Assembly: GCF_056712565.1 (NCBI RefSeq)
Contig: NZ_CM160072.1
Reading direction: 5' to 3' (one strand)
DNA: 64,000 bases
In this document: one piece after another, positions 1 to 64,000 of the stretch
Numbering within the stretch: position 1 is the first letter of the stretch
Layout: each line of letters begins with the position of its first letter
Notes under the pieces: generated by a model
Told to the model about the DNA's origin: nothing
Databases searched by the model: none
Seen by the model: the letters and a program-made list of their open reading frames with translations, nothing else
Position numbers and translations under genes: made by a program

Positions 1-1125
1 GTTGGCACCGTTGAAATTGAGGATCTACGGGTTATTCCGGTTATTTTTCTGCCCGGAGTCATGGGTTCAAACCTTATGGATAAGAAAGGAAAATCCATCT
101 GGCGATATGATGACTCTATGAGTCTGATGGGCTGGTCACTACCTACATCAGGACCAAAAGAGAGGAAAAGATTATTGCATCCTGACAGGGTGGAGGTCGA
201 TAATCGTGGGAGAATTCCCGCACCTCCGGATGCCCAAGAAAAACTTATTCAGTTAGGTCAACAATATCCGGAGGACCCATCCGATAAAGAAGCAATGGAT
301 AATTACACTCAGGCAGTACGTGACATTTTGGATAATATAGAGCCAGAAGCGAAATTATTTGGTTCAAGAAAAGATCGCGGCTGGGGAGAGGTTGCAAATG
401 CTAGCTACGGTTCCTTTCTCGATGTATTACAAACAGCATTGTACCGGGACAAACCTACAAAGAAAGGTGAGACGTTAAGTGCGACCTACCAGCAACTACT
501 CGATGTACCTTTGGGTTTGGAGTATGGTCCTGACTCACTTGATGAAGAGTATCTTGAAGTCATAAGGTTGTATCAATTTCCGGTCCATGTCGTTGGCTAT
601 AACTGGCTTGGTTCTAATATGCTCTCAGCAATCAGACTACAAGAACAGATCAAGAAAATTGTTGGAGGCTATCAAAAACGAGGAATGAAATGCCATAAAG
701 TTATTCTGGTTACGCATTCAATGGGAGGACTAGTGGCAAGGTACTTTTCAGAGTGTCTTTCGGGGAATACGGATGTCTACGGTATTGTTCATGGCGTATT
801 ACCATCAATTGGTGCTGCGGCGACATATACCCGAATGAAACGTGGAACTGAAAACCCAGAGTCAAATCCGGAAGGGTATGTTATCAGTCATATCTTAGGT
901 CGTAATGCAGCTGAAATGGTAGCTGTTTTTTCCCAGTCGCCAGGACCAATGGAATTACTACCCATGAATGATTATGGTGAAGAGTGGCTTAATATTGTCG
1001 ATCGTGATGGTAGTACATTAACGCTCCCTAAAAATCTTCCCATTAAAGAAGGTATTGCCCCCGAAGAACGCACCTACGCTGAACTTTATCTAAATAGAGA
1101 AAATTGGTGGATGAGAATCTATTGA
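1..1125 (+). CDS. Lipase-like alpha/beta-hydrolase, putative T6SS phospholipase effector (Tle-like); 5'-partial, N-terminal part
   Basis: Frame is open from base 1 (VGTVEIEDLRVIPVIFLPGVMGS...), so the gene starts upstream of the window. GxSxG nucleophile elbow GHSMGG, Ser codon at 718-720. Stops at 1123-1125. Confidence 0.55.
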   Translation, partial: VGTVEIEDLRVIPVIFLPGVMGSNLMDKKGKSIWRYDDSMSLMGWSLPTSGPKERKRLLHPDRVEVDNRGRIPAPPDAQEKLIQLGQQYPEDPSDKEAMDNYTQAVRDILDNIEPEAKLFGSRKDRGWGEVANASYGSFLDVLQTALYRDKPTKKGETLSATYQQLLDVPLGLEYGPDSLDEEYLEVIRLYQFPVHVVGYNWLGSNMLSAIRLQEQIKKIVGGYQKRGMKCHKVILVTHSMGGLVARYFSECLSGNTDVYGIVHGVLPSIGAAATYTRMKRGTENPESNPEGYVISHILGRNAAEMVAVFSQSPGPMELLPMNDYGEEWLNIVDRDGSTLTLPKNLPIKEGIAPEERTYAELYLNRENWWMRIY

Positions 1126-1718
1126 ATCCTTTTAATACTTCATTAAATCAAAAGCAAATTGATACTGATTGGAATATATATGAAAATTTAATTACTGAGA
1201 GTGTCAATCCATTTCATAAGCAAATTGCTGGAAAATATCATATCAATACTTACTCTTTCTATGGGAGAGCGAAATTGGGAGATATTCCTGAAGCGCATTT
1301 AACGCAGGAAAATGTTCTTTGGAAAGGCTCATTATCAATGGGAAAAAAAAGTGATATATCTTTAGAACCAAAATTCATTGATGGTCGTCTTGATTTAAAT
1401 GAAGTTGGTAACATTAGAACTATTAAGGATGAATTTTCTCCTGAAGAACAGGCGTGGGAAATAAATACTGACGACGGTGATACATATGTTAAGATAGGAC
1501 AGCGTTTTACATTACGAGACTCTTGTGAAAACGGGGATGGTACAGTACCTCTTCGTGCAGGACAAATCGTACACAAGAACATCCTAGAGCGTTTGGCTGT
1601 ACAGGTTTCTCACGAGGCTGCTTATCGAAATCCCGTTAGTCAGGCATTTGCATTACGTTCTATTATAAAAATAGCTCAGGAGGTAAAAAAGGATGGTAAA
1701 ATGTCATACTCTGATTAA
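1104..1718 (+). CDS. C-terminal portion of the same lipase-like protein in the -1 frame (carries candidate Asp and His of the triad); probable frameshift partner
   Basis: Contains ...GDGTVPLRAGQ... and ...VSHEAAYRNP... downstream of the Ser motif. This frame opens right after a stop at 1095-1097, only about 25 nt before the upstream ORF ends. Confidence 0.4.
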   Translation: MVDENLLNPFNTSLNQKQIDTDWNIYENLITESVNPFHKQIAGKYHINTYSFYGRAKLGDIPEAHLTQENVLWKGSLSMGKKSDISLEPKFIDGRLDLNEVGNIRTIKDEFSPEEQAWEINTDDGDTYVKIGQRFTLRDSCENGDGTVPLRAGQIVHKNILERLAVQVSHEAAYRNPVSQAFALRSIIKIAQEVKKDGKMSYSD

Positions 1719-2526
1719 CCGTAGAAATAAATGTCTGCTGATTGTTTTTATAGTCCTTATTGGATGGATTATATTCAGACCTAAAGCATATACTTATTCA
1801 CTAAATGATAAAGAAAAAGAGATGCTCATAATGTTATCACAACATCCTGAAACTCGGTACTTTGGATTTTATTCCATAGAACTTCCGGCTGATTACAAAC
1901 CAACAGGAATGGTTATGTTCATACAAGGATCGGCGATGATCCCTGTAGAAACAAAGCTACAATATTATCCTCCTTTTCTGCAATATATGACACGATATGA
2001 GGCAGAACTAAAAAACACCTCAGCATTAGATCCACTGGATACGCCTTATTTGAAGCAAGTTCACCCACTAAGTCCACCTATGAATGGAGTCATTTTTGAA
2101 CGAATGAAAGCGAAATACACCCCAGATTTTGCACGAGTATTGGATGCATGGAAATGGGAAAATGGCGTTACGTTTTCAGTAAAAATAGAAGCTAAAGATG
2201 GTAGAGCAACCCGCTATGATGGAATTAGTAAGATTGCCGAATACAGTTATGGATATAATATTCCAGAAAAAAAAGTACAGTTACTTACTATTCTTTCAGG
2301 ACTACAACCTCGTGCAGATAACCAACCCCCATCAGAAAATAAATTGGCGATACAATATGCACAGGTTGACGCTTCACTACTTGGAGAGTATGAATTATCT
2401 GTAGATTATAAAAATAGCAATAATATTAAAATAAGTTTGCAGACGGATAATAATAGTTATATTGACTCATTATTAGATATAAGATATCCGAGTAATGGAA
2501 ACAGAGCATGGTATAACTCTATATAA
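1693..2526 (+). CDS. Hypothetical N-terminally membrane-anchored protein; candidate immunity or accessory protein for the lipase
   Basis: Strong RBS AGGAGG 9 nt upstream of ATG 1693. N-terminal hydrophobic segment CLLIVFIVLIGWIIF. Overlaps the lipase 3' end (operon coupling). AT-rich. Confidence 0.4.
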   Translation: MVKCHTLINRRNKCLLIVFIVLIGWIIFRPKAYTYSLNDKEKEMLIMLSQHPETRYFGFYSIELPADYKPTGMVMFIQGSAMIPVETKLQYYPPFLQYMTRYEAELKNTSALDPLDTPYLKQVHPLSPPMNGVIFERMKAKYTPDFARVLDAWKWENGVTFSVKIEAKDGRATRYDGISKIAEYSYGYNIPEKKVQLLTILSGLQPRADNQPPSENKLAIQYAQVDASLLGEYELSVDYKNSNNIKISLQTDNNSYIDSLLDIRYPSNGNRAWYNSI

Positions 2527-2788
2527 AGGTCGTAAGAAAATTAATGGTCTGGAGATATCTGAATGGTGGGTTCGTAAGCAAATAATGTTGAACTCAGAAC
2601 CATCACGAGATTATGAATTCAATCTGGCAATCCATGAGGATAAGAAAAACAACAAACAGTTATTAAAACTTGTTATGAATTACAGTGTTGACATCTTACA
2701 CGCTGACAATGCATTAACTGAACATGAACTGATGGCGCTGTGGGAAAGTATAACAGGGACAATTAAATATCATCCCACGCAGTGGTAA
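2495..2788 (+). CDS. Small hypothetical protein (97 aa), candidate immunity-family protein
   Basis: ORF directly follows and overlaps the previous gene; a degenerate paralogous copy lies immediately downstream. Confidence 0.35.
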   Translation: METEHGITLYKGRKKINGLEISEWWVRKQIMLNSEPSRDYEFNLAIHEDKKNNKQLLKLVMNYSVDILHADNALTEHELMALWESITGTIKYHPTQW

Positions 2789-2807
2789 AGCAGATAATCA
2801 GAACAGT

Positions 2808-3176
2808 CTGGAGATATCGGAATATACTCGTGGTACTTCAAGTTGCATGGTACGCACAAGGCCCTTGTCGGAAAGGGCTTGGGCTACAGAACTCATTTAC
2901 GTGCATCTTCAAGTTTATCGGGTATAGTAGATTAAACAGCAGATCACGCTAAGTACTGACCCGCTGCAAAATTACAGGTTTTATCTGACAGTCCATGATG
3001 ATAAAAAGAATGGTGGTCAACGGTTAATACTTACGATGACTTATAGCATCAGACCTTCTGAATTCAAAAGAAGTCTTAACCGAACATGAACTGGTTGCCG
3101 TGTTGCAGCAAATGACCAGTACGCTGAAATACCCCCTCTCACAAAACATAAAGATAATGGTATCTCATTTATATCA
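2808..3176 (+). pseudogene. Decayed, frameshifted duplicate of the 2495-2788 gene
   Basis: Translations FYLTVHDDKKNGGQRLILTMTYSI and DLLNSKEVLTEHELVAVLQQMTSTLKYP (different frames) align to EFNLAIHEDKKNNKQLLKLVMNYSV...DILHADNALTEHELMALWESITGTIKYH of the upstream ORF. The 5' end tctggagatatcggaat repeats tctggagatatctgaat at 2549. Confidence 0.45.
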
Positions 3177-3251
3177 ATGACCGGGAATAGGCAACTATAC
3201 TTTCATTTTTTAAATTATTTTCCTGTTGTAAATAAATCAGAGGTAAAAATT

Positions 3252-3512
3252 ATGCCTGGGATCGTTTGTTTAGGTGATGCCACGACTCATGGTGGTAAGG
3301 TGATTACCGCAACTTCAACGCTTTTTATCAATGGCATTCAGGTAGCTCTCGTAGGTGATCTGGTTTCCTGCCCAAAGCACGGCGTGAATCCCATACAAGA
3401 AGGTGACCCGACAGCGACGGAAAAAGGTCGTAATGTCGTTGTTAATCATTGCCAATGTGCATGTGGCTGTAGGGTTATCAGTTCTCAACCAGAAAATAGT
3501 ATCGAGTCATAA
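3252..3512 (+). CDS. Small PAAR-like protein (about 86 aa), candidate T6SS spike-tip protein
   Basis: RBS GAGG before ATG 3252. Gly/Cys/His-rich pattern (CLGDATTHGGKVI...VALVGDLVSCPKHG...HCQCACGC) typical of PAAR. The ORF track start at 3177 is probably too far upstream. Confidence 0.55.
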   Translation: MPGIVCLGDATTHGGKVITATSTLFINGIQVALVGDLVSCPKHGVNPIQEGDPTATEKGRNVVVNHCQCACGCRVISSQPENSIES

Positions 3513-3513
3513 T

Positions 3514-4650
3514 ATGGGATGGCCTGTACCCGATATTCCAGAAAGAAAAATGCTACCTGAGCCTGTTTATCGACGCTGGATTATATTATTAATATCTATG
3601 TTAACAGTTGGTACTCTGTTTATTTTATCGGTCTGGAATTCTGCGACATACTGGGATATTTTTATTTATGGCGTTCTGCCAATGCTGTTTCTTTGGCTAT
3701 GTTTGTTTGGTATTGCGCTGAACAAATATGAACAATCCGTTGCAGCCTGTATAAGTTGGGAGTCTGAAAGACAACAAGTTAAACAACTCTGGCAACACTG
3801 GAGCCAAAAACAACTGGCAATAGTTGGGAATGTTCTTTTTACACCGGAAGAAAAAGGCATGAGTGTTTTACTGGGGCCACAGGAAGAGATCCCTGCATAT
3901 CCTAAAAAGGCACGACCGTTATTCTCTGCATCCCGTTATTCTCTTTCGTCTATATTCCATGATATTCACCAGCAACTGACACAACAATTTCCTGATTATC
4001 GTCATTATCTACATACTATCTACGTATTACAGCCTGAGAAATGGCGTGGAGAAACCGTGAGACAGGCTATTTTCCATCAATGGGACTTAGTACCTGAACG
4101 GACCAATACTCTTAATCAAATCCAGTCTCTTTATGATGAAAGATTTGACGGTCTAATTCTGGTTGTTTGTTTACAAAACTGGCCGGAGAATAAACCTGAA
4201 GATACGAGTGAACTGGTATCAGCACAGCTTATCTCCTCATCGTCATTTGTACGGCAGCACCAGATACCCGTTATTGCTGGTCTGGGGCGTGTAATGCCAT
4301 TAGAACCCGAGGAGTTGGAGCATAATCTGGATGTGTTATTTGAATATAACCAATTGGATAACAAACAACTACAGCATGTCTGGGTCTCTGGTTTAGATGA
4401 GGGAACGATAGAAAACCTTATGCAGTATGCTGAACAACATCAATGGTCACTTCCTAAAAAACGGCCCCTACACATGATTGATCATTCCTTTGGCCCTACA
4501 GGAGAGTTTATTTTTCCTGTCTCTCTGGCAATGCTGTCAGAGGCTGCCAAAGAAACTGAACAAAATCATTTAATTATCTATCAGTCAGCACAGTATGCTC
4601 AGAAAAAGAGCCTTTGCCTGATTACCCGGAAGCTTTATTTAAGGACATGA
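3514..4650 (+). CDS. Inner-membrane protein of unknown function (N-terminal TM segments plus cytoplasmic domain), encoded between PAAR and tssM
   Basis: ATG 3514 lies 1 nt after the PAAR stop. Hydrophobic segments RRWIILLISMLTVGTLFILSVW and IFIYGVLPMLFLWLCLFGIAL. Track start at 3403 would overlap the PAAR gene. Confidence 0.5.
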   Translation: MGWPVPDIPERKMLPEPVYRRWIILLISMLTVGTLFILSVWNSATYWDIFIYGVLPMLFLWLCLFGIALNKYEQSVAACISWESERQQVKQLWQHWSQKQLAIVGNVLFTPEEKGMSVLLGPQEEIPAYPKKARPLFSASRYSLSSIFHDIHQQLTQQFPDYRHYLHTIYVLQPEKWRGETVRQAIFHQWDLVPERTNTLNQIQSLYDERFDGLILVVCLQNWPENKPEDTSELVSAQLISSSSFVRQHQIPVIAGLGRVMPLEPEELEHNLDVLFEYNQLDNKQLQHVWVSGLDEGTIENLMQYAEQHQWSLPKKRPLHMIDHSFGPTGEFIFPVSLAMLSEAAKETEQNHLIIYQSAQYAQKKSLCLITRKLYLRT

Positions 4651-4659
4651 GGAAAAATA

Positions 4660-7600
4660 ATGCATACTCAGCGTTACGGTTTCTGGGGATATTTAATTCT
4701 GATTATTGGTTTGGCAGGGATTTGCGCTCTGTTAATTATTATTAATCAGGATGTTCTGATAAAGAGCGGAGTGTCTGCTCGTCTGATATGGGGAATATGG
4801 GCGGGATTATTTTCTCTTTTTTTACTTGGGGTTGTGTGTTCGCCGTTCTGGTGGATCCGGAAGCAAAGGAAAGCGCAATTTATTTACAGACCAAAAAATT
4901 CGGCAGAAAACGACCAACCCGTATCTTCTCCATCAGAGGATATTTTAACCGATCTCAGCTCAAATATTCGGTTACGCTATGGTCCGTTCTGGCGGCGTAA
5001 AGTCCGCCTGCTGCTGGTGACCGGCGAGCCTGAAGAGGCAGAGGCCATCGCGCCGGGGCTGACCGGGCAACACTGGCTGGAGGGCGACCACACCGTGCTG
5101 ATATATGGCGGCAGGCCAACAGCGGAGCCTGATGTCACACTGCTGACCGCCTTAAAAAAACTGCGCCGCAGCCGTCCGCTGGACGGCATCATCTGGCCGC
5201 TGACAGAAGAACAAAGCCGCCAGACCGCACAACTCGACAAAGGCTGGCGCGAACTGATAAACGGCGGTAAGCGACTCGGTTTTCAGGCTCCACTCTATTT
5301 GTGGCAGGTCTGTGACGACGGTGATTATCAGACCGGACGCCCCCTGCAAAGCGTCGGCTGCCTGCTGCCGGAACGCTGTACCCCGGAACAACTGGCTGTA
5401 ATGCTGGAAGCACAAACCCTGCCGCTGACGGAACAGGGCATGTCGCAACTGCTGGCGGATAACCGCCATGATTTCCTGCTGCGTCTGGCCCATACCCTTG
5501 CAGAGCGGGGTATCGCTCACTGGCAAAGCGTTCTGAAACCGCTGCTGGCAGGCGGCGCATTTTCTTCCCTGCGCCTGCGTGGCCTGATGTTCAGCCCGCC
5601 GCTTGCCGCCGTGCCGGAGGCCGCACCTCATGCGTGGCTGCCGTCACCGGTCTGGGCGGGCGTGACGGGTGATAACGCGCGCGGGCGCACGGTGGGTTTT
5701 CCGTGGCTGCGTACCGCACTGATGTCCGCTGTCTGCGTGCTGGTGATATGGGGGGCCGGAATGACGACCTCGTTCTTCGCCAACCGCGCTCTTGTTCAGG
5801 AAACCGGTATCCAGACGGCGCGTGCGCTCGATACCCGCCTGCCGCTGGCAGAACAACTGGTGGCGCTGCATACCCTGCAGGGCGAACTGGAACGCCTGCA
5901 ATACCGTATCCGCGAAGGTGCGCCGTGGTATCAGCGTTTTGGCCTTGAACGTAACCAACAACTGCTCGCCGCCGCTTTTCCCGGCTATGCGCAGGCGGCA
6001 AACCGGCTGGTGCGCGACGTGGCCGTTGACCATCTGCAACAGCAACTTAATGCCTTTGTCGCGCTGCCGCCCAACAGTCCTCAGCGTACCGCCACCGGTG
6101 AACAACGCTATAAGCAGCTTAAGGCATTGCTGATGACTTCCCGCCCGGAAAAGGCCGACGCTGCCTTTTTCAGTACCACGCTGATGGCGGACGGTCTGCG
6201 CTACGAGAATATCCCGGAAGGTGTGCGGCAGAGCGTGTTGCCGTCACTGCTGACCTTCTGGACGGCGAACCTGCCGGAACACCCGCAGTGGAAAACATCG
6301 CCGCCACCGGAACTGACCGGCGCAGTGCGTAAAATCCTGCTGCGCCAGATTGGTGTGCGTAATGCCGAAAACACCCTCTACCAGAACGTGCTGCAACAGG
6401 TGTCCCGCAACTACGCCGATATGACGCTGGCGGACATGACCGGGGATACCCTCACCGAATCTCTTTTCAGTACGGAACAGACGGTGCCGGGGATGTTCAC
6501 CCGTCAGGCGTGGGAAGGACAGGTCAGGGAAGCCATCGAGCAGGTGGTGACGGCGCGGCGCGAGGAAATCGACTGGGTACTCAGCGACCGCCAGCAGGAT
6601 ACCTCTGCGGATATCTCGCCGGATACGCTGCGTAACCGTCTCACCTCACGCTACTTTACCGACTTTGCCGGAAGCTGGCTGGCGTTTCTCAACAGCATTC
6701 GCTGGAAAAAGGAAGACTCGCTCTCCGGCATTCTCGACCAGCTGACACTGATGGCCGATGCCCGTCAGTCGCCACTGATTGCGCTGACGGACACCCTCGC
6801 GTGGCAGGCGGCGGCAGGCAGGGAAAACCGTGGCCTGTCAGACTCGCTGGCGAAATCGGCACAGGAACTGTTTAACGGCAAGGAGAAAACGCCGCAGCAA
6901 TCCCGTGAAGGCAACGAGCCTGTCGGGCCGCTGGATAAAACCTTCGCGCCGCTACTGCGGTTGCTGGGCGATAAGGCAGGAGGCGGTGGTGGTGATACGC
7001 AACTCAGCCTGCAAACGTATCTGACCCGCGTCACCCGCGTGCGTCTCAAACTGCAACAGGTGACCAACGCCCCCGACCCGCAGGAGATGACCCAGCAACT
7101 GGCGCAGACGGTTTTACAGGGCAAAACCGTTGACCTCACCGACACCCGCGACTACGGACGGTTAATCGCCGCCAGTCTGGGCGAGGAATGGAGTGGCTTC
7201 GGTCAGGCGCTGTTCGTCCGCCCGGTGGAGCAGTCGTGGCGGCAGGTGCTGACGCCTGCGGCGGACAGCCTGAACCGTCAGTGGCAGCGGGCGATAGTCA
7301 GCCACTGGAATCAGGACTTCGCCGGGCGCTATCCGTTCAAAGCCTCACAAAACGATGCCTCTCTTCCCCTGCTGGCACAGTATCTGCGCGATGACGGGCG
7401 CATCAACCAGTTTATCGCCGCCAACCTTTCCGGTGTTCTGAAACGTGAAGGCCGCTACTGGGTGGCTGACGCCATGAACACGCAGGGGCTGACGGTTAAC
7501 CCGGACTTTATCCGCGCCCTGAACCGCCTGCGTGACGTGGCCGACACCGCCTTTGCCAGCGGCGATGCGGGAATACATTTCGAACTGCGGGCAAAACCGG

Positions 7601-8013
7601 CGCGTGACGTGATGAAAACGCATCTGGTGATTGACGGGCAGGAGCTGGAATATTTCAACCAGAAGGAACGCTGGCAGCGTTTCAACTGGCCGGATGAACA
7701 GTGGCAACCCGGCGCATCGCTGAGCTGGACCAGCACGCAGGCGATGGAACGCATTCTGGCGGATTACCGGGGAAGCTGGAGCCTTATTCGCCTGCTGGAA
7801 CAGGCGCAGGTGACACCGGTGGACAGCAGCACCTTTAAGGTGGTGTGGAAAGCGCAGGATGGCCTGCCGCTGAATTACCTGCTGCGGGTTGAACAGGGTA
7901 AAGGGCCGCTGGCGCTGCTGGAGCTGAAAAACTTCCGCCTGCCGGGACAGGTATTTCTGACCGGCAGGAGTATGAAGGATGCGGAAGAGTATGGGGAAGA
8001 CGCCGATGAGTGA
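4660..8013 (+). CDS. tssM: TssM (IcmF-like) T6SS membrane-complex protein, 1117 aa
   Basis: Good RBS GAGGAAAAATA before ATG. Two N-terminal TM helices, cytoplasmic domain, third TM near residue 350 (LRTALMSAVCVLVIWGAGMTTSFF), long periplasmic C-terminal domain. Size and topology fit TssM. High GC. Confidence 0.8.
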   Translation: MHTQRYGFWGYLILIIGLAGICALLIIINQDVLIKSGVSARLIWGIWAGLFSLFLLGVVCSPFWWIRKQRKAQFIYRPKNSAENDQPVSSPSEDILTDLSSNIRLRYGPFWRRKVRLLLVTGEPEEAEAIAPGLTGQHWLEGDHTVLIYGGRPTAEPDVTLLTALKKLRRSRPLDGIIWPLTEEQSRQTAQLDKGWRELINGGKRLGFQAPLYLWQVCDDGDYQTGRPLQSVGCLLPERCTPEQLAVMLEAQTLPLTEQGMSQLLADNRHDFLLRLAHTLAERGIAHWQSVLKPLLAGGAFSSLRLRGLMFSPPLAAVPEAAPHAWLPSPVWAGVTGDNARGRTVGFPWLRTALMSAVCVLVIWGAGMTTSFFANRALVQETGIQTARALDTRLPLAEQLVALHTLQGELERLQYRIREGAPWYQRFGLERNQQLLAAAFPGYAQAANRLVRDVAVDHLQQQLNAFVALPPNSPQRTATGEQRYKQLKALLMTSRPEKADAAFFSTTLMADGLRYENIPEGVRQSVLPSLLTFWTANLPEHPQWKTSPPPELTGAVRKILLRQIGVRNAENTLYQNVLQQVSRNYADMTLADMTGDTLTESLFSTEQTVPGMFTRQAWEGQVREAIEQVVTARREEIDWVLSDRQQDTSADISPDTLRNRLTSRYFTDFAGSWLAFLNSIRWKKEDSLSGILDQLTLMADARQSPLIALTDTLAWQAAAGRENRGLSDSLAKSAQELFNGKEKTPQQSREGNEPVGPLDKTFAPLLRLLGDKAGGGGGDTQLSLQTYLTRVTRVRLKLQQVTNAPDPQEMTQQLAQTVLQGKTVDLTDTRDYGRLIAASLGEEWSGFGQALFVRPVEQSWRQVLTPAADSLNRQWQRAIVSHWNQDFAGRYPFKASQNDASLPLLAQYLRDDGRINQFIAANLSGVLKREGRYWVADAMNTQGLTVNPDFIRALNRLRDVADTAFASGDAGIHFELRAKPARDVMKTHLVIDGQELEYFNQKERWQRFNWPDEQWQPGASLSWTSTQAMERILADYRGSWSLIRLLEQAQVTPVDSSTFKVVWKAQDGLPLNYLLRVEQGKGPLALLELKNFRLPGQVFLTGRSMKDAEEYGEDADE

Positions 8014-9616
8014 ACTGTTGCAAAAGCTGACCCGTAGCTGTTTTGCCGACCGGGATGCACTGGATGTGGCGCGAACACAGGCGGCGCTGTGGCAGACATG
8101 GCTGCTGCCGGTGACGGCAGACACGCCGGTCGGGGAAGACCCCGGCTACCACGACGATTTCCTGCGTATACGCGACGAAATGAACAAACTTTCCGGCACA
8201 GATACCGGCCTTATCTGCCAGCTTGCCGAATCCCTGCTGCTGACGCAGGCCAAAGACGTGCGCATCGCCACTTACTACATCTGGGCGCGACTGCACCGCG
8301 ACGGTGAGCGCGGACTGGCGGAAGGACTGGCGCTGCTGACCGGACTGGTGGAACGCTTCGGTACGCAACTGCTGCCCTCGCGTCCGGCCAGCCGGAAAAT
8401 GGCGCTGGAGTGGCTGGCAGGGGAAAAGATGCTCGACAGCCTTGCCCGCTACCCGGAAGTGGCAAAAGAGGATTTTGCGAACATTGTTGCCGCTCTTAAT
8501 CAACTGACGGTTTCCTTCACTGCATGGCCCGAAGACCAGCATTCCCCCTCCCTGATGCCACTGATTAACGCGCTGGAATCACGTCTGGCGCAGTCGGGCG
8601 GGATGAACGCGGTGGTGCCGCAAAACAGCAGCAGCGTTACTGCACCGTCATCCCCGGTGGATGCGCCACAGGTACAGACCATCACCTCCGGGCGTGACCT
8701 GCTCGACCAGGCGAAAGTGCTGGCCCGTTATCTGAACGAACAGCCGCAGGGCTGGCTTTCGGCGCACCGGCTGATGAAAACCCTGCGCTGGGACACGGTG
8801 CATGAACTGCCGCCGGATGTGGACGGCAAAACCCGGCTGGCCCCGCCGCGCACCGAGTCACGCAACCAGCTTAAGCGGCTGTATGCCCAGCAGAACTGGA
8901 CGGAACTGCTGGAGCAGGCCGACCTGATGTTCAGCACCGGCGTCAGCCATTTCTGGCTGGATATCCAGTGGTATCTGCATCAGGCGCTGACTAAGGCGGG
9001 CGTACCGTGGGACAGGTGGACAGCTGTTATCCGTCAGGACCTGGCGTTACTGCTGGAACGCCTGCCAGGGCTGGAAAATCTGGCATGGAACGACGGCACG
9101 CCGTTCGCCGATGAGGTGACGCGCAACTGGATAGCGCAGCAGGTCATGATGCGGGAAGACGGCGCATGGCTTGCGGGGAAAGCCGCTGTACCGACAGACG
9201 ACGCCACAAATGACGTACTGGCGCTGGAGCCGGAAGCACTGGCGATGGCAGACAGTCAGGGCGTGGAAGCGGCGCTGGGCTGGATACAGACCCGTCCGGG
9301 CATCACCACGGCACGACAGCGCCTGTTATTGCGACTGCTGATGGCGCGGGTGGCGGAACAGTACGGTAAAAACGAGATGGCGCTCCTGCTGCTGGAAGAA
9401 CTGGATACCGCCGCACAGGGAATAACGCTGACGCAGTGGGAGCCAGAACTGCTGTTTGAAGTAAAAGCCCGGCAACTGAAACTGCTGCGTCTGCGGGCGC
9501 ACCGCTATGCGGATAAAGCCCTGCTGAACCGAAAAATGGAAATCCTGCTGGGAACGCTGGTGGCAATCGATCCGGCACGGGCAGCGGTACTGTGTGATAC
9601 GCAACATAAGGACTGA
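8006..9616 (+). CDS. tssA: TssA (ImpA N-terminal domain protein)
   Basis: ImpA_N-like signature ...PVGEDPGYHDDFLRIRDEMNKL...IATYYIWARL...GLALLTGL. ATG 8006 overlaps the tssM stop (ATGAGTGA); alternative in-frame starts at 7979 and 7991. Confidence 0.75.
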   Translation: MSELLQKLTRSCFADRDALDVARTQAALWQTWLLPVTADTPVGEDPGYHDDFLRIRDEMNKLSGTDTGLICQLAESLLLTQAKDVRIATYYIWARLHRDGERGLAEGLALLTGLVERFGTQLLPSRPASRKMALEWLAGEKMLDSLARYPEVAKEDFANIVAALNQLTVSFTAWPEDQHSPSLMPLINALESRLAQSGGMNAVVPQNSSSVTAPSSPVDAPQVQTITSGRDLLDQAKVLARYLNEQPQGWLSAHRLMKTLRWDTVHELPPDVDGKTRLAPPRTESRNQLKRLYAQQNWTELLEQADLMFSTGVSHFWLDIQWYLHQALTKAGVPWDRWTAVIRQDLALLLERLPGLENLAWNDGTPFADEVTRNWIAQQVMMREDGAWLAGKAAVPTDDATNDVLALEPEALAMADSQGVEAALGWIQTRPGITTARQRLLLRLLMARVAEQYGKNEMALLLLEELDTAAQGITLTQWEPELLFEVKARQLKLLRLRAHRYADKALLNRKMEILLGTLVAIDPARAAVLCDTQHKD

Positions 9617-18327: not shown

Positions 18328-19284
18328 TCACAACACGTTTTTTATCTCCCTTCCTGCGAAGTAATCAATTATCGACTGGGCAACGTGTATCCCGGTTTGC
18401 TGGTATGACTCAACGGTGGCGGCCGCGATATGCGGCGTTGTAATGATATTTTTGGCATGTAGCAGTGGGCTAAATTGCGCCAACGGTTCAGAGCTAAACA
18501 CATCCAGCGCCGCAAACACATTTCGTTCTTCAATCACCTGAAGTAAAGCGCCCTCATCCAGCAACTTTCCCCTTGCGGCATTGATGATCAGAGCACCATT
18601 GCGCATCATCGACAAATATTTATGACTAATGAAGTTCTCCAGCTCAGAAGAAAAAGGCAAAAGAACAATGATGACATGCGACTGCATAAAGATATCTTCA
18701 ATTGATACAAACTGAACTCCAGCTTTGTCAGCAACCTGATAGTCGGGTTGTTTGTCAAAAGCTAAAAGCTCAACATCAAAACCGGATAACCTTTTCGCCA
18801 GAGTTTTACCTATATTACCGTAGCCAACCAGGCCAATCCGTTTCCCTTGTAATTCACAGCCATGCGACTCACCCCAGTAGCCATTTTGCATCGCATGATA
18901 GCTGCCAGGGATATTTCTCATGCTCGCGAAGATAAGTCCAATGATAAATTCCGCAACCGCATTTGAATTAATCCCAACCGCATTATTGACAACAATACCG
19001 GATTGCTGTGCCGCACGAAGATCAATATTGTCTATCCCCGTCCCGAATCTCGATATTATTCTCACACCAGGCAGCAATGATAGCGTGTCCGCCTGATAAC
19101 CATCTTTTCCGGCGATGACCGCGCAAATAGATTCTCGTAATGCAGTGGATTCTGATTTAAGCAGATGCTCCACATTATTCTTAATAATAAGATTAAAATT
19201 ATTCTCTCTTAGCAACTTGCTGGCGGAAACACAGCGTGCTGAAAAGCTGGGGAAGGTGACCAGAACATTTTTCATAGCGGACAC
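18328..19284 (-). CDS. D-isomer-specific 2-hydroxyacid dehydrogenase family, NAD-binding (318 aa)
   Basis: GxGxxG motif GLVGYGNIGK and overall family pattern. Last gene of the minus-strand operon. Confidence 0.75.
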   Translation of the reverse strand: MSAMKNVLVTFPSFSARCVSASKLLRENNFNLIIKNNVEHLLKSESTALRESICAVIAGKDGYQADTLSLLPGVRIISRFGTGIDNIDLRAAQQSGIVVNNAVGINSNAVAEFIIGLIFASMRNIPGSYHAMQNGYWGESHGCELQGKRIGLVGYGNIGKTLAKRLSGFDVELLAFDKQPDYQVADKAGVQFVSIEDIFMQSHVIIVLLPFSSELENFISHKYLSMMRNGALIINAARGKLLDEGALLQVIEERNVFAALDVFSSEPLAQFSPLLHAKNIITTPHIAAATVESYQQTGIHVAQSIIDYFAGREIKNVL

Positions 19285-19346
19285 TCACTTCAAAGAACGC
19301 CACCCCAAAAGATGGCGTGACCGGTTACTGTATTTATATTTTGAAA

Positions 19347-19943
19347 TTATGAATTTGCTTTAATGCCGAGTGCACCTCCTGGATGATATAAGCCGAAATC
19401 AGCACGAGTAAATTTTTTCAATTCAGAGAGTGCAAGCGCCACCGCATCACCAACAACCAGAACAACAGTCGACGAGCATGACGGTGCTAAACCTAAATTA
19501 TCCGCCTCACTTTTGACGGGGATTTCAACAGATAAATCACAACTTATCGCAAGCGATGAGTGATGACTGCGGGTAAAAGAGATCAAATAATTACCCATTT
19601 TTTTCAAACTAGGCAGTGTCGCCAGGATTTCCGCCGTCTCACCACTGTTTGAAATAAGAATAACAACATCGTCTTTCGCCACCATTCCAAGGTCGCCGTG
19701 TACCGCTTCCGTACCGTGAACAAAAAACGAGGGAGTTCCGGTACTGGCAAAAGTTGCTGCGAGTTTTCTGGCAATAATACCGGACTTACCAACACCAATA
19801 AAAACAACTTTTCCCTGACAAGATTGTAATACTTTAATTAAATTAGCGAATTCAGAAAGTGGGGAATAAATAACCTCTTCTACTGCTTTAAGTTCGTTAT
19901 GCATAAAATGTTTAATGAGATAGATAAGATCCGTGTTATTCAT
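19347..19943 (-). CDS. SIS-domain sugar-phosphate isomerase-like protein (198 aa)
   Basis: SIS signature VFIGVGKSGIIARKLAATFASTGTPSFFVH...ISNSGET. Confidence 0.7.
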   Translation of the reverse strand: MNNTDLIYLIKHFMHNELKAVEEVIYSPLSEFANLIKVLQSCQGKVVFIGVGKSGIIARKLAATFASTGTPSFFVHGTEAVHGDLGMVAKDDVVILISNSGETAEILATLPSLKKMGNYLISFTRSHHSSLAISCDLSVEIPVKSEADNLGLAPSCSSTVVLVVGDAVALALSELKKFTRADFGLYHPGGALGIKANS

Positions 19944-19945
19944 TT

Positions 19946-21121
19946 TTATTCTCCCTGATTAATATTTTTAATTACACTCACAAGACGCGTAAGCCCCATA
20001 TATAATTTTTCTCGACCGCAGGCCAGGTTCAGACGAAGGTAGCCCTCCCCCTCCGTTCCATAGACATGCCCCGCCATAATGCCCACTTTGCCTTCATGAA
20101 TTAATCGACTGTAGAATTCATCAAAAGGATAACCAATAGCAGAACAATCTATCCAGGAAAAATAGCAACCATCAGCTGGCCTTACGATCAATTCTGGAAT
20201 ATTTTCATTCAGATACTGCTGGGTGAATTGAATGTTAGAGGCAATATGTGCCTTTAATGACTTTAACCATCCCTCACATTCGTTATAGGCAATAATAGTT
20301 GCAATTATATTCAGTACTGATGGGGAGTTTACAAAATCGCGATACCTCGATATCGTTCTGAACTTATGATTAAAATTATCGTCAGTTGAAATCATATACG
20401 ATCCTGTTAGTGCAGGAACATTAAATGTTTTCGATATCGAGTTAAATACTACTACTTTTTCTTTTTTTATTTTAAGCGCGGATGTAAAGCTACGATTAAA
20501 AACAAAATCACTATGGATTTCATCTGAACATAACCAGACATTATGCCTTGTACAGCTTGCAGCGATTTTATGCAGTTCTTCTTCCGACCAGACTGTTCCT
20601 GTCGGGTTATGAGGATTACATAATAACACCATCTTTGCGCTTTTAATCTTAAGATCAAAATCTTGCCAGTTGATAGCGTAGCCCCCCTCATTTTTTATAA
20701 TCAAAGAGGCTGTCAGAATATTTCGCTCGCTATGTTTAATTACATCAAAAAATGCATTATAGACAGGTGTAAAAACGAGAATATTATCACCATGCGATGT
20801 CAATAACTCTATTGCTTTTGCAATAGAGTACATCACACTGGGGCTATAGGTTATCCATTCAGGTTTAATATCTGTTTGATATTGTTGATAATACCAGTTT
20901 ACTATCGCATTCAGATATTCACCATGTTGCCAACGACTGTACCCTAAAATCGGGTGTTCCAGGCGTTTTTTTAATGCTCTGGTGATAGCGTCTGGTATCG
21001 GAAGATCCATATCTGAAATAGAGAATGGTAGTACATCTTTTACACCAAATCTGTCCTCGCAAAAGTCCCATTGGGTACAATATGTTCCTTTGCGGGAAAC
21101 AGGAGTATTAAAAACATCCAT
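19946..21121 (-). CDS. PLP-dependent aminotransferase class I/II, MalY/PatB-like C-S lyase (391 aa)
   Basis: Family pattern including the lysine-containing ...NSISKTFN... region. Overlaps the start of the upstream gene by 1 nt. Confidence 0.75.
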   Translation of the reverse strand: MDVFNTPVSRKGTYCTQWDFCEDRFGVKDVLPFSISDMDLPIPDAITRALKKRLEHPILGYSRWQHGEYLNAIVNWYYQQYQTDIKPEWITYSPSVMYSIAKAIELLTSHGDNILVFTPVYNAFFDVIKHSERNILTASLIIKNEGGYAINWQDFDLKIKSAKMVLLCNPHNPTGTVWSEEELHKIAASCTRHNVWLCSDEIHSDFVFNRSFTSALKIKKEKVVVFNSISKTFNVPALTGSYMISTDDNFNHKFRTISRYRDFVNSPSVLNIIATIIAYNECEGWLKSLKAHIASNIQFTQQYLNENIPELIVRPADGCYFSWIDCSAIGYPFDEFYSRLIHEGKVGIMAGHVYGTEGEGYLRLNLACGREKLYMGLTRLVSVIKNINQGE

Positions 21122-22701
21122 CAGTATATCCCCATATAGTTATCCATATCCCGACGCAGGGCGATGACTTTAGTGCCGATAATGACTTGTAGGGTATTTT
21201 GATCAAGTTTAACAACCGCAATCCCGCCAGCTCTTTTTATTGCAACTTCGTCAATCAATCCCATATCTGCGATTGTTAAACGTAAACGAGTTACGCAATT
21301 ATCCAGTGACTTAATATTCTCTTTACCACCAAGTGCCTTAACCATCTGCTCCGCCGCTTGCAGCTCTGATTTATCAGGAGTTGGGATATCCGCTATAGCC
21401 GTATCTTCGTGAACGTTCAGCGTGACAGGATTGGACTCTTCACGGCCTACGGTCATCAGGTTAAATTTAAGAATGGTCCAACGGAACACAAAGTAATAAA
21501 TGAAGAAATAGGCCACTTCGACACACACCGCGATCGGCCAACCTGTTCTTGTGCCACGCAATACGCCAAAGCTAATAAATTGAATCAGATCGCCAGTAAA
21601 TCCCATCTTCACGCCCATATATGGCAGAACCATGTTAGCGAATCCATTCATAAAGGCATGGAAGACAAACAGCAGTGGACTGACAAATAAGAACAGAAAC
21701 TCAATCGGTTCGCTGACGCCGCCAATAATCACCGTAAGCACCCCGGAAATAAGCAATGCTTTGATAGCCTTTCTGTTTTGAGCATGAGCAGTGCGATACA
21801 TCGCCAGCGCGGCACCAGCCAGACCATACTGAATCATCAGTTTGCCCTGCTCCATTTTCCCCGCCAAATCCAGCGGAATGACCGCATTCTCTTTAACGTA
21901 TGCCATAAACATGTTCAGGGTGCCGTAATATTCTTCGCCGCCAATCACAGCCGAACCGCCGATTGGCGTAAAGCGGAAAACTGACGTCACCAGATGGTTT
22001 AAGCCAAAAGGAATCGTCACACGTTCGGCAACTGCATAGAAGAAATAACCAACAGGACCGGAAGTTGAAATCCAGTGTCCAATGAGCATGAAAAGATTGA
22101 AAAACGGCGGCCAGATAAAAGGAATGATCAGACCAAATCCACTCATCACAATCAGTGTAATGATAGGCACCAGACGTGGGCCGCTATAAAAACCTAATGA
22201 TTCTGGAATGCGTAAATTAACGATCTTTTTATACATGCTGGCGACTAATAACCCAGCAACAATTCCCCCCAACACGCTGGTATTGTAGGACTGGATCCCC
22301 AGAATGATGGTTTGCCCATGTGTCGACATTTGGTCAGCAACGACCAATAAGTCGTGCTGTTTAAGATAAAAGTTCGTTCCCAGATGCATCGCCATAAAAC
22401 CAATTAAGCCAGAAAAAGCACCATAGGCTTTATCCTCTTTATCTTTTAATAATCCTAAGGGAATCGCTATCGCAAACAATACAGGTAAATTAACAAAGGC
22501 AAACAAACCAAGACTAACAATGAAATCAAGTATGGTTTTAATTATTGGAATAGCCAGAAATGGAATTAACTTTGCCATATCATCACTGGCTAAACCACTT
22601 CCCAGCCCTAGCATCATGCCACATACACTTAGCAGAGCAATGGGATACATAAATGCCTTCCCCAGGCTCTGAAAAAAACTCCAGGCTTTCTTTTGTTTCA
22701 T
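21121..22701 (-). CDS. PTS EIICB component, glucose/maltose family (526 aa)
   Basis: Multi-TM EIIC domain and C-terminal EIIB domain with the phospho-cysteine motif NCVTRLRL. Confidence 0.8.
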   Translation of the reverse strand: MKQKKAWSFFQSLGKAFMYPIALLSVCGMMLGLGSGLASDDMAKLIPFLAIPIIKTILDFIVSLGLFAFVNLPVLFAIAIPLGLLKDKEDKAYGAFSGLIGFMAMHLGTNFYLKQHDLLVVADQMSTHGQTIILGIQSYNTSVLGGIVAGLLVASMYKKIVNLRIPESLGFYSGPRLVPIITLIVMSGFGLIIPFIWPPFFNLFMLIGHWISTSGPVGYFFYAVAERVTIPFGLNHLVTSVFRFTPIGGSAVIGGEEYYGTLNMFMAYVKENAVIPLDLAGKMEQGKLMIQYGLAGAALAMYRTAHAQNRKAIKALLISGVLTVIIGGVSEPIEFLFLFVSPLLFVFHAFMNGFANMVLPYMGVKMGFTGDLIQFISFGVLRGTRTGWPIAVCVEVAYFFIYYFVFRWTILKFNLMTVGREESNPVTLNVHEDTAIADIPTPDKSELQAAEQMVKALGGKENIKSLDNCVTRLRLTIADMGLIDEVAIKRAGGIAVVKLDQNTLQVIIGTKVIALRRDMDNYMGIY

Positions 22702-22732
22702 GTGGGTTATCTCATATAAATGTTATATATAA

Positions 22733-23557
22733 TTAGTCCATTAATACTTTGGTACGAATAGAGAGATATAATTTTTCTTCTAAAATTAATTCATATTTAA
22801 AAGTGGCATACAGATACCGTTCAATTTCATGAATTGCGCGCTGTAACAGGATGTCCTTTTCAAGAAACTGTTCATAGATATCACCAATATCTTTCTGTTT
22901 TATTTTTTCATTGCATAACACGCGACTTGAAAAATATTTAAGGTGCATCATAAATCTGGAATAGTTAAATGAACTTCTGTCCACCTTTCTGTTATAAACA
23001 ACTTCAATAAGCTCCGTGATTATTTGCGACAACTCAATAATCCGTACTGATTCATAATCAACTGAATTTTCATAATTATTTAAAATATGCAATGCTATAA
23101 AACCAATCTCATCATCAGGAAGTTGAACGCTGAATTGCTCATTAATGATAGTTAATGCATCGCGACTTATCGCATACTCTGCTTTGTACAACGCTTTGAT
23201 TTCATCAAGGAAAACATTATTAATTTGTATACCTGAAACGACTCGGGATATTGCATTCGAAATGTGATCCGCAAGAATCAATAGTAGCGATGGATTGAGA
23301 TTTTTTTCGAGATTTTTCTCCGCATATTGCACTATTTTTTCGGCAACAAACACATACTCAATATCTACATGTTCAATCAATTTATAAAGTTTGTTTTTTT
23401 GTTCATTTCTGACATAAAAAATCCGGTTAGCCGGATGCTCAGGGACCGACATTCCATATTTTTTGTTGTAACCGACGCCAGGCCCAGAAATGATAACCTC
23501 CTGTCCATTCATCGATGCCTGTACACAATTATTGTTCATGACTTTTTCGATGATCAT
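22733..23557 (-). CDS. BglG/LicT-family transcription antiterminator (CAT RNA-binding domain plus two PRDs)
   Basis: N-terminus MIIEKVMNNNCVQASMNGQEVIISGPGVGYNKKYG resembles the CAT domain of BglG/LicT. The start is moved in from the track ORF because a terminator/RAT leader lies immediately upstream. Confidence 0.75.
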   Translation of the reverse strand: MIIEKVMNNNCVQASMNGQEVIISGPGVGYNKKYGMSVPEHPANRIFYVRNEQKNKLYKLIEHVDIEYVFVAEKIVQYAEKNLEKNLNPSLLLILADHISNAISRVVSGIQINNVFLDEIKALYKAEYAISRDALTIINEQFSVQLPDDEIGFIALHILNNYENSVDYESVRIIELSQIITELIEVVYNRKVDRSSFNYSRFMMHLKYFSSRVLCNEKIKQKDIGDIYEQFLEKDILLQRAIHEIERYLYATFKYELILEEKLYLSIRTKVLMD

Positions 23558-23568
23558 TCCATGGCTCC

Positions 23569-23642
23569 AAAAAAAAAGGCAAGGCACGTCAGAAGTAATA
23601 ACTACTTCAAACATTGCCTTGCCTGATTTAACAGTTACAAGA
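23569..23642 (-). promoter_or_regulatory. RAT-like sequence overlapping a leader terminator (PRD-antiterminator attenuator)
   Basis: On the minus strand, cttgtaactgttaaatcaggcaaggca resembles the bgl RAT (ttgttactg...caggcaaaacc). It overlaps the 5' arm of a hairpin (ggcaaggca / tgccttgcc, inner gaagta/tacttc) that is followed by 9 U, 12 nt before the ATG. Confidence 0.55.
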
Positions 23643-23814
23643 TGATTAACTAATGCGTATACATTACACGGAATTGTGCTTAATTAAAGAGATGGTCGGC
23701 TTATTTTTCAAGCCGACATTCAAATATCCGACATCAGTCACAAAACCAGCGTCTAATATTCAGGTAAATGTTATCTATTCAACGAAATATAAATTCATTG
23801 AATAAATAAAAACA

Positions 23815-25068
23815 TTATCCCCTTCTCGCCAGCGTCGCCCCATCGGCAAAATACGCTTTAATTCCCGCAAGAATAGACTCCGCAACTTCCTGCTGGAAAG
23901 TCGCCGTTTTCAGTTTACGCTCTTCCTCAACGTTACTGATAAACGCCGTTTCGACCAGAATGGAGGGAATATCTGGTGCCTTTAGTACGGCAAACCCGGC
24001 CTGTTCAACTTGATTTTTATGCAGCTTGTTGATTTTACCGAGCTTATTCAGCACCGCTTTACCAAACTTAAGGCTGTCGGCAATGGTCAGCGACTGCACC
24101 ATATCGAACATGGTGTGGTCGACATAGCGGTCACCGCTTTTGCTTACGCCACCAATCAAGTCCGAGGCGTTCTGGGTTTGTGCCAGATATTTTGCCGCAG
24201 TACTGGTTGCGCCTTTGGTTGAGAGCGCAAACACCGAGGAACCGCTCGGCTGGCGACTGGTAAAGGCGTCGGCATGGATAGAAACAAACAAGTCAGCGCG
24301 CTGTTTCTGGGCTTTTGCTACGCGCACTTGCAACGGAATGAAGATGTCTTCATTGCGCGTCATGTACACCTTCATATTGCCCTCTTTCTCGATCAGAGAG
24401 CGCAGACGGCGAGCTATTTGCAATACCACGTCTTTTTCGCGCGTTTTGTATTTCCCCACCGCACCGGAGTCTTCGCCACCGTGGCCAGGGTCAAGCATAA
24501 TGACAATCGGACGATCCCGCCCAGCTTTACCCGGTTGTGGACCACTTTGTGCTGGCGGCACCTGCTTTTCGAGGTCGCCTTTGTTGTAATCCTCCAGCAG
24601 CGCCAGCAGCGGGTCCTGCATATCCTGTGCATTGGCCGGATAGAGGTCCATCACCAGACGCTCTTTAAACCCGGCGACCGGCGCAAGGGCAAACAGCTGC
24701 GGTTTTACGTTTTGCTTTAATTCAAAAACCATACGTACGGTTTGCGGGTCAAATTGCCCGACGCGCGCCGACTTGATGAACGGGTCGTCAGCGCGGATTT
24801 GCGCAGCCATCCCCTTGAGCACCGAGTTCAGGTTTACATCTTCGATATCCACCACCACGCGTTCAGGATTACTCAACGCGAACTGCTTATATTTCAGCTG
24901 ACGATTTGATTCTACCGTCACGCGGGTGTAGCTGGACGCAGGCCAGACGCGCACCGCCACGACCTGGCTGACCGCAGCCAGGCTGACCTGACTTACGCTC
25001 AATAGCCACATGGCACCCGCGCCTTGCAGTAAACGACGACGGCTGATTGCAGTGTTGGATCCTGACAT
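23815..25068 (-). CDS. amiC: N-acetylmuramoyl-L-alanine amidase AmiC (Tat signal)
   Basis: Translation starts [23 protein letters not shown] (twin-arginine signal) with an amidase_3 C-terminal domain. The track ORF carries a 30-codon N-terminal extension. Confidence 0.93.
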
Positions 25069-25299
25069 GCCTCTCCCGAGCAAAAGAAATCTAAGCTGTG
25101 TAACAAGTAAACGACCAATTTGACCGGAAACTTTAGCGAAAGACGCATAATCTGTCATCTATAAAACGGTAAACATTCTTTTTATATTCACGGTATTACT
25201 GATAAAAAACTCGCTCCCGCATAAAATTTACACTTGCACCCTGCGAAAAAACAGAATAAAAATACAATAATTTCGAATAATCATGCAAAGAGGTATACC

Positions 25300-26631
25300 G
25301 TGGTAAAGGAACGTAAAACCGAGCTGGTCGAGGGATTCCGCCATTCGGTTCCCTATATCAATACCCACCGGGGAAAAACGTTTGTCATCATGCTCGGCGG
25401 TGAAGCCATTGAGCATGAGAATTTCTCCAGTATCGTTAATGATATCGGGTTGTTGCACAGCCTCGGCATCCGTCTGGTGGTGGTCTATGGCGCACGTCCG
25501 CAGATCGACGCAAATCTGGCTGCACATCACCACGAACCGCTGTATCACAAGAATATACGTGTGACCGACGCCAAAACACTGGAACTGGTGAAGCAGGCAG
25601 CGGGAACATTGCAACTGGATATTACTGCTCGCCTGTCGATGAGTCTCAATAACACACCGCTGCAGGGCGCGCATATCAACGTCGTCAGTGGTAATTTTAT
25701 TATTGCCCAGCCGCTGGGCGTCGATGACGGCGTGGATTACTGTCATAGCGGGCGTATCCGGCGGATTGATGAAGACGCGATCCATCGTCAACTGGACAGC
25801 GGTGCAATAGTGCTAATGGGGCCGGTCGCTGTTTCGGTCACTGGCGAGAGCTTTAATCTGACCTCGGAAGAGATTGCCACTCAACTGGCCATCAAACTGA
25901 AAGCTGAAAAAATGATTGGTTTTTGCTCTTCCCAGGGCGTCACTAATGACGACGGTGATATTGTCTCCGAACTTTTCCCTAACGAAGCGCAAGCACGGGT
26001 AGAAGCCCAGGAAGAGAAAGGCGATTACAACTCCGGTACGGTGCGCTTTTTGCGTGGCGCAGTGAAAGCCTGCCGCAGCGGCGTGCGTCGCTGTCATTTA
26101 ATCAGTTATCAGGAAGATGGCGCGCTGTTGCAAGAGTTGTTCTCACGCGACGGTATCGGTACGCAGATTGTGATGGAAAGCGCCGAGCAGATTCGTCGCG
26201 CAACAATCAACGATATTGGCGGTATTCTGGAGTTGATTCGCCCGCTGGAGCAACAAGGTATTCTGGTACGCCGTTCTCGCGAGCAGCTGGAGATGGAAAT
26301 CGACAAATTCACCATTATTCAGCGCGATAACACGACTATTGCCTGCGCCGCGCTCTATCCGTTCCCGGAAGAGAAGATTGGGGAAATGGCCTGTGTGGCA
26401 GTTCACCCGGATTACCGCAGTTCATCACGGGGCGAGGTTCTGCTGGAACGCATTGCCGCTCAGGCGAAGCAGAGCGGCTTAAGCAAATTGTTTGTGCTGA
26501 CCACGCGCAGTATTCACTGGTTCCAGGAACGTGGATTTACCCCAGTGGATATTGATTTACTGCCCGAGAGCAAAAAGCAGTTGTACAACTACCAGCGTAA
26601 ATCCAAAGTTTTGATGGCGGATTTAGGGTAA
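25300..26631 (+). CDS. argA: N-acetylglutamate synthase ArgA (GTG start)
   Basis: [33 protein letters not shown] matches the ArgA N-terminus. Amino-acid kinase plus GNAT domains. Divergent from amiC. Confidence 0.93.
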
Positions 26632-26643
26632 GCGATGAAAATC

Positions 26644-26683
26644 GCCGGATGCGACATGCGTAACACTCGTGCGTCGCATCAGG
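26644..26683. repeat. REP-like palindrome / bidirectional terminator between convergent argA and recD
   Basis: Inverted repeat gatgcgacatgcg...cgtgcgtcgcatc flanked by GCCGGATG-type REP sequence. Confidence 0.4.
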
Positions 26684-26692
26684 CAATTACGT

Positions 26693-28519
26693 TTATCCCC
26701 GTGAACTAAACAACGCCGCCAGACCACTGCGCCGCTCAGTACGAGTGGCGATTGCCGCACTTAATATGCGCTCATCGGCATACAGCGACAGACGGCGACG
26801 CGCGCGGGTCACCGCGGTGTAAACCAGCTCTCGCGTTACTACCGGCGTGCGTTGACTCGGTAAAATCAACGCCGCATGGTCGAACTCCGATCCCTGCGAT
26901 TTATGTACCGTCATCGCCCACGTCGTTTCGTGCTCTGGCAGGCGACTCGGTTGCACAGACTTAATATTGCCGTCCGGCATCGCAAACCAGACGCGCGTCC
27001 CCTGCCCGCGATCCAGCGCAATACCAATATCGCCATTAAACAACCCAAGCGCGCTGTCATTACGGGCAATCATCACCGGTCGGCCTTCGTACCAACGAGA
27101 GTGCGGATGACGATGAATTTTGCGCTTCTGTTGCATAAACTGCTCAATTCGCTCATTCAGTCCAGCCACGCCAAACGGCCCTTCCCGCAGGGCGCACAAA
27201 AGCTGGTACTCATTGAACGCCTGAATGATTAAATCCGGCTCGGCACGCGCTTGCAGCAGATCCAGATAACGTCCGTAACCCGCAAGAGCTTCCTCAAGCA
27301 TCGCAATATAATCTTCGCCGCTCTGTAAAAGTCGTTTTTCGATATCAGTAAAATCCTGCTGAAAAACGGTTTTCACTGCCGTTTTATCACCACGGTTAAT
27401 CGCCGCAGCTAACTGACCAATGCCAGAATCGCTGCCGAAACGATAGCTTTTTTGCAGCAGGCAGAGGCTGTCGCGCAAAGATGCCGCTTCTGTGCCAGTT
27501 CCTGCTGGAACGTGGCTTCCCGTCAGGCGGCTCAACTGCCCGGCACGCTCGGCGGTAAAGCCCGCGTTGGCATAAGCGCAGATATCGCCCAGCACAGCCC
27601 CAGCCTCAACCGAGGCCAGTTGATCACGATCGCCGAGAAAGATCACTCGCGCATGATCGGGCAAGGCGTCGATCAGTCTCGACATCATAGGAAGATCGAT
27701 CATTGACGCTTCATCTACCACCAGCACATCAAGATGCAGCGGGTTACCGGCATGATGACGTAAACGCTGGCTACCCGGCTGCGCACCCAGCAATCGGTGC
27801 AAAGTGCTGGCATCTTCCGGAATGCGTTTCTTTTGTTCATCGGTCAGCGGTAATTGTCGCAAAGCCTTGCCGAGAGATTCGGTTAAGCGCGCGGCAGCTT
27901 TACCCGTTGGTGCAGCCAGACGGATACGGCAGCGTTCGCCGTCGGCCATCTGAATTAAGGCTGCCAGCAACTTCGCTACGGTGGTCGTTTTACCGGTGCC
28001 AGGACCGCCGGAAATCACCGAAATCCGCCGCGTCAGCGCCACTGCCGCCGCAACTTTTTGCCAGTTAATTTCATCGCTTACTGGAAAAAGTTTGTCCAGG
28101 GTTTGCGCCAGTAGAGCTTCATCAACCTCAATGGCATGATTCACTTCGTTGAAAAAGCGTGCCACTGTGCGCTCGTTACACCACATGCGATTCAAATAAA
28201 GACGATCGCCACAGAGGATCATCGGCGTTGGTTCATCTCCCCGGCTGACCGCTTGTGAAGCCAGCAAGCATTCTTCCCAATTTTGTAGTTCACCGATTTC
28301 ACTGACACAGGTCGCCAACAGCGGATGCGATGCCTCGTTATTTTCCAGTCGTGAAAGCGGCAAACAAACGTGTCCCTCTCCGGCATCATGACTTAATAGT
28401 GCCGCCGCGAGGGTGACGGCAGGATGTTCATCTCCCGCCACGGTCAGGGCAAACTGCACGTCCAGCGGGCGTAGCTGTTTGTGCTCCACAGCTTCCAGTA
28501 ATTGCTTTTGCAATTTCAT
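26693..28519 (-). CDS. recD: RecBCD exonuclease V subunit RecD (608 aa)
   Basis: Walker [11 protein letters not shown]. Length and gene order. Confidence 0.95.
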
Positions 28520-31500
28520 TACGCCTCCTCCAGGGTCATACTGGCAAACATCTCATCCATCAGGTCAATCAACCCGGCGTTGGGTCGGGTCGCGTAGATC
28601 CCTTGTTGCGGATGTTCTTTATCAACGCCACGCAGGAACAGATAAATAACGCCGCCAAAGTGGCGCTCATAGTCGTAATCAGCAATACGATGGCGCAGAT
28701 AACGGTGCAGCGCCAGGGTATAAAGCTGATATTGCAGATCATAGCGGTGTGCCTGCATTGCCGCTGCCATAGCCTGTTGGGTGTAAGCCGAACTGTCTTC
28801 ACCCAACCAGTTGGATTTATAGTCGAGCAGGTAATAACGCCCTTCGTGGCGGAACACCAGATCGATAAAGCCTTTTAACATGCCACGTACCTGCATGAAC
28901 TCCAGCGGCGGGCAGCCAGCGGATAGCGGGTCAAACTGGCGAATTAGTGCATCAAGCTGGCTGGCGATAAGCGGTTCACTAATCGGCAGGTAAAACTCCA
29001 TCTCCACCTGTTTATCGCGATCGGAAAGCTGATTCAGGCTAACACCCGTTTCATTGAGAGGTGCCTGGAGGACAGCCGTGATCCACTCAGTCAACACCAG
29101 TTCCCACTGCGGTTCAAAGCCACCGAGCTCCAGTTTTTCCTGTACCCAGTTCGGGTCAATCGGCTGGGTAAAATCGAGGTCTTCAAACAAACTGTGCAAG
29201 AATGTCCCCGGTGACGCACCGCGCGGGAACTGATGCGGTGTTAACGTCGGTTCTTCAACGACGCTGACCACGCCTGCGGCATCAACATCCAGCCGTGGCA
29301 TCAGATCCTGAGCGATACCGTGACCACGCTGCTGCAAACCGGAGTAGCTGGTGACACGCCAGTTATCGCCGGGCAATCGTTGTAGCGTCCTCGCATTCAG
29401 TTCTGCAGTTAATGCATCATTAACCTGCCAGGGCTGGTTATCACCAATTTGTGCCGTTTGCCAGGCAATATCATCATTGCACAACGCTTCAATACAGGTA
29501 CGAAGCCCTGCCGCATCTTGCGGTTCTCCTTTTTGCAGCAAACGCCCGAGCGCACTTTGGTGGACGTCGGTATCACCTTTTTTATCGCCACGACGGCGCA
29601 CCAGCGGTGCAACGCCGAGACTGCAATGCCAAACCGAACGCGTCAGCGCCACGTAAAGCAAACGCAGATCTTCCGCCAGACGTTCGGCCTCCGCGAGGTC
29701 GACGCTTTCTGGCGCAGCATTAAGATCCAGAACGGCCTCAAACGAGTGGCGATCGTGATAAAACGCCTGATCCTGGACGCGGAAATTGGTAATAAATGGC
29801 AACCAGACCAGCGGATATTCCAGCCCTTTTGATTTGTGTATCGTGACAATCTGCACCAGATGTTTATCACTTTCGAGGCGCATTTGTTGGCTGGAGGCAT
29901 TACTGTCTGGCTCGAGGATATGTTGCGATAACCAGCGTACCAGCGCATGTTCACTTTCCAGCTGCGTTCCGGCTTCTTGTAGCAGTTCGCTGATATGCAA
30001 GATATCGGTAAGACGCCGCTCACCGCCTGCCGTTGCCAGCAAGTTTTCTGCAATGTTACGCGCCGACATCAGCGCCCGCAGCATCGGCATAACGCCACGT
30101 TTGCGCCAGATTTGCCGATAACCATCGAACTCTTCGACGACCGCATCCCACGCATGTTCGTCATTATTCAGCGTTTCAATATCCAGCGCATTCAGCCCCA
30201 TCATTGACGTTGCCAGCGCACTGCGCAGGGTGTTCTCACGTTCGGGCGTCATCACCGCCTGCAACAGCCAAAGCATCTCCTGTGCTTCCAGAGTTTCAAA
30301 AACACTGTCGCGGTTCGAAAGGTAAACGGAAGGGATTTCCAGCAGCGTTAAGGCATCGCGCACCTGAGCGGCCTCCTGGCGGCTGCGCACCAGCACACTG
30401 ATGTCCGAAGCACGCACCGGACGCGCATCGTCGCCGTTCATCAGCAACGCTTCGCCGCGTTGCCCGGCTTGTAGCCAGTCGCAGATTTGCGCAGCACATA
30501 CCTGCGCCATGGTACTTTGATAGTCGCCAACGCCGCAGCTTTCGCCTTCCATCAGCCACATTTTCATCGCAGGCTGCGTTTCACCTTTAAATACAAAACG
30601 TAACGCCTGATTTTTGCCGGCAGATTTCACAGGAATAAACGGTATTTCACGAAACATGAACGCGTCATCAGTCTGGCTGAAAAGTTTGTTAACGCTGTTC
30701 ACCATTCCCGGTGCGGAACGCCAGTTGGTATCTAAGGTGTAGTGAGCATGAACTTCGCTACGCGCCTTCATATAAGTGAAGATATCCGCACCCCGGAATG
30801 CATATATGGCCTGTTTCGGGTCGCCAATCAGCAACAATGCGGTTTCCGGCTGATGGTGCCAGATACGGCGAAAAATTCGATACTGTTGGGGGTCGGTATC
30901 CTGAAATTCATCGATCATTGCCACCGGGAATCGCGTACGGATCGCCGCTGCCAATACCTCGCCGCTTTCACTACGCAGCGCGGAATCGAGCCGACTTAAC
31001 ATGTCATCAAAACCCAATTCGCCACGGCGGCGTTTTTCACGCGCTACTGTTTCGCGGATCTCAGCCAATGCGCGAGTGATCACCAGATCGCGGATCGACA
31101 ATGGTTCTGCAAGCAGTTGATCGATCGCCTCAAACAGTGGATGTCGCGGGGTTTCCCCCCCGGCTTTCGTGCGATCTTCTAAGAAACGCTGAGAGAATTT
31201 TTCCAGCGACTCCGGCAACTGATAGCTGTTGGTCTCTTCTTCTGCCCAGGCGCTGATCTTCTCGATCCATTTAGCCTGATTGCTACGGTTAAACTTGCGT
31301 CGATCAATACCAGAAGATTCGATCAGCGCATCCAGTTCACCCACTGCGTCGCGCCACTGCTGTTTTACGGCATCAATACGCGCCACAATTTGCGCGTGGC
31401 GGGAAGCCAGCGTTTCATCATCGGGGGGCGGTGCTTTGATAACCGGCGCTTCGCCTTGCAGATAACGATTAATATCGCGCAGCAACGCCTGCGGCCCTTT

Positions 31501-32061
31501 CCAGGTTTCAAAGACGACCTGGGCAATTTCACGCGGCAGCGGGTAGCAGTGGCGACGCCAGAAATCGGCGCAGGCCTGGTAGCGTAGCAGAGACTCATCT
31601 TCAATCAGCTGCTGCTCAAACAGCATGCCGGATTCAAAGGCATTCAGGTTGAGCATGCGCTGGCAAAAGCCGTGAATAGTAAAGACTGCCGCTTCATCCA
31701 TCTGCCGCTCGGCTAACAACAACCACTGCGCGGCTTGCGCTTTATCGTCGATCTCTTCCAGCAGGCGTTTGTACAGTGGATTGTCGGTGGTTTCACGCAG
31801 ACAGGCGATGCGCAACTCGTGGATATTGCTACGGATACGACCACGCAATTCTGCCGTAGCAGCCTCGGTAAAGGTCACCACCAGCAGTTCTTCAACGGTC
31901 AGCGGGCGGGGAAAGGCGGCAGAACCGCCTAGTCCAAGTAACAGGCGCAAATAGAGCGCCGCAATCGTAAAGGTTTTGCCTGTGCCGGCAGAGGCTTCAA
32001 TCAGGCGCTCGCCCTGTAAGGGCAAGCGCAAAGGATCTAGTGTCTCGGCGACATCACTCAT
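28519..32061 (-). CDS. recB: RecBCD helicase/nuclease subunit RecB
   Basis: [43 protein letters not shown]. Overlaps ptrA by 8 nt as in E. coli. Confidence 0.95.
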
Positions 32062-34942
32062 TCTTTTCACTCATCAGGGGCATTGTTTGCTGCAACGCGC
32101 TGACGTTCTCCCACACTTTCCAGCCTTCAGGATGCACATATTCGGCTTTCCCGTTCTGGCTGCCGGAAATCTGCGACAGAATAGCCATACCTTGCGGCTC
32201 GACCACCGCCTGATGGAAGAAATCAGCAAGTTTTTGCGGCGTCAGCAGTTTTATCTGGGCCACGATTTTATCACGCGAATCGAAGCGCATATTGCCGCGA
32301 TCGAAATCTTTACTTAACTTCGATGCTTCTTCGCCGAGCGTTTGCGGTGCCTGCAGCATCTGAGTAATTACCGCCTGCTGGATTTGCGCAAACTCCTCTG
32401 GCTTCATCGCCCGCAATTTTGCCTCTGCGGTTGGGAAAAACGCCTTGTAACGCTCCCACAAGAATGAAGGCTGTTTATCATTGCTTTGCAAAAGGAAGCC
32501 CATGCCCCACTGACGCCCCACGCTCATTGGAAACGCAAACACGGCATAGCCCAACTGTTCTTCGGTACGCAACTGATTGTAGAACCACGGCTGTACGATC
32601 TGCCCCAACAGAGAACTATACGCTGAGCTGGTGTATTCATCGTAGCCAGTCGGTACAAATACCGCTGCCAGTGCGGAGTCGGTGCTGTTACCAGCTTTTT
32701 CAAAGATGACGGATTGTTTTTTATCGACCACGACATCTTTGTTACGACACCACTCTGAACCATCAGCGCCCAACTGTTTTTGCACATGGCGTGCCAGCGT
32801 TGTTGCCTGGGCTTCAGTCATGTTGCCGATAACCATAAACTCTGGTCTAGCCCCTGATTTTAAGGTGTCGCGATAGGCCAGCACCTCTTTCAACGTAATG
32901 GAGGGCAAAATTTTGCGCCGTTCATCTCGCGAGAAGTACGGCACTTGCGAGAGCATCTGCGCGGGCATAATCGCCTGCTCAAACGCTTTGCCCTTTTCTG
33001 CGGAATCCATCATCTGGTTATACCAGGACTTCGCCTGCTCAAGCTGATCTTCCGTAGCGGTATAGCTAAAGTAGCCCTCCAGCAGAGCCTGGAACAGCTG
33101 CGGCAGGCGCTGAGTGTAACCATTGGCATTAACCATAAGGCCGTTGTTAGCATTGGTGGAAAAACTTATGCCACCAACCGACGCCTGGTTGCTTAACTGA
33201 TCAAGCGCCAGCCCTGCGAGATAATCATTGAGCGCAAACATCACCTGATTGCGGGCGCTGTCCATGGCTTTCGGATTACGCAAAATCAGGCTGACATCAG
33301 CTTTGGGCTCGCTGGCAAAATAACGGCTTGGCGCATACACCACGCGCAGATTCGACTCATCAACAATCAACTCTGGATGGTCGTATTTCTTCTCTGACTT
33401 AATCAGCGAGAAATCGTCAGGAATATAGGGGTTAAGCTCCGGTAAGGAGAGCGCAATATTGGCGGCTTTTTTCTGCCAGTCCGCGAAAGTTTGTTCGCTG
33501 ATTTTATCGACTTGATACGGCGCATCGACAAAATAAGCCGTTTTATTGTGCGGCTCTTTCGGGCTGATATACCAGATACGCGCATTCTGCGGCGTCATCA
33601 TCGCCAGACGTTCTTTTACTGCTTTAGCATCGTACCGATCGGCAATATTGACTGCATCCAGTGTATGCTCAACAGGAACGCGAATCATGGTATCTGCCAG
33701 CCATTCGACGTAATCCATATCACGGGTGATTGACGGATAACGGAAGTCGATATCCAGCACATTCGCCAGTTCATCGAAGTATTGTTTATCGATCCCTTTT
33801 TCACGTAACAGATTGAGATAGCTAAAAATGGCCGCCACAACCTGATCGCGATTCGCCAGACCTTTATCGGTTAAAGACGCAAAGATCGCTAATACGCCGC
33901 TGTTGCCGTTGACGATAGGATCGGAATTGGCGCTAATACCCTCAACTAATCCCTGCTTTTGCAGCCAGTCAGAAAGTGTACCAGGGCTGCGATTACCAAT
34001 CAGATAGGTAATCAATTCATCCGTTTTACTACGGAACTTCGCTGAATTGTTATCGATGCGAAACTCAACGCGCAGAACTTTACGCGGCAACGCCGGGACG
34101 TAATGAATGATAATGCCCTTTTGCGCGTCGGTGACTACCGGCACGGTGATTTCCGGTTTTTTGCTCTCTTTGTTCGGCACGCGACCAAAGGTGTCCGCCG
34201 CCATTTTCGCCAACTCCGGCAACGGTTTATTGCTGTAAATAACCGCCTTCATCAGATTGGCGGAATAGTACTTCTCGTGGAAATCTTTCAGCGCCTGCTG
34301 TACCGGATTACCTGGTTTGTCGCTTAAAGTTTCGAGGTTACCACCAGAAAACTTTGAACCGGGGTGTGCCGGGTTAATGGTTTCTGCGCTGACCTGTGCC
34401 ATGCGCATCCCGTCACGCGTACGCGCCATGGTTAATTCGGCATTCACTGCATTACGTTCACGTTCGGCGTATTTCTTGTCGAGCAAGGGTTCTGCAATAG
34501 CGTCCGCCAGGCGGTCTACCGCACCGGGCAAGGCGTCGTTCTCAACTTCCAGATAGAAAGCCGTGCGATACGGTGCCGTGCTGGCATTGTGACTGCCGCC
34601 GTGCATTTTGAGATATTCGGCCAGACTGTCAGCCTGCGGGTACTTTTTCGACCCCATCAGACTCATATGTTCAAGGTAATGTGCCAGCCCCTGGTACGCC
34701 TCAGGATCTTCCAGCGACCCAACGGGCACCACCAGCGCCGAGAGCGATTTAACTGCCTGCGGATCAGAAACCAGTAAGACCACCATACCGTTATCCAGAC
34801 GTATAGCCTGATACTGGCGGTTATCTTTATCACTTTTACGGATGGTTTCCTGAATCGGCTGCCATCCCGTTTCTGCCTGACTTAAGGGTGCCCAGAGGGC
34901 AACAAACAACAATAATGCTTTGAACCAGATGCTGCGGGGCAT
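32054..34942 (-). CDS. ptrA: Protease III (pitrilysin) PtrA, 962 aa
   Basis: Signal peptide plus inverted zinc motif HYLEH (M16 family). Position between recB and recC. Confidence 0.95.
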   Translation of the reverse strand: MPRSIWFKALLLFVALWAPLSQAETGWQPIQETIRKSDKDNRQYQAIRLDNGMVVLLVSDPQAVKSLSALVVPVGSLEDPEAYQGLAHYLEHMSLMGSKKYPQADSLAEYLKMHGGSHNASTAPYRTAFYLEVENDALPGAVDRLADAIAEPLLDKKYAERERNAVNAELTMARTRDGMRMAQVSAETINPAHPGSKFSGGNLETLSDKPGNPVQQALKDFHEKYYSANLMKAVIYSNKPLPELAKMAADTFGRVPNKESKKPEITVPVVTDAQKGIIIHYVPALPRKVLRVEFRIDNNSAKFRSKTDELITYLIGNRSPGTLSDWLQKQGLVEGISANSDPIVNGNSGVLAIFASLTDKGLANRDQVVAAIFSYLNLLREKGIDKQYFDELANVLDIDFRYPSITRDMDYVEWLADTMIRVPVEHTLDAVNIADRYDAKAVKERLAMMTPQNARIWYISPKEPHNKTAYFVDAPYQVDKISEQTFADWQKKAANIALSLPELNPYIPDDFSLIKSEKKYDHPELIVDESNLRVVYAPSRYFASEPKADVSLILRNPKAMDSARNQVMFALNDYLAGLALDQLSNQASVGGISFSTNANNGLMVNANGYTQRLPQLFQALLEGYFSYTATEDQLEQAKSWYNQMMDSAEKGKAFEQAIMPAQMLSQVPYFSRDERRKILPSITLKEVLAYRDTLKSGARPEFMVIGNMTEAQATTLARHVQKQLGADGSEWCRNKDVVVDKKQSVIFEKAGNSTDSALAAVFVPTGYDEYTSSAYSSLLGQIVQPWFYNQLRTEEQLGYAVFAFPMSVGRQWGMGFLLQSNDKQPSFLWERYKAFFPTAEAKLRAMKPEEFAQIQQAVITQMLQAPQTLGEEASKLSKDFDRGNMRFDSRDKIVAQIKLLTPQKLADFFHQAVVEPQGMAILSQISGSQNGKAEYVHPEGWKVWENVSALQQTMPLMSEKNE

Positions 34943-35117
34943 TCACGGACCTCATAATCAACTTTATTTTCTGGCCAGATTCAACACGTTAACGCAAATC
35001 ATCTGCCAGAATTTAATCTTGTGCTGCACGAGTCAGCCTATGTCTATATAACCATCAGTCCGTGACTGGTGCGCATCATAAAGTAAGCGGATAGATTGCG
35101 CAATTTTTATACAAAAC

Positions 35118-38100
35118 TCATGACTGATTAAAGCGAAACAGCGGTAACAGGAAACGTTGCGACTGTTCAACGATAGCCTCCATTGTCTCTGGTGTTAATT
35201 GCCGCCAGAGCCGTTGATACCAGATATCATCACCTTCGCCACGCACCATCATGTTGCCTTCGTAAGCCTGAAGGAATTTCGTACGGGCTTTTTGCAACGT
35301 GGAATCGTCATCCAGCATGGCATCGTTTTGCGCGTCATAACAGGTTTTTAGCCACGCGCCGCCACTTTCAGGTAACACCAGCAATGGCGCGGACATTCCT
35401 TCACGATACCCCTCAATCAGTTGTGAGAGGTAATGCAAAGCCTGTTCGGCTGCAAGCGGCGGAAAACGCCACTCGCCGTCTTTGCGTAGAAAAAGGCGAC
35501 TTTCACCATTACCACCGCTGGCACAGTAGACAAGGTGTTCCAGCCAAAGTTGCATTCCCTGCGCCACACTTAATAAAGAGGGACGCCAGCGCAACAGGCC
35601 ATCCGGCTGCACCTGCGGCAACCAGCCAGTTATCTGCACACCGTTGCAGGCGAGATCAATCTCCATACTCTGCCCTGGCTGGCGACAGGCAATGACTCTG
35701 TCGGCAAGTTGCTGCATCTCCTGACACTGCGTTTCCCAGAAAATTTCACCAAAGGCACCATACGGCAAATCACCTGCCGCCCGGAATCGGCGGAACAAGC
35801 GTTCGGCATCATCCTGCTCAACCAGTACATTTAATAACTGCTGGTTGATTTGATAACGACTAAGCCCTTCAAGAATAAAAGGTTCAGTGTCGGGAATTTC
35901 GCTGTCTTCGGTACGGAAGTTCACCTGCAAACGCATCTGGAAAAACGCCCGCACCGGATGTGCCCAGAATCGTTGTAGCGTTTCCAGCGGCACGGTTTCC
36001 GGTAAGGTAAACGGCAGCGGCTGAACAAATTCAGAATGTGCTTTACCAGCCTGGCTGGCCGCAGGTAGCCACTCGCGCGCATAGCTTTGTAAGTTACCGG
36101 GCTGGTAGTTTTGCGGGTCAAACGGCATCCGGGTATGGTGGCAAGTAAGATGCGCTTTTACCCTTGCCTCGCTTTCATCACAGTTAAGCGCTTCATCGCC
36201 CGGTAGATAATGGCTTTGCCCGATGTAGTCGATCAGTTCCTGCACCAGTACCGACGGGAAACGTTCACTGTTATCCTGAATGGAACGCCCGATATAGCTG
36301 ATATAGAGTTTTTGCTGCGCGGAAATTAACGCTTCCAGGAACAGATAGCGGTCGTCATCGCGACGGCTACGGTCGCCACGCTTCGGTTTCTGGCTCATCA
36401 GATCAAAGCCCAATGGCGCAAGCTGACGTGGATAAACGCCGTCGTTCATTCCCAGCAGGCAAACCACTTTGAACGGAATTGAACGCATTGGCATCAGAGT
36501 ACAAATGTTAACCGGTCCGGCGAGAAAACGCTGGCTGATACGTTCTTGATCCAGGCGCAGTGCCAGTTCATCACGCAATAGTGACAGCGGCACCGCGTCG
36601 CCATACTGCGCGCCTAAACCTTCGGAGATAATCGCCTGCCATTGTTGTTCGATCAGCGTCATCGCCGCTTCGGTTTCCGCATCCGGCAGGAAAAAGGCGT
36701 TGAGCATATCGCGACAAACCGGCAACCACTCTTCCAGCGGACGCTCCTGCGCCAGCCCGCGACGCCAGATATTTAGCTGCATTAGCAGTGAAGCCAGATG
36801 CCCCACCAGTTCTGCAATTAAGCCGCTCGATTCATCATAAGGTAGAACCGATTGCCACTCGCCCTGCGCGCTCTCCATCGCGTAGCCCAGCAACATGCGC
36901 GTCAGGCCAAACCGCCAGGTGTGTTGACCGGTAGCGGGAAGTTCCAGCTCGCGAACGTTGTCGTCATCTATCCCCCAACGAATGCCGGATTCGTTGACCC
37001 ACTGACGTAAATAACGCAGCCCTTCTTCGGTGATGTCAAACCGCGCTGCCAGCACCGGCACATCCAGTAATGCCAGCACGTCTTCCGACACAAAGCGGCT
37101 GTCTGGCAGCGATAACAGGCTGATAAACGCTTCAAGTACAGGATGCGACTGCCGCGCCCGACGGTCGGAAATGGCGTAAGGCAGGTAACGATCCGCAGGT
37201 GCACTACCAAACACAGCCTGAATAAACGGACTGTAGCTGTCGATATCAGCCACCATCACGATGATGTCGCGCGGAGTAAGTGTCGGGTCTTCCTCCAGCA
37301 TCGCCAGCAGGCGATCGTGTAAAACTTCAACTTCACGCTGCGGGCTATGGCAAACGTGGAAGGTGATACTGCTATCCAGTGGATCAAGCGGGCGTTTGTT
37401 ATCGCTACGGGAAAACTCTTCGATGTTCACACCAGCAACGGCGCGGTTTTCCAGTTCCAGAATGTCAGACTGAATATTATGCAGCAGGTTATCTGGCGTC
37501 ACATCGACAAAAGCGTCCAGCTCCTGGCTGCTCTCCAGGTCAGAAAGGAGATAAATGTAGTCGCGCCCAAGCTTGCCCCATGAAGCCAGCAGCGGGTTGC
37601 CGACATCCTGTTCACCATCGCTGTTAAAGAGCTGCCCGGCATTTTCGCTGTCGCGAAATAGCGGTAATTCGCGATCTTCAAAACTGTGTCGGCGCTGGCG
37701 AGTCAGTAGTTTCGCCAGATAAGCGGGATCTTTAATGTCGCCCCAGTAATAACGGCAGGGGTTGGTAAACAGGAGATGGATTTCAATATGTTTACCCAGC
37801 GCCTGTAGCGCCTGGAGATAAACAGGCGGTAACGCGGAAATACCGCATATAAAGACGCGCGAAGGTAACCCCGGCGGGCAGGTCGTCGCGGACTCCAGCG
37901 TTTCGATAAAGCGCTGATAGAGATTGGCGCGGTGCCAGCGCGGTTGCCCAAGTTCGTCGGTATATTCCACCAACGCCTTCCACAACGGCGCTTGCCAGGC
38001 CTGTGCTTCTCCCAACCCTTCTACCAGATGTCCTGTTTCCCACTGTGCCAGCCAGTCCGGACGATAGACCAGATACTGGTCAAACAGGTCCGCCGCTTTT

Positions 38101-38486
38101 GAAGAAAGCTGGAACAGTTTTCGCTTGTCACTATCGTCAGTCAGATAATGCCGCAACAGGGTAAAGTCTTCGCGCTCCAACAGTTGCGGCAGCAGAGTCA
38201 TCAGTTTCCAGCTCATGCTCTGTTTGTTAAAGGCGCTCTCTTTGGGGATCTCCGGTAACACCCGGACGAACATATCCCAGATAAAGCTCGCTGGCAGCGG
38301 AAAATCAATGTTTGCCGCAATACCAAACTTTTGCGACAGGGTCATTTGCAGCCACTGTGCCATACCGGTACTTTGCACCAGAATCATCTCTGGTTCGAAA
38401 GGATCGTCCAGCCGTTCGCGTTCGACAATAAACTCCATCAACGCTTCCAGCACGTCCAGACGATTGGAATGGTAGACCCTTAACAT
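35118..38486 (-). CDS. recC: RecBCD subunit RecC, 1122 aa
   Basis: Length, N-terminus MLRVYHSNRLDVLEAL and gene order. Confidence 0.95.
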   Translation of the reverse strand: MLRVYHSNRLDVLEALMEFIVERERLDDPFEPEMILVQSTGMAQWLQMTLSQKFGIAANIDFPLPASFIWDMFVRVLPEIPKESAFNKQSMSWKLMTLLPQLLEREDFTLLRHYLTDDSDKRKLFQLSSKAADLFDQYLVYRPDWLAQWETGHLVEGLGEAQAWQAPLWKALVEYTDELGQPRWHRANLYQRFIETLESATTCPPGLPSRVFICGISALPPVYLQALQALGKHIEIHLLFTNPCRYYWGDIKDPAYLAKLLTRQRRHSFEDRELPLFRDSENAGQLFNSDGEQDVGNPLLASWGKLGRDYIYLLSDLESSQELDAFVDVTPDNLLHNIQSDILELENRAVAGVNIEEFSRSDNKRPLDPLDSSITFHVCHSPQREVEVLHDRLLAMLEEDPTLTPRDIIVMVADIDSYSPFIQAVFGSAPADRYLPYAISDRRARQSHPVLEAFISLLSLPDSRFVSEDVLALLDVPVLAARFDITEEGLRYLRQWVNESGIRWGIDDDNVRELELPATGQHTWRFGLTRMLLGYAMESAQGEWQSVLPYDESSGLIAELVGHLASLLMQLNIWRRGLAQERPLEEWLPVCRDMLNAFFLPDAETEAAMTLIEQQWQAIISEGLGAQYGDAVPLSLLRDELALRLDQERISQRFLAGPVNICTLMPMRSIPFKVVCLLGMNDGVYPRQLAPLGFDLMSQKPKRGDRSRRDDDRYLFLEALISAQQKLYISYIGRSIQDNSERFPSVLVQELIDYIGQSHYLPGDEALNCDESEARVKAHLTCHHTRMPFDPQNYQPGNLQSYAREWLPAASQAGKAHSEFVQPLPFTLPETVPLETLQRFWAHPVRAFFQMRLQVNFRTEDSEIPDTEPFILEGLSRYQINQQLLNVLVEQDDAERLFRRFRAAGDLPYGAFGEIFWETQCQEMQQLADRVIACRQPGQSMEIDLACNGVQITGWLPQVQPDGLLRWRPSLLSVAQGMQLWLEHLVYCASGGNGESRLFLRKDGEWRFPPLAAEQALHYLSQLIEGYREGMSAPLLVLPESGGAWLKTCYDAQNDAMLDDDSTLQKARTKFLQAYEGNMMVRGEGDDIWYQRLWRQLTPETMEAIVEQSQRFLLPLFRFNQS

Positions 38487-38498
38487 AGCGGCTCCTGA

Positions 38499-38822
38499 CT
38501 ACTGACGATTCGGGCAATGCAGGCGGGTCATCTCGCCTTCTCTGCCCCCGGGTGAAACTAGCGTAACGCTGATGCTGACACATCCCGCCTGCGATGTCTG
38601 CATTCGGTTGACCTGCCAGTTAGCAGGTGGCGAAATCGCGCGCAGTTGCGTTTGCTGCCAGCCATGCCGCCAGAGCTGTTGGTACTGGTTTCTGCTGGCA
38701 AGACTGTTCATTAATGTTCGCTGGAAACCCGATAACGCAGTGACAATCATCACCATCAACACCATCGCCAACATTACCTCCGGCAGACTAAAGCCTTGTT
38801 GATTCCTCAGGGAAGCTGACAT
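38499..38822 (-). CDS. ppdC: Prepilin-like protein PpdC
   Basis: N-terminus [24 protein letters not shown] (type IV prepilin-like leader). Track ORF has an N-terminal extension. Confidence 0.85.
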
Positions 38823-39214
38823 AACGCCCTCTCTTTCAGCGGACAAAAATCGCTCCAGCCGCGTGGCGAAAAAACAATGTTTCCATCGATGACTTCGCCT
38901 GTTCGCCACAACGAAACGCCTTCATAACCAGCAATCAATAAGGCTTCATTATCTGCCAGTAAACGCAGACAAACCCGGGCACCGGTGGCAGCATACAGTA
39001 AGCACTGAACTGCGGGCTGCGTCTGCCAGGAGTGCATTTTTCCCCACTCCAGCGCCGACTGAACGATGGCCTGGCGGCGCAATGACTGACTTTCCATGCT
39101 CACGCGAGAAGCAAAACTGCGATCCTGCTGACTCATTCCTTGCAATAGCAAGCTACCCAAAATCAGCAGCATCAGGACCAGAGCCAGTGACGAAACACCC
39201 TTTTCGCGGTTCAC
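38807..39214 (-). CDS. ygdB: YgdB (DUF2509) protein, 135 aa
   Basis: Position within the ppd operon. Signal/TM N-terminus. Confidence 0.85.
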
Positions 39215-39774
39215 AGGTTGGATCCTGTCACGCTATAGCTGGCATCCACCACGGTTTGCGGATCAGCCTTGCTGGCAGCGTGCATATTAACCGTCAACAC
39301 CGGCGAGAAGCCGCTGACATCCTGACGTACGACCTGAAAAGTGTCGATAATGATGGCATCCGGATTAGTGACTTTATCCCAGCCCTTACCTTCACAGGAT
39401 GTCGCACCGCGTAGCGTTTCCAGCACATGCTCCTTCAGACGAAATCCAATCTGGTCGGACTCTTTTACCGGTTCGCGATCCCAGATACCATTACTGTTCG
39501 CATCCCACTGCACAATGACACAGTCACCCTGTCCGACAATTTCCAGCCCTTCGCCCGTACAGCTGCCATGGCAATAACCCGCCCTCTGGAGATGCTTCGC
39601 GACGGTAAATACCCGCAGCCAGATTTCATCTTCCAGCGCCAGCTTACGGGTGTTCGTTAAACTTTCACGCTGTAACGCAGGCAGAAAGCGTGCAGCCCCC
39701 AGCAACAATACGCTACTGATCGCCATAGCAATCAACACTTCCAGCAGAGAAAAACCTTGCTCTTTTACAGGCAT
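39211..39774 (-). CDS. ppdB: Prepilin-like protein PpdB
   Basis: N-terminus [24 protein letters not shown]. Start corrected from the longer track ORF. Confidence 0.85.
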
Positions 39775-40235
39775 CCTTCTGTTTCTCCTTGCTGACAAAG
39801 CCGGAGTCTTCCCCACGGCGAAACCACCAGCCACCACTCGCCCGTTGAGTTTTTGAAGCGAATATGCCCGGCCCATGCGGTATTGCGCAGGCCAAAGAAA
39901 GCAAGCGAAGGTGTCAGGTCGCTCATTTCGACTTCGGGCCAGCGCGGCACAAAGACCAATGGTGAACTGCCATGACAGGTATTCGCCCCAGCAACGGAAC
40001 TCACAAGGCACCATAACGTCCCCTCCCTGATAAGACTGATACTGTGGTCGCGGTTATGCCAGTTGGCATCTTCACGTAAATAGAGCAAATAGTCCCGCGC
40101 CTGGCTGGCGGTTTGCCAAAGCCGTTGCGACTGCTGCCAGTATTGCCAGCCATAAAGCCCACTTGCGCTTAGCATGACCAGAATCAGCATCGCGACCAGC
40201 GTTTCAATCAGCGTATAACCACGTTGTGTTTTCAT
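39765..40235 (-). CDS. ppdA: Prepilin peptidase-dependent protein PpdA
   Basis: [22 protein letters not shown] prepilin-type N-terminus. Confidence 0.9.
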
Positions 40236-40419
40236 GCCGGCAGTATGGAGCGAGGAGAAAAAAAGACGAGGGCCAGTTTCTATTTCTTCGGCGCATCTTC
40301 CGGACTATTTACGCCGTTGCAGGACGTTGCAAAATTTCGGGAAGGTGTCTCGAAGAATTTAACGGAGGGCAAAAAAAACCGACGCACACTGGCGTCGGCT
40401 CTGGCAGGATGTTTCGTAA

Positions 40420-41214
40420 TTAGATAGCCACCGGCGCTTTAATGCCCGGATGTGGATCGTATCCTTCAATCTCAAAGTCTTCGAAACGGTAGTCGAAGAT
40501 GGATTCGGGTTTACGTTTGATAATCAACTTCGGCAGCGGACGCGGTTCGCGGCTTAATTGCAGATGAGTTTGATCCATATGGTTGCTGTAGAGATGCGTG
40601 TCGCCACCGGTCCAGACAAAATCACCCACTTCCAGATCGCACTGCTGCGCCATCATATGCACCAGTAACGCGTAGCTGGCAATGTTGAACGGCAGGCCGA
40701 GGAAGACGTCACAGGAGCGCTGATAAAGCTGGCAAGAGAGTTTGCCGTCTGCCACATAGAACTGGAAGAATGCATGGCACGGTGCCAGCGCCATTTTATC
40801 CAGTTCGCCTACGTTCCACGCTGAAACAATAATGCGACGGGAATCCGGGTCGTTTTTCAGCTGGTTCAGTACAGTAGTGATCTGGTCAATATGACGACCA
40901 TCCGGCGTTGGCCAGGCGCGCCACTGTTTACCATACACTGGCCCGAGGTCGCCGTTTTCATCGGCCCATTCGTCCCAGATGGTGACATTGTTTTCGTGTA
41001 GATAAGCAATGTTAGTGTCGCCCTGCAGGAACCACAGCAGTTCGTGGATGATGGAACGCAGGTGGCAACGTTTAGTTGTCACCAGCGGGAATCCATCCTG
41101 CAGGTTAAAACGCATCTGATGACCAAAAATGGAAAGCGTTCCGGTTCCGGTACGGTCGTTTTTCTGTGTGCCTTCGTCGAGCACTTTTTGCATCAGTTCT
41201 AAATACTGTTTCAT
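40420..41214 (-). CDS. thyA: Thymidylate synthase
   Basis: [38 protein letters not shown]; 264 aa. Confidence 0.97.
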
Positions 41215-41220
41215 GGTTCC

Positions 41221-42096
41221 TCAGGAAACGTGTTGCTGTGGACTGCGACGATATGCCCAGACCATCATGATCACACCCGCGACAATCATCGGGATGGAAA
41301 GAATTTGCCCCATGCTGATGTACTGCACCCAGGCACCAGTAAACTGCGCGTCGGGCTGGCGGAAAAACTCAACAATGATGCGAAACGCGCCGTAACCAAT
41401 CAGGAACAAGCCTGAGACAGCTCCCATTGGGCGCGGTTTACGAATATACAGGTTGAGGATAATAAACAGCACCACACCTTCCAGCAGCAGCTCGTAAAGC
41501 TGTGATGGGTGGCGCGGCAGCACACCGTAAGTGTCGAAAATGGATTGCCACTGCGGGTTGGTTTGCAGCAGCAAAATATCTTCTGTACGGGAGCCAGGGA
41601 ACAGCATGGCAAACGGGAAGTTCGGGTCAACGCGGCCCCACAATTCACCGTTAATAAAGTTGCCCAGGCGCCCAGCACCAAGACCAAACGGAATGAGTGG
41701 GGCAATAAAATCAGAGACCTGGAAGAAGGAACGTTTAGTACGGCGGGCGAAGATAATCATCACCACGATAACGCCAATCAGGCCTCCGTGGAAGGACATG
41801 CCGCCGTCCCAGACACGGAAAAGATACAGCGGATCGGCCATAAACTGCGGGAAATTGTAGAACAGAACATAACCAATACGTCCACCGAGGAAGACGCCGA
41901 GGAAGCCCGCATAGAGTAAGTTTTCAACTTCATTTTTGGTCCAGCCACTGCCCGGACGATTCGCCCGTCGTGTTGCCAGCCACATTGCAAAAATGAAACC
42001 CACCAGATACATCAGGCCGTACCAGTGAAGCGCCACGGGTCCTATTGAGAAAATGACCGGATCAAACTCCGGAAAATGCAGATAGCTACTGGTCAT
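41221..42096 (-). CDS. lgt: Prolipoprotein diacylglyceryl transferase
   Basis: 291 aa polytopic membrane protein immediately upstream of thyA. Confidence 0.95.
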
Positions 42097-42246
42097 CTGT
42101 CACCACAAGTTCTTGTTATTTCGCTGAAAGAGAACAGCGATTGAAATGCGCGCCGCAGGTTTCAGGCGCTCCAAAGGTGCGAATAATAGCACAAGGGGAC
42201 CTGGCTGGTTGCCGGATACCGTTAAAAGATATGTATATGATCCGCG

Positions 42247-44493
42247 CTATAACCCCCCGCGAATCAGCCCGCCCATGCCGCGACGCTCCATAAAGGCAGC
42301 AACCTGATGGCGAACTTCGGTCGCCAGTTGCGCTTCCAGACTACGCTGCGCAAGATTTTCTGCTTCAGCAAAATCAATGCGCCGCAGCAGGTATTTTACG
42401 CGCGCTACAGAACGTCCGTTCATAGACAGATGGCGATACCCAAGCCCAATGAGGATTGCCACGCACATGGGATCGCCCGCCATTTCACCGCACAAACGGA
42501 GATCGATTCCATGTATTTCCGCTTCCCGGGCGATCATCGCCAGAGCTCGTAACATTGCAGGATGAAGACTGTCATAAATGTTCGCCACCCGGGTATTGTT
42601 GCGATCAACGGCCAGGATGTATTGAGTCAGATCGTTGGTGCCAACAGAGATGAAATCGACCCGCTTTGCCAGATGCGGCAGCATAAATACCATTGACGGC
42701 ACTTCCAGCATGATGCCGATACGTGGTTTGGGAATTTCGTAACCGATCATCTCCTCGACTTCACGTCCGGCACGTTCAATCAGGCGGCGTGCTTCGTCAA
42801 CTTCATCGAGGCTTGTGACCATCGGCAACAGAATATTCAGGTTGCCCGTAGCGGCATTAGCACGCAGCATCGCCCGCACCTGGATCAAGAAGATCTCCGG
42901 CTGATCGAGCGTAATGCGAATCCCACGCCAACCCAGGCATGGATTCTCTTCGCTAATCGGCATGTAAGGCAGCTGCTTATCTGCTCCGACATCCAGCGTA
43001 CGCAAGGTGACGGGTTTATCATTAAACATTTGCAGCATCCCCTGATACTGCGCCACCTGTTCTTCTTCCGACGGAAAACCACTTTGCAGCATGAATGGGA
43101 TTTCAGTGCGATAAAGTCCTATGCCATCAATACGGCTGCCCAGTTTTTCTTCATGTTCCGGGCTTAAACCGGCATTGAGCATGACTTTAATGCGTTCGCC
43201 GCTTTTTAACTGGGCGGGTAAATTGACGTCATCTTCCGCCAGACGGCTAAGCTCGATCTCTTCACTAATTAGCCGCTGATATTCTTGCAGCAGTACCGGT
43301 TCCGGATCGACCAGCAATTCACCGCGATAACCATCGACGATCAGCGTCCGACGATGCAGTACCGAAGGCTGAATATCCGCGCCCATCACGGTAGGTATCC
43401 CCAGCGCACGTACCATGATCGCAGCATGGGAGTTGGCAGCGCCATCGCGCACGACAACACCGACTAAGCGATCCTGGGGCAGCTCAGCAAGCGTTGTCGC
43501 TGACAGTTCATCTGCCACCAGAATGAAACGTTCCGGCCAGGCGTTCGGCCCTTGATTAGCGTCATCAAGATGAAACAGCAATCGCTGACCCAGCGCACGT
43601 AAATCGCCAGCCCGCTCTTTGAGATAGTTATCGCTTAGCGCGGCAAACTGTTCGGCAAATTTTTCAATGACCGTTTTTACCGCCCACTCTGCCACCGAGC
43701 CTTTATCAACCTCGGCAAACAATTCGCGACGCAGCCGGGTATCCGAAAGCAGGTGTGAGTAAAGATCGAAAATAGCCGCCGTTTCTTTTTGTGCACCGGC
43801 AGCAAAGCGTTTGCTATAGCGGCGAAACTCGTTAGCCGCCTCTTCCAACGCCCCGGTCAGTCGTTCGCGTTCCAGAGCCGGATCCAGCGTTGATGCCTGA
43901 TACACCTGTTCCATTAAAGGTAACGTGGCATCCTGCCAGCCTTCGGCAATCGCCACACCAGGTGCTGCCGGTAATGCACGGATTCGCGTCTGGCGATATT
44001 GCCCAAACAAGGCAGTCAACTGCGACTGAGAAAGAATAGCTGCCATCTGGGTGGCAAGCGTCACCAGGAAGGATTCTTCACTTTCGTCATACTGGCGCAA
44101 CTCTCGTTGCTGTACCACCAGTACACCAAGCAACTGGCGACGTTGAATAATTGGTACGCCTAAAAACGCGCGGAAACGTTCTTCTTTTACGGAGGGGATG
44201 TATTTGAAGCTGGGGTGCTTTTGCGCATCTGCAAGGTTTATCGGTTCCGCCAGCCTGCCAACCAGGCCGACGATCCCTTCATCAAACGCGAGCGTTACAG
44301 TGCGACCGCGTGGTTTTTTCAGTCCCCGGGTCGCCATCAGGTAGTAACAACGTCGATCATGATCGGCCAGGTAGACCGAACAGACCTCGGTATCCATCGC
44401 AAGACAGATGTCGGTAACCAGAATATTTAACGCCTCATTCAGGCGTGGTGCGCTGGCTACCTTTTCGACTATTTCGCGCAGGCGAGTGAGCAT
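42247..44493 (-). CDS. ptsP: Nitrogen PTS enzyme I (EI-Ntr), GAF plus PEP-utilising domains
   Basis: 748 aa. Co-oriented and adjacent to rppH. Confidence 0.95.
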   Translation of the reverse strand: MLTRLREIVEKVASAPRLNEALNILVTDICLAMDTEVCSVYLADHDRRCYYLMATRGLKKPRGRTVTLAFDEGIVGLVGRLAEPINLADAQKHPSFKYIPSVKEERFRAFLGVPIIQRRQLLGVLVVQQRELRQYDESEESFLVTLATQMAAILSQSQLTALFGQYRQTRIRALPAAPGVAIAEGWQDATLPLMEQVYQASTLDPALERERLTGALEEAANEFRRYSKRFAAGAQKETAAIFDLYSHLLSDTRLRRELFAEVDKGSVAEWAVKTVIEKFAEQFAALSDNYLKERAGDLRALGQRLLFHLDDANQGPNAWPERFILVADELSATTLAELPQDRLVGVVVRDGAANSHAAIMVRALGIPTVMGADIQPSVLHRRTLIVDGYRGELLVDPEPVLLQEYQRLISEEIELSRLAEDDVNLPAQLKSGERIKVMLNAGLSPEHEEKLGSRIDGIGLYRTEIPFMLQSGFPSEEEQVAQYQGMLQMFNDKPVTLRTLDVGADKQLPYMPISEENPCLGWRGIRITLDQPEIFLIQVRAMLRANAATGNLNILLPMVTSLDEVDEARRLIERAGREVEEMIGYEIPKPRIGIMLEVPSMVFMLPHLAKRVDFISVGTNDLTQYILAVDRNNTRVANIYDSLHPAMLRALAMIAREAEIHGIDLRLCGEMAGDPMCVAILIGLGYRHLSMNGRSVARVKYLLRRIDFAEAENLAQRSLEAQLATEVRHQVAAFMERRGMGGLIRGGL

Positions 44494-44505
44494 AATTGGC
44501 GTGAC

Positions 44506-45036
44506 TTAACCTCTTTTACGTCGATAAGCAGATGCGTTTTGTGGTTTTGGCGTATTTTCCTGCAGTGACATCACCACACTCGCGAACTCTTTCATTACCC
44601 TACGGTAGACATCACGTTTAAATGACACCACCTGTCTGACTGGATACCAGTAACTTACCCATCGCCAGCCGTCAAACTCTGGTGTACTGCTGGTTTGCAT
44701 ATTGATTTCTGCATCGCCGCTCACCAGCTGCAAGAGAAACCATTTTTGTTTTTGGCCGATACAAACCGGCTTCGTGTCCCAACGCACCAAACGTTTCGGT
44801 AATTTGTAGCGCAACCAGTTACGCGTTGAAGCAAGGATTCGAACGTCTTTGCGGCTTAATCCTACTTCTTCAAACAATTCACGGTACATCGCCTGCTCTG
44901 CGGATTCTCCGGGGTTGATTCCGCCTTGCGGAAATTGCCAGGAGTGCTGACCAAATCGCCGGGCCCACATTACCTGCCCCTGGCGATTACAAATCACGAT
45001 ACCTACGTTTGGGCGGTAGCCATCGTCATCAATCAC
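44506..45036 (-). CDS. rppH: RNA pyrophosphohydrolase (Nudix)
   Basis: Nudix box [22 protein letters not shown]; 176 aa. Confidence 0.95.
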
Positions 45037-45179
45037 CGGACTACCTCAAAATAAAGCTTTATATACGAATGATTGTTTCATACTCCAGGAAGACGGTAAA
45101 CCACTCTCTGCAGGGCATTACACACTAATAACAATTGAATAACTCACAGTTATGTGCAGAGTTATAAACAGAGGAAGGG

Positions 45180-45540
45180 GTGGATAGCCGTTTTTATTCA
45201 CCTTTTCTGTGGATAGAGTTGTGAAGAACTACGGAATTACTACGGGAAAACCCGGAGCATTCTGAATAAGACAGATATAGAGATTTTAAAATATTCATTA
45301 TCAGTCAATGCATTACATGTGATTTGAGTAATAAAAAAGAGTAATTCGTGACCCAGGTCACACCTCTCATTTACGTGTTGGCGAAAGATCAACCAATGCC
45401 GTATTTATCCACAGAATGTGCCACTAAGTTAAGCACTGAACCACTAAAAACTGGAGTTTCGTCGCACGTCAAGGCTGTAAATGGAAACAGTAGTGGAGGT
45501 TTTTCACAGTTATCCCAGCTTTCTGTGGATAACATGGTGT
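45180..45540. promoter_or_regulatory. DARS2-like DnaA-reactivating sequence (DnaA-box cluster in the rppH-mutH intergenic region)
   Basis: Exact TTATCCACA at 45405-45413; exact reverse-orientation box tgtggataa at 45524-45532; near-consensus ctgtggata at 45207-45215. Matches the E. coli position of DARS2 between ygdP(rppH) and mutH. Confidence 0.6.
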
Positions 45541-45720
45541 AAGATCCTGTTTATTTTCAGTGACCAGATTTGGAAAACCCGTTGCAGTGTTGCGCAACTC
45601 GTTTACCGGCAACCTAAAAAGCAATATAAATCAGAGAATTGAACAACGCATGTGGAAAAAGTTACACTGCGAATATTCAGCACATAATTGCTGTTTGTTT
45701 TTTAACCAAGGTATCATGAC

Positions 45721-46410
45721 ATGTCCCAACCTCGCCCACTGCTCTCTCCTCCCGAAACTGAAGAACAATTGTTAGCGCAAGCACAACAACTTTCTGGTTA
45801 TACATTGGGAGAACTGGCGGCACTTGCCGGGCTGGTTACGCCGGAGAATTTAAAACGCGATAAGGGCTGGATTGGCGTGTTACTGGAGATCTGGCTAGGT
45901 GCCAGCGCAGGGAGTAAACCTGAGCAAGATTTTGCTGCTCTGGGCGTGGAACTTAAAACTATCCCTGTGGATAGTCTTGGTCGTCCACTGGAAACAACAT
46001 TCGTTTGTGTTGCCCCGTTAACGGGCAATAGCGGGGTGACCTGGGAAACCAGCCACGTGCGCCACAAGCTCAAACGCGTGCTGTGGATACCGGTTGAAGG
46101 CGAGCGCAGCATCCCGCTGGCAAAGCGTCGCGTAGGATCACCGTTGCTGTGGAGCCCGAATGAAGAGGAAGACCGGCAGCTACGCGAAGACTGGGAAGAA
46201 TTAATGGATATGATTGTTCTCGGTCAGATTGAGCGGATCACCGCTCGTCACGGGGAATATTTACAGATACGACCGAAAGCAGCGAATGCGAAAGCGCTGA
46301 CCGAAGCTATTGGTGCCCGGGGCGAACGGATTCTGACGCTGCCGCGCGGATTTTATTTGAAGAAGAATTTCACCAGTGCGCTACTGGCCCGTCATTTTCT
46401 GATCCAGTAG
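45721..46410 (+). CDS. mutH: DNA mismatch repair endonuclease MutH
   Basis: 229 aa; [33 protein letters not shown]. Confidence 0.95.
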
Positions 46411-46478
46411 CCATCGCTTTGACCTGCCGCTTTCCGGGCATATAATTACCGCTTCATTTTTTTGGCAGGGCTTTTTAG

Positions 46479-47192
46479 ATGTTATTTGCATGGATAACCG
46501 ATCCTAACGCCTGGCTTGCGCTCGGTACACTGACGCTGCTGGAGATCGTTCTTGGGATCGACAATATTATTTTCCTTTCTCTGGTGGTGGCAAAGCTTCC
46601 CACAGCACAACGTGCTCATGCGCGCCGTCTGGGGTTGGCGGGAGCCATGGTCATGCGTCTGGCGCTGCTGGCATCCATCGCCTGGGTTACGCGCCTGACG
46701 AATCCGCTTTTTACAATATTCAGTCAGGAAATTTCCGCCCGTGATTTGATCCTGCTTCTGGGTGGCTTGTTCCTTATCTGGAAAGCCAGCAAGGAAATCC
46801 ACGAATCCATCGAAGGTGAAGAAGAAGGGCTGAAAACACGCGTTTCATCATTCCTCGGCGCTATCGTGCAGATTATGCTGCTGGATATTATCTTCAGCCT
46901 CGACTCGGTGATTACCGCTGTGGGTCTGTCAGATCACCTGTTTATTATGATGGCTGCCGTGGTGATTGCCGTAGGCGTGATGATGTTCGCCGCGCGCTCG
47001 ATTGGTGATTTTGTCGAGCGCCATCCTTCGGTAAAAATGCTGGCGCTCTCTTTCCTGATTCTGGTGGGCTTTACCCTGATTCTGGAAAGTTTCGACATCC
47101 ACGTACCGAAAGGTTACATCTACTTCGCGATGTTCTTCTCTATTGCGGTTGAAAGCCTCAACCTGATTCGCAACAAAAAGAATCCGCTCTGA
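46479..47192 (+). CDS. ygdQ: TerC-family inner-membrane protein
   Basis: 237 aa polytopic membrane protein. Gene order. Confidence 0.9.
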
Positions 47193-47329
47193 TACTCCGT
47201 ACGCTCTCCTGCGGGAGGGCGTACTCACTCCTGTTACCCTCACAGTTTAAGATTTTCCTGCTTTCAAGATATATAACGTCGGTTTATAAACAGACTATTA
47301 TCATAGGTGGGCCAAATGAGGATAACCGG

Positions 47330-47548
47330 ATGAAAAAATGGGCAGTAATAATTTCTGCAGTCGGACTGGCGTTTGCTGTTTCCGGGTGTTCCAGTGATTA
47401 CGTCATGGCGACCAAAGATGGCCGTATGATTTTGACCGATGGAAAACCTGAAATTGATGATGATACCGGGCTGGTGAGTTATCACGATCAGCAAGGTAAC
47501 GCGATGCAAATTAACCGTGATGATGTTTCGCAAATTATTGAACGTTAA
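47330..47548 (+). CDS. ygdR: Small lipoprotein YgdR
   Basis: Signal peptide with lipobox VSGC; 72 aa. Confidence 0.9.
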
Positions 47549-47655
47549 CAAATAAGGTCAGCATCCGGCTGGCCTTAAGATTTTTCTCTTTCCCTTTTCC
47601 CTTCCCTCTGCCATTTTTATATTCCTTATGTCGTGATTATAAAAAGGAAACGGCT

Positions 47656-48696
47656 ATGCAATATCACCGTATACCCCACAGTTCGCTGGAAGTCAGCACG
47701 CTGGGGCTTGGCACGATGACGTTTGGTGAACAGAACAGCGAAGCCGACGCCCACGCACAACTCGACTATGCCGTCGCTCAGGGCATTAACCTTATCGACG
47801 TTGCCGAAATGTACCCAGTACCTCCGCGCCCCGAAACTCAAGGGCTAACCGAAACCTACGTCGGCAACTGGCTGGCGAAACATGGCAGCCGCGAAAAGTT
47901 AATTATCGCCTCCAAAGTGAGCGGACCGTCGCGCAATAATGACAAAGGCATCCGCCCGGATCAGGCGCTGGATCGGAAGAATATCCGCGAAGCGCTGCAT
48001 GACAGCCTCAAGCGTCTGCAGACTGATTACCTCGATCTCTATCAGGTGCACTGGCCGCAGCGCCCAACCAACTGCTTCGGCAAACTCGGTTATAGCTGGA
48101 CAGATTCTGCGCCTGCGGTTTCGCTGCTGGATACGCTGGACGCACTGGCAGAGTACCAACGCGCGGGAAAAATTCGTTATATCGGCGTGTCGAACGAAAC
48201 TGCATTTGGCGTAATGCGCTACCTGCATCTGGCGGACAAACACGATCTGCCGCGTATTGTCACCATTCAGAACCCCTACAGCCTGTTAAACCGCAGTTTT
48301 GAAGTAGGTCTGGCAGAAGTCAGCCAGTATGAAGGGGTCGAACTGCTGGCCTATTCGTGCCTGGGTTTCGGCACACTGACCGGGAAATATCTCAATGGTG
48401 CAAAACCCGCTGGCGCACGTAATACGCTCTTTAGTCGGTTCACCCGCTATAGCGGTGAGCAAACGCAAAAAGCCGTCGCGGCGTATGTTGATATCGCCAG
48501 ACGTCATGGCCTGGACCCTGCTCAGATGGCGCTCGCATTTGTACGCCGTCAACCGTTTGTTGCCAGCACTCTGCTGGGCGCAACCACGATGGAGCAGCTG
48601 AAAACTAACGTCGAAAGTTTGCATCTGGAGTTGAGCGAAGACGTATTAGCTGAAATTGAAGCGGTGCATCAGGTTTATACGTATCCTGCACCATAA
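47656..48696 (+). CDS. tas: Aldo-keto reductase Tas
   Basis: 346 aa AKR family. Gene order. Confidence 0.93.
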   Translation: MQYHRIPHSSLEVSTLGLGTMTFGEQNSEADAHAQLDYAVAQGINLIDVAEMYPVPPRPETQGLTETYVGNWLAKHGSREKLIIASKVSGPSRNNDKGIRPDQALDRKNIREALHDSLKRLQTDYLDLYQVHWPQRPTNCFGKLGYSWTDSAPAVSLLDTLDALAEYQRAGKIRYIGVSNETAFGVMRYLHLADKHDLPRIVTIQNPYSLLNRSFEVGLAEVSQYEGVELLAYSCLGFGTLTGKYLNGAKPAGARNTLFSRFTRYSGEQTQKAVAAYVDIARRHGLDPAQMALAFVRRQPFVASTLLGATTMEQLKTNVESLHLELSEDVLAEIEAVHQVYTYPAP

Positions 48697-48699
48697 GAT

Positions 48700-48726
48700 T
48701 AACGCCGGTTAAAACCGGCGTTAAAT
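48700..48726. terminator. Bidirectional terminator palindrome between convergent tas and lplT
   Basis: Perfect palindrome ttaacgccggttaaaaccggcgttaa. Confidence 0.5.
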
Positions 48727-48727
48727 A

Positions 48728-52094
<3,367 letters not shown>

Positions 52095-52160
52095 TCAGTA
52101 AAAGCGAATGGAGGGAGATTACACGAGATAAAGAACGCGAGCGACAGTAAATTAGGTGCG

Positions 52161-52248
52161 AAAAAAAACCTGCGCATCCGCGCAGGTTGGTGCAAGAGAC
52201 TGGGTACGAAGAGCGTACCGAATAATCTCACCAATCAATACCTCTGGG
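52161..52248 (-). ncRNA. omrA: Small regulatory RNA OmrA
   Basis: Minus strand begins CCCAGAGGUAUUGAUUGGUGAGAUUAUUCGGUACGCUCUUCGUACCC and ends in the terminator hairpin CCUGCGCGGAUGCGCAGG plus U8. Recognised from memory of the E. coli OmrA sequence. Confidence 0.85.
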
Positions 52249-52362
52249 ATCTTGATTGTGGTCTGCACGACGACTCTTCGCCAGCGAGAAAACGCAAAGG
52301 AATGAAGGGAAATGCAACGAGGTGTGTAAATTGTCGGTTACTGTTACAGATTGATGACCGGC

Positions 52363-52445
52363 AAAAAAAAACCTGCGCATCTGCGCAGGCTGGTGTAATT
52401 CATGTGCTCAACCCGAAGTTGACTTCACCTATCAATACCTCTGGG
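52363..52445 (-). ncRNA. omrB: Small regulatory RNA OmrB
   Basis: Minus strand begins CCCAGAGGUAUUGAUAGGUGAAGUCAACUUCGGGUUGAGCACAUG and ends in CCUGCGCAGAUGCGCAGG plus U9. Paralogue of OmrA with identical 5' and 3' ends. Confidence 0.85.
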
Positions 52446-52658
52446 ATCACCACTTTAGCAACCTGAAGCCAAACGCCACCAGCGGTCAATCGCAACAGCG
52501 TTTCGCAAAGTGTAACCAAAGGTTTGCAATCTCTTTTTTTGTCTTACTTATTTGCGTTTGGCTCACATTCCCACAATGAAAACACGCCGCCCCTTGAACC
52601 AACGGGCGTTTTCCGTAACACTGAAAGAATGTAAGCGTTTACCCACTAAGGTATTTTC

Positions 52659-53690
52659 ATGGCGACCATAAAGGATGTAGCCCGACTGGCAGGCGTTTCA
52701 GTCGCCACCGTTTCCCGCGTCATTAATAATTCACCCAAAGCCAGCGAAGCTTCCCGGCTTGCTGTGCATAGTGCAATGGAGTCTCTTAGCTATCACCCGA
52801 ACGCCAACGCCCGTGCTCTGGCGCAGCAGACCACTGAAACGATCGGTCTGGTCGTTGGTGATGTTTCCGATCCGTTTTTCGGCGCAATGGTGAAAGCGGT
52901 CGAACAGGTGGCTTATCACACTGGTAATTTTTTATTGATTGGCAACGGTTACCACAACGAACAAAAAGAGCGTCAGGCCATTGAGCAACTGATCCGCCAT
53001 CGCTGTGCTGCGCTGGTTGTCCATGCCAAAATGATCCCGGATGCCGATTTAGCCTCATTAATGAAACAAATGCCCGGTATGGTGCTGATCAACCGTATCC
53101 TGCCTGGCTTTGAAAACCGTTGTATTGCTCTGGACGATCGTTACGGTGCCTGGCTGGCAACGCGTCATTTAATTCAGCAAGGTCATACCCGCATTGGTTA
53201 TCTGTGCTCTAACCACTCTATTTCTGACGCCGAAGATCGTCTGCAAGGGTATTACGATGCCCTTGCTGAAAGTGGTATTCCGGCCAATGACCGGCTGGTG
53301 ACATTTGGCGAACCAGACGAAAGCGGCGGCGAACAGGCAATGACCGAGCTTTTGGGACGAGGCAGAAATTTCACTGCGGTAGCCTGTTATAACGATTCAA
53401 TGGCGGCGGGCGCGATGGGCGTGCTCAATGATAATGGTATTGATGTACCGGGTGAGATTTCGTTAATTGGCTTTGATGATGTGCTGGTGTCACGCTATGT
53501 GCGTCCGCGCCTGACCACCGTGCGTTACCCAATCGTGACGATGGCGACGCAGGCTGCCGAACTGGCTTTGGCGCTGGCGGATAATCGCCCTCTCCCGGAA
53601 ATCACTAATGTCTTTAGTCCGACGCTGGTACGTCGCCATTCAGTGTCAACTCCGTCGCTGGAGGCAAGTCATCATGCAACCAGCGACTAA
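52659..53690 (+). CDS. galR: Galactose operon repressor (LacI family)
   Basis: MATIKDVARLAGVSVATVSRVIN helix-turn-helix; 343 aa. Confidence 0.95.
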   Translation: MATIKDVARLAGVSVATVSRVINNSPKASEASRLAVHSAMESLSYHPNANARALAQQTTETIGLVVGDVSDPFFGAMVKAVEQVAYHTGNFLLIGNGYHNEQKERQAIEQLIRHRCAALVVHAKMIPDADLASLMKQMPGMVLINRILPGFENRCIALDDRYGAWLATRHLIQQGHTRIGYLCSNHSISDAEDRLQGYYDALAESGIPANDRLVTFGEPDESGGEQAMTELLGRGRNFTAVACYNDSMAAGAMGVLNDNGIDVPGEISLIGFDDVLVSRYVRPRLTTVRYPIVTMATQAAELALALADNRPLPEITNVFSPTLVRRHSVSTPSLEASHHATSD

Positions 53691-53696
53691 CCGCAG

Positions 53697-54959
53697 TTAA
53701 AGCAATTCCAGCGCCAGTAATTCTTCAATGGTCTGGCGACGGCGAATCAACCGCGCCTGACCATTATCAAACAGAACTTCTGGTAACAGCGGACGGCTGT
53801 TGTAGTTGGATGACATTGATGCGCCATATGCCCCTGTATCATGCAGTACCAGATAATCACACGCCTTCACTTCCGGCAAGGCGCGGGTTTCAACATTTCC
53901 CCCTTCCTGCTGGGTAAAGACATCGCCCGATTCACATAACGGCCCGGCGACGACGGTTTCCACCGTTGGTGCGTGTTCCAGAGAACGACCATCAGCTGCC
54001 AGGGCACTGATATGGTGGTAACTACCGTACATTGCCGGGCGCATCAGATCGTTGAACCCGGCATCAACCAGCACAAAGTGGCGGCTACCCATTTGTTTGA
54101 CGCTCCGCACTTGAGTAATTAATACGCCAGCCTGCGCTACCAGAAAGCGACCCGGTTCAATTTCCAGTTTCACAGGATGGCCCAAATGGCGGGCGATTTG
54201 CTCACGCGCGGCATTCCACAGACCATAATAATGTTCGGTATCAACCGCCTCTTCACCCTGTTGATAAGGAATAGAAAGCCCACCGCCCGCAGAAATAGCC
54301 TGTAAATCCTGACCGAATTCGAGGACCTGACGCACCATAGCACCACATACCTGTTCCAGATGGGCATAATCGACGCCAGAACCAATGTGCATGTGAATGC
54401 CGACCAGCTGTAGATGATGACGTTGTATCACGTCCAGTGCGGCGGGCAGATCGGTGTACCAGATACCGTGCTTGCTGTTTTCGCCACCGGTATTGGTTTT
54501 TTGGCTATGCCCGTGACCAAACCCCGGATTAACACGCAGCCATACCCGATGCCCTGGCGAAACCTGACCCAGTTGGTCGAGCATATCAACAGAACCCGCA
54601 TTCACCGGAATTTGCAATTCACTGACGCGTTCAAGCGTCGCCTGATCGATAACATCTGCCGTAAAAACAATATCATCGGGGTGCGTTTGCGGATTGTAAC
54701 CCGCCGCCAGTGCACGCTCTATTTCGCCTAACGAGACGGAATCCACTTTTACGCCCTGCTCACGCATTAAGCGCAAAATATGAATATTGGAACAGGCTTT
54801 CTGTGCAAAGCGCACCACATCAAACTGTTTCAGCGCTGCAATCTGCCGACGAATAATTTGCGCATCGTAGACCCACACCGGGCAGCCAAATTCTGCGGGC
54901 AAACGCAGCAGATTTTCGGCGGTGAGATCGGTATCAGTGCTGAACAGTGAATGTGGCAT
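53697..54959 (-). CDS. lysA: Diaminopimelate decarboxylase
   Basis: 420 aa. Divergent from lysR. Confidence 0.95.
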   Translation of the reverse strand: MPHSLFSTDTDLTAENLLRLPAEFGCPVWVYDAQIIRRQIAALKQFDVVRFAQKACSNIHILRLMREQGVKVDSVSLGEIERALAAGYNPQTHPDDIVFTADVIDQATLERVSELQIPVNAGSVDMLDQLGQVSPGHRVWLRVNPGFGHGHSQKTNTGGENSKHGIWYTDLPAALDVIQRHHLQLVGIHMHIGSGVDYAHLEQVCGAMVRQVLEFGQDLQAISAGGGLSIPYQQGEEAVDTEHYYGLWNAAREQIARHLGHPVKLEIEPGRFLVAQAGVLITQVRSVKQMGSRHFVLVDAGFNDLMRPAMYGSYHHISALAADGRSLEHAPTVETVVAGPLCESGDVFTQQEGGNVETRALPEVKACDYLVLHDTGAYGASMSSNYNSRPLLPEVLFDNGQARLIRRRQTIEELLALELL

Positions 54960-55080
54960 AACAAACTCCAGATAAGTGCTTTTTTATGATTACGCCACAT
55001 CATAAAAAGAATAAAAAATATCGATTTATGTCGAGTCTATGCAAAAATGATATGGATTACCGGATTGCGAGAGAGCGCTA

Positions 55081-56016
55081 ATGGCCGCAGTTAACTTACG
55101 TCATATTGAAATTTTTCATGCGGTAATGACCGCCGGAAGCCTGACTGAGGCGGCACACCTGCTACACACCTCACAGCCAACCGTCAGCCGCGAACTGGCG
55201 CGCTTTGAGAAGGTGATCGGGCTGAAATTGTTTGAGCGCATACGTGGACGATTACATCCTACCGTGCAAGGACTGCGTCTGTTTGAAGAAGTGCAACGAT
55301 CCTGGTACGGACTGGATCGCATTGTCAGTGCCGCAGAAAGTCTGCGCGAGTTTCGCCAGGGAGAACTGTCTATTGCCTGCCTGCCGGTCTTTTCGCAATC
55401 TTTTTTACCGCAGCTCCTGCAACCCTTTCTGGCACGTTATCCCGATGTCAGCTTAAATATCGTGCCCCAGGAATCACCGCTACTTGAAGAGTGGCTCTCG
55501 GCCCAGCGTCATGATTTAGGACTCACTGAAACGCTCCATACGCCTGCGGGAACAGAACGTACCGAATTACTCTCTTTAGATGAAGTGTGTGTGTTACCTC
55601 CGGGCCATCCGCTGGCGGTAAAAAAGGTATTAACGCCGGATGATTTTCACAGTGAGAACTACATCAGCCTTTCCCGTACTGACAGCTATCGCCAGTTGCT
55701 GGATCAATTGTTTACTGAGAATCAGGTTAAACGACGCATGATCGTAGAAACCCACAGCGCCGCGTCAGTCTGCGCAATGGTACGGGCGGGGGTAGGCGTT
55801 TCGGTGGTTAACCCGCTCACCGCACTGGATTATGCGGCAAGCGGTTTAGTGGTGCGGCGGTTCAGCATTGCGGTTCCATTCACCGTCAGCCTGATCCGCC
55901 CCCTGCACCGCCCGTCATCAGCGCTGGTGCAGGCGTTTAGTGAGCATTTACAAGCGGGATTACCGAAACTGGTCACTTCTCTTGACGCTATTTTGTCGTC
56001 AGCTACGACAGCATAA
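55081..56016 (+). CDS. lysR: LysR transcriptional activator of lysA
   Basis: 311 aa with an N-terminal helix-turn-helix. Divergent arrangement with lysA. Confidence 0.95.

Positions 56017-64000: not shown

Follow-up and report, generated by a model that had tools for sequence, protein, structure and literature searches.

Within the 64,000-nucleotide stretch of contig NZ_CM160072.1 (RefSeq assembly GCF_056712565.1) analysed here, hereafter the window, the first 1,718 bases carry the motifs of a lipase-like T6SS effector in two different reading frames. This raises the question of whether the locus represents an inactivated effector gene, a sequencing error, or a gene that needs a frameshift for its expression, the three options offered in a preliminary description of the sequence.

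On the plus strand, frame 1 meets no stop between base 1 and a TGA at 1123–1125, and its translation contains KVILVTHSMGGLVARYF. Frame 3 has a TAG at 1095–1097 and is then open to 1718, with a translation that contains ENGDGTVPLRAG and VQVSHEAAYRN. The first of these ORFs (1–1125, +; WP_001350751.1, named ‘esterase/lipase family protein’ in RefSeq) includes the nucleophile elbow THSMGG (712–729, +; codon of Ser254 at 718–720), which was read from the sequence and is the same in 4R1D_A. The second (1098–1718, +; WP_001331599.1, ‘hypothetical protein’) includes GDGTVP with the candidate catalytic Asp530 (1533–1550, +; Asp codon 1536–1538) and the His555-Glu556 pair with the candidate catalytic His (1611–1616, +; His codon 1611–1613). 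The ORFs overlap by 28 nt (1098–1125), and RefSeq annotates both as ordinary CDSs with no pseudogene label. The preliminary description had placed exactly both the ORF that ends at 1125 with the Ser motif and the -1 frame ORF that follows the stop at 1095–1097 and carries GDGTVP and VSHEAAY. What it gave as GHSMGG, however, reads THSMGG, as in P. aeruginosa Tle4.

Comparison with an intact orthologue, which had been proposed as a check, placed the lesion at a 10-bp repeat. The same region in E. coli UTI89 is 10 bp longer and comprises one 1770-bp gene encoding 589 aa (WP_000204766.1 / YP_542179), in the same locus, where vgrG-tle4-tli4-PAAR is flanked by mltA/tRNA-Met and the core genome. Over 1718 bases the window and UTI89 are 99.4% identical, the entire difference being one 10-bp unit. 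Relative to this gene, the window edge cuts the left end of the 5′ fragment: tle4 begins 42 nt upstream of base 1, which corresponds to codon 15 of the UTI89 orthologue, so that the ATG at 61 falls within the gene. The 5′ fragment codes for residues 15–384 of the intact protein followed by an out-of-frame MRIY and a stop; from the native start, reading gives RENWW, then MRIY and the stop, for a product of 388 aa. This product includes Ser254 and lacks Asp530 and His555, both of which are encoded in the -1 frame. The 3′ fragment covers residues 385/386–589, such that the two ORFs jointly encode the whole intact protein except for one or two junction residues (K385, perhaps L386). With one unit instead of two, the window thus has 388-aa and ~203-aa pieces in place of UTI89 Tle4, and the Ser-Asp-His triad, which lies on one polypeptide in the two-copy allele, is divided between them.

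When rejoined, the protein is a Tle4-family lipase, as judged from sequence searches and a structural model. Pfam returned weak matches for the intact effector at the nucleophile elbow only (PGAP1, 6e-06; LCAT, 0.007), and an NCBIfam scan of the effector, both fragments, and the Tli4 pieces found no family at E <= 0.01; the family was therefore assigned by PDB sequence and fold searches. A phmmer search of the PDB matched residues 9–88 and 138–460, two stretches that span the junction, to 4R1D_A (P. aeruginosa Tle4 in complex with Tli4) at E = 4e-44. The AlphaFold model of the intact (UTI89) protein has a mean pLDDT of 89.7 and a pTM of 0.89, and its best PDB match in Foldseek is again 4R1D_A (E = 5.9e-33; TM 0.67/0.76; 28% identity over 605 columns). 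In these analyses the rejoined protein has the fold of an alpha/beta-hydrolase, with inserted cap segments of the Tle4 type. The lipase family assignment envisaged for the fused translation could thus be made by PDB sequence and fold, and it is specifically to Tle4.

P. aeruginosa Tle4/TplE (PA1510) has the identical THSMGGLVAR elbow and a Tli4-type partner with Tli4_N and Tli4_C domains; however, it is only ~28% identical to the E. coli protein, and the copy in the window is disrupted. The next fold matches, LPLA2 (lysosomal phospholipase A2) and LCAT, follow far behind. These and PGAP1-like alpha/beta-hydrolases account for the next-best fold matches and the weak Pfam signal at the elbow, but with TM scores of 0.3–0.5, 10–14% identity, and no T6SS association. 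The Tle/Tli system of Enterobacter cloacae was also considered; it involves another family of lipases and has no bearing on tle4. The locus shows the context of a Tle4-family gene, with a vgrG neighbour, a cognate Tli4 gene, and a surrounding T6SS cluster. The ExPEC/APEC gene has already been named Tle4 with the UTI89 accession cited (PMC6730261; also PMC9860674), and the passages of these two papers concerned with Tle4 of ExPEC/APEC T6SS-1 cite Ma et al. (2014, 2018) and Journet and Cascales (2016). The effector gene is therefore already known, as Tle4 of ExPEC T6SS-1, and the lesion is an ordinary, lineage-restricted one.

The lesion itself differs from the one that had been proposed. The description of the locus as a lipase-like T6SS effector split by a frameshift holds for the split and for the effector; the cause, however, is not a single-base indel in the interval 1098–1122 but the loss of one unit of a perfect two-unit tandem repeat. 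A +1 or -2 change within 1098–1122 would re-fuse the frames on paper only. The single remaining unit, AAATTGGTGG, forms the deletion junction (1101–1110, +), as identified by alignment and by Tandem Repeats Finder, which reports a repeat in UTI89 with a period of 10, 2.1 copies, and a 100% match. In the alignment, the doubled unit, AAATTGGTGGAAATTGGTGG, is present in UTI89, in the ST95-type 729_021014_1_4, and in the more divergent bR_120_Kylling, while a single AAATTGGTGG is present in the window and in CEA212U. The doubled unit codes for N-W-W-K-L-V-D and is read in two different codon registers, and thus is a chance repeat within coding sequence.

To count copy number, a 100-base probe across the junction was matched to 135 complete E. 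coli genomes. The two-copy form was present in 73 of these (68 identical to it and five slightly divergent), and the remaining 62, which fell in the identity band expected for a 10-base gap and include the window allele, were one-copy. One-copy genomes include APEC O1, S88, ATCC 11775, ExPEC XM, and the EV36 lineage, and nearly all one-copy alleles are identical to one another. Likewise, bases 1–2600 of the window are 100% identical to many B2/ST95-type genomes (APEC O1, S88, ExPEC XM, EV36 lineage). Since the same lesion recurs in 62 complete genomes, it is an inherited allele, and a sequencing error, as one of the options originally offered, is excluded: these genomes are independent and extend from the older references APEC O1 and S88 to many later assemblies. 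A sequencing or assembly artefact has nothing in its favour except the general expectation that some frameshifts are errors, and a 10-bp difference that lies outside a homopolymer and is identical in genomes from many laboratories makes its probability practically nil.

Searching databases with the intact protein yielded 2552 matches, and nearly all of the 120 listed were single proteins covering at least 92% of the query. We aligned the intact protein with 25 homologues of 525–654 aa (26 sequences in total) from Klebsiella, Serratia, Yersinia, Photorhabdus, Enterobacter, Gilliamella, Herbaspirillum, Rhodanobacter, and others. Invariant positions in this alignment comprise W383 and W384 at the junction, T252–R261 (THSMGGLVAR), G529–P534 (GDGTVP), and H555–E556; the break separates the elbow motif from the GDGTVP and HE motifs. 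In the phmmer alignment with P. aeruginosa Tle4, the match crosses the junction unbroken, with NRENWWKLVDEN paired with NT-TWYGLVPEQ. Collectively, the single-ORF homologues, the invariant WW at the junction, and the unbroken alignment indicate that the two-copy, single-ORF state is ancestral and that the window allele is a derived deletion. The two-frame layout is not conserved, given that a single ORF is found in 73 of the 135 near-identical alleles and in each of the 25 distant homologues in the alignment, and no lineage with a two-gene arrangement of tle4 was seen among the homologues retrieved.

We consider it very likely that bases 1–1718 of the window are the T6SS-1 phospholipase effector gene tle4 of a B2/ST95-type E. 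coli, and that a 10-bp deletion has inactivated the gene and left an ordinary pseudogene. An inactivated effector is thus the best supported of the options first put forward. Direct tandem repeats typically lose a unit through replication slippage or short-homology recombination. The ancestral tle4 would have carried a chance perfect repeat, AAATTGGTGG-AAATTGGTGG, encoding the conserved N-W-W-K-L-V-D, and one unit would have been lost, most simply by replication slippage or by recombination between the units. Translation would then stop four codons past Trp384, yielding the 388-aa fragment with Ser and without Asp and His. As no lipase with the full triad would be made, the effector is proposed to be non-functional.

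A layout in which the 3′ ORF lies in the -1 frame and shares a 28-nt overlap with the 5′ ORF could alternatively reflect programmed -1 ribosomal frameshifting or transcriptional slippage within 1098–1122, yielding some full-length Tle4, and such recoding would account for the activity published for strain XM. However, the 12 in-frame heptamers between 1089 and 1128 include no slippery X XXY YYZ site, and homopolymers in the ORF overlap reach at most AAAA (4). No stable structure was predicted downstream, where bases 1108–1207 fold at -11.9 kcal/mol (z = +0.22 relative to shuffles). A slip at the sole A-run would delete the invariant WW, and the layout represents a recent derived deletion that is absent in both close and distant orthologues. 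The suggestion that the gene needs a frameshift for expression therefore finds no heptamer, no stimulatory structure, and no orthologue with a two-frame layout to sustain it, and we regard programmed recoding as very improbable.

Although also unlikely, a functional split effector merits more weight. Under this explanation, the Ser fragment and the Asp/His fragment would assemble non-covalently into an active lipase delivered by VgrG, with translation of the 3′ fragment initiating or re-initiating at TTG 1104 or GTG 1107, a short distance ahead of the upstream stop. The overlap of the ORFs at 1098–1125 keeps all residues except K385 and perhaps L386, and the secondary structure of the model places beta-strands on both sides of the break, which would be consistent with a fold shared between the pieces. 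However, the candidate starts at TTG 1104 and GTG 1107 have only GAG (3 nt) as a Shine-Dalgarno sequence, compared with 7 nt for tli4. Moreover, the break falls at a pLDDT of ~93, between a helix ending at residue 377 and a short helix at 389, and hence in a confidently modelled non-helical segment that contains the invariant WW and is not a flexible linker. The retrieved homologues include no two-gene lineage, and further lesions gather in some one-copy strains.

A further point in favour of a split effector comes from strain XM. The Tle4/Tli4 pair was reportedly defined first in TW-XM, in a paper by Ma and co-workers from 2014. Ma et al. (2018) reported that APEC XM/TW-XM kills its own tle4-tli4 double mutant in a manner dependent on Tle4 and Hcp1, and that Tle4 is detected and secreted in this strain (PMC5874247). 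Phospholipase A1 activity and T6SS-dependent delivery are likewise literature claims for strain XM (PMC5874247). A later paper uses CP025328, ‘ExPEC XM’, as the APEC XM reference; the strain was a gift from C. Lu, one of the authors of Ma et al. In this genome (NZ_CP025328.1), tle4 is one-copy (WP_001350751.1 and WP_001331599.1) and tli4 is split, such that Tle4-dependent antibacterial activity has been published for a strain whose genome has the split allele.

Several explanations may account for this conflict. The split genes may retain some activity; the sequenced clone may differ from the experimental stock; or the phenotype may have another basis, such as the 525-aa PAAR protein with its uncharacterised C-terminal region. 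Weighing against a split effector, Ma et al. (2018) give no sequence check of the laboratory stock, and the review that includes APEC Tle4 (PMC6730261) cites a UTI89 accession for it. Because of the XM conflict, we nonetheless retain a small probability for a functional split effector. That split tle4, and perhaps split tli4 too, still works, be it as a reassembled secreted lipase or through unconventional recoding, is on the whole doubtful; if true, tle4 would be a naturally split T6SS effector, and the killing by XM would be explained. A survey of literature on ST95, T6SS, and frameshift retrieved no description of the tle4 lesion.

The lesion consists of a change in repeat-unit number, and its two states are nearly equal in frequency (73 versus 62). 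We therefore considered reversible phase variation, in which a 10-bp copy number of two or one would switch the effector on or off. When ~40 kb surrounding tle4 in APEC O1, S88, and XM (one copy) were aligned with UTI89 and IMT5155 (two copies), no SNP besides the indel separated the groups, which would be compatible with a switching locus; the other point differences in these five ~40-kb haplotypes were each private to one strain. (A search with a 25-kb query to rank relatives gave matches dominated by core genome.) However, there are just two units, a single unit cannot slip back, and reversion would need a precise 10-bp duplication. Nor did we find a tract that gains as well as loses units and varies within a strain: the three assemblies of UTI89 agree on two copies, the five from the EV36 lineage agree on one, and the identity bands of the 135 genomes include no three-copy alleles, only the states two and one. 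Phase variation is, in our estimation, even less probable than programmed recoding.

Inactivation of tle4 by deletion, the reading that we favour, is placed in a broader setting by the adjacent immunity gene. The intact 364-aa Tli4 of bR_120_Kylling has the Pfam domains Tli4_N (4.8e-19) and Tli4_C (2e-12); a PDB sequence search with it gave no match at E <= 1. By comparison with this intact gene, the frame of tli4 in the window is lost after residue 261 through a one-base insertion near 2480, inside Tli4_C. The result is an N-terminal fragment of 277 aa (1693–2526, +), with Tli4_N and the first part of Tli4_C, and a C-terminal fragment of 97 aa (2495–2788, +), with the rest of Tli4_C. The start of tli4 overlaps the end of tle4 by 26 nt (1693–1718) and has, 8 nt upstream, a ribosome-binding site that is a perfect AGGAGGT. 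A 13-bp near-tandem repeat (AGGAGGTAAAAA x1.9) in the 3′-terminal part of tle4, at window positions 1678–1701, spans this ribosome-binding site. The frameshifted tli4 had been overlooked in the earlier reading of the tle4 split.

The tli4 insertion is carried by 129 of the 135 genomes, UTI89 and further strains whose tle4 is intact among them, and a single 364-aa tli4 by only six. The presence of the insertion in strains with intact tle4 suggests that it is probably older than the tle4 deletion, an order that follows from the nesting of the two lesions rather than from a tree. As tli4 was already frameshifted in nearly all genomes with the allele, the loss of tle4 would be a later step of decay and not a case of regulated recoding. 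Together, the distributions of the two lesions point to a decaying effector-immunity pair in ST95-type E. coli, in which the immunity gene was probably lost first and the toxin second. Such a sequence would make the locus a small, clean case of stepwise effector-immunity decay in one clonal complex.

These lesions have consequences for annotation and for experimental work. A broken tle4 is carried by 62 of the 135 complete genomes with the ExPEC allele, where RefSeq lists it as two ordinary genes. With tli4 frameshifted in 129 of the 135, the choice of strain matters for T6SS-1 competition studies, and APEC XM, the model strain for Tle4/Tli4 activity, has both lesions in its reference genome.

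Related strains exhibit further damage to tle4. In three genomes with one-copy alleles (AH21I008, ESBLEC_HM50, and OZ547099), ISEc52 is inserted in the 5′ fragment. In the one-copy strain CEA212U, the 3′ fragment is shortened by a further 22 bp and truncated (4107–4565 of the extracted locus). Some two-copy alleles have 1-bp frameshifts, one of which is flagged as ‘frameshifted’ by RefSeq.

Outside tle4, two other strains of the ST95 complex show damage: ISEc12 adjoins a truncated tssM in APEC O1 (28056–30358 of the extracted locus), and in IMT5155 tssK is frameshifted, tssJ is interrupted by a stop codon, and IS66 occupies the usual site of the small PAAR gene (9339–10674, 22258–24873, and 37062–37598 of the extracted locus). 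The core T6SS-1 genes damaged in these strains look intact in the window, going by how the near-identical ATCC 11775 is annotated.

The window differs from the reverse complement of ATCC 11775 (NZ_CP033092.2, 982561–1046560) at only eight positions in 64 kb (6419, 9833, 10270, 11329, 23138, 41242, 49898, and 58920), and thus comes from a very close relative and not from ATCC 11775 itself. Upstream of tle4, the T6SS-1 cluster comprises tssB, tssC, tssK, tssL, an OmpA-family gene, hcp, tssH, and vgrG (DUF2345). Downstream are tli4, a small PAAR-domain gene (3252–3512, +) that, according to the annotation, closes the vgrG-tle4-tli4-PAAR module, a hypothetical gene, tssM, tssA, and the 525-aa PAAR protein. 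These are followed by tssF, tssG, tssJ, tssE, and a VasL-domain gene, and then by core genes that include amiC, argA, and recBCD, among others. The 525-aa protein (window 9622–11199) has an N-terminal PAAR domain (Pfam, 1.1e-08, residues 10–66), and its remaining ~450 residues gave no match in Pfam. Two small ORFs lie behind it (~11274–11828 and 12085–12528), one of which is DUF1240 in the annotation of S88. The 525-aa PAAR protein and these small ORFs may comprise a second effector-immunity module of the same T6SS.

Follow-up and report, generated by a model that had tools for sequence, protein, structure and literature searches.

The metV-amiC region of an ExPEC-type chromosome very probably joins two independent units, a T6SS-1-class island and the pafR/pafP PTS operon

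The 64,000-nt stretch of DNA analysed here (the window) raises the question of whether the T6SS genes and the PTS operon that occupy positions 1-23814, beside amiC, make up a single accessory block, and of how its uneven base composition arose. A preliminary description had proposed such a block. Its accessory status was borne out: the metV-amiC junction is uninterrupted in 3,500 of 5,426 complete E. coli genomes, K-12-like genomes lack the block, and about 64% of complete E. coli genomes are without it, meaning that it is not core. The region is real but ordinary, as it is already known. That is, it very probably corresponds to the PAI-metV of ExPEC, made up of a T6SS-1-class locus and the pafR/pafP PTS operon as two independent units; this PAI-metV/T6SS-1 locus has been published (PMC10711316, PMC2907695, PMC3573123, PMC2831201, PMC3032704). 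The metV island of CFT073 is 32 kb in size, and a T6SS lies downstream of metV in both E. coli W and CFT073 (among PMC2907695, PMC3573123 and PMC3032704).

In K-12 (strain JM109) the gene order is mltA-metZ-metW-metV-amiC, with 73 bp from metV to amiC. As the preliminary description had noted, neither metZWV nor mltA can be seen in the window, which contains no tRNA-Met gene and no mltA anywhere (the only tRNA is Gly-CCC, 63453-63526). Its proposal that the missing structural T6SS genes lie upstream also proved right: in a 99.996%-identical genome, tssB, tssC, tssK, tssL, tagL, hcp, clpV and vgrG are found directly upstream together with metZWV-mltA, in the order mltA-metZWV-tssBCKL-tagL-hcp-tssH-vgrG, followed by the window content and then amiC. 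The block takes the place of the short K-12 metV-amiC spacer. Borders and direct repeats, for which a search had been proposed, were both found by comparison with K-12 and other genomes: on the left, K-12 homology breaks off immediately past the CCA of metV; on the right, it ends at the amiC stop codon. On the latter side, homology of the first core gene, amiC (23815..25068, minus strand), starts exactly at the stop codon (TAA here, TGA in K-12), and the AmiC protein (WP_000016907.1) is identical in every strain inspected. Positions 1-23814 would thus be the amiC-proximal ~24 kb, i.e. the right-hand two thirds, of a ~36-kb metV-amiC region in what appears to be a phylogroup-B2, ST95-like ExPEC strain.

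The T6SS part is flanked by a 41-bp direct repeat, the right copy of which is located at 18235..18275 (plus strand), as established by pattern match, the sequence itself, left-junction alignments and exact-match search in the loci. The repeat consists of the final 14 nt of metV and the 27 nt downstream and is perfect at both T6SS ends; at its right copy the T6SS island ends and the PTS islet begins. A perfect 41-bp flanking repeat has already been described for the ST131 T6SS-1 locus (PMC10711316). In strain CRE10 the same right end of the T6SS leads into GGCCCCCGCAACCA and from there into a K-12-type spacer, indicating that the metV 3′ end is the insertion point whatever lies downstream. Repeat identity extends over 41 bp in B2 strains, as against 17 bp common to CRE10, and the longer version in B2 could stem from gene conversion at a later time or from a crossover at another point, and not from the original att site. 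To the left of the repeat, a remnant of a MucR-family regulator gene (start codon and ~10 codons; 18092..18124, plus strand) was recognized by comparing window positions 18040-18160 with 25160-25900 of CRE10 locus L007, the BLAST match breaking at 18124; T6SS-only strains, e.g. CRE10, have an intact copy of the gene here. At the right end of the repeat, a metV-type intrinsic terminator hairpin (CCGCAA...TTGCGG, then a T run; 18270..18301, plus strand), read from the sequence, is common to PTS-only strains according to a PTS-only genome alignment.

These features suggest the following scenario. The first unit would be a ~30.6-kb T6SS-1-class island that entered the chromosome at the 3′ end of metV, a tRNA-Met gene. 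That event would have restored a complete metV on the left side, with a 14-nt copy of its 3′ end remaining on the right side, at 18235; the duplication of the tRNA 3′ end in the sequence suggests site-specific integration. Since the annotation of the near-identical genome shows no gene for an integrase or another recombinase in any part of the T6SS/PTS island, the T6SS island would now be fixed in place, and its spread within the species may proceed by homologous recombination of the flanks. The second unit would be a 5.6-kb AT-rich PTS islet, with the repeat on one side and the stop codon of amiC on the other.

The alternative is that T6SS and PTS operon constitute one composite island, gained and lost as a whole, an idea that their adjacency between metV and amiC and their grouping in the literature as a 32-kb PAI-metV would encourage. 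Besides the 3,500 empty sites, the junction census of the 5,426 complete genomes gave 597 with the PTS only, 1,086 with T6SS and PTS, and 249 with the T6SS only (the four states add up to 5,432). Consistent with these counts, the PTS operon was found in 1,686 of the 5,426 genomes, and 1,280-1,419 of them have the right arm of the T6SS. The two elements together are the commonest occupied state, as a composite island would predict, but in the 597 genomes the PTS operon follows metV directly, without a T6SS, and in the 249 a K-12-type spacer follows the T6SS, without the PTS. Moreover, the metV 3′-end copy separates the two elements, and the PTS operon occurs in other genera without this T6SS beside it. 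A single composite unit was ruled out on the four-state census, and we leave it hardly any probability. Of the block as initially described, therefore, the accessory nature and the position beside amiC stand, whereas its unity does not: there are two separately bounded units with the metV 3′-end direct repeat between them at 18235-18275.

The GC mosaic that had been reported is real. Relative to the core (mean 51.4%, sd 3.2, in 1-kb windows of 23815-64000), the tssM-tssA segment (4660-9616; 60.1%, z +2.7) and the tssF-vasL segment (12898-18026; 56.4%, z +1.6) are GC-rich, while the cassettes at 1-4659 (39.6%, z -3.7) and 9617-12897 (37.7%, z -4.3) and the PTS operon region (18328-23814; 40.2%, z -3.5) are AT-rich. 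At the gene level, GC content is 55-61% for T6SS core genes (51-59% across tssF-tssE), 30-46% for cargo cassettes and 34-44% for the PTS operon. Nissle aligns to the window over 4975-9617 and 12898-24000 only; its vgrG is followed by a Tli3/Tle3 pair, and its tssA-tssF interval holds no cassette. The cassette at 1-4974 was found in 139 genomes and that at 9618-12897 in 158, the PAAR head of the latter being present in 1,155, and the backbone is conserved at 96-100% between strains. The AT-rich segments are strain-variable effector/immunity cassettes; the strain comparison contradicted the notion of orthologous, collinear cassettes in all T6SS-positive strains.

The mosaic would thus arise from a conserved GC-rich backbone with AT-rich effector/immunity cassettes exchangeable at two sites, one after vgrG (site A) and one between tssA and tssF (site B). 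It could also be imagined that genes of one origin have been under differing selective or mutational regimes, such as H-NS silencing or relaxed selection. In Enterobacteriaceae, H-NS commonly targets AT-rich accessory genes, and the AT-rich genes of this region include several pseudogenes. This explanation is nevertheless very unlikely. The GC steps fall within a few bases of strain indel or replacement boundaries (4975, 9617/9618, 12897/12898 and 18235), the same slots hold unrelated genes depending on the strain (Tle3/Tli3, Tle1, Tle4, or no cassette), and a PAAR head has been kept while its toxin tail was swapped, which together argue for cassette exchange and not for drift in situ. The initial suggestion that the mosaic reflects parts with different histories thus agrees with both the strain variability of the AT-rich stretches and the independent occurrence of T6SS and PTS operon.

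Site A here holds a Tle4/Tli4 pair, followed by a PAAR gene and a gene of unknown function. The window opens within a VgrG-linked Tle4-family phospholipase effector gene, annotated as an esterase/lipase family protein, which starts 41 nt before it. A 10-bp deletion at about position 1100 truncates the ORF into an N-terminal fragment (1..1125, plus strand), with a Pfam PGAP1-like alpha/beta hydrolase match around a THSMG nucleophile motif, and a C-terminal fragment in another reading frame (1107..1718, plus strand), which aligns with residues ~390-589 of the full-length proteins of NU14 and MS1266; the intact NU14 allele (589 aa) matches PDB 4R1D (E 4e-44). The immunity gene (Tli4 family in RefSeq; 1693..2788, plus strand) is split into overlapping ORFs (1693-2526 and 2495-2788) that jointly align end to end with intact 372-aa and 367-aa Tli4-family proteins of MS1266. 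Lipase and immunity genes are therefore both pseudogenes in the window. Next come a small stand-alone PAAR spike-tip protein (3252..3512, plus strand; PAAR domain-containing in RefSeq, NCBIfam T6SS_PAAR_dom E 2.8e-5, below the curated cut-off) and, before tssM, a conserved T6SS-associated gene (3514..4650, plus strand) named ‘KPHS_23130 family T6SS system protein’ in S88. The product of the latter had no match in Pfam, NCBIfam, PDB or PADLOC, and a 95%-identical copy occupies the same position in MS1266.

Site B carries genes for a toxin fused to a PAAR domain, for which a caspase-like fold is predicted, and for a candidate immunity protein. The polymorphic toxin (9622..11199, plus strand; GC 42%) comprises a PAAR domain (residues ~10-66), a beta-sandwich and then a predicted caspase-like (clan CD) domain of cysteine-protease fold, related to Tce1 of P. 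aeruginosa; at the sequence level, neither Tce1 nor Pfam DUF4347 was matched. Tce1 and Tce2 count as putative cysteine-protease T6SS effectors, Tce1 with a DUF4347 domain, that travel as Hcp-lumen cargo, lack an immunity gene and are believed to act against eukaryotes (PMC13323088). In contrast, the toxin encoded here is PAAR-fused and followed by a conserved candidate immunity gene, and its Yersinia and Serratia homologue depends on VgrG and a DUF4123 adaptor. The candidate cognate immunity protein (11274..11828, plus strand; GC 36%) shows, on visual inspection, a hydrophobic segment at its N-terminus and has no family match in NCBIfam or PADLOC; homologues with 45-47% aa identity are encoded directly 3′ of the toxin homologue in T6SS clusters of Yersinia mollaretii and Serratia rubidaea. 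A small hydrophobic ORF of unknown function that belongs to this cassette too (12085..12528, plus strand; GC 29.5%), annotated as DUF1240 in related strains, gave no NCBIfam or PADLOC match.

The five-gene PTS operon (18328..23557, minus strand; GC 34-44%) is the pafR/pafP operon (c3405-c3410) of PAI-metV. NCBIfam and annotation identify a LicT/BglG-type antiterminator (PafR, 22733-23557; 225.6 bits with the LicT model, under the 300-bit cut-off), a MalX-like EIICB (PafP, 21121-22701), a PatB/MalY C-S lyase (19946-21121), a SIS-domain KpsF/GutQ-like protein (19347-19943) and a D-2-hydroxyacid dehydrogenase (18328-19275), all on the minus strand. The c3405-c3410 PTS genes lie within PAI-CFT073-metV (PMC2831201), and pafR is encoded on the metV island (PMC8882828). 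The leader (23569..23641, minus strand), ending just before the pafR Shine-Dalgarno and start codon, contains a terminator hairpin (23578-23623) with a U9 tract (23569-23577) that folds at -39.7 kcal/mol (z -4.7; none of 200 shuffles folds as well). Judged by eye against the consensus, a RAT-like motif seems to overlap the 5′ arm of this hairpin, and the operon is probably controlled by a RAT/terminator leader. BglG/LicT-controlled operons (E. coli bgl, B. subtilis licT/bglPH) likewise have a PRD-containing antiterminator gene followed by an EIICB permease and a leader terminator hairpin with a RAT-like sequence over the 5′ arm, but they encode a phospho-beta-glucosidase instead of the C-S lyase, SIS protein and 2-hydroxyacid dehydrogenase.

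Escherichia whittamii and Atlantibacter hermannii have the same five-gene operon at amiC/tRNA-Met, Citrobacter has it next to tRNA-Asp (aspV)/dnaQ, and Enterococcus termitis has a collinear four-gene version (EIICB 71% aa identity). GC content of the operon is 10-13 points under the flanks in those enterobacterial hosts, 4 points under in a divergent four-gene Enterobacter version, and equal to the flanks in Enterococcus; the operon looks to be of low-GC, Firmicutes-like origin, the Enterococcus link being a single locus. Instead of a gain at metV-amiC, the operon could be ancestral there, acquired before the divergence of Escherichia, the empty K-12 site then being a secondary deletion spread by recombination. 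We take this as a real possibility, while leaning somewhat against it. The operon sits at the same amiC/tRNA-Met cluster in E. whittamii (94-98% aa) and between amiC and tRNA-Met x3/mltA in A. hermannii (67-85% aa), where its divergence resembles that of flanking core genes (recD 66%, amiC 83%, mltA 88%, argA 92%); E. coli alleles diverge down to 92% nucleotide identity, and a GC content of 46.5% in the higher-GC A. hermannii versus 40% in E. coli is what partial amelioration predicts. However, the operon is still well under its flanks in GC in those hosts, 69% of complete E. coli genomes are without it, and no operon remnant was found in the K-12 spacer. The Citrobacter copy is located at another tRNA, aspV, with similar divergence, and the PTS operon has therefore moved between tRNA-adjacent sites. 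The same-site presence in E. whittamii and A. hermannii would fit gain of the PTS operon as well as ancestry and loss in K-12-like lineages.

Backbone gene identities were checked against NCBIfam with curated cut-offs, others being named from the RefSeq annotation of the near-identical genome. The intact tssM (4660..8013, plus strand; GC 59.5%; TIGR03348, E 6e-78) scores 262.9 bits, below the cut-off of 388.15, yet it clearly encodes an ImcF-related membrane-complex subunit; its homology to other strains begins at 4975, the first ~315 nt belonging to the variable segment. It is followed by tssA (8006..9616; GC 61.1%; TIGR03362, 477.5 bits, cut-off 230) and, beyond site B, by the baseplate and lipoprotein genes at 12898..16650, namely tssF (12898-14658; TIGR03359), tssG (14622-15701; TIGR03347) and tssJ (15682-16218; TIGR03352), all above curated cut-offs, and tssE (16222-16650; RefSeq annotation), all on the plus strand. 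The last gene (16650..18026, plus strand) encodes a VasL-domain protein with a TssA-like N-terminus (TIGR03362 on this part, E 9e-16; annotation), presumably TagA-like. Three genes, tssJ, tssE and the one with the VasL domain, were missing from the preliminary description but are present in the window. The annotation of the near-identical genome gives tssH as frameshifted, and neither the Tle4 nor the Tli4 gene is intact; the T6SS may be partly decayed in this strain.

PAI-CFT073-metV (c3385-c3410) shares the metV-amiC site and the succession of T6SS cluster and PTS operon (c3405-c3410) with pafR/pafP. The CFT073-like Nissle is 96.5-98.6% identical to the window over backbone and PTS operon (the latter is at 99.4-99.7% in UTI89, F11 and ATCC 25922) but differs in cargo: against its Tli3/Tle3 genes and lack of a tssA-tssF cassette, the window has the Tle4/Tli4 pair in a decayed state and, in addition, the PAAR-toxin cassette of 3.3 kb, and this ST95-type arrangement is common to S88 and NU14. 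The ST131 T6SS-1 locus (Cummins et al. 2023, PMC10711316) has the same site, backbone, perfect 41-bp repeat and tagL, and the second, different tssA gene mentioned in its description is the VasL-domain gene. That locus, though, measures 39.2 kb with three vgrG genes, versus ~30.6 kb and one annotated vgrG here; its effectors (M23 peptidase, lytic transglycosylase, DUF4123/DUF2235) differ from those of the window, and ST131 Clade C carries ISEc12 in tssM (PMC10711316), whereas tssM is intact here.

The 23.8 kb of DNA that precedes amiC (23815-25068, minus strand) in the window does not follow the gene order of K-12, where (strain JM109) mltA, metZ, metW, metV and amiC succeed one another and the gap between metV and amiC is 73 bp. 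The statement in the preliminary description that neither metZWV nor mltA stands beside amiC was borne out: no tRNA-Met gene occurs within the window, the sole tRNA gene being that of Gly-CCC (63453-63526), and 23.8 kb of other DNA takes the place of the 73 bp of K-12. In NZ_CP098206.1, a genome 99.996% identical to the window, metZWV is found 12.4 kb upstream of where the window starts; the locus lies between the metV tRNA-Met gene and amiC, which is the location of PAI-metV, the published metV genomic island of ExPEC. A 25-nt probe made of the 3′ end of metV gave no match in the window, and one made of the last 16 nt of metV matched at 14 of 16 positions at 18233-18248. Genomes that carry only the PTS operon at this site start aligning to the window at 18235, that is, at the same spot. 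The preliminary description had suggested looking for direct repeats, and a perfect 41-bp repeat, GGCCCCCGCAACCAATTTATTAGAATGCTGACAAACCGCAA, was indeed present at window positions 18235-18275 and at the end of metV (13121-13161 of L003, the extract covering the upstream part of the locus in the near-identical genome). It is composed of the last 14 nt of metV and the 27 nt downstream. In the junction alignment, the left copy is followed by an island-specific terminator loop, and the right copy by the same sequence that lies downstream of metV in PTS-only strains. The repeat-bounded segment measures 30.6 kb. On the far side of the PTS operon, similarity to K-12 restarts exactly at the stop codon of amiC, which is TAA here versus TGA in K-12; the AmiC protein itself is identical between the two.

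The locus shows insertion at a tRNA 3′ end, duplication of that 3′ end as a direct repeat, and a composition departing from that of the core (z from -4.3 to +2.7 relative to core 1-kb windows). A second copy of the 14-nt 3′ end of metV occurs at the right junction whether the context is PTS-type or K-12-type, and the repeat common to the two contexts is 17 bp long. In strain CRE10, which carries the T6SS island but not the PTS operon, the right junction consists of an intact MucR-family gene, then GGCCCCCGCAACCA, then the K-12-type spacer. The position of the T6SS island, at the 3′ end of metV, is therefore independent of what lies downstream. In T6SS-only strains such as CRE10, the intact MucR-family gene (182 aa) stands at the right end of the island; the window retains a remnant of it at 18092-18124, comprising the GTG start and about 10 codons, i.e. 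the first ~33 nt of the gene as judged against CRE10. The annotation of the near-identical genome lists no integrase or recombinase gene in the 36-kb region or at either island end, including any tyrosine or serine integrase gene beside an att site, and leaves the stretches from metV to tssB (635 bp) and from vasL to the repeat (208 bp) free of genes.

Four arrangements of the site were recognized in annotated genomes: metV-amiC (K-12), metV-PTS-amiC (CLSC36, O111:H8), metV-T6SS-repeat-PTS-amiC (the window and Nissle) and metV-T6SS-repeat-amiC (CRE10). Their frequencies were determined by a junction census, which counted every place in 5,426 complete E. coli genomes that covered at least 80% of one of four 401-bp queries. 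The empty metV-amiC junction was found 3,500 times (64.5%), the T6SS-PTS junction 1,086 times, the metV-PTS junction 597 times and the junction of the T6SS with the K-12-type spacer 249 times. These add up to 5,432, and the four states therefore cover essentially every genome. Separate counts agree with the census, the PTS operon being present in 1,686 genomes and the right arm of the T6SS island in 1,280-1,419.

Two other readings of the region can be weighed against these counts. A single composite island, in which the T6SS genes and the PTS operon would have come and gone together, is refuted by the census: the census and the independent totals imply two independently segregating modules, namely the T6SS island and the PTS islet. 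The possibility that the region is core DNA lost solely in K-12 was likewise rejected, as most genomes have nothing inserted there. Since 64.5% of the genomes have the site empty, the DNA beside amiC is accessory, as the preliminary description had proposed; its view of a single block did not hold, given the two modules. Otherwise its observation was confirmed and its interpretation essentially right.

The region is an ST95-type allele of the well-described PAI-metV. It contains a T6SS cluster together with the maltose/glucose-type PTS operon c3405-c3410 (pafR/pafP), which is the content of PAI-metV. This island has been listed as 32 kb in size (PMC3573123), and a homologous T6SS was placed 'downstream of metV' in E. 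coli W (PMC3032704). Genes c3405-c3410, described as 'PTS system, maltose/glucose specific' within PAI-CFT073-metV, are kept in all UPEC, E2348 and SMS-3-5 according to the text of PMC2831201. The corresponding locus of ST131 spans 39,211 bp, is of T6SS-1 type and is 'flanked by copies of a perfect 41 bp repeat sequence' (Cummins et al. 2023, PMC10711316), as is the window locus; ISEc12 lies within tssM in ST131 clade C (PMC10711316). The feature, the site and even the flanking repeat were therefore already known, and the links of PAI-metV and the paf genes to urinary-tract fitness, and of the T6SS-1 locus to bacterial competition, are also published. What is added here is the two-module structure, the counts of the four states, an explanation of the mosaic and a pointer towards low-GC Gram-positive bacteria for the PTS operon; these additions leave the current understanding unchanged.

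Regarding the T6SS genes themselves, TssA, TssF, TssG and TssJ score above the curated NCBIfam cut-offs, TssM is ImcF-related with a score under the cut-off, and the names of tssE and the VasL-domain gene come from the RefSeq annotation. The window contains tssM, tssA, tssF, tssG, tssJ and tssE. The missing tss genes had been presumed to lie upstream, and tssB, tssC, tssK, tssL, tagL, hcp, tssH and vgrG were indeed located there in the near-identical genome. All 13 core genes, tssA to tssM, are thus present in the described order, together with tagL, so that by analogy with the homologous ST131 locus (PMC10711316) the system can be assigned to the E. coli T6SS-1 (Sci-1-like) class. The tssH (clpV) gene, upstream of the window, is annotated as frameshifted (NZ_CP098206.1 1099345-1101991, i.e. 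L003 3346-5992) and is intact in Nissle and CRE10.

The GC profile of the window (1-kb sliding windows, referred to the core 1-kb windows of 23815-64000, with a mean of 51.4% and a standard deviation of 3.2) shows sharp steps, in keeping with the mosaic composition noted from the sequence at the outset. Segment 1-4659 has a GC content of 39.6% (z -3.7), tssM-tssA (4660-9616) of 60.1% (z +2.7), segment 9617-12897 of 37.7% (z -4.3), tssF-vasL (12898-18026) of 56.4% (z +1.6), and the part containing the PTS operon (18328-23814) of 40.2% (z -3.5). Within window positions 1-24000, the CFT073-like strain Nissle aligns only over 4975-9617 (96.5%) and 12898-24000 (98.6%). After vgrG, Nissle carries Tli3/Tle3 cargo and not the genes of the window, and only 33 bp separate its tssA stop from its tssF start, with no equivalent of 9618-12897. 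The cargo of CRE10 is different again (DUF4123, Tle1, a second vgrG, an SLT-domain protein and IS elements). Cassette 1-4974 was found in 139 genomes, among them S88, NU14 and EV36, an ST95-like set, and cassette 9618-12897 in 158 genomes. The first 343 nt of the latter cassette, the PAAR head, occur at ~91% identity in 1,155 genomes; elsewhere this head carries other toxin tails, e.g. a colicin E3/pyocin S6-type cytotoxin. From these strain comparisons it follows that the GC-rich parts are the conserved structural backbone and the AT-rich parts exchangeable effector/immunity cassettes. The GC steps fall on the boundaries of cassette exchange, which gives substance to the earlier suggestion of an assembly from different sources. 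The strain-variable segment includes the first ~315 nt of tssM (4660-4974), with megablast similarity to most T6SS-positive strains starting at 4975; this cassette-exchange boundary therefore lies inside the 5′ end of tssM and is not intergenic.

The cargo at the left end includes a VgrG-linked lipase (1-1718) of the Tle4 family, homologous to Tle4 of P. aeruginosa. The intact NU14 allele matches PDB 4R1D, the Tle4-Tli4 complex, with an E-value of 4e-44; the lipase carries the serine-nucleophile motif THSMG and its adjoining genes are annotated as Tli4 family. In the window, neither the effector nor the immunity gene has an intact frame. The lipase has suffered a 10-bp deletion at ~1100, where one copy of the tandem AAATTGGTGG is missing versus NU14, so that the ORF of 589 aa is split into ORFs of 388 aa and 203 aa and the gene is a pseudogene. 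The same lesion is present in S88, and the lipase is intact in NU14 (589 aa) and MS1266 (598 aa), which read ...NWWKLVDENLL... and ...KWWKLMDENLL..., respectively, across the deletion site. The Tli4-family immunity gene (1693-2788) consists of two overlapping ORFs of 277 aa and 97 aa, a split also seen in NU14 despite its intact lipase, and MS1266 has two intact Tli4-family copies of 372 aa and 367 aa. Together, the tssH frameshift and the broken Tle4/Tli4 genes may be signs that the system is decaying in this lineage, or may reflect errors of assembly. Between a small PAAR gene and tssM lies a 378-aa gene (3514-4650), named 'KPHS_23130 family T6SS system protein' in S88, with a counterpart at the same position in MS1266 (95% aa identity). 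ORFs 3514-4650, 11274-11828 and 12085-12528 had no match in NCBIfam, Pfam, PADLOC or PDB sequences.

The second cassette begins with a toxin gene (9622-11199), the product of which matched only the N-terminal PAAR motif in Pfam and nothing in NCBIfam or PADLOC; matches to TRPV3 in a search of PDB sequences were dismissed as chance. The AF2 model, confident for residues 116-525, predicts a caspase-like (clan CD) alpha/beta fold. H328-G329 and C375-R376 do not vary in any of 30 homologues, with identities as low as 41%, and A374 is almost as constant; the His and the Cys each come just past a beta-strand in the predicted model, an arrangement that could represent a catalytic His followed by a catalytic Cys. 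No match was found between the window toxin and Pfam DUF4347 (PF14252), which was matched by only three of the 30 family members (best E-value 3.6e-6), and a profile search of PDB sequences found nothing. PAAR-fused homologues occur in Phytobacter and Salmonella and a VgrG-fused one in one Serratia; stand-alone homologues of ~440 aa occur in Xenorhabdus, Yersinia, Serratia, Enterobacter, Cronobacter, Klebsiella and Photorhabdus, and shorter relatives (~315 aa) in Acinetobacter. The T6SS clusters of Yersinia mollaretii and Serratia rubidaea contain vgrG, a DUF4123 adaptor gene, the toxin homologue and a homologue of window ORF 11274-11828 (45-47% aa identity), in this order. This conserved neighbour makes ORF 11274-11828 the likely immunity gene and suggests that the toxin may have an antibacterial role.

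Two putative cysteine-protease effectors, Tce1 and Tce2, which are loaded on Hcp3 and lack immunity genes, were described in 2026 (PMC13323088). We tentatively propose, while rating it somewhat below an even chance, that cassette 9622-11828 could specify an antibacterial effector and its cognate immunity protein, belonging to a class uncharacterized as such: a PAAR-delivered Cys protease of predicted caspase-like fold (clan CD), resembling Tce1, and a membrane-anchored immunity protein conserved across Yersinia, Serratia and E. coli. If true, the Tce class, so far made up of Hcp-loaded, anti-eukaryotic proteins without immunity genes, would come to include interbacterial toxins borne on PAAR or VgrG spikes. 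This Tce1-like PAAR toxin with its conserved candidate immunity gene is the sole lead of some novelty in the region.

In the PTS operon (18328-23557, minus strand), the PatB C-S lyase exceeds its NCBIfam cut-off, and the LicT-type antiterminator, the MalX-type EIICB, the KpsF/GutQ-like SIS protein and the D-2-hydroxyacid dehydrogenase fall below theirs. The antiterminator nevertheless matches NF046042 (LicT) over its full length with an E-value of 7e-67 (225.6 bits versus a cut-off of 300 bits), and EIICB matches the MalX-type model TIGR02004 with an E-value of 1e-160. A gene for a PRD-domain RNA-binding antiterminator thus adjoins that of a PTS EII permease, as in BglG/LicT systems. The leader (23569-23641, minus strand) contains a strong terminator hairpin (-39.7 kcal/mol, z -4.7) with a U9 tail, ending just before the ribosome-binding site of pafR. 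A RAT-like motif, CUUGUAACUGUUAAAUCAGGCAAGGCA, overlaps its 5′ arm, as judged by eye against the RAT consensus. These features would fit antitermination of the LicT/BglG type, with the RAT assigned by eye. The leader matched no Rfam family, and a consensus scan of 17900-24000 for promoters and terminators returned no more sites than shuffled sequence, the leader hairpin being missed because of its long loop.

Relatives of the operon were sought with the EIICB protein as query, each species being represented by a single genome. Escherichia whittamii has the same five-gene operon between amiC and a tRNA-Met cluster (94-98% aa identity), and Atlantibacter hermannii has it between amiC and three tRNA-Met genes with mltA (67-85%), where the flanking core genes are 66-92% identical. 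In two Citrobacter species the operon adjoins not metV but tRNA-Asp (aspV), in the yafV...aspV-dnaQ-rnhA region. One Enterobacter carries a divergent four-gene version, and Enterococcus termitis a collinear four-gene version with aa identities of 71% for EIICB, 52% for PatB, 54% for the SIS protein and 36% for LicT. The GC content of the operon is 10-13 points below that of its flanks in E. whittamii, Atlantibacter and both Citrobacter and 4 points below in the four-gene Enterobacter version, and equals that of its flanks in Enterococcus (36.8% versus 36.3%). The simplest reading would be that the operon arose in low-GC Firmicutes and then reached tRNA-adjacent sites as it spread among the Enterobacteriaceae. 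The pafRP operon looks like an islet of Firmicutes descent that has settled at the 3′ ends of tRNA genes, the gene differing between enterobacterial genera.

From 24 to 64 kb, the window consists of ordinary core DNA of the K-12 type, with amiC, argA, recD, recB, ptrA, recC, ppdC, ygdB, ppdB, ppdA, thyA, lgt, ptsP, rppH and mutH in this order, continuing through aas, galR, lysA, lysR, araE, kduD, kduI, yqeF and yqeG to glyU. Over the whole window, Rfam matched OmrA, OmrB and tRNA-Gly only, none of them inside the island. The OmrA and OmrB sRNA genes (52161-52445, minus strand; RF00079, 98 and 86 bits) lie in tandem near aas-galR and are part of the ordinary core.

Follow-up and report, generated by a model that had tools for sequence, protein, structure and literature searches.

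The DNA that follows the lipase gene of a type VI secretion cassette raises the question of how many immunity genes it holds, and in what state. The window analysed here, 64,000 nucleotides of contig NZ_CM160072.1 (assembly GCF_056712565.1), had been described from the letters alone as carrying, after the lipase, a pair of overlapping small immunity-like genes and then a decayed tandem duplicate of the second one. Positions 1-4700 of the window are 100% identical to ATCC 11775 and to many further E. coli genomes, and window 1-3251 is an effector-immunity cassette of the E. coli T6SS-1 locus. In ATCC 11775 and other E. coli genomes, tssH and a DUF2345 (VgrG) gene are found 5' of the locus, and PAAR and tssM genes 3' of it, the gene order being VgrG, tle4, tli4, a relic, PAAR, a KPHS_23130-family gene and tssM. 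The region forms, as had been proposed, the immunity part of a T6SS effector-immunity module with a lipase effector, recognisable by a Tle4 homologue and by Tli4 domains. It very probably contains a single tli4 gene, split by a 1-nt insertion, and then the decayed 3' remnant of an older tli4 paralogue. All the features given below lie on the + strand.

The effector gene, whose first 41 nt lie upstream of position 1, is itself interrupted. Its 5' fragment (1-1125; ORF list and homology) encodes the HSMGG nucleophile motif of a Tle4-family lipase effector, and its 3' fragment (1104-1718; ORFs, annotation and alignment) holds the motifs GDGTVP and SHEAAY, which, judging from lipase motifs, would contain the putative catalytic Asp and His. 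The intact 589-aa Tle4 allele of IHE3034 matches the P. aeruginosa Tle4 chain in the PDB (4r1d_A, E=4e-44, residues 138-460), and the precomputed Pfam PGAP1 match of the lipase is weak. Alignment to IHE3034 and BCE049 shows the sole remaining copy of a 10-bp direct repeat, AAATTGGTGG, at 1101-1110; a second copy of AAATTGGTGG has been lost, and this 10-bp deletion, present in 62/135 genomes with the window-type locus, therefore leaves tle4 frameshifted in the window.

The end of tle4 (1718) is overlapped by the start of tli4 (1693). The two ORFs described earlier do exist, at 1693-2526 (277 aa) and 2495-2788 (97 aa), and overlap by 32 nt; however, they are not a gene pair, since both are halves of one tli4, which forms a single 364-codon ORF in BCE049 and SW07099. 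Thus, 1693-2788 is one Tli4-family immunity gene, which a 1-nt insertion has truncated, if not inactivated. Its sequence is identical to the intact BCE049 tli4 (364 aa) except for one substitution at 2227 and for the indel, a T at 2480, which in the alignment splits the gene after codon 262, within the C-terminal domain, and which is found in 129/135 genomes with this locus type. The N-terminal fragment (1693-2526; Pfam on the intact allele) comprises native codons 1-262 (1693-2478) followed by 15 codons out of frame, and includes an N-terminal hydrophobic anchor, Tli4_N and the beginning of Tli4_C. The C-terminal fragment (2495-2788) corresponds to intact codons 268-364, the distal two thirds of Tli4_C, and its ATG at 2495 is an internal Met codon and no true gene start. 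In annotation terms, what over 100 RefSeq E. coli genomes list as a 277-aa "hypothetical protein" and a 97-aa "Tli4 family protein" is a single frameshifted gene in two halves.

Homology of the immunity protein to the Tli family was found by Pfam scan of the intact allele, which carries both Tli4_N (PF18443, residues 57-184, E=1.9e-18), also present on the 277-aa fragment in precomputed matches, and Tli4_C (PF18426, residues 232-362, E=8.9e-12), interrupted after residue 262 in the window copy. A PDB search with Tli4 (phmmer and a 19-sequence profile) gave no match to any chain, including 4R1D chain B, and an NCBIfam scan returned no family for the intact Tli4, both fragments, the relic, Tle4 or the downstream 378-aa protein. 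The AlphaFold2 model of the intact Tli4, with only 19 homologues in its alignment, is poor (mean pLDDT 41.7); the N-terminal hydrophobic helix, at roughly residues 14-27, is visible both in the sequence and in the predicted model.

A split tli4, beside a tle4 that is here also split, could in principle still be functional, either because the 262-residue N-terminal fragment suffices or because the fragments cooperate. The 129 genomes with the frameshift keep both half-ORFs otherwise intact, about 67 having a full-length tle4, and no second tli4 copy was found anywhere in the frameshift-bearing genomes. Moreover, Hcp1- and Tle4-dependent killing of a tle4-tli4 deletion mutant has been described in APEC TW-XM (Ma et al. 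2018, PMC5874247). The TW-XM genome, CP025328, carries this very T6SS1 locus, matching window 1-4700 in length and, to the precision given, with 100.0% identity, and it has both frameshifts. The paper treats tle4/tli4 as a working pair (PMC5874247); the genome shows both split. The published killing assays imply that the split genes still work (PMC5874247).

Against a functional split gene stands, first, the relatedness of its carriers. Identity is at least 99% across the 4.7-kb region in 130/135 window-type genomes, and the carriers apparently belong to one lineage, which we take, from strain names, to be ST95-like and of phylogroup B2; if so, the frameshift has persisted through a single event inherited by all of them and not through repeated selection. 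Furthermore, the break falls inside Tli4_C, and the 97-aa fragment is without an export signal, although Tli4 acts in the periplasm. In the P. aeruginosa pair, most of the binding energy is due to a domain II groove on the immunity protein (PMC5611513); domain II was assumed to be Tli4_C, and on that assumption was also counted against function. Programmed frameshifting as a rescue of tli4 or tle4 was rejected on inspection of the sequence, with no slippery motif or homopolymer at 2476-2490 or 1095-1115, and further decay is seen in a deletion variant and in IS insertions. Continued function of the split gene is accordingly judged quite unlikely. For ST95-type strains, the specific proposal that the truncated Tli4 (or both fragments) still protects, and that the Tle4 halves make a deliverable toxin in TW-XM and ATCC 11775, is improbable, with a small chance of being right; if true, a T6SS effector-immunity pair would tolerate splitting inside its domains.

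The 463-nt "intergenic" stretch that annotation leaves after the tli4 halves is a tli4 pseudogene fragment. The similarity to the 97-codon ORF that had been noticed at the protein level in two frames amounts to 45% amino-acid identity over 71 codons, against 2931-3144. Translated search aligned residues 26-65 of the 97-aa product with window 2931-3050 (45% identity, 40 aa) and residues 66-96, in the next frame, with 3052-3144 (45%, 31 aa), the combined tblastn E being 2.8e-14. All the scores lie far above the background of 500 shuffles, with z = 14.6 to 22.8: 32 vs 10.8 +/- 1.4 for DNA local alignment (z = 14.6), 104 vs 27.3 +/- 3.9 for the best-frame protein score (z = 19.7) and 180 vs 50.8 +/- 5.7 for the two best frames summed (z = 22.8). 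Pfam gave no match on the stitched relic translation, even at E<=10, and the stitched relic aligns with the Tli4_C part of E. coli Tli4 proteins (E about 1e-14); its homology is thus shown through members of the family and not through the profile.

The stretch is made up of several parts. It opens with a post-stop flank, AGCAGATAATCAGAACAGT (2789-2807), common to the tli4-array spacers of other loci and 20/22 identical to the Phytobacter post-tli4 flank (z=7.5). There follows, at 2806-2823, an 18-nt near-repeat (17/18) of 2547-2564, the NGLEISEW motif of tli4, where the tli4-like portion of the relic begins on the left, and then 107 nt of unexplained origin (2824-2930), ending in TAG TAG (2925-2930). 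Block A (2931-3050) consists of 40 codons aligned by tblastn to Tli4 residues 293-332 (45-50% identity), and block B (3052-3144) of 31 codons aligned in the same way to residues 333-363 (45-52%), shifted +1 relative to block A, with an extra base at 3051. An out-of-register tail runs from 3145 to 3180, as far as a TGA at 3178-3180, and includes a vestigial stop plus flank, TAAAGATAAT (3149-3158); the tail was recognised by sequence inspection and aligned with the NGF1 spacer. Finally, a spacer with a Shine-Dalgarno sequence (3181-3251) precedes the PAAR-domain gene (3252-3512; annotation), at which the variable effector-immunity cassette ends on the right. The internal stops that had been reported are present, as the TAG TAG at 2925-2930, together with the frame switch at 3051. 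Of the degenerate copy of about 370 bp, only about 214 nt (2931-3144) can be shown to be homologous to tli4, to which the 18-nt near-repeat may be added; the 107 nt between them match nothing.

Searches with this 107-nt segment (2824-2930) gave no significant match to Tli4, Tle4 or array spacers and no Rfam match, and a second copy of it was found neither in the window nor at other places in E. coli genomes. The only protein homologue of 2806-2930 in 1.84 billion cluster representatives was P0001, a chimeric ORF call on a deletion variant of the same locus. In a six-frame comparison with Tle4 and Tli4, the best match (28 aa, Tle4 residues 150-177) was equalled by 2.7% of shuffles and was rejected as chance; at the DNA level, the best match to tle4 3' ends and array spacers (12/13, p about 0.07) was not significant. 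The segment may be a decayed spacer or a relic of a tle4 3' end.

Both tblastn and the shuffled controls confirm that the downstream stretch is related to the immunity gene, and it is decayed, but its description as a decayed tandem duplicate of the "second gene" does not hold: it is the 3' remnant of another, long-diverged tli4 paralogue. Differences between the relic and every tli4 are concentrated at third codon positions (29/17/45 over the three positions), with pS 0.89 vs pN 0.30; synonymous sites are saturated, and nucleotide identity to the adjacent tli4 is only 57%. This third-position excess and the saturated pS, a mark of purifying selection in the past, indicate that most of the divergence arose while the relic was a functional, distinct paralogue. 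A recent tandem duplication of the 3' part of the immunity gene, with the copy decaying neutrally in place, would account for the fact that the relic directly adjoins the gene it resembles, opens with the 17/18 repeat and has a similar post-stop flank. Neutral decay, however, would be expected to spread changes evenly over codon positions and to leave more stops and indels than the one frameshift and zero stops seen over the 71 aligned codons, and a local copy fits poorly with the low nucleotide identity, with a relic equidistant (45-52%) from all known Tli4 proteins and with the apparently homologous relics of diverged cassettes. We therefore consider such a duplication very unlikely. The closest protein to the relic, among 124 proteins, shares 37/71 residues (52%). 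A word-indexed search with the relic among 5.8 billion proteins gave no candidates and no shared 5-mers, and a HMMER search of 1.84 billion cluster representatives gave five matches only; an intact parent gene was not found in the searches run.

The remnant of an older paralogue has counterparts elsewhere. Tandem arrays of immunity genes, which the earlier reading had called typical of such loci, do exist in related ones, as tli4 arrays in NGF1-type E. coli and in Phytobacter. The NGF1-type E. coli locus (50 genomes) has two full tli4 genes (372 and 367 aa), a shorter tli4 3' relic and then PAAR, and the Phytobacter locus, the one confirmed in a scan of genome contigs, has the same arrangement (368 and about 372 aa). 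The tli4 genes of both are separated by spacers that, counted on the printed sequences, hardly differ from the tle4 3' end; in the window spacer, only the first 19-22 nt are recognisable (z=7.5). The relic is about 390 nt long in the window and about 60 nt in NGF1-type E. coli, and has about 26 recognisable codons in Phytobacter. In short alignments, the window relic shares 14/21 aa with that of NGF1 and 13/26 aa with that of Phytobacter (global DNA z=3.7), so that, as far as the sequences go, the short relics of both are apparently homologous to it; their occurrence at the same place in a diverged E. coli cassette (73-77%) and in Phytobacter suggests that the relic is old. Conservation is high over the final 70 nt ahead of PAAR, and the PAAR gene itself shows 100% identity between window and NGF1, yet the effector-immunity modules of the two share only 73-75% nucleotide identity. 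Together with these arrays, the stop-plus-flank of the relic points to the former presence of a full-length third tli4 paralogue.

A further tli4 paralogue very probably once ended a tandem immunity-gene array, 2789-3180 being its remains. Its first ~290 codons, which the window relic lacks, were deleted, and the rest, with two stops and at least one frameshift, evolves like neutral DNA. The probable order of events would be the formation of the array, the loss of its last copy, the tli4 frameshift and, lastly, the 10-bp tle4 deletion. The relic is kept at no less than 95% identity in 135/135 window-type genomes, and its divergence among window-type lineages, 1.7%, equals that of tle4 third codon positions. 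At the position of 2824-2930, 35 extra codons are not seen in any known Tli4, an observation which counts against this explanation.

Retention of the region for a function of its own, as a PAAR-tssM promoter or leader, a small RNA or a small protein, is highly improbable: a relic of some length does lie between the last tli4 and PAAR in 3/3 locus types, with the conserved 70 nt at the 5' side of PAAR, but promoter-like counts on the + strand in 2789-3251 equal the shuffled expectation, there is no Rfam match, length varies among the three locus types, an IS3 insertion is tolerated and divergence is at the level of synonymous sites. Promoter, terminator and RNA-family scans of 2400-3400, Rfam included, gave nothing above background, and the relic appears to be without present function.

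Rearrangements have continued in the region. The IS3 element just mentioned lies within the relic in MS8345, and in two independent metagenome contigs (L009 and L010) tli4 has become joined to the relic through the loss of 259 nt, the junction being the 18-nt site at 2806-2823. In addition, the breakpoint of a mosaic with NGF1 tli4b falls in the interval 2533-2563, in which the tli4 motif 2547-2564 is located. Deletions and recombination thus seem to recur around this 18-nt motif and its near-repeat, which may be a preferred recombination site, through which C-terminal segments of tli4 paralogues would be exchanged or deleted.

One of the nearest known systems is the Tle4-Tli4 pair of P. aeruginosa (TplE-TplEi, PA1510/PA1509; PDB 4R1D), with which the locus shares the effector homology to 4r1d_A and an immunity gene with both Pfam Tli4 domains, directly 3' of the effector gene and overlapping it. 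The E. coli Tli4 differs in being too diverged for a sequence or profile match to the solved Tli4 chain, and the window in having a frameshifted immunity gene, a 10-bp effector deletion and a further tli4 relic. In Rhs and CDI loci, displaced 3' fragments gather downstream of the active module, and short conserved motifs can be recombination sites; there, displaced toxin C-terminal tips are found with immunity genes, in contrast to the immunity-gene 3' end alone in the window. In V. cholerae, immunity arrays have been related to the sequential displacement of effector-immunity modules (Kirchberger et al. 2017, PMC5361080). These arrays likewise have several immunity paralogues 3' of one effector, and the extra tli4 genes of NGF1 and Phytobacter are each preceded by a copy of the effector 3' end, as the model predicts (PMC5361080). 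Nevertheless, the orphan immunity genes of V. cholerae are usually intact and of different families (PMC5361080), whereas the E. coli and Phytobacter paralogues form one family with gene-conversion mosaics; moreover, the last member in the window is a truncated pseudogene, and the window has no demonstrable effector 3' relic.

The locus is, then, a case of ordinary gene decay in a toxin-antidote array, a further example of a known feature, the array with decayed members, and no new kind of system is indicated. It records the growth, segment exchange and decay of T6SS immunity arrays in Enterobacteriaceae. The accessible part of the TW-XM paper makes no mention of the downstream relic (PMC5874247), and the state of both genes bears on the interpretation of the published TW-XM Tle4/Tli4 experiments. 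It also bears on the use of T6SS-1 against kin: in a major extraintestinal pathogenic lineage, about 67 complete genomes, among them UTI89, IHE3034 and S88, carry a full-length Tle4 gene beside a broken immunity gene.

Over positions 1-4700, the window matches the E. coli ATCC 11775 chromosome and many other E. coli genomes with 100% identity; something similar is found in 185 of 5,426 complete E. coli genomes, in 139 of them over at least 80% of the query. In the RefSeq annotation of an identical record, tssH and a DUF2345 (VgrG) gene are followed by an esterase/lipase split in two, by a "hypothetical protein" (277 aa) and a "T6SS immunity protein Tli4 family protein" (97 aa) and, after 463 nt without features, by genes for PAAR, a 378-aa protein and an ImcF-related protein (TssM); the feature therefore sits among the effector and immunity genes of a type VI secretion locus. 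The sequence-only reading had described an overlapping pair of small immunity genes followed by a degenerate copy, of about 370 bp, of the second one. As a sequence observation this was correct, and its interpretation was right in spirit, although wrong on two specifics, namely the gene pair and the copy decayed in place. The locus is a fresh example of a well-known kind of feature, with no new mechanism involved, and is of use mainly for annotation and population biology.

The ORFs at 1693-2526 and 2495-2788 are both present and do overlap, but the supposed pair is a single immunity gene, tli4 (1693-2788), split by an extra T at 2480. In BCE049 and SW07099 the same DNA forms one gene of 1,095 nt annotated as Tli4 family, and the alignment with the BCE049 gene reveals, apart from the extra T, only a substitution at 2227. 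The intact 364-aa Tli4 contains the Pfam domains Tli4_N (residues 57-184, E=1.9e-18) and Tli4_C (232-362, E=8.9e-12); the frameshift occurs after codon 262, within Tli4_C, with 15 codons read out of frame behind it, and the 97-aa ORF takes its ATG from Met268 of the intact protein. The upstream lipase is homologous to Tle4, its full-length allele in IHE3034 matching PDB 4r1d_A (E=4e-44). In the window, its gene (tle4, 1-1718) is split into ORFs of 388 and 203 aa, since one copy of the 10-bp direct repeat AAATTGGTGG has been lost (lesion at 1101-1110). This deletion is common to 62 of the 135 E. coli genomes carrying the window's cassette (window-type genomes), the full-length 589-aa gene being found in 73.

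The extra T in tli4 is present in 129 of the 135 window-type genomes, which from their strain names we take to belong to phylogroup B2, ST95 complex; given that the loci are at least 99% identical over 4.7 kb in 130 of them, the frameshift is read as one inherited event. The decayed tli4-like stretch following tli4 (the relic, 2789-3180) is found in all 135. The nesting of these counts (135 > 129 > 62) suggests the order of the lesions: the relic first, then the tli4 frameshift and then the tle4 deletion. From the same counts, about 67 complete genomes, including UTI89, IHE3034 and S88, carry tle4 at full length together with a broken tli4, and these genomes have no second tli4 elsewhere.

One point at this locus may hold a surprise: the split genes could, although this is unlikely, still work. 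In published experiments on APEC TW-XM, a tle4-tli4 deletion mutant is reported to be killed in an Hcp1- and Tle4-dependent manner, and Tle4/Tli4 are treated as an active toxin-immunity pair (PMC5874247). These assays conflict with the genome of the same strain (ExPEC XM, CP025328; PMC12955052), in which both tle4 and tli4 are frameshifted exactly as in window 1-4700. Against retained function, the tli4 break falls inside Tli4_C and the 97-aa fragment carries no export signal; moreover, in P. aeruginosa domain II of the immunity protein supplies most of the binding energy (PMC5611513), a domain that we assume to correspond to Tli4_C. Furthermore, as read from the sequence, neither lesion lies in a context promoting ribosomal frameshifting.

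As regards the stretch downstream of tli4, a translated comparison with 2789-3251 aligned residues 26-65 of the 97-aa product, ungapped, with 2931-3050, and residues 66-96, also ungapped and collinear, with 3052-3144 in the next reading frame, with 45% identity in each match and a combined E-value of 2.8e-14. Compared with 500 shuffles of the downstream segment, the DNA local score was 14.6 SD over the mean, the best-frame protein score 19.7 SD and the summed score of both best frames 22.8 SD. The protein-level similarity in two frames thus holds against shuffled background, the internal stops are borne out by an in-frame TAG TAG at 2925-2930, and the frame switches at 3051. The demonstrably tli4-like part is restricted to 2931-3144 and an 18-nt near-repeat (2806-2823 vs 2547-2564, 17/18 identical). 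At its far end, the relic is overlapped by a 111-aa ORF (3177-3512) in which the PAAR gene is spuriously extended upstream; PAAR is annotated to start at the ATG at 3252, with GAGG ahead of it.

The relic is about equally similar (45-52%) to all Tli4 proteins tested, over their C-terminal 71 residues, the best identity among 124 retrieved proteins being 37 of 71 residues. Its nucleotide identity with the neighbouring tli4 is 57%, with 29, 17 and 45 differences at codon positions 1, 2 and 3, and with pS saturated (0.89) vs a pN of 0.30. Neutral decay in place of a local duplicate of the adjacent gene is not supported, as it would have given changes evenly spread over the codon positions; the third-position bias indicates that most divergence arose while both sequences were selected as protein-coding. 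In addition, the relic keeps a vestigial stop and flank of its own (TAAAGATAAT at 3149-3158), with a counterpart, TAAAGCAGATAAT, after the window's tli4 and the same post-stop motif after each tli4 of E. coli NGF1 and Phytobacter diazotrophicus. Together with the codon-position pattern, this makes the relic very probably the 3' end of a distinct tli4 paralogue that diverged long ago; it is a decayed tli4 relative, as proposed, but a truncated old one, and the "second gene" was not its template. As for an intact parent, there was no DNA match elsewhere in E. coli, 5.8 billion proteins shared no 5-mers with the relic, and 1.84 billion cluster representatives gave only five matches, the best non-self one being the 97-aa fragment.

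Concerning a possible function, promoter- and terminator-like sites did not exceed background, the + strand of the relic having none, and an Rfam match was absent. Its divergence between the two window-type lineages (1.7%) equals that of tle4 third positions, its length varies across the three locus types, and in MS8345 an IS3-family element has inserted into it (L011 4301-5513, at about window 3034), B20123 showing a match broken in the same way, as seen from the match only. From these data we conclude that the relic is a passively carried pseudogene fragment, no sign of function having been found.

The reading as an immunity-gene array with a decayed member is supported by related loci. In the other cassette, present in 50 E. 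coli genomes (NGF1-type), tle4 plus the first tli4 are 73%, and the second tli4 75%, nucleotide-identical to the window; NGF1 has two full tli4 genes (372 and 367 aa), the second of which is split by an IS66 element in Z1323MEC0001 (L007 3242-5857). Phytobacter diazotrophicus also has two full tli4 genes, followed by the same PAAR, 380-aa and TssM genes. Upstream of them, just the last 122 codons of tle4 are left (L012 2579-2947); this locus is an immunity array that lost its effector. The spacers between the tli4 genes in NGF1 (L006 5795-5890) and Phytobacter (L012 4032-4127) are copies of the last 55-110 nt of tle4 that take in the overlapping tli4 start, so that one array unit consists of tli4 preceded by the tle4 3' end. 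Such spacers are the footprint expected under the model for Vibrio cholerae, in which arrays gain effector-immunity units through displacement or duplication (PMC5361080). In both, a tli4 3' relic shorter than the window's also lies downstream of the last tli4 and ahead of PAAR: about 60 nt encoding SSVLKYPPQNIKIAATHLYQ in NGF1 (window counterpart TSTLKYPLSQNIKIMVSHLYQ), and 26 codons with a stop in Phytobacter (SVDLLNLEQSLTKNTLVAL*QHITET; global DNA z=3.7). In the simplest history, an ancestral array would have lost its last tli4 through deletions of differing extent in each lineage.

Between window and NGF1, PAAR is 100% identical and the first ~300 nt of tle4 (window 1-300 vs L006 2953-3250) are 97-98% identical, the rest of the gene being 59-89%; the variable cassette therefore extends from inside tle4 to just before PAAR, relic included, and its left border, next to VgrG, appears sharp in these alignments.

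The 107 nt at 2824-2930, with the TAG TAG at their end and a small hairpin inside (GCCCTT 2861-2866 / AAGGGC 2873-2878), did not significantly match Tli4, Tle4, any of the array spacers or the rest of the window, and their sole protein match was an ORF call on the same DNA. Their position would fit a spacer or a tle4 3' relic in an advanced state of decay, as they are collinear in a multiple alignment (12/13 match to the Phytobacter spacer, p ~0.07); alternatively, they may have been inserted into the lost paralogue.

Finally, the tli4 paralogues (L006 4676-6994; L012 2925-5246; window 1693-2788) are mosaics. The two NGF1 genes, tli4a and tli4b, are 93-99% identical over the first 300 nt and 56-76% in the middle (roughly codons 105-195), the two Phytobacter copies are 100% identical in the 3' half, and window tli4 and NGF1 tli4b share 96-97% over the last 250 nt vs 54-84% in the remainder, so that recombination among array members is evidently frequent. 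The conserved motif GTCTGGAGATATC(T/G)GAAT, or an interval containing it, is the site of three independent features, suggesting from three cases a preferred recombination site: the left edge of the relic's tli4-like part (2806-2823); the switch of window tli4 vs NGF1 tli4b from densely mismatched to 96-97% identical between 2533 and 2563, which spans most of the motif's tli4 copy (2547-2564); and a 259-nt deletion between the 18-nt near-repeats, joining 2564 to 2806 in two independent metagenome contigs (L009 2884-3057; L010 20-193), which leaves a chimeric 57-aa ORF (P0001) that begins as the 97-aa ORF and continues into the relic.

Follow-up and report, generated by a model that had tools for sequence, protein, structure and literature searches.

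The question raised by this locus is whether the TssM protein encoded at 4660..8013 still has a working nucleotide site in its cytoplasmic domain, and what such a protein does if the site is lost. An earlier note on the sequence had claimed that no Walker A motif can be recognised there, that the NTPase site appears degenerate, and that this suggests an NTP-independent variant of TssM. The window, that is, the whole stretch of DNA analysed, comprises 64,000 nucleotides, and all features given here are on its plus strand. The ORF at 4660..8013 is intact over 1117 aa and encodes the TssM, the inner-membrane core subunit, of a type VI secretion system (T6SS) of the E. coli T6SS1 type, similar to EAEC Sci-1. 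Its product is 100% identical to RefSeq WP_000557435.1, the chromosomally encoded TssM of many ExPEC and APEC genomes, with the same start and length, and matches EAEC TssM (6ixh/6hs7) over aa 88-1105 with an E-value of 1e-282 in phmmer.

The domain layout and the surrounding genes agree with this assignment. Hydropathy analysis predicts three transmembrane segments, with the stretch from TM2 to TM3 forming a cytoplasmic loop. The N-terminal hairpin (~aa 6-66, 4675..4857) was predicted with a Kyte-Doolittle window of 19 residues and is composed of TM1 (~aa 6-38) and TM2 (~aa 38-66); TM3 (~aa 350-374, 5707..5781) was predicted by the same kind of scan, in which the hydrophobic segment spans ~aa 345-374, and W364, G367, S371 and N375 are conserved columns of the family alignment at or near it. 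The periplasmic part (5860..7893) contains the IcmF-related domain (aa 401-714, E 1.7e-47), IcmF_helical (aa 866-970, E 9.4e-43) and the C2-like IcmF_C (aa 974-1078, E 1.1e-22), all passing the Pfam gathering cutoffs, and it matches the solved periplasmic structures of EAEC TssM (4y7m/4y7l). The stop of tssM is overlapped by tssA (8006..9616), identified by the Pfam domains ImpA_N and T6SS_VasJ and by mapped RefSeq annotation. An identical locus in NZ_CP025328 carries tssB, C, K and L, an OmpA-family gene, hcp, tssH, PAAR, tssM, tssA, tssF, G, J and E and a VasL-domain gene, together with a gene for a DUF2345-domain protein, presumably vgrG. The tssM cluster is of the complete T6SS1 type and codes for a separate ATPase, TssH. 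A conserved, unannotated gene for a membrane protein of 378 aa lies directly upstream of tssM (3514..4650); the predicted fold of its product is ketosynthase/thiolase-like and most resembles the DUF2875 T6SS adaptor Tla3, and the gene overlaps the start of tssM in Cronobacter and Providencia.

Profile models detect the cytoplasmic domain poorly. No match to PF14331 was found in this TssM with Pfam, and canonical control proteins match the model at E 1e-61 to 1e-86. The NCBIfam equivalog model TIGR03348 scores the protein at 262.9 bits, below its cutoff of 388.15, and aligns at model positions 429-1167 only; canonical control TssMs score 685-1185 bits. This shortfall is entirely due to the divergence of the cytoplasmic domain, and it is therefore that RefSeq names the protein 'ImcF-related family protein' rather than TssM. 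Annotation of T6SSs by motif or by TIGR03348 under-calls TssMs of this class.

The absence of a recognisable Walker A motif, as the earlier note had it, was confirmed. No [AG]xxxxGK[ST] was matched by regular expression anywhere in the 1117 aa, and a canonical P-loop elsewhere in the cytoplasmic domain, which would have overturned the claim, was scanned for and none was found; a search of all six reading frames of 4401-6000 returned no Walker A either. The sole GK[ST] in the protein is a GKT at aa 821, which is located in the periplasmic part and lacks the upstream Gly. Since the bare absence of a motif is expected in any random protein, the weight lies in the comparison at the aligned site. 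A family alignment of 80 sequences was compared by hhalign with the cytoplasmic domains of four canonical TssMs from Ralstonia, Rahnella, Rhizobium and E. coli. The match reached 98.4% probability at E 7e-14 when run globally, and 96.2% at E 2.3e-9 when run locally. G122 falls on the first glycine of Walker A in all three alignments (hhalign global, hhalign local and an independent MAFFT --add), and hhalign and MAFFT agree on the position of each of the sites described below.

The segment aa 117-133 (nt 5008-5058) reads LLLVTGEPEEAEAIAPG. The former P-loop within it is G122-E-P-E-E-A127-E128-A129 (5023..5046), in which the second Gly, the Lys and the Ser/Thr of GxxxxGK[ST] are replaced by A127, E128 and A129, respectively. 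The hhalign comparison places a deletion of two residues at this loop, and in the predicted model helix alpha1 begins just two residues past G122. The degeneration goes further than previously stated, as Walker B and the guanine motif are gone together with Walker A. The former Walker B/G3 (hhhhDxxG) is T145-V-L-I-Y149-G-G-R152 (5092..5115) with Y149 at the Asp position, and the former G4 (N/T)KxD is V217-C218-D219-D220 (5308..5319), aligned to the TKAD/TKMD of canonical TssMs. The canonical controls keep Walker A in 4/4, Walker B in 4/4 and TKxD in 3/4.

This loss of motifs is fixed clade-wide, and as judged from sequence comparison it is the ordinary state of the E. coli T6SS1/EAEC Sci-1 class of TssMs rather than a rarity. 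A P-loop at the aligned site is absent from all 120 full-length homologues and from all 150 relatives of the cytoplasmic domain among the matches listed; overall it occurs in 0 of the 269 retrieved relatives, which include Enterobacterales, Cupriavidus/Caballeronia and Commensalibacter. Among 1.84 billion representatives, matches to the cytoplasmic domain fall into only 252 clusters at 50% identity, and the 90%-identity cluster containing this TssM has 871 member sequences. Within the family alignment, G122 is invariant (80/80), position 127 is V/I in 69/80, position 128 is E/D in 64/80, and W/Y/H occupies the Walker B Asp position (149) in 78/80; G150 and G151 are conserved as well. A family-specific P132-G133-L134 (5053..5061; 79/80, 61/80 and 77/80, respectively) follows the shortened helix alpha1, with a mean column entropy of 0.63 versus 2.26 for the domain.

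The fold of the domain points to a G-domain that has lost its motifs. A high-confidence predicted model of the cytoplasmic domain shows the alpha/beta fold of GTPases for ~aa 95-236 (4942..5367), followed at ~aa 242-345 (5383..5694) by a helical extension in which two long helices (model residues 158-182 and 188-211) precede a strand and a helix. The extension matches the PF14331 region of the canonical TssMs in hhalign. Fold-search matches include dynein light intermediate chain (LIC), Ski7 and Tsr1, which we take to be G-domains with degenerate nucleotide motifs, or pseudo-GTPases; these have only the fold in common with TssM, at 5-13% identity. No P-loop relatives were found when the family profile was run against PDB chains, where EAEC TssM alone was matched (E 2e-76) and the rest was noise (E > 0.7). 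The possibility of an unrelated domain in place of a degenerate NTPase was ruled out by the hhalign match to canonical TssMs and by the fold search. Homology to an active GTPase family, loss of the motifs and constraint on the replacement residues are all found here, as expected of a pseudo-GTPase.

It is thus probable that this is a T6SS1-type TssM with a pseudo-GTPase domain, which makes no use of NTP and acts as a scaffold. The loop between TM2 and TM3 is a GTPase domain that has degenerated in evolution. The architecture of canonical TssMs, a G-domain fold with a helical extension, is retained; the P-loop (shortened, and with Glu for Lys), the Asp of Walker B (now Tyr) and the guanine motif NKxD are lost. 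Binding and hydrolysis of NTP are most likely both absent, and the protein probably serves only as a structural platform on which the baseplate and TssL dock to the TssJLM membrane complex, the role described for the EAEC orthologue. Secretion would be powered by contraction of the sheath, and the ClpV/TssH ATPase would disassemble the contracted sheath for recycling. The NTP-independent variant proposed earlier stands as the best reading of the sequence, and the loss is shared by a large clade, EAEC Sci-1 TssM included, in which it is fixed. A further reading, which we hold to be rather unlikely, is that the old nucleotide pocket did not merely decay but was converted into a conserved surface with a new function, the docking of TssL, TssK, TssG or another ligand. 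Such a surface would be made up of the invariant G122, the acidic residue at the Lys position, P132-G133-L134, W139 and the aromatic residue at the Walker B Asp position. If this were true, the T6SS1 class would have swapped an NTP-driven conformational switch for a constitutive 'locked' state, and type VI secretion would not depend on NTP hydrolysis by TssM as one of its core features.

Nucleotide binding by way of non-canonical contacts persists in some pseudo-GTPases with degenerate motifs, and the retained G-domain fold, modelled with high confidence, and the conservation of G122 and G150/G151 would suit a TssM that binds, perhaps hydrolyses, nucleotide at a non-canonical site and stays NTP-regulated. 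We regard this as improbable, because the phosphate-binding Lys has become acidic and the Mg-binding Asp aromatic in the large majority of the family (64/80 and 78/80), the base-specificity motif is lost, and the P-loop is two residues shorter in the hhalign alignment, with helix alpha1 starting two residues past G122 in the model. It is very unlikely that a different protein of the cluster has taken over the NTPase function in trans. One candidate is the gene at 3514..4650, which stands directly upstream of the Walker-less tssM in E. coli, Cronobacter and Providencia; it was rejected, since its product has no P-loop and is modelled as a ketosynthase/DUF2875-like fold and not as an NTPase, and since the Commensalibacter cluster encodes the same kind of Walker-less TssM but does not contain this gene.

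The degenerate site could also belong to a decaying, non-functional T6SS gene on its way to a pseudogene, as some E. coli genomes have an IS3 element inserted in this gene and T6SS1 of E. coli W was inactivated by a mobile element (PMC6730261). There is scarcely any room for this explanation: the ORF in the window is uninterrupted, its 90%-identity cluster is large, and T6SS1 has been shown by experiment to be functional in EAEC and APEC (PMC6730261). Moreover, the replacement residues are strongly conserved across three proteobacterial classes, which argues for selection and against decay. An artefact of annotation or alignment, in which a wrong start, a frameshift or a misalignment conceals a P-loop, is next to impossible; no supporting point was found for it, and it was ruled out by the negative whole-protein and six-frame scans, the start and length identical to RefSeq and the concurrence of two alignment methods.

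The pseudo-GTPase reading can be compared with systems that have been studied. EAEC Sci-1 TssM, presumably EC042_4539, shares the three periplasmic Pfam domains and comes from a cluster of the same type, T6SS1; it is likewise Walker-less, with ILLITGTASEVELLTPGLT at the aligned site and WGG where DxxG is expected. Its cytoplasmic domain is clearly more diverged from the present one than its periplasmic part, with T/A/S versus E/P/E here, but the Glu at the Lys position is kept in both. The effector module of the Sci-1 system is unlike the one here, and T6SS1 of EAEC is located in the pheU island (PMC6730261), whereas the present cluster is found downstream of mltA, beside tRNA-Met genes. The TssM of Agrobacterium tumefaciens (ImpL) shares the three transmembrane segments, the cytoplasmic G-domain with its helical extension and the periplasmic IcmF domain, but possesses G139xxxxG144K145T146, hhhhD188xxG191 and (N/T)KxD, all three of which are absent here (PMC3346141). 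The Agrobacterium protein hydrolyses ATP, and mutants in its nucleotide motifs lose Hcp secretion; its ATPase activity is needed for that secretion, so that NTP is required in at least one T6SS (PMC3346141). Walker A is also not identifiable in IcmF3/TssM3 of the P. aeruginosa H3-T6SS (PMC4589678) or in Francisella PdpB (PMC6063899), and 'several' IcmFs besides IcmF3 are without it (PMC4589678). However, IcmF3 was reported to have no detectable IcmF-related and DUF1215 domains (PMC4589678), which are present here, and PdpB is part of the very divergent Francisella system. Walker-less TssMs have thus been described already, and the finding is essentially known and adds little for specialists; an explicit statement that EAEC-type TssMs are without Walker motifs was not found in a full-text literature search.

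The T6SS1 of EAEC 17-2 and of APEC TW-XM is functional and active in bacterial competition, and TssG, TssK and TssL contact the cytoplasmic loop of TssM (review, PMC6730261). The cytoplasmic base of EAEC TssJLM was unresolved in cryo-EM (PMC6517824). A gene 100% identical to this tssM is present in the duck-derived strain ExPEC XM, which by its name and host is taken to be APEC TW-XM. A functional T6SS1 in EAEC and APEC TW-XM fits an NTP-independent scaffold role of this TssM. The result bears on an old disagreement as to whether nucleotide hydrolysis by TssM energises secretion: Agrobacterium requires it, and Edwardsiella can do without it. A dead GTPase domain fixed in a clade to which both EAEC Sci-1, the structural model system, and the widespread T6SS1 of ExPEC and APEC belong would be natural evidence that the NTPase activity of TssM is lineage-specific and not part of the core mechanism.

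The ORF 4660..8013 (+ strand, 1117 aa) encodes an intact TssM whose G-domain carries no nucleotide-binding motifs. An earlier note had claimed that its cytoplasmic domain lacks a recognisable Walker A motif, and the motif scan bears this out, with zero matches to [AG]xxxxGK[ST] over the entire protein. The sole GKT (aa 821) falls in the periplasmic part, with no motif glycine upstream of it. Walker A is likewise absent in all six frames of 4401-6000, so a hidden or frameshifted P-loop is excluded, and no canonical P-loop was found elsewhere in the protein or in these frames. The string singled out in the note, LLLVTGEPEEAEAIAPG, corresponds to aa 117-133 (nt 5008-5058).

Four canonical TssMs from a Ralstonia megaplasmid (L002), a Rahnella plasmid (L003), a Rhizobium plasmid (L004) and E. 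coli (L005) were used as controls. Walker A (GNPAAGKS, GTQKSGKT, GPPATGKT and GPAGSGKS) and Walker B (hhhhDxxG) are present in all four and TKxD in three; all match Pfam PF14331 (E 1e-61 to 1e-86), and their TIGR03348 scores are 685-1185 bits. L005 is a canonical TssM of a second type in E. coli; it has both the Walker A GPAGSGKS and a Walker B, and reads TRLD where TKxD is expected. Its 4.94 Mb record, NZ_CP141089.1, is labelled E. coli 'plasmid' in PLSDB and is evidently a mislabelled chromosome. PF14331 gave no match at threshold in the query (E 0.058 for the loop alone). Against TIGR03348 the query obtains 263 bits, with a match starting only at model position 429; this score falls below the cutoff of 388, which accounts for its cautious RefSeq name.

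An 80-sequence non-redundant alignment of the query cytoplasmic domain, compared profile to profile with the four canonical ones, gave 98.4% probability (E 7e-14, 309 columns) in global mode and 96.2% (E 2.3e-9) in local mode, and the register was confirmed by an independent MAFFT --add alignment. The canonical Walker A/G1 motif GxxxxGK[ST] is aligned to G122-EPEE-A127-E128-A129, the Walker B/G3 motif hhhhDxxG to VLI-Y149-GGR, and the G4 motif TKxD to V217-C218-D-D220; the conserved RP(I/L)NG segment reads RPLDG. The site proposed in the earlier note is therefore the true P-loop position, and the degeneracy described there extends beyond Walker A alone, as all three nucleotide motifs are lost at the aligned positions.

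Neither PF14331 nor Walker A, the latter checked over the whole protein, occurs in any of the best 120 full-length homologues; their sources include E. coli, Shigella, Salmonella, Klebsiella, Enterobacter, Pantoea, Photorhabdus, Serratia, Yersinia, Rahnella and Raoultella. Querying 1.84 billion representatives exhaustively with the cytoplasmic domain (phmmer) recovered only 252 clusters at E <= 1e-3, the remotest belonging to Providencia, Morganella and Moellerella, Cupriavidus and Caballeronia (Betaproteobacteria), and Commensalibacter (Alphaproteobacteria); among the matches listed, 0/150 have a P-loop at the aligned site. Within the 80-sequence family G122 is invariant, the second-glycine position is V/I in 69, the lysine position is E/D in 64, and the Walker B Asp position is W/Y/H in 78 sequences; P132 is kept in 79, and L134 and W139 in 77 each. 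Column entropy averages 0.63 over PGL and 1.35-1.37 over the beta1 and beta3 segments; the whole-domain mean is 2.26. As read from these alignments, the conserved replacement residues and low entropy indicate a remodelled surface maintained by purifying selection rather than decay. At the same positions EAEC Sci-1 TssM reads ILLITGTASEVELLTPGLT...LLLWGGD, without the motifs, and thus the field's structural model protein has the same trait.

Many E. coli ExPEC/APEC strains carry a chromosomal gene that is 100% identical in DNA to this tssM, and 1249 of the 5426 complete E. coli genomes give a match. In MS8345, PA45B, FDAARGOS_1300/1302 and APEC E19019 the otherwise 100% identical gene gives two-piece matches with an IS3-family transposase between them, so T6SS1 is insertionally inactivated in some lineages. 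The copy in the duck strain ExPEC XM from China (WP_000557435.1, 'ImcF-related family protein') sits inside a complete T6SS cluster flanked by mltA and three tRNA-Met genes on the upstream side and by amiC and argA on the downstream side. This cluster comprises tssB, tssC, tssK, tssL, an OmpA-family gene, hcp, tssH and a DUF2345-domain protein gene (presumably vgrG), then lipase and immunity genes, PAAR, a hypothetical gene, tssM and tssA, and finally a PAAR toxin, tssF, tssG, tssJ, tssE and a VasL-domain gene; fha, ppkA, pppA and tagF are all absent from the E. coli cluster annotation. The periplasmic Pfam domains of the query are IcmF-related, IcmF_helical and IcmF_C, and its top solved relative is EAEC Sci-1 TssM (6ixh/6hs7; E 1e-282, aa 88-1105). 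Judged by gene order and Sci-1 homology, the cluster is assigned to the E. coli T6SS1 group, which includes EAEC Sci-1 and APEC TW-XM T6SS1 (PMC6730261).

The gene directly upstream (3514..4650, +) encodes 378 aa with two predicted N-terminal TM helices and has zero Pfam or NCBIfam matches. Its 128 homologues, nearly all named 'hypothetical protein', also lack any Pfam domain. The order PAAR-gene-tssM is shared by a Cronobacter plasmid (48% identity), by Providencia (23% identity, E 1e-13) and probably by Cupriavidus, and is not found in the Commensalibacter cluster. The 527-aa product of 9616..11199 (+) combines a PAAR domain at its N terminus (Pfam E 2e-9) with a long C-terminal extension that matches no family, and is presumably a specialised PAAR toxin; small downstream ORFs, hypothetical in the annotated reference locus, are immunity candidates. 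GC is ~0.60 in the tssM 3' part and tssA (window 6000-10000) and ~0.39 in the effector, immunity and PAAR-toxin modules on either side (about 1-4000 and 10000-12000). These contrasts fit exchangeable, horizontally acquired effector cassettes within a conserved core cluster.

The cytoplasmic loop is modelled as a G-domain followed by a helical extension, an architecture that PMC6517824 credits Logger et al. 2016 with modelling for EAEC TssM. Fold-search hits of the model include the LRRK Roc domain, Rab, Arf, EngB and Era, and also SMG9, dynein light intermediate chain, Ski7 and Tsr1. Helix alpha1 of the model starts two residues past G122, and hhalign places a 2-residue deletion at the Ser/Thr position; the phosphate-binding loop is predicted to be physically shortened. 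Since the G-domain architecture is kept and the catalytic equipment is missing, the domain is classed as a putative pseudo-GTPase.

It is quite likely that this TssM is an NTP-independent scaffold; the earlier note had suggested an NTP-independent variant. The main rival, residual non-canonical nucleotide binding by the domain, is improbable, because phosphate binding is hard to square with an acidic residue in place of the Lys and a loop that has become shorter. Agrobacterium TssM differs from the scaffold reading, as it hydrolyses ATP and Hcp secretion is lost on mutation of Walker A or B (PMC3346141), whereas Edwardsiella fits it, with Walker A mutants that still secrete (PMC3346141, PMC4589678). 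As an NTP-independent scaffold, the domain would neither bind nor hydrolyse NTP and would be a static platform touching TssL, TssK and TssG, contacts summarised for the EAEC TssM cytoplasmic loop (PMC6730261). Secretion energy would come from sheath contraction, and TssH/ClpV would take apart the contracted sheath for recycling. T6SS1 of this type in EAEC 17-2 and APEC TW-XM is reported as functional in antibacterial competition, biofilm formation and virulence (PMC6730261). ExPEC XM, which carries the 100% identical tssM, is presumed from name and host to be TW-XM.

Absence of Walker A from some TssM/IcmF proteins is published; the gene here is a known, annotated E. coli gene, and its protein is orthologous to the TssM that has been studied most intensively. 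Reviews from the Cascales laboratory reportedly describe Walker motifs only 'in a number of' TssMs. The published cases include P. aeruginosa IcmF3 (PMC4589678) and Francisella PdpB, which 'lacks the Walker A motif' (PMC6063899); an explicit statement on EAEC-type TssM was not found in the literature searched. The modest additions made here are a site-by-site demonstration of the loss of G1, G3 and G4, clade-wide fixation of this loss with conserved replacement residues, and a confident model of the predicted G-domain.

What the first reader, a model, noticed from the sequence alone, without database searches (positions are those of the whole stretch)
18328..23642. Uncharacterised PTS catabolic operon under antiterminator control
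Five co-directional, tightly spaced genes: BglG-type antiterminator, glucose-family EIICB, MalY/PatB-like PLP C-S lyase, SIS isomerase-like protein and a D-2-hydroxyacid dehydrogenase. The combination of a PTS permease with a C-S lyase/aminotransferase and a SIS protein suggests catabolism of an unusual substituted sugar (amino or thio sugar, or a glycated compound). I cannot name the substrate.
Basis: inference. Interest (0 to 1): 0.55.

Follow-up and report, generated by a model that had tools for sequence, protein, structure and literature searches.

The report
Known uropathogen PTS operon, substrate unknown
This is the already described paf / c3405-c3410 sugar-uptake operon of extraintestinal pathogenic E. 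coli: it helps the bacterium infect the mouse urinary tract, one of its enzymes has been characterised and crystallised, but the sugar it acts on is still not known.

Summary
Five intact, tightly packed genes lie on the minus strand at 18328-23557: a LicT/BglG-type antiterminator, a MalX-like EIICB, a PatB/MalY C-S lyase, a SIS-only KpsF/GutQ isomerase and a PGDH-like D-2-hydroxyacid dehydrogenase. A leader at 23569-23641 carries a RAT (antiterminator-binding hairpin) that overlaps a strong terminator.

The operon is not uncharacterised. It is 98-100% identical to the CFT073 locus c3405-c3410 next to metV. Its regulator and permease are published as pafR and pafP, both needed for mouse urinary tract infection. 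Its SIS protein is 196/198 identical to a solved structure (5UQI) and is published as the arabinose-5-phosphate isomerase c3406. I found no paper that names the substrate; a 2026 genome paper still lists the genes by similarity only.

New here:
- The core antiterminator-EIICB-PatB-SIS is shared with Citrobacter, Enterobacter, Enterococcus, C. difficile (CD3027-CD3031) and other gut Firmicutes. The dehydrogenase occurs only in E. coli and Citrobacter.
- All 80 closest PatB relatives sit in PTS operons, some alongside peptidases. This hints at a sugar-amino-acid conjugate as substrate (inference).
- The operon lies outside the T6SS (type VI secretion) island's tRNA-Met attachment remnant.

Verdict: already known, with moderate residual interest.

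The parts
23618..23641 (-). RAT (ribonucleic antiterminator) element CTTGTAACTGTTAAATCAGGCAAG in the leader
   Evidence: The sequence was read. The motif TTGTWACYGN6YRGGCAA occurs once in the 64-kb window, where 0.01 is expected by chance. The hairpin is conserved across E. coli, Citrobacter, Enterobacter, Enterococcus, C. difficile and the K-12 bglF RAT. 93.7% of cells are paired and two pairs carry compensatory changes in the apical helix.
23569..23624 (-). Intrinsic terminator: hairpin 23578-23624 plus a run of nine T (23569-23577). Its 5' arm overlaps the 3' part of the RAT.
   Evidence: RNA fold gives -33.6 kcal/mol, z = -3.8, and 0 of 200 shuffles fold as well. The stem carries a compensatory change in Citrobacter: GGCAAGGCA/TGCCTTGCC becomes GGCAAGACA/TGTCTTGCC. 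The leader is single-copy in 1688 of 5426 complete E. coli genomes.
22733..23557 (-). BglG/LicT-family transcription antiterminator (CAT + PRD1 + PRD2), 274 aa. By inference this is pafR, and by gene order c3410.
   Evidence: NCBIfam LicT 7e-67 and GlcT 2e-52, both below the equivalog cut-offs. PDB LicT PRD and CAT-PRD1 at about 1e-31. The His residues matching LicT H100, H159 and H207 are conserved; the H269 position is Arg. RefSeq calls it a PRD domain-containing protein.
21121..22701 (-). PTS glucose-family EIICB permease of the MalX subfamily, 526 aa, without an EIIA domain. By inference this is pafP, and by gene order c3408.
   Evidence: TIGR02004 malX IIBC 1.1e-160 (535.6 bits, cut-off 632) and PtsG-type 4e-105. 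The EIIB motif NCVTRLRL and the EIIC motif GGVSEPIEF are visible in the translation. It is 62-84% identical to the EIICB of the same four-gene module in other genera and in Firmicutes, and 40-46% identical to the EIICB of ordinary MalX-MalY pairs.
19946..21121 (-). PatB/MalY-family PLP-dependent C-S (beta) lyase, 391 aa; c3407 by gene order
   Evidence: TIGR04350 scores 364.6 bits, above its cut-off of 340. The best PDB match is E. coli MalY 1D2F at 6e-86; the SxSK lysine (K231) aligns with the SGSK motif of MalY. K231, D200, N172, Y121 and R363 are invariant in seven module homologues.
19347..19943 (-). SIS-only sugar-phosphate isomerase of the KpsF/GutQ type without CBS domains, 198 aa (c3406, arabinose-5-phosphate isomerase)
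   Evidence: It matches KdsD at 1.2e-58 over profile positions 35-201 of 328, which is the SIS part only. It is 196/198 identical to PDB 5UQI/5VHU, 'Phosphosugar isomerase'. The Mosberg 2011 title and citation were seen.
18328..19275 (-). NAD-dependent D-2-hydroxyacid dehydrogenase, PGDH-like, 315 aa (c3405 by gene order)
   Evidence: NCBIfam PGDH 6.2e-64 and glyoxylate reductase 1e-49, all below equivalog cut-offs. The best PDB match is the short PGDH 1WWK at 2.3e-49. In the species sample it is present only in the E. coli and Citrobacter versions of the module.
18265..18294 (-). Hairpin downstream of the last gene (CCGCAAT...ATTGCGG then TTTGT). It is shared with the metZWV tRNA operon terminator and is the likely end of the transcript.
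   Evidence: Sequence, fold and alignment to the non-B2 E. coli locus L006, 93% identity over 106 nt. The role as the paf terminator is inferred.

Best explanation
This is the paf / c3405-c3410 operon of extraintestinal pathogenic E. coli. It is a horizontally acquired, self-regulated PTS module inserted between amiC and the metZWV tRNA genes.

Regulation. Transcription starts upstream of a leader whose default fold is an intrinsic terminator. When the cognate sugar is present, the EIICB permease (PafP) passes its phosphoryl group to the sugar instead of to PRD1 of the antiterminator (PafR). PafR then dimerises, binds the RAT hairpin, blocks terminator formation and lets the five genes be read through. 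The system therefore autoinduces.

Uptake. PafP has no EIIA domain. It presumably takes phosphate from EIIA-Glc (Crr), then imports and phosphorylates a hexose-like compound.

Processing. The three enzymes act on the phosphorylated product:
- The PatB/MalY-type PLP enzyme removes an amino-acid-type (Cys/Ser-like) substituent by beta-elimination, giving a 2-oxo acid and ammonia.
- The SIS-only isomerase interconverts the resulting aldose phosphate (arabinose-5-P, or something shaped like it) with its ketose (ribulose-5-P) for entry into the pentose phosphate pathway.
- The PGDH-like dehydrogenase reduces or oxidises a 2-oxo/2-hydroxy acid by-product. It is an add-on found only in E. coli and Citrobacter.

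What is shown here:
- gene identities
- RAT and terminator
- identity with the CFT073 locus and with PDB 5UQI
- conservation of the four-gene core

Taken from the literature:
- the mouse UTI phenotype of pafR/pafP
- the arabinose-5-P isomerase activity of c3406

Inferred:
- use of Crr
- the direction of phosphoryl control
- the whole enzymatic route
- the nature of the substrate

My confidence is about 0.95 for identity, 0.85 for the antitermination mechanism, and 0.3 for the class 'sugar carrying an amino-acid-type substituent'.
For: Identity with the known locus:
- 100% DNA identity to S88, APEC O1 and other B2 strains.
- Same gene order and 98-100% protein identity in CFT073, next to the T6SS genes of the metV island.
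- Bryant 2010 places c3405-c3410, 'PTS maltose/glucose specific', in PAI-CFT073-metV.
- The SIS protein is 196/198 identical to PDB 5UQI.
- The review PMC8882828 reports that pafR, a regulator encoded on the metV island, and pafP are needed for bladder and kidney colonisation in mice.

Regulation:
- A RAT overlaps a strong terminator.
- The motif is unique in the window.
- Compensatory changes occur in the RAT apical helix and in the terminator stem.
- The CAT and PRD domains are present, with three of four regulatory His residues conserved.

Uptake: the permease is IICB only. The homologous modules of C. difficile, Clostridium, Massilicoli and Solobacterium carry a glucose-family EIIA gene next to them.

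Coupling of the enzymes to the permease:
- Antiterminator-EIICB-PatB-SIS is conserved in 10 of 80 species loci across Enterobacteriaceae and Firmicutes.
- 71 of the 80 closest PatB relatives directly follow a MalX-type EIICB. The other 9 lie in Frv-like or Lac/Cel-type PTS operons, several with M20, M42 or M24 peptidases.
- In-frame PatB-SIS fusion proteins exist in some E. coli and Shigella.
- All five genes have dN/dS of 0.05-0.15.
- The catalytic residues of the PLP enzyme are invariant.
Against: - No substrate is known. From my memory of Baum et al. 2014 (paper not held), no in vitro condition induced the paf promoter, and PafR's natural targets were called unknown.
- The consensus scan finds no promoter-like site on the minus strand upstream of the leader.
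- The permease, antiterminator and dehydrogenase all score below the NCBIfam equivalog cut-offs, so specificity cannot be read from homology.
- A beta-lyase acting on a sugar conjugate has no experimental precedent that I could find.
- E. coli MalY and C. difficile MalY are known only as cystathionase or cysteine desulfhydrase in vitro.
- No glycosidase or aldolase is encoded, and I cannot write a route that necessarily yields arabinose-5-P.
- The PRD2 histidine equivalent to LicT H269 is Arg in E. coli and Citrobacter, so control by HPr may differ from the LicT model.
Confidence: 0.6

Rival explanations
1. The locus is mainly a sensor. PafP detects a host-derived sugar, and PafR then antiterminates or otherwise controls genes elsewhere (virulence, biofilm, motility). 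The downstream enzymes are incidental.
For: The review PMC8882828 summarises that PafR expression changes virulence, biofilm and metabolism genes and inhibits biofilm and motility, and that pafR/pafP mutants are attenuated in mice. From my memory of Baum 2014, the authors describe a 'Bgl-like sensory system'.
Against: - The leader exists in one copy per genome in 1688 of the 5426 complete E. coli genomes searched.
- The RAT motif occurs once in the window. No second target is visible by similarity, although diverged RATs would be missed.
- The enzyme genes are translationally coupled to the permease gene and are under purifying selection.
- They are co-inherited with the permease in non-pathogenic gut bacteria.
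Confidence: 0.2
2. It is a redundant glucose/maltose PTS, a MalX-MalY paralogue. On this view the extra enzymes moonlight:
- the MalY-like protein acts as a cysteine desulfhydrase/cystathionase or a regulator
- the SIS protein supplies extra arabinose-5-P for Kdo in LPS and capsule
- the dehydrogenase is unrelated to the sugar
For: - The best family hits are MalX and MalY, and Bryant 2010 labels the set 'maltose/glucose specific'.
- C. difficile MalY is a cysteine desulfhydrase in vitro.
- A review treats c3406 as an LPS-precursor enzyme.
- From my memory of Mosberg 2011, c3406 complements an isomerase-deficient strain.
Against: - The permease scores below the MalX cut-offs and is only about 41% identical to MalX.
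- The SIS gene is co-inherited with this permease subtype in Gram-positive bacteria (C. difficile, Clostridium, Enterococcus, Solobacterium). By general knowledge these make no Kdo.
- The SIS gene is absent from all 61 ordinary MalX-MalY-type pairs in the sample.
- In the C. difficile glucose/CcpA data set, only the regulator gene CD3031 appears in the expression table and it is not glucose-induced (ratio 0.69). CD3027-CD3029 do not appear in the supplementary files, and CD3030 appears only in a cre-site list.
Confidence: 0.12
3. It is silent, decaying island cargo, a cryptic operon like bgl in K-12, with no current function.
For: The region has low G+C, which is typical of H-NS-silenced DNA. 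There is no consensus promoter. From my memory of Baum 2014, no in vitro induction was found. Frameshift or fusion variants exist in some strains.
Against: - All five ORFs are intact in the window and are annotated as intact genes, not pseudogenes, in the S88 and CFT073 records. 1686 complete genomes carry at least 80% of the region.
- dN/dS is 0.05-0.15 between two old alleles.
- Mutants have a mouse infection phenotype.
- The homologous C. difficile operon changes expression by up to 20-fold in biofilm and in vivo.
Confidence: 0.05

Closest known systems
E. coli CFT073 c3405-c3410 / pafR-pafP locus (PAI-CFT073-metV)
   Same: It is the same locus. Gene order and flanks (T6SS genes, amiC, argA, recD) are identical, and protein identity is 98-100%. 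The SIS protein is 196/198 identical to the crystallised protein 5UQI.
   Different: Only strain-level substitutions. The window matches the ST95-type strains S88 and APEC O1 at 100%. tssF in the neighbouring T6SS cluster is frameshifted in CFT073 and intact in the window.
Clostridioides difficile CD3027-CD3031 (antiterminator, malX, malY, phosphosugar isomerase, EIIA)
   Same: The core order antiterminator-EIICB-PatB-SIS is the same. Identities are EIICB 69%, PatB 49%, SIS 52% and antiterminator 38%. The RAT core TTGTAACTG...CAGGCAA is shared.
   Different: - C. difficile encodes its own EIIA and lacks the dehydrogenase.
- Its RAT-terminator lies between the antiterminator and the permease, in four tandem 104-nt copies.
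- All four PRD histidines are kept.
E. coli K-12 malI-malX-malY
   Same: A MalX-type EIICB is directly followed by a MalY/PatB PLP lyase. The pairing recurs in 71 of 80 related loci.
   Different: - Identity is only about 41% (MalX) and 36% (MalY).
- Regulation is by the LacI-type repressor MalI, not by antitermination.
- There is no SIS gene and no dehydrogenase.
E. coli bglG-bglF-bglB and B. subtilis LicT/SacY systems
   Same: - A CAT-PRD-PRD antiterminator.
- A RAT hairpin overlapping a terminator, placed upstream of the regulator gene as in bgl.
- A cognate glucose-superfamily EII.
   Different: - The permease belongs to the MalX branch, not the beta-glucoside branch.
- No phospho-glycosidase is encoded.
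- There is a single RAT instead of the two in bgl.
- The H269-equivalent residue is Arg.
gutQ in the E. coli glucitol (srl/gut) PTS operon; kdsD and kpsF
   Same: An arabinose-5-P isomerase paralogue embedded in a PTS sugar operon. The SIS domain is about 52% identical to that of KdsD.
   Different: GutQ, KdsD and KpsF carry two C-terminal CBS domains, according to their roughly 320-aa profiles. This protein is the SIS domain alone, 198 aa.
Fructoselysine/glucoselysine PTS operons (gfr, frl) and MurP-MurQ
   Same: The logic is the same: a PTS permease combined with a SIS-domain enzyme that removes a non-sugar substituent from the phosphorylated product.
   Different: The SIS protein here is KdsD-like. 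It matches the MurQ etherase only at 3.8e-6, and no deglycase family appears among its hits. The gfr permease belongs to the mannose family.

Membership tests
CFT073 c3405-c3410 / paf locus | Same chromosomal position (next to the metV island T6SS genes and amiC) and near-identical sequence | tested here: met
   NC_004431.1 3249590-3254819 has the same five genes, and tblastn identity is 98-100%. Bryant 2010 places c3405-c3410 in PAI-CFT073-metV. RefSeq no longer shows the old locus tags, so the tag-to-gene mapping rests on gene order and on c3406 matching the SIS protein.
CFT073 c3405-c3410 / paf locus | Contribution to urinary tract colonisation in mice | not testable with these tools
   Reported for pafRP and pafP in the review PMC8882828. 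The primary papers (Lloyd 2009, Baum 2014) are not held.
BglG/SacY/LicT antitermination systems | Regulator with an N-terminal CAT RNA-binding domain and two PRDs | tested here: met
   The LicT profile matches residues 1-268 at 7e-67. Pfam CAT_RBD and PRD are recorded for the orthologues. PDB LicT CAT-PRD1 and PRD1-PRD2 match at about 1e-31.
BglG/SacY/LicT antitermination systems | Four conserved phosphorylatable histidines (LicT H100, H159, H207, H269) | tested here: inconclusive
   Three are conserved. The H269 position is Arg in E. coli and Citrobacter but His in the Enterobacter, Enterococcus and clostridial homologues. Residue numbers for LicT are from my own knowledge.
BglG/SacY/LicT antitermination systems | RAT hairpin that partly overlaps an intrinsic terminator in the leader | tested here: met
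   RAT at 23618-23641 and terminator at 23569-23624 overlap by 7 nt. There is covariation in the RAT and in the terminator stem. The motif is unique in the window.
BglG/SacY/LicT antitermination systems | Antitermination activity, and its control by the cognate EII | not testable with these tools
   From my memory of the Baum 2014 abstract, PafR can act as an antiterminator. The paper is not held.
PTS glucose-family EIICB, MalX subfamily | EIIC plus EIIB domains with the phosphorylatable Cys motif, and a score above the family cut-off | tested here: inconclusive
   The domains and the CVTRLR and GVSEPIEF motifs are present. The score of 535.6 bits is below the TIGR02004 cut-off of 632.2, and 523.5 is below the 665 of PRK10110. 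It is a relative of MalX, not an equivalog.
PatB/MalY C-S lyase family | Score above the TIGR04350 cut-off and a conserved PLP-binding lysine | tested here: met
   364.6 bits against a cut-off of 340. K231 in SISK aligns with the MalY SGSK motif. The catalytic set is invariant in seven homologues. Enzyme activity was not tested.
KpsF/GutQ/KdsD arabinose-5-phosphate isomerases | SIS domain of the KdsD type | tested here: met
   KdsD matches at 1.2e-58 over the SIS region. PDB 2XHZ, the KdsD SIS domain, matches at 6e-41.
KpsF/GutQ/KdsD arabinose-5-phosphate isomerases | Two C-terminal CBS domains | tested here: not met
   The protein is 198 aa and covers profile positions 35-201 of 328 only. The TIGR00393 score of 191.8 is below its cut-off of 203.7. 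This is the published peculiarity of c3406.
KpsF/GutQ/KdsD arabinose-5-phosphate isomerases | Arabinose-5-P / ribulose-5-P isomerase activity | not testable with these tools
   Claimed by Mosberg 2011; the title and a review statement were seen. The protein was crystallised as 5UQI/5VHU.
D-isomer-specific 2-hydroxyacid dehydrogenases (PGDH-like) | 2-Hacid_dh catalytic and NAD-binding domains, and an equivalog-level match to a defined enzyme | tested here: inconclusive
   Family membership is clear: PGDH 6e-64, Pfam 2-Hacid_dh and 2-Hacid_dh_C in the orthologues, and PDB 1WWK at 2e-49. Every equivalog cut-off is missed, so the substrate is undefined.

The most novel reading that the evidence does not exclude
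PatB/MalY-type PLP beta-lyases may be dedicated partners of PTS permeases. Within the closest subfamily they occur with three different PTS families, several times alongside M20, M42 or M24 peptidases. That would mark an unrecognised class of PTS substrates: sugars linked to a Cys/Ser-type amino acid or short peptide (O- or S-glycosyl amino acids, or sugar-cysteine adducts). These would be taken up, phosphorylated and then released by enzymatic beta-elimination instead of by a glycosidase.

On this reading the paf operon is the uropathogen's version. Its product is funnelled through arabinose-5-P, and the long-standing puzzle of what MalX-MalY is for has the same answer.
Probability: 0.2. Interest if true: 0.7.

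Novelty: already known. Interest (0 to 1): 0.35.

Why it matters
The locus is one of the few metabolic gene sets that is enriched in extraintestinal pathogenic E. coli. It is present in 31% of complete E. coli genomes and has a published fitness phenotype in the mouse urinary tract. Its C. difficile counterpart is among the most strongly regulated operons in biofilm and in vivo data sets.

The missing piece is the inducing and transported compound. Naming it would identify a host- or diet-derived nutrient or signal used during infection. It would probably also explain the MalX-MalY pairing that has been unexplained in E. coli K-12 for decades.

For the scan itself, the finding is a correct reading of the sequence, but it is a rediscovery and not a new system.

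Tried and rejected
- Rfam found no RNA family in 18000-24000 at E up to 1, so the RAT had to be shown by motif, fold and covariation.
- The sigma-70 scan found no candidate promoter on the minus strand upstream of the leader.
- The primary papers could not be read: Mosberg 2011, Lloyd 2009 and Baum 2014. Their content is cited from reviews or from memory and is marked as such.
- Literature searches for a function of PatB/MalY in PTS operons, or for a physiological MalX/MalY substrate, gave nothing.
- The C. difficile glucose/CcpA data set was checked for glucose induction of CD3027-CD3031, and none is recorded.
- A second RAT or leader copy elsewhere in E. coli genomes or in the window was sought and not found.
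- A MurQ-like etherase role for the SIS protein was rejected: MurQ matches at only 3.8e-6, against 1e-58 for KdsD.
- An FrlB/GfrE-type deglycase role was rejected, because no deglycase family is among its NCBIfam hits.
- A 6-phospho-3-hexuloisomerase role is unlikely, with HxlB at 2e-13 only.
- A kanosamine-type route (3-oxo-sugar aminotransferase plus dehydrogenase) was considered and set aside. By my own knowledge those aminotransferases belong to the DegT family, not the PatB family.
- I could not derive a necessary chemical route from any candidate substrate to arabinose-5-P, so none is claimed.

Full report
**1. What is in the sequence**

Positions 18328-23557 carry five intact ORFs on the minus strand.

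| Gene | Coordinates |
|---|---|
| Antiterminator | 22733-23557 |
| EIICB permease | 21121-22701 |
| PatB/MalY-like PLP enzyme | 19946-21121 |
| SIS protein | 19347-19943 |
| D-2-hydroxyacid dehydrogenase | 18328-19275 |

The gaps are 31 nt, a 1-nt overlap, 2 nt and 71 nt, so the genes form one unit. RefSeq annotates exactly these genes on identical DNA in S88 and many other strains. The mechanical ORF for the antiterminator runs up to 23614. The annotated ATG at 23557 follows a GGAG and lies downstream of the leader terminator, so it is the real start.

NCBIfam confirms each family:
- LicT-like antiterminator, 7e-67.
- MalX-type IIBC without an EIIA domain, 1e-160, below the curated cut-off.
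- PatB C-S lyase, 364.6 bits, above the cut-off of 340.
- KdsD/KpsF-type SIS domain, 1e-58, with no CBS region.
- PGDH-like dehydrogenase, 6e-64, below all equivalog cut-offs.

The region is 33-49% G+C per 500-base window, against 52-61% in the flanking genes. This indicates horizontal acquisition.

**2. The leader**

Upstream of the antiterminator gene the transcript would contain CTTGTAACTGTTAAATCAGGCAAG (23641-23618). Its 3' part is also the 5' arm of a long hairpin (23624-23578), which is followed by nine U residues. Three lines of evidence support it:
- The fold is -33.6 kcal/mol with z = -3.8, and none of 200 shuffles fold as well.
- A RAT-type motif occurs once in the 64-kb window, where 0.01 is expected.
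- The same element precedes the orthologous operons of a second E. coli allele, Citrobacter, Enterobacter and Enterococcus termitis.

In C. difficile the element lies between the antiterminator and the permease.

I aligned these elements with the K-12 bglG-bglF RAT, taken from the genome. The two RAT helices are 93.7% paired. The apical helix shows compensatory G:C to A:U and U:A to C:G changes, and no shuffle reaches the observed covariation score. The terminator stem also carries a compensatory change in Citrobacter. Rfam has no matching family.

The regulator keeps the histidines that correspond to LicT H100, H159 and H207. The H269 position is Arg in E. coli and Citrobacter only. Antiterminator control in the BglG/LicT manner is therefore well supported by the sequence.

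**3. It is a known locus**

The CFT073 chromosome has the same five genes between the T6SS genes of the metV island and amiC-argA-recD, with 98-100% protein identity. The published record is as follows:
- Bryant et al. 2010 list c3405-c3410 as a 'PTS system, maltose/glucose specific' set inside PAI-CFT073-metV. It is present in all four UPEC strains examined, plus E2348 and SMS-3-5.
- The SIS protein is 196/198 identical to PDB 5UQI/5VHU.
- Mosberg et al. [quoted passage not shown]
- A 2022 review reports that pafR, a regulator encoded on the metV island, and pafP are needed for bladder and kidney colonisation in mice. It also reports that PafR expression alters biofilm, motility and virulence genes.
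- This pair is the only PRD regulator and PTS permease in the part of the CFT073 metV region that I retrieved, so I equate them with pafR and pafP by inference.

From memory, because the papers are not held:
- Lloyd et al. 2009 showed that deleting c3405-c3410 attenuates CFT073.
- Mosberg et al. showed isomerase activity for c3406 and complementation of an isomerase-deficient strain.
- Baum et al. 2014 showed that PafR can antiterminate, and found no in vitro condition that induced the paf promoter.

A 2026 genome paper on APEC strain BEN2908 still describes the five ORFs only by similarity: 32% SerA, 52% KdsD, 36% MalY, 41% MalX and 30% BglG. None of my searches found a named substrate.

**4. 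Comparative genomics**

I followed the PatB-like protein outwards and read the genomic context of its relatives.

The same five genes occur in Citrobacter at a different chromosomal site. They also occur in non-B2 E. coli at the same site but without the T6SS cluster.

The four-gene core (antiterminator-EIICB-PatB-SIS), without the dehydrogenase, is found in:
- Enterobacter species
- a Clostridium MAG
- C. difficile, with an added EIIA gene

The C. difficile locus is CD3027-CD3031. It is known there as a putative glucose-maltose PTS with malY. It is up to 20-fold up in biofilm and strongly down in a fliC mutant in vivo.

A scan of one genome per species returned the 80 closest loci. Scoring them by tblastn and ORF clustering gave the following.

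| Context of the PatB gene | Loci (of 80) |
|---|---|
| Directly after a MalX-type EIICB | 71 |
| of these, full antiterminator-EIICB-PatB-SIS module | 10 |
| of these 10, also with the dehydrogenase (E. coli, two Citrobacter) | 3 |
| EIICB-PatB pairs with an RpiR-type regulator | 32 |
| EIICB-PatB pairs with MalI | 15 |
| EIICB-PatB pairs with an Mga-like regulator | 9 |
| Frv-like PTS operons, where annotated with a PepT-like M20 peptidase | 6 |
| Lac/Cel-type PTS operons, where annotated with YpdE-like M42 and YpdF-like M24 peptidases | 3 |
| No PTS gene nearby | 0 |

The 10 full modules come from E. coli, Citrobacter, Enterobacter, Enterococcus termitis, Clostridium, C. difficile, Massilicoli and Solobacterium.

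Within the four-gene module the permease is 62-84% identical across phyla. In ordinary MalX-MalY pairs it is 40-46% identical. The SIS gene therefore travels with one particular permease subtype, including in Gram-positive bacteria, which by general knowledge make no Kdo.

Some E. coli and Shigella encode in-frame PatB-SIS fusion proteins. Between the two E. coli alleles all five genes have dN/dS of 0.05-0.15. The PLP lysine and the other catalytic residues are invariant.

**5. Most likely mechanism**

The regulatory part follows the Bgl/LicT model. Without substrate, PafP phosphorylates PafR and the leader terminates. With substrate, PafR binds the RAT and the operon reads through.

PafP lacks an EIIA domain, while relatives in Firmicutes carry a glucose-family EIIA gene next door. 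Use of Crr in E. coli is therefore the natural inference.

The enzymatic part is inferred only. The strict linkage of this PatB subfamily to PTS permeases, the absence of any glycosidase, and the peptidases in sister operons all suggest the same thing. The transported compound would carry an amino-acid-type substituent that is removed by PLP-dependent beta-elimination. The SIS isomerase would then pass the sugar phosphate (arabinose-5-P or a look-alike) to the pentose phosphate pathway. The PGDH-like enzyme, a late add-on in E. coli and Citrobacter, would act on a 2-oxo or 2-hydroxy acid.

I cannot write a chemically necessary route to arabinose-5-P, and I give this part about 0.3.

**6. Rivals**

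- *Pure sensor that controls distant virulence genes.* This fits the published PafR overexpression effects. It does not fit the single-copy leader or the conserved, selected enzyme genes.
- *Redundant glucose/maltose PTS with moonlighting enzymes.* This fits the family names. It does not fit the co-inheritance of the SIS gene in Gram-positives, nor the absence of recorded glucose induction in C. difficile.
- *Cryptic, decaying cargo.* This is contradicted by intact genes in the window and in the annotated S88 and CFT073 records, by 1686-1688 genomes carrying the region and its leader, by purifying selection, and by the mouse phenotype.

**7. Position relative to the island**

Downstream of the dehydrogenase gene the sequence matches non-B2 E. 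coli for 106 nt. The match runs through the metZWV terminator hairpin and the first 17 nt of the 3' end of tRNA-Met, and then diverges into the T6SS island. In non-B2 strains three intact tRNA-Met genes and mltA follow directly.

The T6SS island is therefore a separate insertion into metV. The PTS operon lies outside that attachment remnant, between amiC and the tRNA genes.

**8. Verdict**

The operon is nevertheless already described, genetically tested in vivo and partly characterised biochemically and structurally.

Novelty: already known. Residual interest lies in the unsolved substrate and in the general PatB-PTS association documented here.

Noticed in passing
window 18235-18294: A 17-nt copy of the 3' end of tRNA-Met (TGGTTGCGGGGGCC...) follows the metZWV terminator hairpin, and then homology to non-B2 E. 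coli stops. This looks like the attachment-site remnant of the T6SS island (window 1-18026) inserted into metV. The PTS operon lies outside that boundary, and in non-B2 strains it is followed directly by three tRNA-Met genes and mltA.
   Followed up: partly
L004 5974-6392 (C. difficile, between antiterminator and EIICB): There are four tandem 104-nt repeats, 92% matching. Each holds a complete RAT (GGATTGTAACTG..GCAGGCAAAACC) and its own terminator, giving four antitermination checkpoints in series before the permease gene.
   Followed up: partly
L013-L092 (80 species loci): Every one of the 80 closest PatB/MalY relatives lies in a PTS operon. 71 sit behind a MalX-type EIICB, 6 in Frv-like operons (with a PepT-like M20 peptidase where annotated) and 3 in Lac/Cel-type operons (with YpdE- and YpdF-like peptidases where annotated). 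The sample is limited to the closest subfamily picked by two peptide patterns.
   Followed up: partly
window 22733-22760 (C-terminus of the antiterminator); L003, L006: The last PRD2 histidine (LicT H269 position, motif LYLSIH) is Arg in E. coli and Citrobacter. It is His in the Enterobacter, Enterococcus, C. difficile and Clostridium homologues. The change coincides with the lineages that carry the extra dehydrogenase gene.
   Followed up: partly
proteins P0004, P0005, P0009, P0010 (E. coli, Shigella): These are in-frame fusions of the PatB-like lyase and the SIS isomerase, 550-592 aa. Of the two I read, P0004 joins the complete proteins and P0009 joins them through an internal deletion.
   Followed up: partly
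window 18328-23557 versus L006: Two old alleles of the operon exist in E. coli, with dS of 0.08-0.51. The PatB gene is much more diverged than its neighbours (85% amino-acid identity against 95-97%, and dS 0.51). This suggests a mosaic history within the operon.
   Followed up: partly
window 12898-14658; L008 19165-20923: The neighbouring T6SS baseplate gene tssF is intact in the window (586 aa), but it is annotated as frameshifted in CFT073.
   Followed up: no
window 23695-23717: A 9-bp hairpin (GTCGGCTT..AAGCCGAC) lies about 100 nt downstream of amiC and just upstream of the paf leader. It is probably the amiC terminator, which would insulate the paf promoter region from amiC read-through.
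   Followed up: no

Follow-up and report, generated by a model that had tools for sequence, protein, structure and literature searches.

In the E. coli bglGFB operon, the first RAT hairpin (RAT1) is overlapped by a terminator, t1, and is followed by bglG as the first gene, which places the antiterminator under autoregulation; a second RAT and terminator lie between bglG and bglF. The canonical RAT has the form G1G2A3...A/U26 A/G27 C28C29, in which a bottom stem of two G:C pairs is joined to a lower asymmetric loop (PMC1635312; alignment A4). The CAT dimer of LicT touches both internal loops of its RAT (PMC3105407). LicT requires A26, and A26 and U8 are the major specificity determinants (PMC3105407, PMC1635312). 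The RATs of the B. subtilis sac systems, sacPA/SacT and sacB/SacY, have G26 and a UAAA tetraloop with a non-canonical closing pair (PMC1635312), and the ptsG RAT of the GlcT system is distinguished by two near-symmetric triple base pairings and a distinct lower loop (PMC1635312). It is established for this family that an EIIB-type permease phosphorylates PRD1 when idle (PMC12591593). Only one Rfam family, RF03530 (bglG-cis-reg), describes leaders of this kind.

The leader examined here is located in a 64 kb stretch of DNA (the window) that matched S88, APEC O1, IHE3034 and others at 100% identity over the query, and represents the chromosome of an extraintestinal-pathogenic E. coli. Island DNA begins directly after the amiC stop codon, at the end of the core genes recB-recD-argA-amiC, and homology with K-12 stops at 23814, marking the island boundary. 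On the 3' side of amiC, K-12 has an amiC terminator of its own and the tRNA genes metZWV, neither of which is present at this position here. The island runs on to at least coordinate 1 and includes type VI secretion genes, annotated in S88 as tssE, tssJ, tssG and a VasL-domain gene.

The island opens with a compact five-gene operon on the minus strand, which is also the strand of the attenuator. The antiterminator gene is first and encodes a BglG/SacY-family protein of 274 aa (22733..23557; Pfam, NCBIfam and PDB matches to LicT and GlcT; 'PRD domain-containing protein' in RefSeq). It is followed by genes for a MalX-like PTS EIICB (21121..22701; NCBIfam TIGR02004, EIIB motif NCVTRLRL), a PatB/MalY C-S lyase (19946..21121), a single-SIS KpsF/GutQ-like protein (19347..19943) and a PGDH-like 2-hydroxyacid dehydrogenase (18328..19284), the last three being assigned from NCBIfam and the RefSeq annotation of S88. 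The EIICB scored 535.6 bits against TIGR02004, under the cut-off of 632 for that model, and its EIIB_glc domain scored 59.7 bits, over the cut-off of 45.75 (NCBIfam). A PTS EII permease of the cognate type, with an EIIB domain, is therefore encoded in the same operon as the antiterminator and, by analogy with the family, is presumed to be the sensor that phosphorylates PRD1. This permease belongs to the glucose/maltose EIICB family and has no EIIA, whereas that of bgl belongs to the beta-glucoside EIIBCA family; the permease of the GlcT/ptsG system of B. subtilis is also a glucose-family PTS EII. Together, the MalX-like EIICB, C-S lyase, SIS isomerase and dehydrogenase fit no characterised sugar pathway that we could name.

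The operon corresponds to c3405-c3410 of PAI-CFT073-metV (PMC2831201), which that study lists among the regions kept by each of the four UPEC genomes it compared. It was found in 1689 of 5426 complete E. coli genomes (~31%). Both this operon and bgl are AT-rich and horizontally acquired.

The leader, read 5' to 3' on the minus strand, is ...aucAUCUUGUAACUGUUAAAUCAGGCAAGGCAAuguuugaaguaguuauuacuucugacgUGCCUUGCCUUUUUUUUUggagccauggaAUG. A 29 nt RAT-like antiterminator hairpin, AUCUUGUAACUGUUAAAUCAGGCAAGGCA, was located at 23643..23615 from an exact pattern match, a covariance model, MFE folding and conservation. Its conserved core, TTGTAACTGTTAAATCAGGCAAG, lies at 23640..23618, where TTGTAACTG-TTAAAT-CAGGCAAG is the sole exact match in the window to the pattern TTGTWACTGN6CAGGCAAR. 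As Rfam had no usable RAT model, a covariance model (R1) was built from 25 canonical RATs with the lineage under test excluded, namely the two K-12 bgl RATs taken from the genome and 23 RATs found upstream of distant LicT homologues (30-39% identical) in Firmicutes and other Enterobacterales (alignment A4). In an unfiltered scan of both strands of the 64 kb, the top match was 23640..23619 on the minus strand (21.3 bits, E about 3.3e-5), and the runner-up scored 17.0 bits. An earlier note on this DNA had reported a RAT-like sequence in the leader, and both the motif match and the top covariance-model score confirm it on the minus strand. The bgl RATs, which are part of the training set and were used as controls, scored 40-42 bits, about twice the score of the site here.

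Two further matches to the covariance model were rejected. That at 3708..3738 on the minus strand (17 bits), GGAUUGUU...CAAUACC in the RNA (GGATTGTT-N15-CAATACC), has canonical RAT ends but was judged to be due to chance because it lacks both a top stem and a terminator and lies antisense inside an open reading frame. The third, at 22425..22455 on the minus strand (E 0.05), is inside the EIICB gene.

A search of the region against Rfam, by gathering score or E-value, returned only chance matches to microRNA and snoRNA families. RF03530 aligned over its full length with 23553..23675 at 14.1 bits (E 3.4), far under its gathering score of 80; however, the genuine E. coli bgl leaders reached only 22-24 bits and are likewise under 80, so this model is too narrow to decide. 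No metabolite riboswitch family was detected in the leader at E <= 10. The term 'riboswitch-like', which had been applied to this element, is thus a loose one: it holds for an RNA switch that depends on a protein, but the ligand is not a metabolite and no metabolite aptamer was detectable in the leader.

Folding of the RAT gave an MFE hairpin of -6.3 kcal/mol with the predicted pairs U2.G27, C3-G26, U4-A25, U5-A24, G6-C23, U7.G22, C10-G21, U11-A20 and G12-C19. The core architecture of a RAT is present, with a middle stem (U4-A25/U5-A24/G6-C23), an upper asymmetric loop (7-9 | 22) and a top stem (C10-G21/U11-A20/G12-C19). The alignment to known RATs that had been suggested as a check gave a divided answer, as the covariance-model alignment is restricted to model positions 4-25, with positions 1-3 and 26-30 unaligned, and the canonical bottom stem of two G:C pairs and lower asymmetric loop (3 | 26, 27) were not found at this RAT. 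In the E. coli type, A1U2C3/G26G27C28A29, the C3-G26 and U2.G27 pairs were predicted to extend the helix continuously, without an obvious lower loop. In the RAT type of Enterobacter sp. ENT03, G-C and C-G pairs lie beneath an A.G mismatch. The predicted RAT is therefore a divergent version of the usual protein-binding site. Because the CAT of LicT contacts both loops and the canonical lower loop is replaced here, the geometry of CAT binding at the lower half is uncertain.

The RAT overlaps the 5' arm of an intrinsic terminator hairpin, AGGCAAGGCA...UGCCUUGCCU (23577..23624, minus strand), which was identified by folding, RNAalifold and pair conservation. This hairpin has 20 pairs (10 + 4 + 6) and a 5-nt loop, and folds at -27.3 kcal/mol; the entire leader folds at -40.9 kcal/mol (z = -4.1 vs shuffles). 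The run of nine U residues, read directly from the sequence, is at 23577..23569, and its first U pairs with the A at 23624. From the last U (23569) it is 12 nt to the A of the antiterminator ATG (23557..23555), and the 11 intervening nt include the Shine-Dalgarno sequence GGAG (23568..23565); this initiation region (23555..23568, minus strand) was assigned from the sequence, the RefSeq CDS start and the alignment of the N-terminus. The overlap of the RAT with the arm of a strong hairpin, the nine U residues and the 12 nt to the start codon had all been described in the earlier note, and each was found at these positions, the overlap being the 10 nt at 23624..23615.

This 10-nt segment (23615..23624, minus strand), common to the 3' half of the RAT and the 5' arm of the terminator, was identified by constrained folding as the switch. 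Folding of the two alternative structures, also put forward as a check, found them to be mutually exclusive, with these 10 nt in common. When the RAT was forced or its segment blocked, the pairing that remained was confined to the top of the terminator hairpin, at about -9.5 kcal/mol, and an unpaired 3' arm lay between it and the U tract. As this arm parts the hairpin from the U tract, the residual structure formed alongside the RAT is no longer an intrinsic terminator. The terminator, which lies upstream of the regulated genes and ends in U9, is far more stable than the RAT (-27.3 vs -6.3 kcal/mol), and because the two structures exclude each other, termination is predicted to be the default and read-through to need a factor that stabilises the RAT.

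The arrangement follows that of bglGFB in its order of RAT, overlapping terminator and antiterminator gene. The energies are also nearly equal, being -6.4 kcal/mol for bgl RAT1 against -6.3 here and -26.0 kcal/mol for the t1 region against -27.3 here. The 10-nt overlap is longer than in bgl. In contrast to bgl, no second RAT or terminator was found by the covariance model or a terminator scan in the 31-nt gap between the antiterminator and EIICB genes.

Protein searches identified orthologues of the antiterminator in E. coli and E. whittamii (94% identity) and, at 78-80% identity, in two Citrobacter genomes, Atlantibacter hermannii and several metagenome contigs. A distant branch with 42-44% identity comprises Enterobacter sp. 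ENT03 and the Logan contigs L005-L007, and the next relatives after this orthologue group are LicT proteins of Firmicutes (<=39% identity). Even the distant branch retains the core order antiterminator-EIICB-aminotransferase-SIS, and the loci occupy at least three unrelated genomic neighbourhoods. The regulated genes, at 18328..22701 on the minus strand of the window, 7860-11173 of L005 and 1170-4483 of L007, are a conserved set, although the dehydrogenase gene is missing from ENT03-type loci and is split in one further locus (L004).

Twelve loci, from E. coli, E. whittamii, the two Citrobacter genomes, Atlantibacter, Enterobacter sp. ENT03 and Logan contigs, were picked by protein homology alone. 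All 12 were found to carry a RAT core, CTTGTNACTRTTNAATYAGGCAAG, 84-86 nt before the ATG, together with an overlapping terminator and a U tract. The orthologue terminators have energies of -24 to -27 kcal/mol and a 5' arm overlapping the RAT, and are followed by at least seven U residues. In a reverse test, the RAT DNA motif alone was searched against 241 million metagenome records and gave eight matches, and at each of them (8/8) an antiterminator orthologue (43-96% identity) starts about 85 nt downstream. As the other loci had been picked by protein, this test removes the circularity. A partial homologue with 55% identity (L090; Logan ERR3077528, 450-720) was left out of the comparison as a decayed copy; it lies downstream of an amiC-like gene, its RAT (ctgattcaaccgttaaattggtgcg) carries many mutations and its antiterminator reading frame is truncated.

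In the ten-sequence alignment A5, 23 of 24 columns of the RAT core are invariant, against 6 of 12 upstream and about 17 of 31 that are specific to the terminator. Within Escherichia, Citrobacter and Atlantibacter, the RAT core is invariant save for position 8 (A/C in Atlantibacter). The paired cells of the RAT core are 100% paired in 13 orthologous leaders, with a single compensatory pair, G12-C19 of the top stem being replaced by A12-U19 in the ENT03 lineage; this covariation is weak on its own because one lineage represents a single evolutionary event. For the terminator, 95% of cells are paired, vs 28-54% with slid partners, and three pairs have changed on both sides. One of these changes, G27:C to A27:U, is present in four sequences, and the U2-N27 pair of the RAT is also kept. 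RNAalifold independently returned the terminator as the consensus structure. In the ENT03 branch, the terminator has a wholly different sequence (GGGCAAUAC.../...GUAUUGCCC) and the RAT overlap is still present. Conservation of the RAT by sequence and of the terminator by structure fits the pattern expected where a structural element lies behind a protein-binding site.

The start of the island directly after the amiC stop codon, where it replaces the K-12 amiC terminator, would also be consistent with a constitutive terminator or insulator, for example for amiC, in which the likeness to a RAT is fortuitous. However, the distance from RAT to ATG is fixed also at loci without amiC upstream, such as L005, where the upstream gene encodes an AP_endonuc_2 protein, and L091, where it encodes an LTXXQ protein. 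Conservation of the RAT core also greatly exceeds that of its flanks, the site has an E-value of 3e-5 under the covariance model, and a separate hairpin is present between amiC and the leader (23717..23695). It is therefore extremely unlikely that the element is no more than a constitutive terminator, and an attenuator is the preferred reading.

The separate hairpin, GTCGGCTT-N7-AAGCCGAC (23695..23717, minus strand), has a poor U tract after it. Among Escherichia lineages, the stem shows compensatory changes (GCCAGA/TCTGGC in L008), and this hairpin may be a replacement for the amiC terminator.

The product of the first gene contains a CAT_RBD domain (residues 1-55, E 2.8e-14) and a PRD1 domain (residues 73-160, E 5.6e-24), and gave a weak Pfam match to PRD2 (residues 180-251, E 0.038). 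Its N-terminal domain also matched the LicT CAT structure in the PDB (1L1C, E 7.7e-4). The best NCBIfam matches, LicT (225.6 bits; cut-off 300) and GlcT (178 bits), are both under the equivalog cut-offs. The N-terminus, MIIEK..., aligns with residue 1 of the LicT and BglG homologues. An upstream in-frame ATG at 23614, which would give a 293-aa reading frame, was discounted both as a start and as a leader peptide: the codon is ACG or AGG in Citrobacter, Atlantibacter and L093 and hence not conserved, and the RefSeq start gives 274 aa.

The PRD1 histidines H98 and H157, equivalent to His100 and His159 of LicT, are invariant in alignment A1, and H205, equivalent to the first PRD2 histidine (LicT His207), is conserved. 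The second PRD2 histidine (LicT His269; residue 268) is replaced by Arg in the Escherichia, Citrobacter and Atlantibacter group; it is His in the ENT03 group and in the Firmicutes relatives, and Asn in BglG. This difference between the orthologues may have a bearing on HPr-dependent activation.

The RAT here aligns with the LicT/SacY type, having the upper loop and the 3-bp middle stem, unlike the ptsG RAT of GlcT, although GlcT is the second-best NCBIfam match of the protein. It shares with the bgl RATs the upper two-thirds (UUGU.ACUG...CAGGCAA) and differs in the lower part, which is G1G2A3...A26A27C28C29 in bgl and A1U2C3...G26G27C28A29 here. The G26 and the UAAA tetraloop with a non-canonical closing pair are as in sacPA and sacB. 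Position 3 is C here, U in sacB and A in sacPA, and position 8 is A here (C in Atlantibacter), U in sacB and the LicT/SacY targets, and G in sacPA. The B. subtilis sac systems differ from this one, in which the RAT is without the GG/CC bottom stem and the host is Gram-negative. The CAT contact residues are Pro26, Tyr30 and Asn31, with Ala at 26 in the ENT03 branch, whereas BglG has Arg, Phe and Gln, and LicT likewise has Arg and Gln at the equivalents of positions 26 and 31. The strictly conserved Phe31 of LicT is thus Tyr in this protein. Pro26 is SacT-like, Asn31 is SacY-like and the Ala26 of the ENT03 branch is SacY-like (PMC3105407).

These positions bear on whether the RAT could be functional but read, wholly or partly, by another CAT protein such as BglG. 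Cross-talk between RATs of the family is documented (PMC3105407, PMC1635312), and the upper half of the RAT here is near those of bgl. However, the RAT has G26 and A8 where bgl has A26 and U8, and LicT requires A26; the cis-encoded protein has the SacT/SacY-like Pro26 and Asn31 in place of the Arg and Gln of BglG and LicT; and in the metagenome motif scan this RAT subtype was seen solely beside this orthologue group. Reading by another CAT protein is thus improbable, and the altered specificity positions in both RAT and CAT are as expected of a pair that is insulated from the resident BglG. The RAT subtype, CUUGUNACURUUNAAUYAGGCAAG, has a rebuilt lower half without the GG/CC stem, and its partner CAT domains have Pro/Ala26, Tyr/Phe30 and Asn31. 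More tentatively, the two may make up a class of their own; such a class, insulated from BglG, possibly with another lower-loop geometry and controlling a UPEC-enriched PTS operon, is conceivable but somewhat doubtful at present.

Upstream of the RAT, a block, GTGTAATGTATACGCATTAGT (GTGTAnnGTATAnnCATnAGT; 23649..23669, minus strand), 10-34 nt from the RAT, is kept in Escherichia, Citrobacter, Atlantibacter and L093 while its flanks diverge. It is a candidate for the -10/start-site region, as judged from its conservation. When the minus strand from amiC to the RAT was scanned for sigma-70 promoters by a simple method, none was recognised. A CRP-like half-site, TGTGA-N6-TCGGA (23727..23742, minus strand), lies at a fixed distance upstream of the RAT: TGTGA-N6-TC is 100-102 nt upstream of RAT position 3 in the leaders of E. 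coli, E. whittamii, Atlantibacter, L091 and L093, is 90 nt upstream in the ENT03 lineage, and is degenerate in the two Citrobacter genomes. The spacing is kept despite divergent upstream regions, and this hints at catabolite control.

In E. coli ES7 (L088; NZ_CM184333.1), the leader is interrupted by ISEc68, an IS5-family element (L088 coordinates 300-1503; window-equivalent 23653..23650). The element is inserted at the target TTAG, about 10 nt upstream of the RAT and between the conserved block and the RAT, with a 4-bp target duplication. This is the sole leader among 1688 to be interrupted by such an insertion, which recalls the activation of bgl by IS elements.

The operon has a GC content of 33-44% vs 52-55% in its flanks and in this resembles the H-NS-silenced bgl operon (PMC2646131). 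Together with the outcome of the sigma-70 scan and the one decayed copy, L090, this raises the question of whether the element, as part of a cryptic and silenced operon of low GC content, is now an evolutionary relic that regulates nothing. Against this, intact reading frames are present in 1686 E. coli genomes and across genera, and the conservation of the RAT sequence and the compensatory changes in the terminator indicate ongoing selection, making a relic very unlikely.

The interpretation of the leader as a bgl-type RAT/terminator attenuator is therefore supported, all of its predictions at the level of sequence having held. It is highly likely that this attenuator, of the BglG/SacY type, is functional and that the antiterminator encoded in cis reads it, and cross-talk, a constitutive terminator and a relic are each less likely than this. 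In the proposed mechanism, the nascent RNA would by default form the strong terminator, and RNA polymerase would halt at U9, 11 nt before the first gene. By family precedent, the antiterminator would become active when PRD1 is no longer phosphorylated by the EIICB of the operon, the permease then being occupied with sugar transport. The CAT dimer of the active antiterminator would bind and stabilise the weak RAT hairpin and, because the RAT sequesters 10 nt of the 5' arm of the terminator, transcription would read through into the antiterminator gene and the four further genes. As the antiterminator gene is the first behind a single attenuator, positive autoregulation would follow. We infer the RNA binding, the PTS control and the inducer by analogy, and the substrate dependence and autoregulation predicted in the earlier note would likewise be expected from what is known of the family.

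The mechanism is standard for this gene family and is unsurprising to a specialist. A search of the accessible literature found no description of this leader and only one paper that mentions c3405-c3410 (PMC2831201), and RefSeq has no regulatory feature annotated at this leader. As the mechanism is a textbook one, the value of the finding is practical, in that the unannotated leader of c3405-c3410 in PAI-CFT073-metV gains a regulatory annotation. Deletion of the terminator or of the EIICB gene is predicted to turn the operon on, which would aid in finding its substrate. The locus also provides a natural CAT-RAT pair with altered specificity positions, in which the avoidance of cross-talk with BglG could be studied. 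In the work of Lloyd et al. in 2009 (J Bacteriol), deletion of c3405-c3410 reportedly attenuated CFT073 in mice. If that result is true, this regulator, with its inducer, would be relevant to fitness in the urinary tract.

Follow-up and report, generated by a model that had tools for sequence, protein, structure and literature searches.

DARS2 of Escherichia coli is a non-coding chromosomal site that regenerates ATP-DnaA from ADP-DnaA. In vivo, it is the chief source of regenerated ATP-DnaA and helps to time replication in fast-growing E. coli. The K-12 element (NC_000913.3, ~2969112–2969566) has been shown to free ADP from ADP-DnaA and to raise ATP-DnaA; the Δ21 and subFBS2-3 mutations abolish its activity, and DnaA boxes V and VI are both dispensable for over-initiation from a multicopy plasmid (PMC4245941). 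Box V was subsequently found to anchor ATP-DnaA oligomers that evict Fis, a negative feedback; with this box mutated, Fis binding no longer oscillates over the cell cycle and initiation is deregulated (PMC8682772). Strengthening the core boxes of DARS2 has been published to cause excess and untimely initiation. Loss of DARS2 lowers fitness in culture and in mouse gut colonization (PMC4585315).

Two other sites of E. coli invite comparison. DARS1, between bioD and uvrB in K-12 (core at NC_000913.3 813107–813141), has the ADP-release mechanism published for DARS2, in which DnaA binds boxes I and II head-to-head; unlike DARS2, it has no need for IHF or Fis, DARS2 adding to the shared core the IHF sites (IBS), the Fis sites (FBS), and boxes IV to VI. 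datA resembles DARS2 in being a non-coding DnaA-box cluster with an essential IHF site and cell-cycle-timed IHF binding, but it promotes ATP hydrolysis on DnaA, the opposite outcome; it also lacks the head-to-head box I/II pair and the Fis requirement and lies at a different place on the chromosome.

DARS2 in the rppH–mutH gap

We analyzed a 64-kb stretch of DNA (the window), which is part of an E. coli chromosome with the gene order lgt–ptsP–rppH–gap–mutH–ygdQ–ygdR–tas, followed by lplT; the RefSeq annotations of K-12 MG1655 and strain FDAARGOS_536 have the same order. The gap (45037–45720, 684 bp, 38.7% G+C) is flanked on the left by rppH (44506–45036, − strand) and on the right by mutH (45721–46410, + strand), both identified from their open reading frames and the RefSeq annotation, and thus corresponds to the rppH(ygdP)–mutH intergenic region in which DARS2 is located; a recent ChIP-seq study describes the site as DARS2 “upstream of mutH” (PMC11317965). 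The gap sequence shows 100% identity with that of FDAARGOS_536. Aligned to the K-12 region, it is identical at 674 of 684 positions (98.5%), with 10 substitutions and no indels, and it was matched in 5424 of 5426 complete E. coli genomes, every match having at least 95% identity. Because the gap is orthologous to that of K-12, and because the published DARS2 primers and elements map onto the window, we regard it as almost certain that this gap is the E. coli DARS2 locus. The initial annotation, which had noticed a DnaA-box cluster at the DARS2 position in a gap of roughly 680 bp, was thus correct, although the element that it found was already known and intensively characterized: the flanking genes are those of K-12, the primers for the 455-bp element match exactly, and the similarity to K-12 extends across the entire gap and includes the IHF and Fis sites rather than being limited to isolated DnaA boxes. 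An intact DARS2 is expected here and brings no new biology; the practical value of the finding lies in annotation. A scan of positions 44000–47000 against Rfam (E ≤ 1) returned no RNA family and thus gave no support for a small RNA or riboswitch in the gap.

The positions of individual elements were obtained by mapping the oligonucleotides of Kasho et al. 2014 (PMC4245941, Suppl. Table S1) onto the window, and the recombineering arms used by Frimodt-Møller et al. 2015 to construct ΔDARS2 (PMC4585315) independently bracket the same core. Full-length DARS2 occupies 45171–45625 (+, 455 bp), with exact primer matches at 45171–45189 (+) and 45607–45625 (−). The minimal element, which is sufficient for stimulating initiation (ΔRight, plasmid pOA67), occupies 45171–45403 (+). 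The 35-bp ΔCore interval, bracketed by primers MutH-14 and MutH-15 (45194–45228), contains three imperfect DnaA boxes, each with one mismatch: box I (TTATTCACC, compared to TTATNCACA; 45194–45202, +), which was located by the consensus scan and is the same as in K-12; box II (CTATCCACA; 45208–45216, −), head-to-head with box I across a 5-bp spacer, TTTTC; and box III (TTCTTCACA; 45220–45228, −), head-to-tail with box II across a 3-bp spacer, AGT. Box order, orientation, and the 5-bp and 3-bp spacers are those of the DARS1 core, with which the DARS2 core of the window shares 24 of 35 positions; the DARS1 boxes are stronger, box II being a perfect consensus and box I being TTATCCACT. Box IV (TTATTCAGA; 45261–45269, −), the interval replaced by Ksh-30/Ksh-31, is reported to be dispensable.

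To the right of box IV, the 29-bp IBS1-2 block of the published translocation mutants is matched exactly at 45287–45315. A consensus scan resolves this block into IBS1 (TAAAATATTCATT, one mismatch to TAANNNNTTGATW; 45287–45299, +) and IBS2 (TAATGCATTGACT; 45303–45315, −), which are 3 bp apart, as published, and are the sole matches to the IHF consensus (≤1 mismatch) in the entire gap. A PciI site, ACATGT (45315–45320), adjoins IBS2, also as published. The non-essential Fis site FBS1 is a perfect GNNYANNNNNTRNNC at 45339–45353, identified by the consensus scan; oligonucleotide FIS-1U maps around it (45331–45361) with one mismatch, which lies outside the FBS1 15-mer. The essential 21-mer AAAGATCAACCAATGCCGTAT, which carries FBS2-3, lies at 45384–45404 between the Δ21 primers MutH-24/MutH-25 and is identical to that of K-12; the block replaced in the FBS2-3 substitution is 45380–45400, and a Fis-consensus 15-mer with one mismatch (45387–45401) falls within the 21-mer. 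Measured between centers, the IBS block is 90 bp from the core and 89 bp from FBS2-3 and is therefore about equidistant from the two. Box V, an exact TTATCCACA (45405–45413, +; interval replaced by Ksh-32/Ksh-33), directly flanks FBS2-3. Farther to the right are box VI, likewise an exact TTATCCACA (45524–45532, −; interval replaced by Ksh-34/Ksh-35), and the region of the non-essential Fis site FBS6 (45573–45603), to which FIS-4U maps with one mismatch at its last-but-one base, 45602. Boxes I to VI, the IBS1-2 13-mers, the FBS2-3 21-mer, and all spacings are identical between the window and K-12, and the search for IHF and Fis sites thus placed IBS1-2 at the published positions together with an unchanged essential Fis site.

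By the mechanism published for DARS2, three ADP-DnaA molecules would occupy the weak core boxes I to III (45194–45228), with DnaA on boxes I and II arranged head-to-head and the box III protomer stabilizing the arrangement head-to-tail. IHF bound at IBS1-2 (45287–45315), halfway from the core to the Fis sites, would bend the DNA sharply, helped by negative supercoiling, and the bend would fold Fis on FBS2-3 (45380–45404) back to the core, where it would touch DnaA. ADP would then be released, and apo-DnaA would take up ATP again, ahead of every initiation round. Abundant ATP-DnaA would nucleate at the perfect box V (45405–45413), oligomerize across FBS2-3, and evict Fis, turning the site off. 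Since its core and essential sites match those of K-12 at every position, we infer that the element in the window would release ADP from ADP-DnaA and raise cellular ATP-DnaA, and would work in this strain as it does in K-12.

The density of DnaA boxes in the gap exceeds chance. Exact TTATCCACA occurs twice in the 64-kb window, and both copies, boxes V and VI in opposite orientation, are inside the gap; the near-consensus boxes of the gap, each with one mismatch, are 45208–45216 (−, CTATCCACA), which is core box II, and 45651–45659 (−, TTTTCCACA). Four of the six exact matches of the window to the relaxed consensus TTWTNCACA fall in the gap, and eight matches with at most one mismatch lie within the 455-bp DARS2 span; four exact matches per 455 bp were reached in none of 300 block shuffles. 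The paired perfect boxes and the near-consensus boxes were both present as initially described, and the perfect ones are indeed DARS2 boxes. The correction concerns the catalytic core, which consists of imperfect boxes I to III and had not been singled out: a scan for perfect boxes finds V and VI and overlooks the deliberately weak core 180 bp upstream. Three further candidates were set aside. An upstream GTGGATAGC (45180–45188) beside box I is absent from the named boxes and is 25% conserved across genera; the relaxed-consensus boxes at 45500 (+, TTTTTCACA) and 45651 (−, TTTTCCACA) are lost in the cross-genus alignment and are probably incidental.

Binding data for K-12 are available. DnaA ChIP-seq assigned three peaks to DARS2, at 2969124, 2969306, and 2969501, which convert to window positions 45183, 45365, and 45560 (offset, 2,923,941); coverage was 78 at the core, 199 near box V, and 213 near box VI, and the core II–III pair is listed as a “double DnaA box” (PMC11317965). 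Table 1 of that paper is labeled NC_000913.2, whereas its DARS2 peaks fit only in NC_000913.3 numbering, in which box I starts at 2969135.

Variation in E. coli and conservation across genera

The substitutions that distinguish the gap from K-12 (45271, 45273, 45282, 45321, 45326, 45333, 45376, 45602, 45679, and 45706) are all in spacers, in oligonucleotide flanks, or outside the 455-bp element, and none of the 10 hits boxes I to VI, the IBS1-2 consensus 13-mers, or the 21-mer. Three of them, 45282, 45321, and 45326, are within the ~34-bp IHF-dimer footprint region, outside the consensus 13-mers, and may have a quantitative effect on IHF affinity. A 90-bp core segment is at least 99% identical in 5258 of 5424 E. 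coli genomes. The 133-bp IBS–FBS segment of the window reaches that identity in 445 of 5419 genomes (~8%), and the IBS–FBS spacer of the window is therefore a minority haplotype.

Exceptions to an intact DARS2 were also encountered. Two of the 5426 complete E. coli genomes gave no match to the DARS2 sequence, and one copy was reported on a plasmid record. In E. coli NZ_CP084026.1 (locus L124, 2692–3900), the genome of a laboratory conjugation strain, an IS4-family ISVsa5 transposase has inserted into DARS2 with the core on one side and the Fis sites on the other; the insertion is in or beside the IHF-site region, and the match to the window restarts at gap position 265. Judging from this arrangement, the core is expected to be cut off from FBS2-3, and DARS2 to be inactive, in that genome. 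In the evolved strains PB12 and PB13, DARS2 is lost with a 10.3-kb deletion that extends from ptsP to galR, and the papers describing them are silent on this loss (PMC4666226).

To follow the element beyond E. coli, species-representative genomes were searched with the triad pattern TTATNCAC-N6-TGTGGATA-N4-TGTG, for which ~2 chance matches are expected. At least 120 loci were found and sorted by tblastn with the flanking proteins. Among the matches listed, 5 lie between rppH and mutH (in Enterobacter, Serratia, Yersinia, Photorhabdus, and Pantoea), 12 lie upstream of uvrB, the DARS1 position, and 103 lie elsewhere. The five rppH–mutH gaps (L071, L072, L095, L109, and L023), together with that of the window, made up a six-genus comparison. 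Since the search pattern fixed part of the core, conservation at the fixed positions arises by construction, and the independent evidence comes from unfixed positions and from elements outside the core.

Outside the core, boxes V and VI are 100% conserved in the six genera and the FBS2-3 block is ~71% conserved, compared with 30–45% for spacers and 39% for box IV. Box V lies exactly 211 bp from box I in each of the six, and box VI lies 330 bp from it (329 in Yersinia), although the spacers between boxes I and VI are only ~40% identical and contain compensating indels. Fixed distances across divergent spacers imply a strict length or phasing constraint. Identity across genera at the IHF sites is 40–62%; IHF sites are degenerate, which makes such a comparison uninformative, and scans for the consensus and for AT-richness were used instead. 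An IHF consensus with at most one mismatch occurs at the homologous position in E. coli and Yersinia only, the other genera having matches with at most two mismatches and AT-richness. All six genera share an AT-rich peak at the midpoint; the 30-bp window with the highest A+T content always falls between +82 and +133. Weak boxes are found in the DARS2-position cores of all six genera (TTATTCAC[C/T], with box II ending in G or T), in contrast to the TTATCCAC and TGTGGATAA of DARS1-position cores. This weakness fits the excess and untimely initiation reported for DARS2 with strengthened core boxes. Testable leads on parts of DARS2 come from the constant distances of boxes V (211 bp) and VI (330 bp) from box I, from the persistence of weak core boxes in all six genera, and from the conserved box VI triad described below.

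Two other features recurred in these alignments. The whole gap contains two GATC sites, one in the essential Fis 21-mer (45387–45390) and the other to the right of box VI (45543–45546); they lie at +193 and at +349 (348 in Yersinia) from box I, each is kept in five of the six genera, and Dam methylation or SeqA could be involved there. The block GTCAAGGCTGTAAAT (45468–45482), in the “dispensable” right half, is near-invariant in the six genera, with one change in Pantoea; it matched none of the DnaA, IHF, and Fis consensus sequences and gave no convincing promoter reading.

Alternative readings of the right half and the box VI triad

RefSeq annotates a 48-amino-acid ORF, ygdT (45389–45535, − strand), in K-12 and in FDAARGOS_536, and this ORF sits over regulatory DNA: its codons 2 to 4 are box VI, and its 3′ end overlies box V and the 21-mer. 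One could propose that the right half (45414–45560) is conserved as YgdT coding sequence and that the DnaA boxes within it are incidental. In favor are the annotation of ygdT, found in K-12 and virtually every one of the complete E. coli genomes listed, and the interval between boxes V and VI, which is ~60% conserved and thus above other spacers. The reading frame, however, does not hold in other genera. The ATG is replaced in four of the five (CTG in Enterobacter, TAT in Serratia and Yersinia, CAG in Pantoea), the frame stops after 11 codons in Enterobacter, 17 in Serratia, and 9 in Photorhabdus, and the conservation takes the form of discrete DNA blocks between divergent stretches. The YgdT protein matched no Pfam family. 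A literature search on ygdT found no expression evidence, E. coli papers giving it as hypothetical only; most matches were to a polymerase “YGDT” motif or were misspellings of YdgT, and the latter also appears to account for a “YgdT” presented as an H-NS paralogue. Since the start codon and frame are broken in other genera, the conservation at ygdT would be better explained by constraint at the DNA level. Protein coding is a highly improbable account of the right half, and ygdT is probably not a conserved coding gene. The initial view that the ORF peptides of the gap are probably not genes runs counter to RefSeq and is, given the cross-genus losses, the better supported of the two.

The box cluster might also be read mainly as a transcriptional operator for divergent rppH and mutH promoters, comparable to DnaA at uvrB beside DARS1. 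DnaA is a known transcription factor, the ChIP-seq study places the site upstream of mutH (PMC11317965), and the box at 45651–45659 (−) adjoins the sole promoter-like match of the gap (45661–45688, +), plausibly that of mutH. Against this, the 45651 box is not kept across genera, the mutH-proximal 95 bp is ~44% conserved, and the conserved boxes sit 190–530 bp upstream of mutH. Neither the one promoter-like match (shuffle mean, 2.2) nor the two terminator-like matches of the gap exceed the counts in shuffles, and transcription across DARS2 is very low and, where it passes through the element, destroys activity (PMC5010248). We consider a primarily operator function quite unlikely; such a role would at most be additional to DARS2 rather than an alternative to it. 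A passive titration sink, resembling part of datA and having no link to nucleotide exchange, could be envisaged for boxes V and VI in particular. Both are exact, high-affinity boxes that account for the strongest ChIP-seq signals of the locus (199 and 213, versus 78 at the core), and over-initiation from a multicopy plasmid requires neither. Yet box V has a demonstrated role, its mutation ending the oscillation of Fis binding and deregulating initiation (PMC8682772), and its position, exactly +211 bp from box I, is the same in every one of the six genera, which a simple sink would not need. This explanation is unlikely for the pair; box VI on its own may act in this way.

We favor the reading of the gap as DARS2. 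The right half holds one further structure. A core-like triad surrounds box VI at 45510–45544: TTATCCCAG, 5 bp, TGTGGATAA (box VI), 3 bp, and GGTGTAAGA. No other segment of the window, the core itself apart, matches the core as well; the triad is identical at 23 of 35 positions to the DARS2 core and at 25 of 35 to the DARS1 core. In the six genera, the triad starts at +316 bp from box I (+315 in Yersinia) and keeps the 5-bp spacing, and the sequence TTATCC[C/A]A, 5 bp, GGTGTAA[G/A]ATCCTGTT is common to all of them (45510–45555). The triad is close to the strongest of the three DARS2 DnaA ChIP-seq peaks; the 2024 ChIP-seq paper remarked only on a pair formed by box VI and “CTTACACCA” (PMC11317965), and a literature search found no paper on DnaA box VI together with DARS2. 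It is possible, if on balance doubtful, that the “dispensable” right half contains a previously undescribed second functional DnaA-assembly unit, which could be a regulatory or an exchange module. Box V may serve as a precedent by analogy: it was regarded as dispensable in 2014, and its feedback role was assigned in 2021.

Core-like triads at other loci

The interest that remains lies in this conserved right half and in the broad distribution of core-like triads. Near-perfect DARS-core-like triads of the form TTATCCACA-N5-TGTGGATAA-N3-TGTG were found adjacent to priA at 24 loci among the matches listed (L004, L015–L017, L028, L030, L032, L033, L040, L041, L044, L046, L049, L051, L052, L063, L066, L082, L085, L086, L092, L105, L115, and L120), in Betaproteobacteria, in Xanthomonadales-type bacteria, and in other Gammaproteobacteria; the identity of the neighbor was confirmed by the Pfam domains PriA_3primeBD, PriA_C, and PriA Zn-ribbon. 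In Pseudomonas/Stutzerimonas, a near-invariant triad, TTATCCACAnAAATTGTGGATAACCTTGTGAACAG, is present at 16 loci among the matches listed (L006, L008, L011, L018, L021, L024, L025, L038, L042, L053, L065, L074, L077, L084, L097, and L098), where it adjoins genes for a DUF1232 protein and an XRE-type HTH protein and neither uvrB nor mutH. Legionella nagasakiensis (L056–L062) has at least eight copies of TTATCCACAAAATCTGTGGATAA…CTGTG over several contigs of one genome, which look like a dispersed repeat with paired DnaA boxes.
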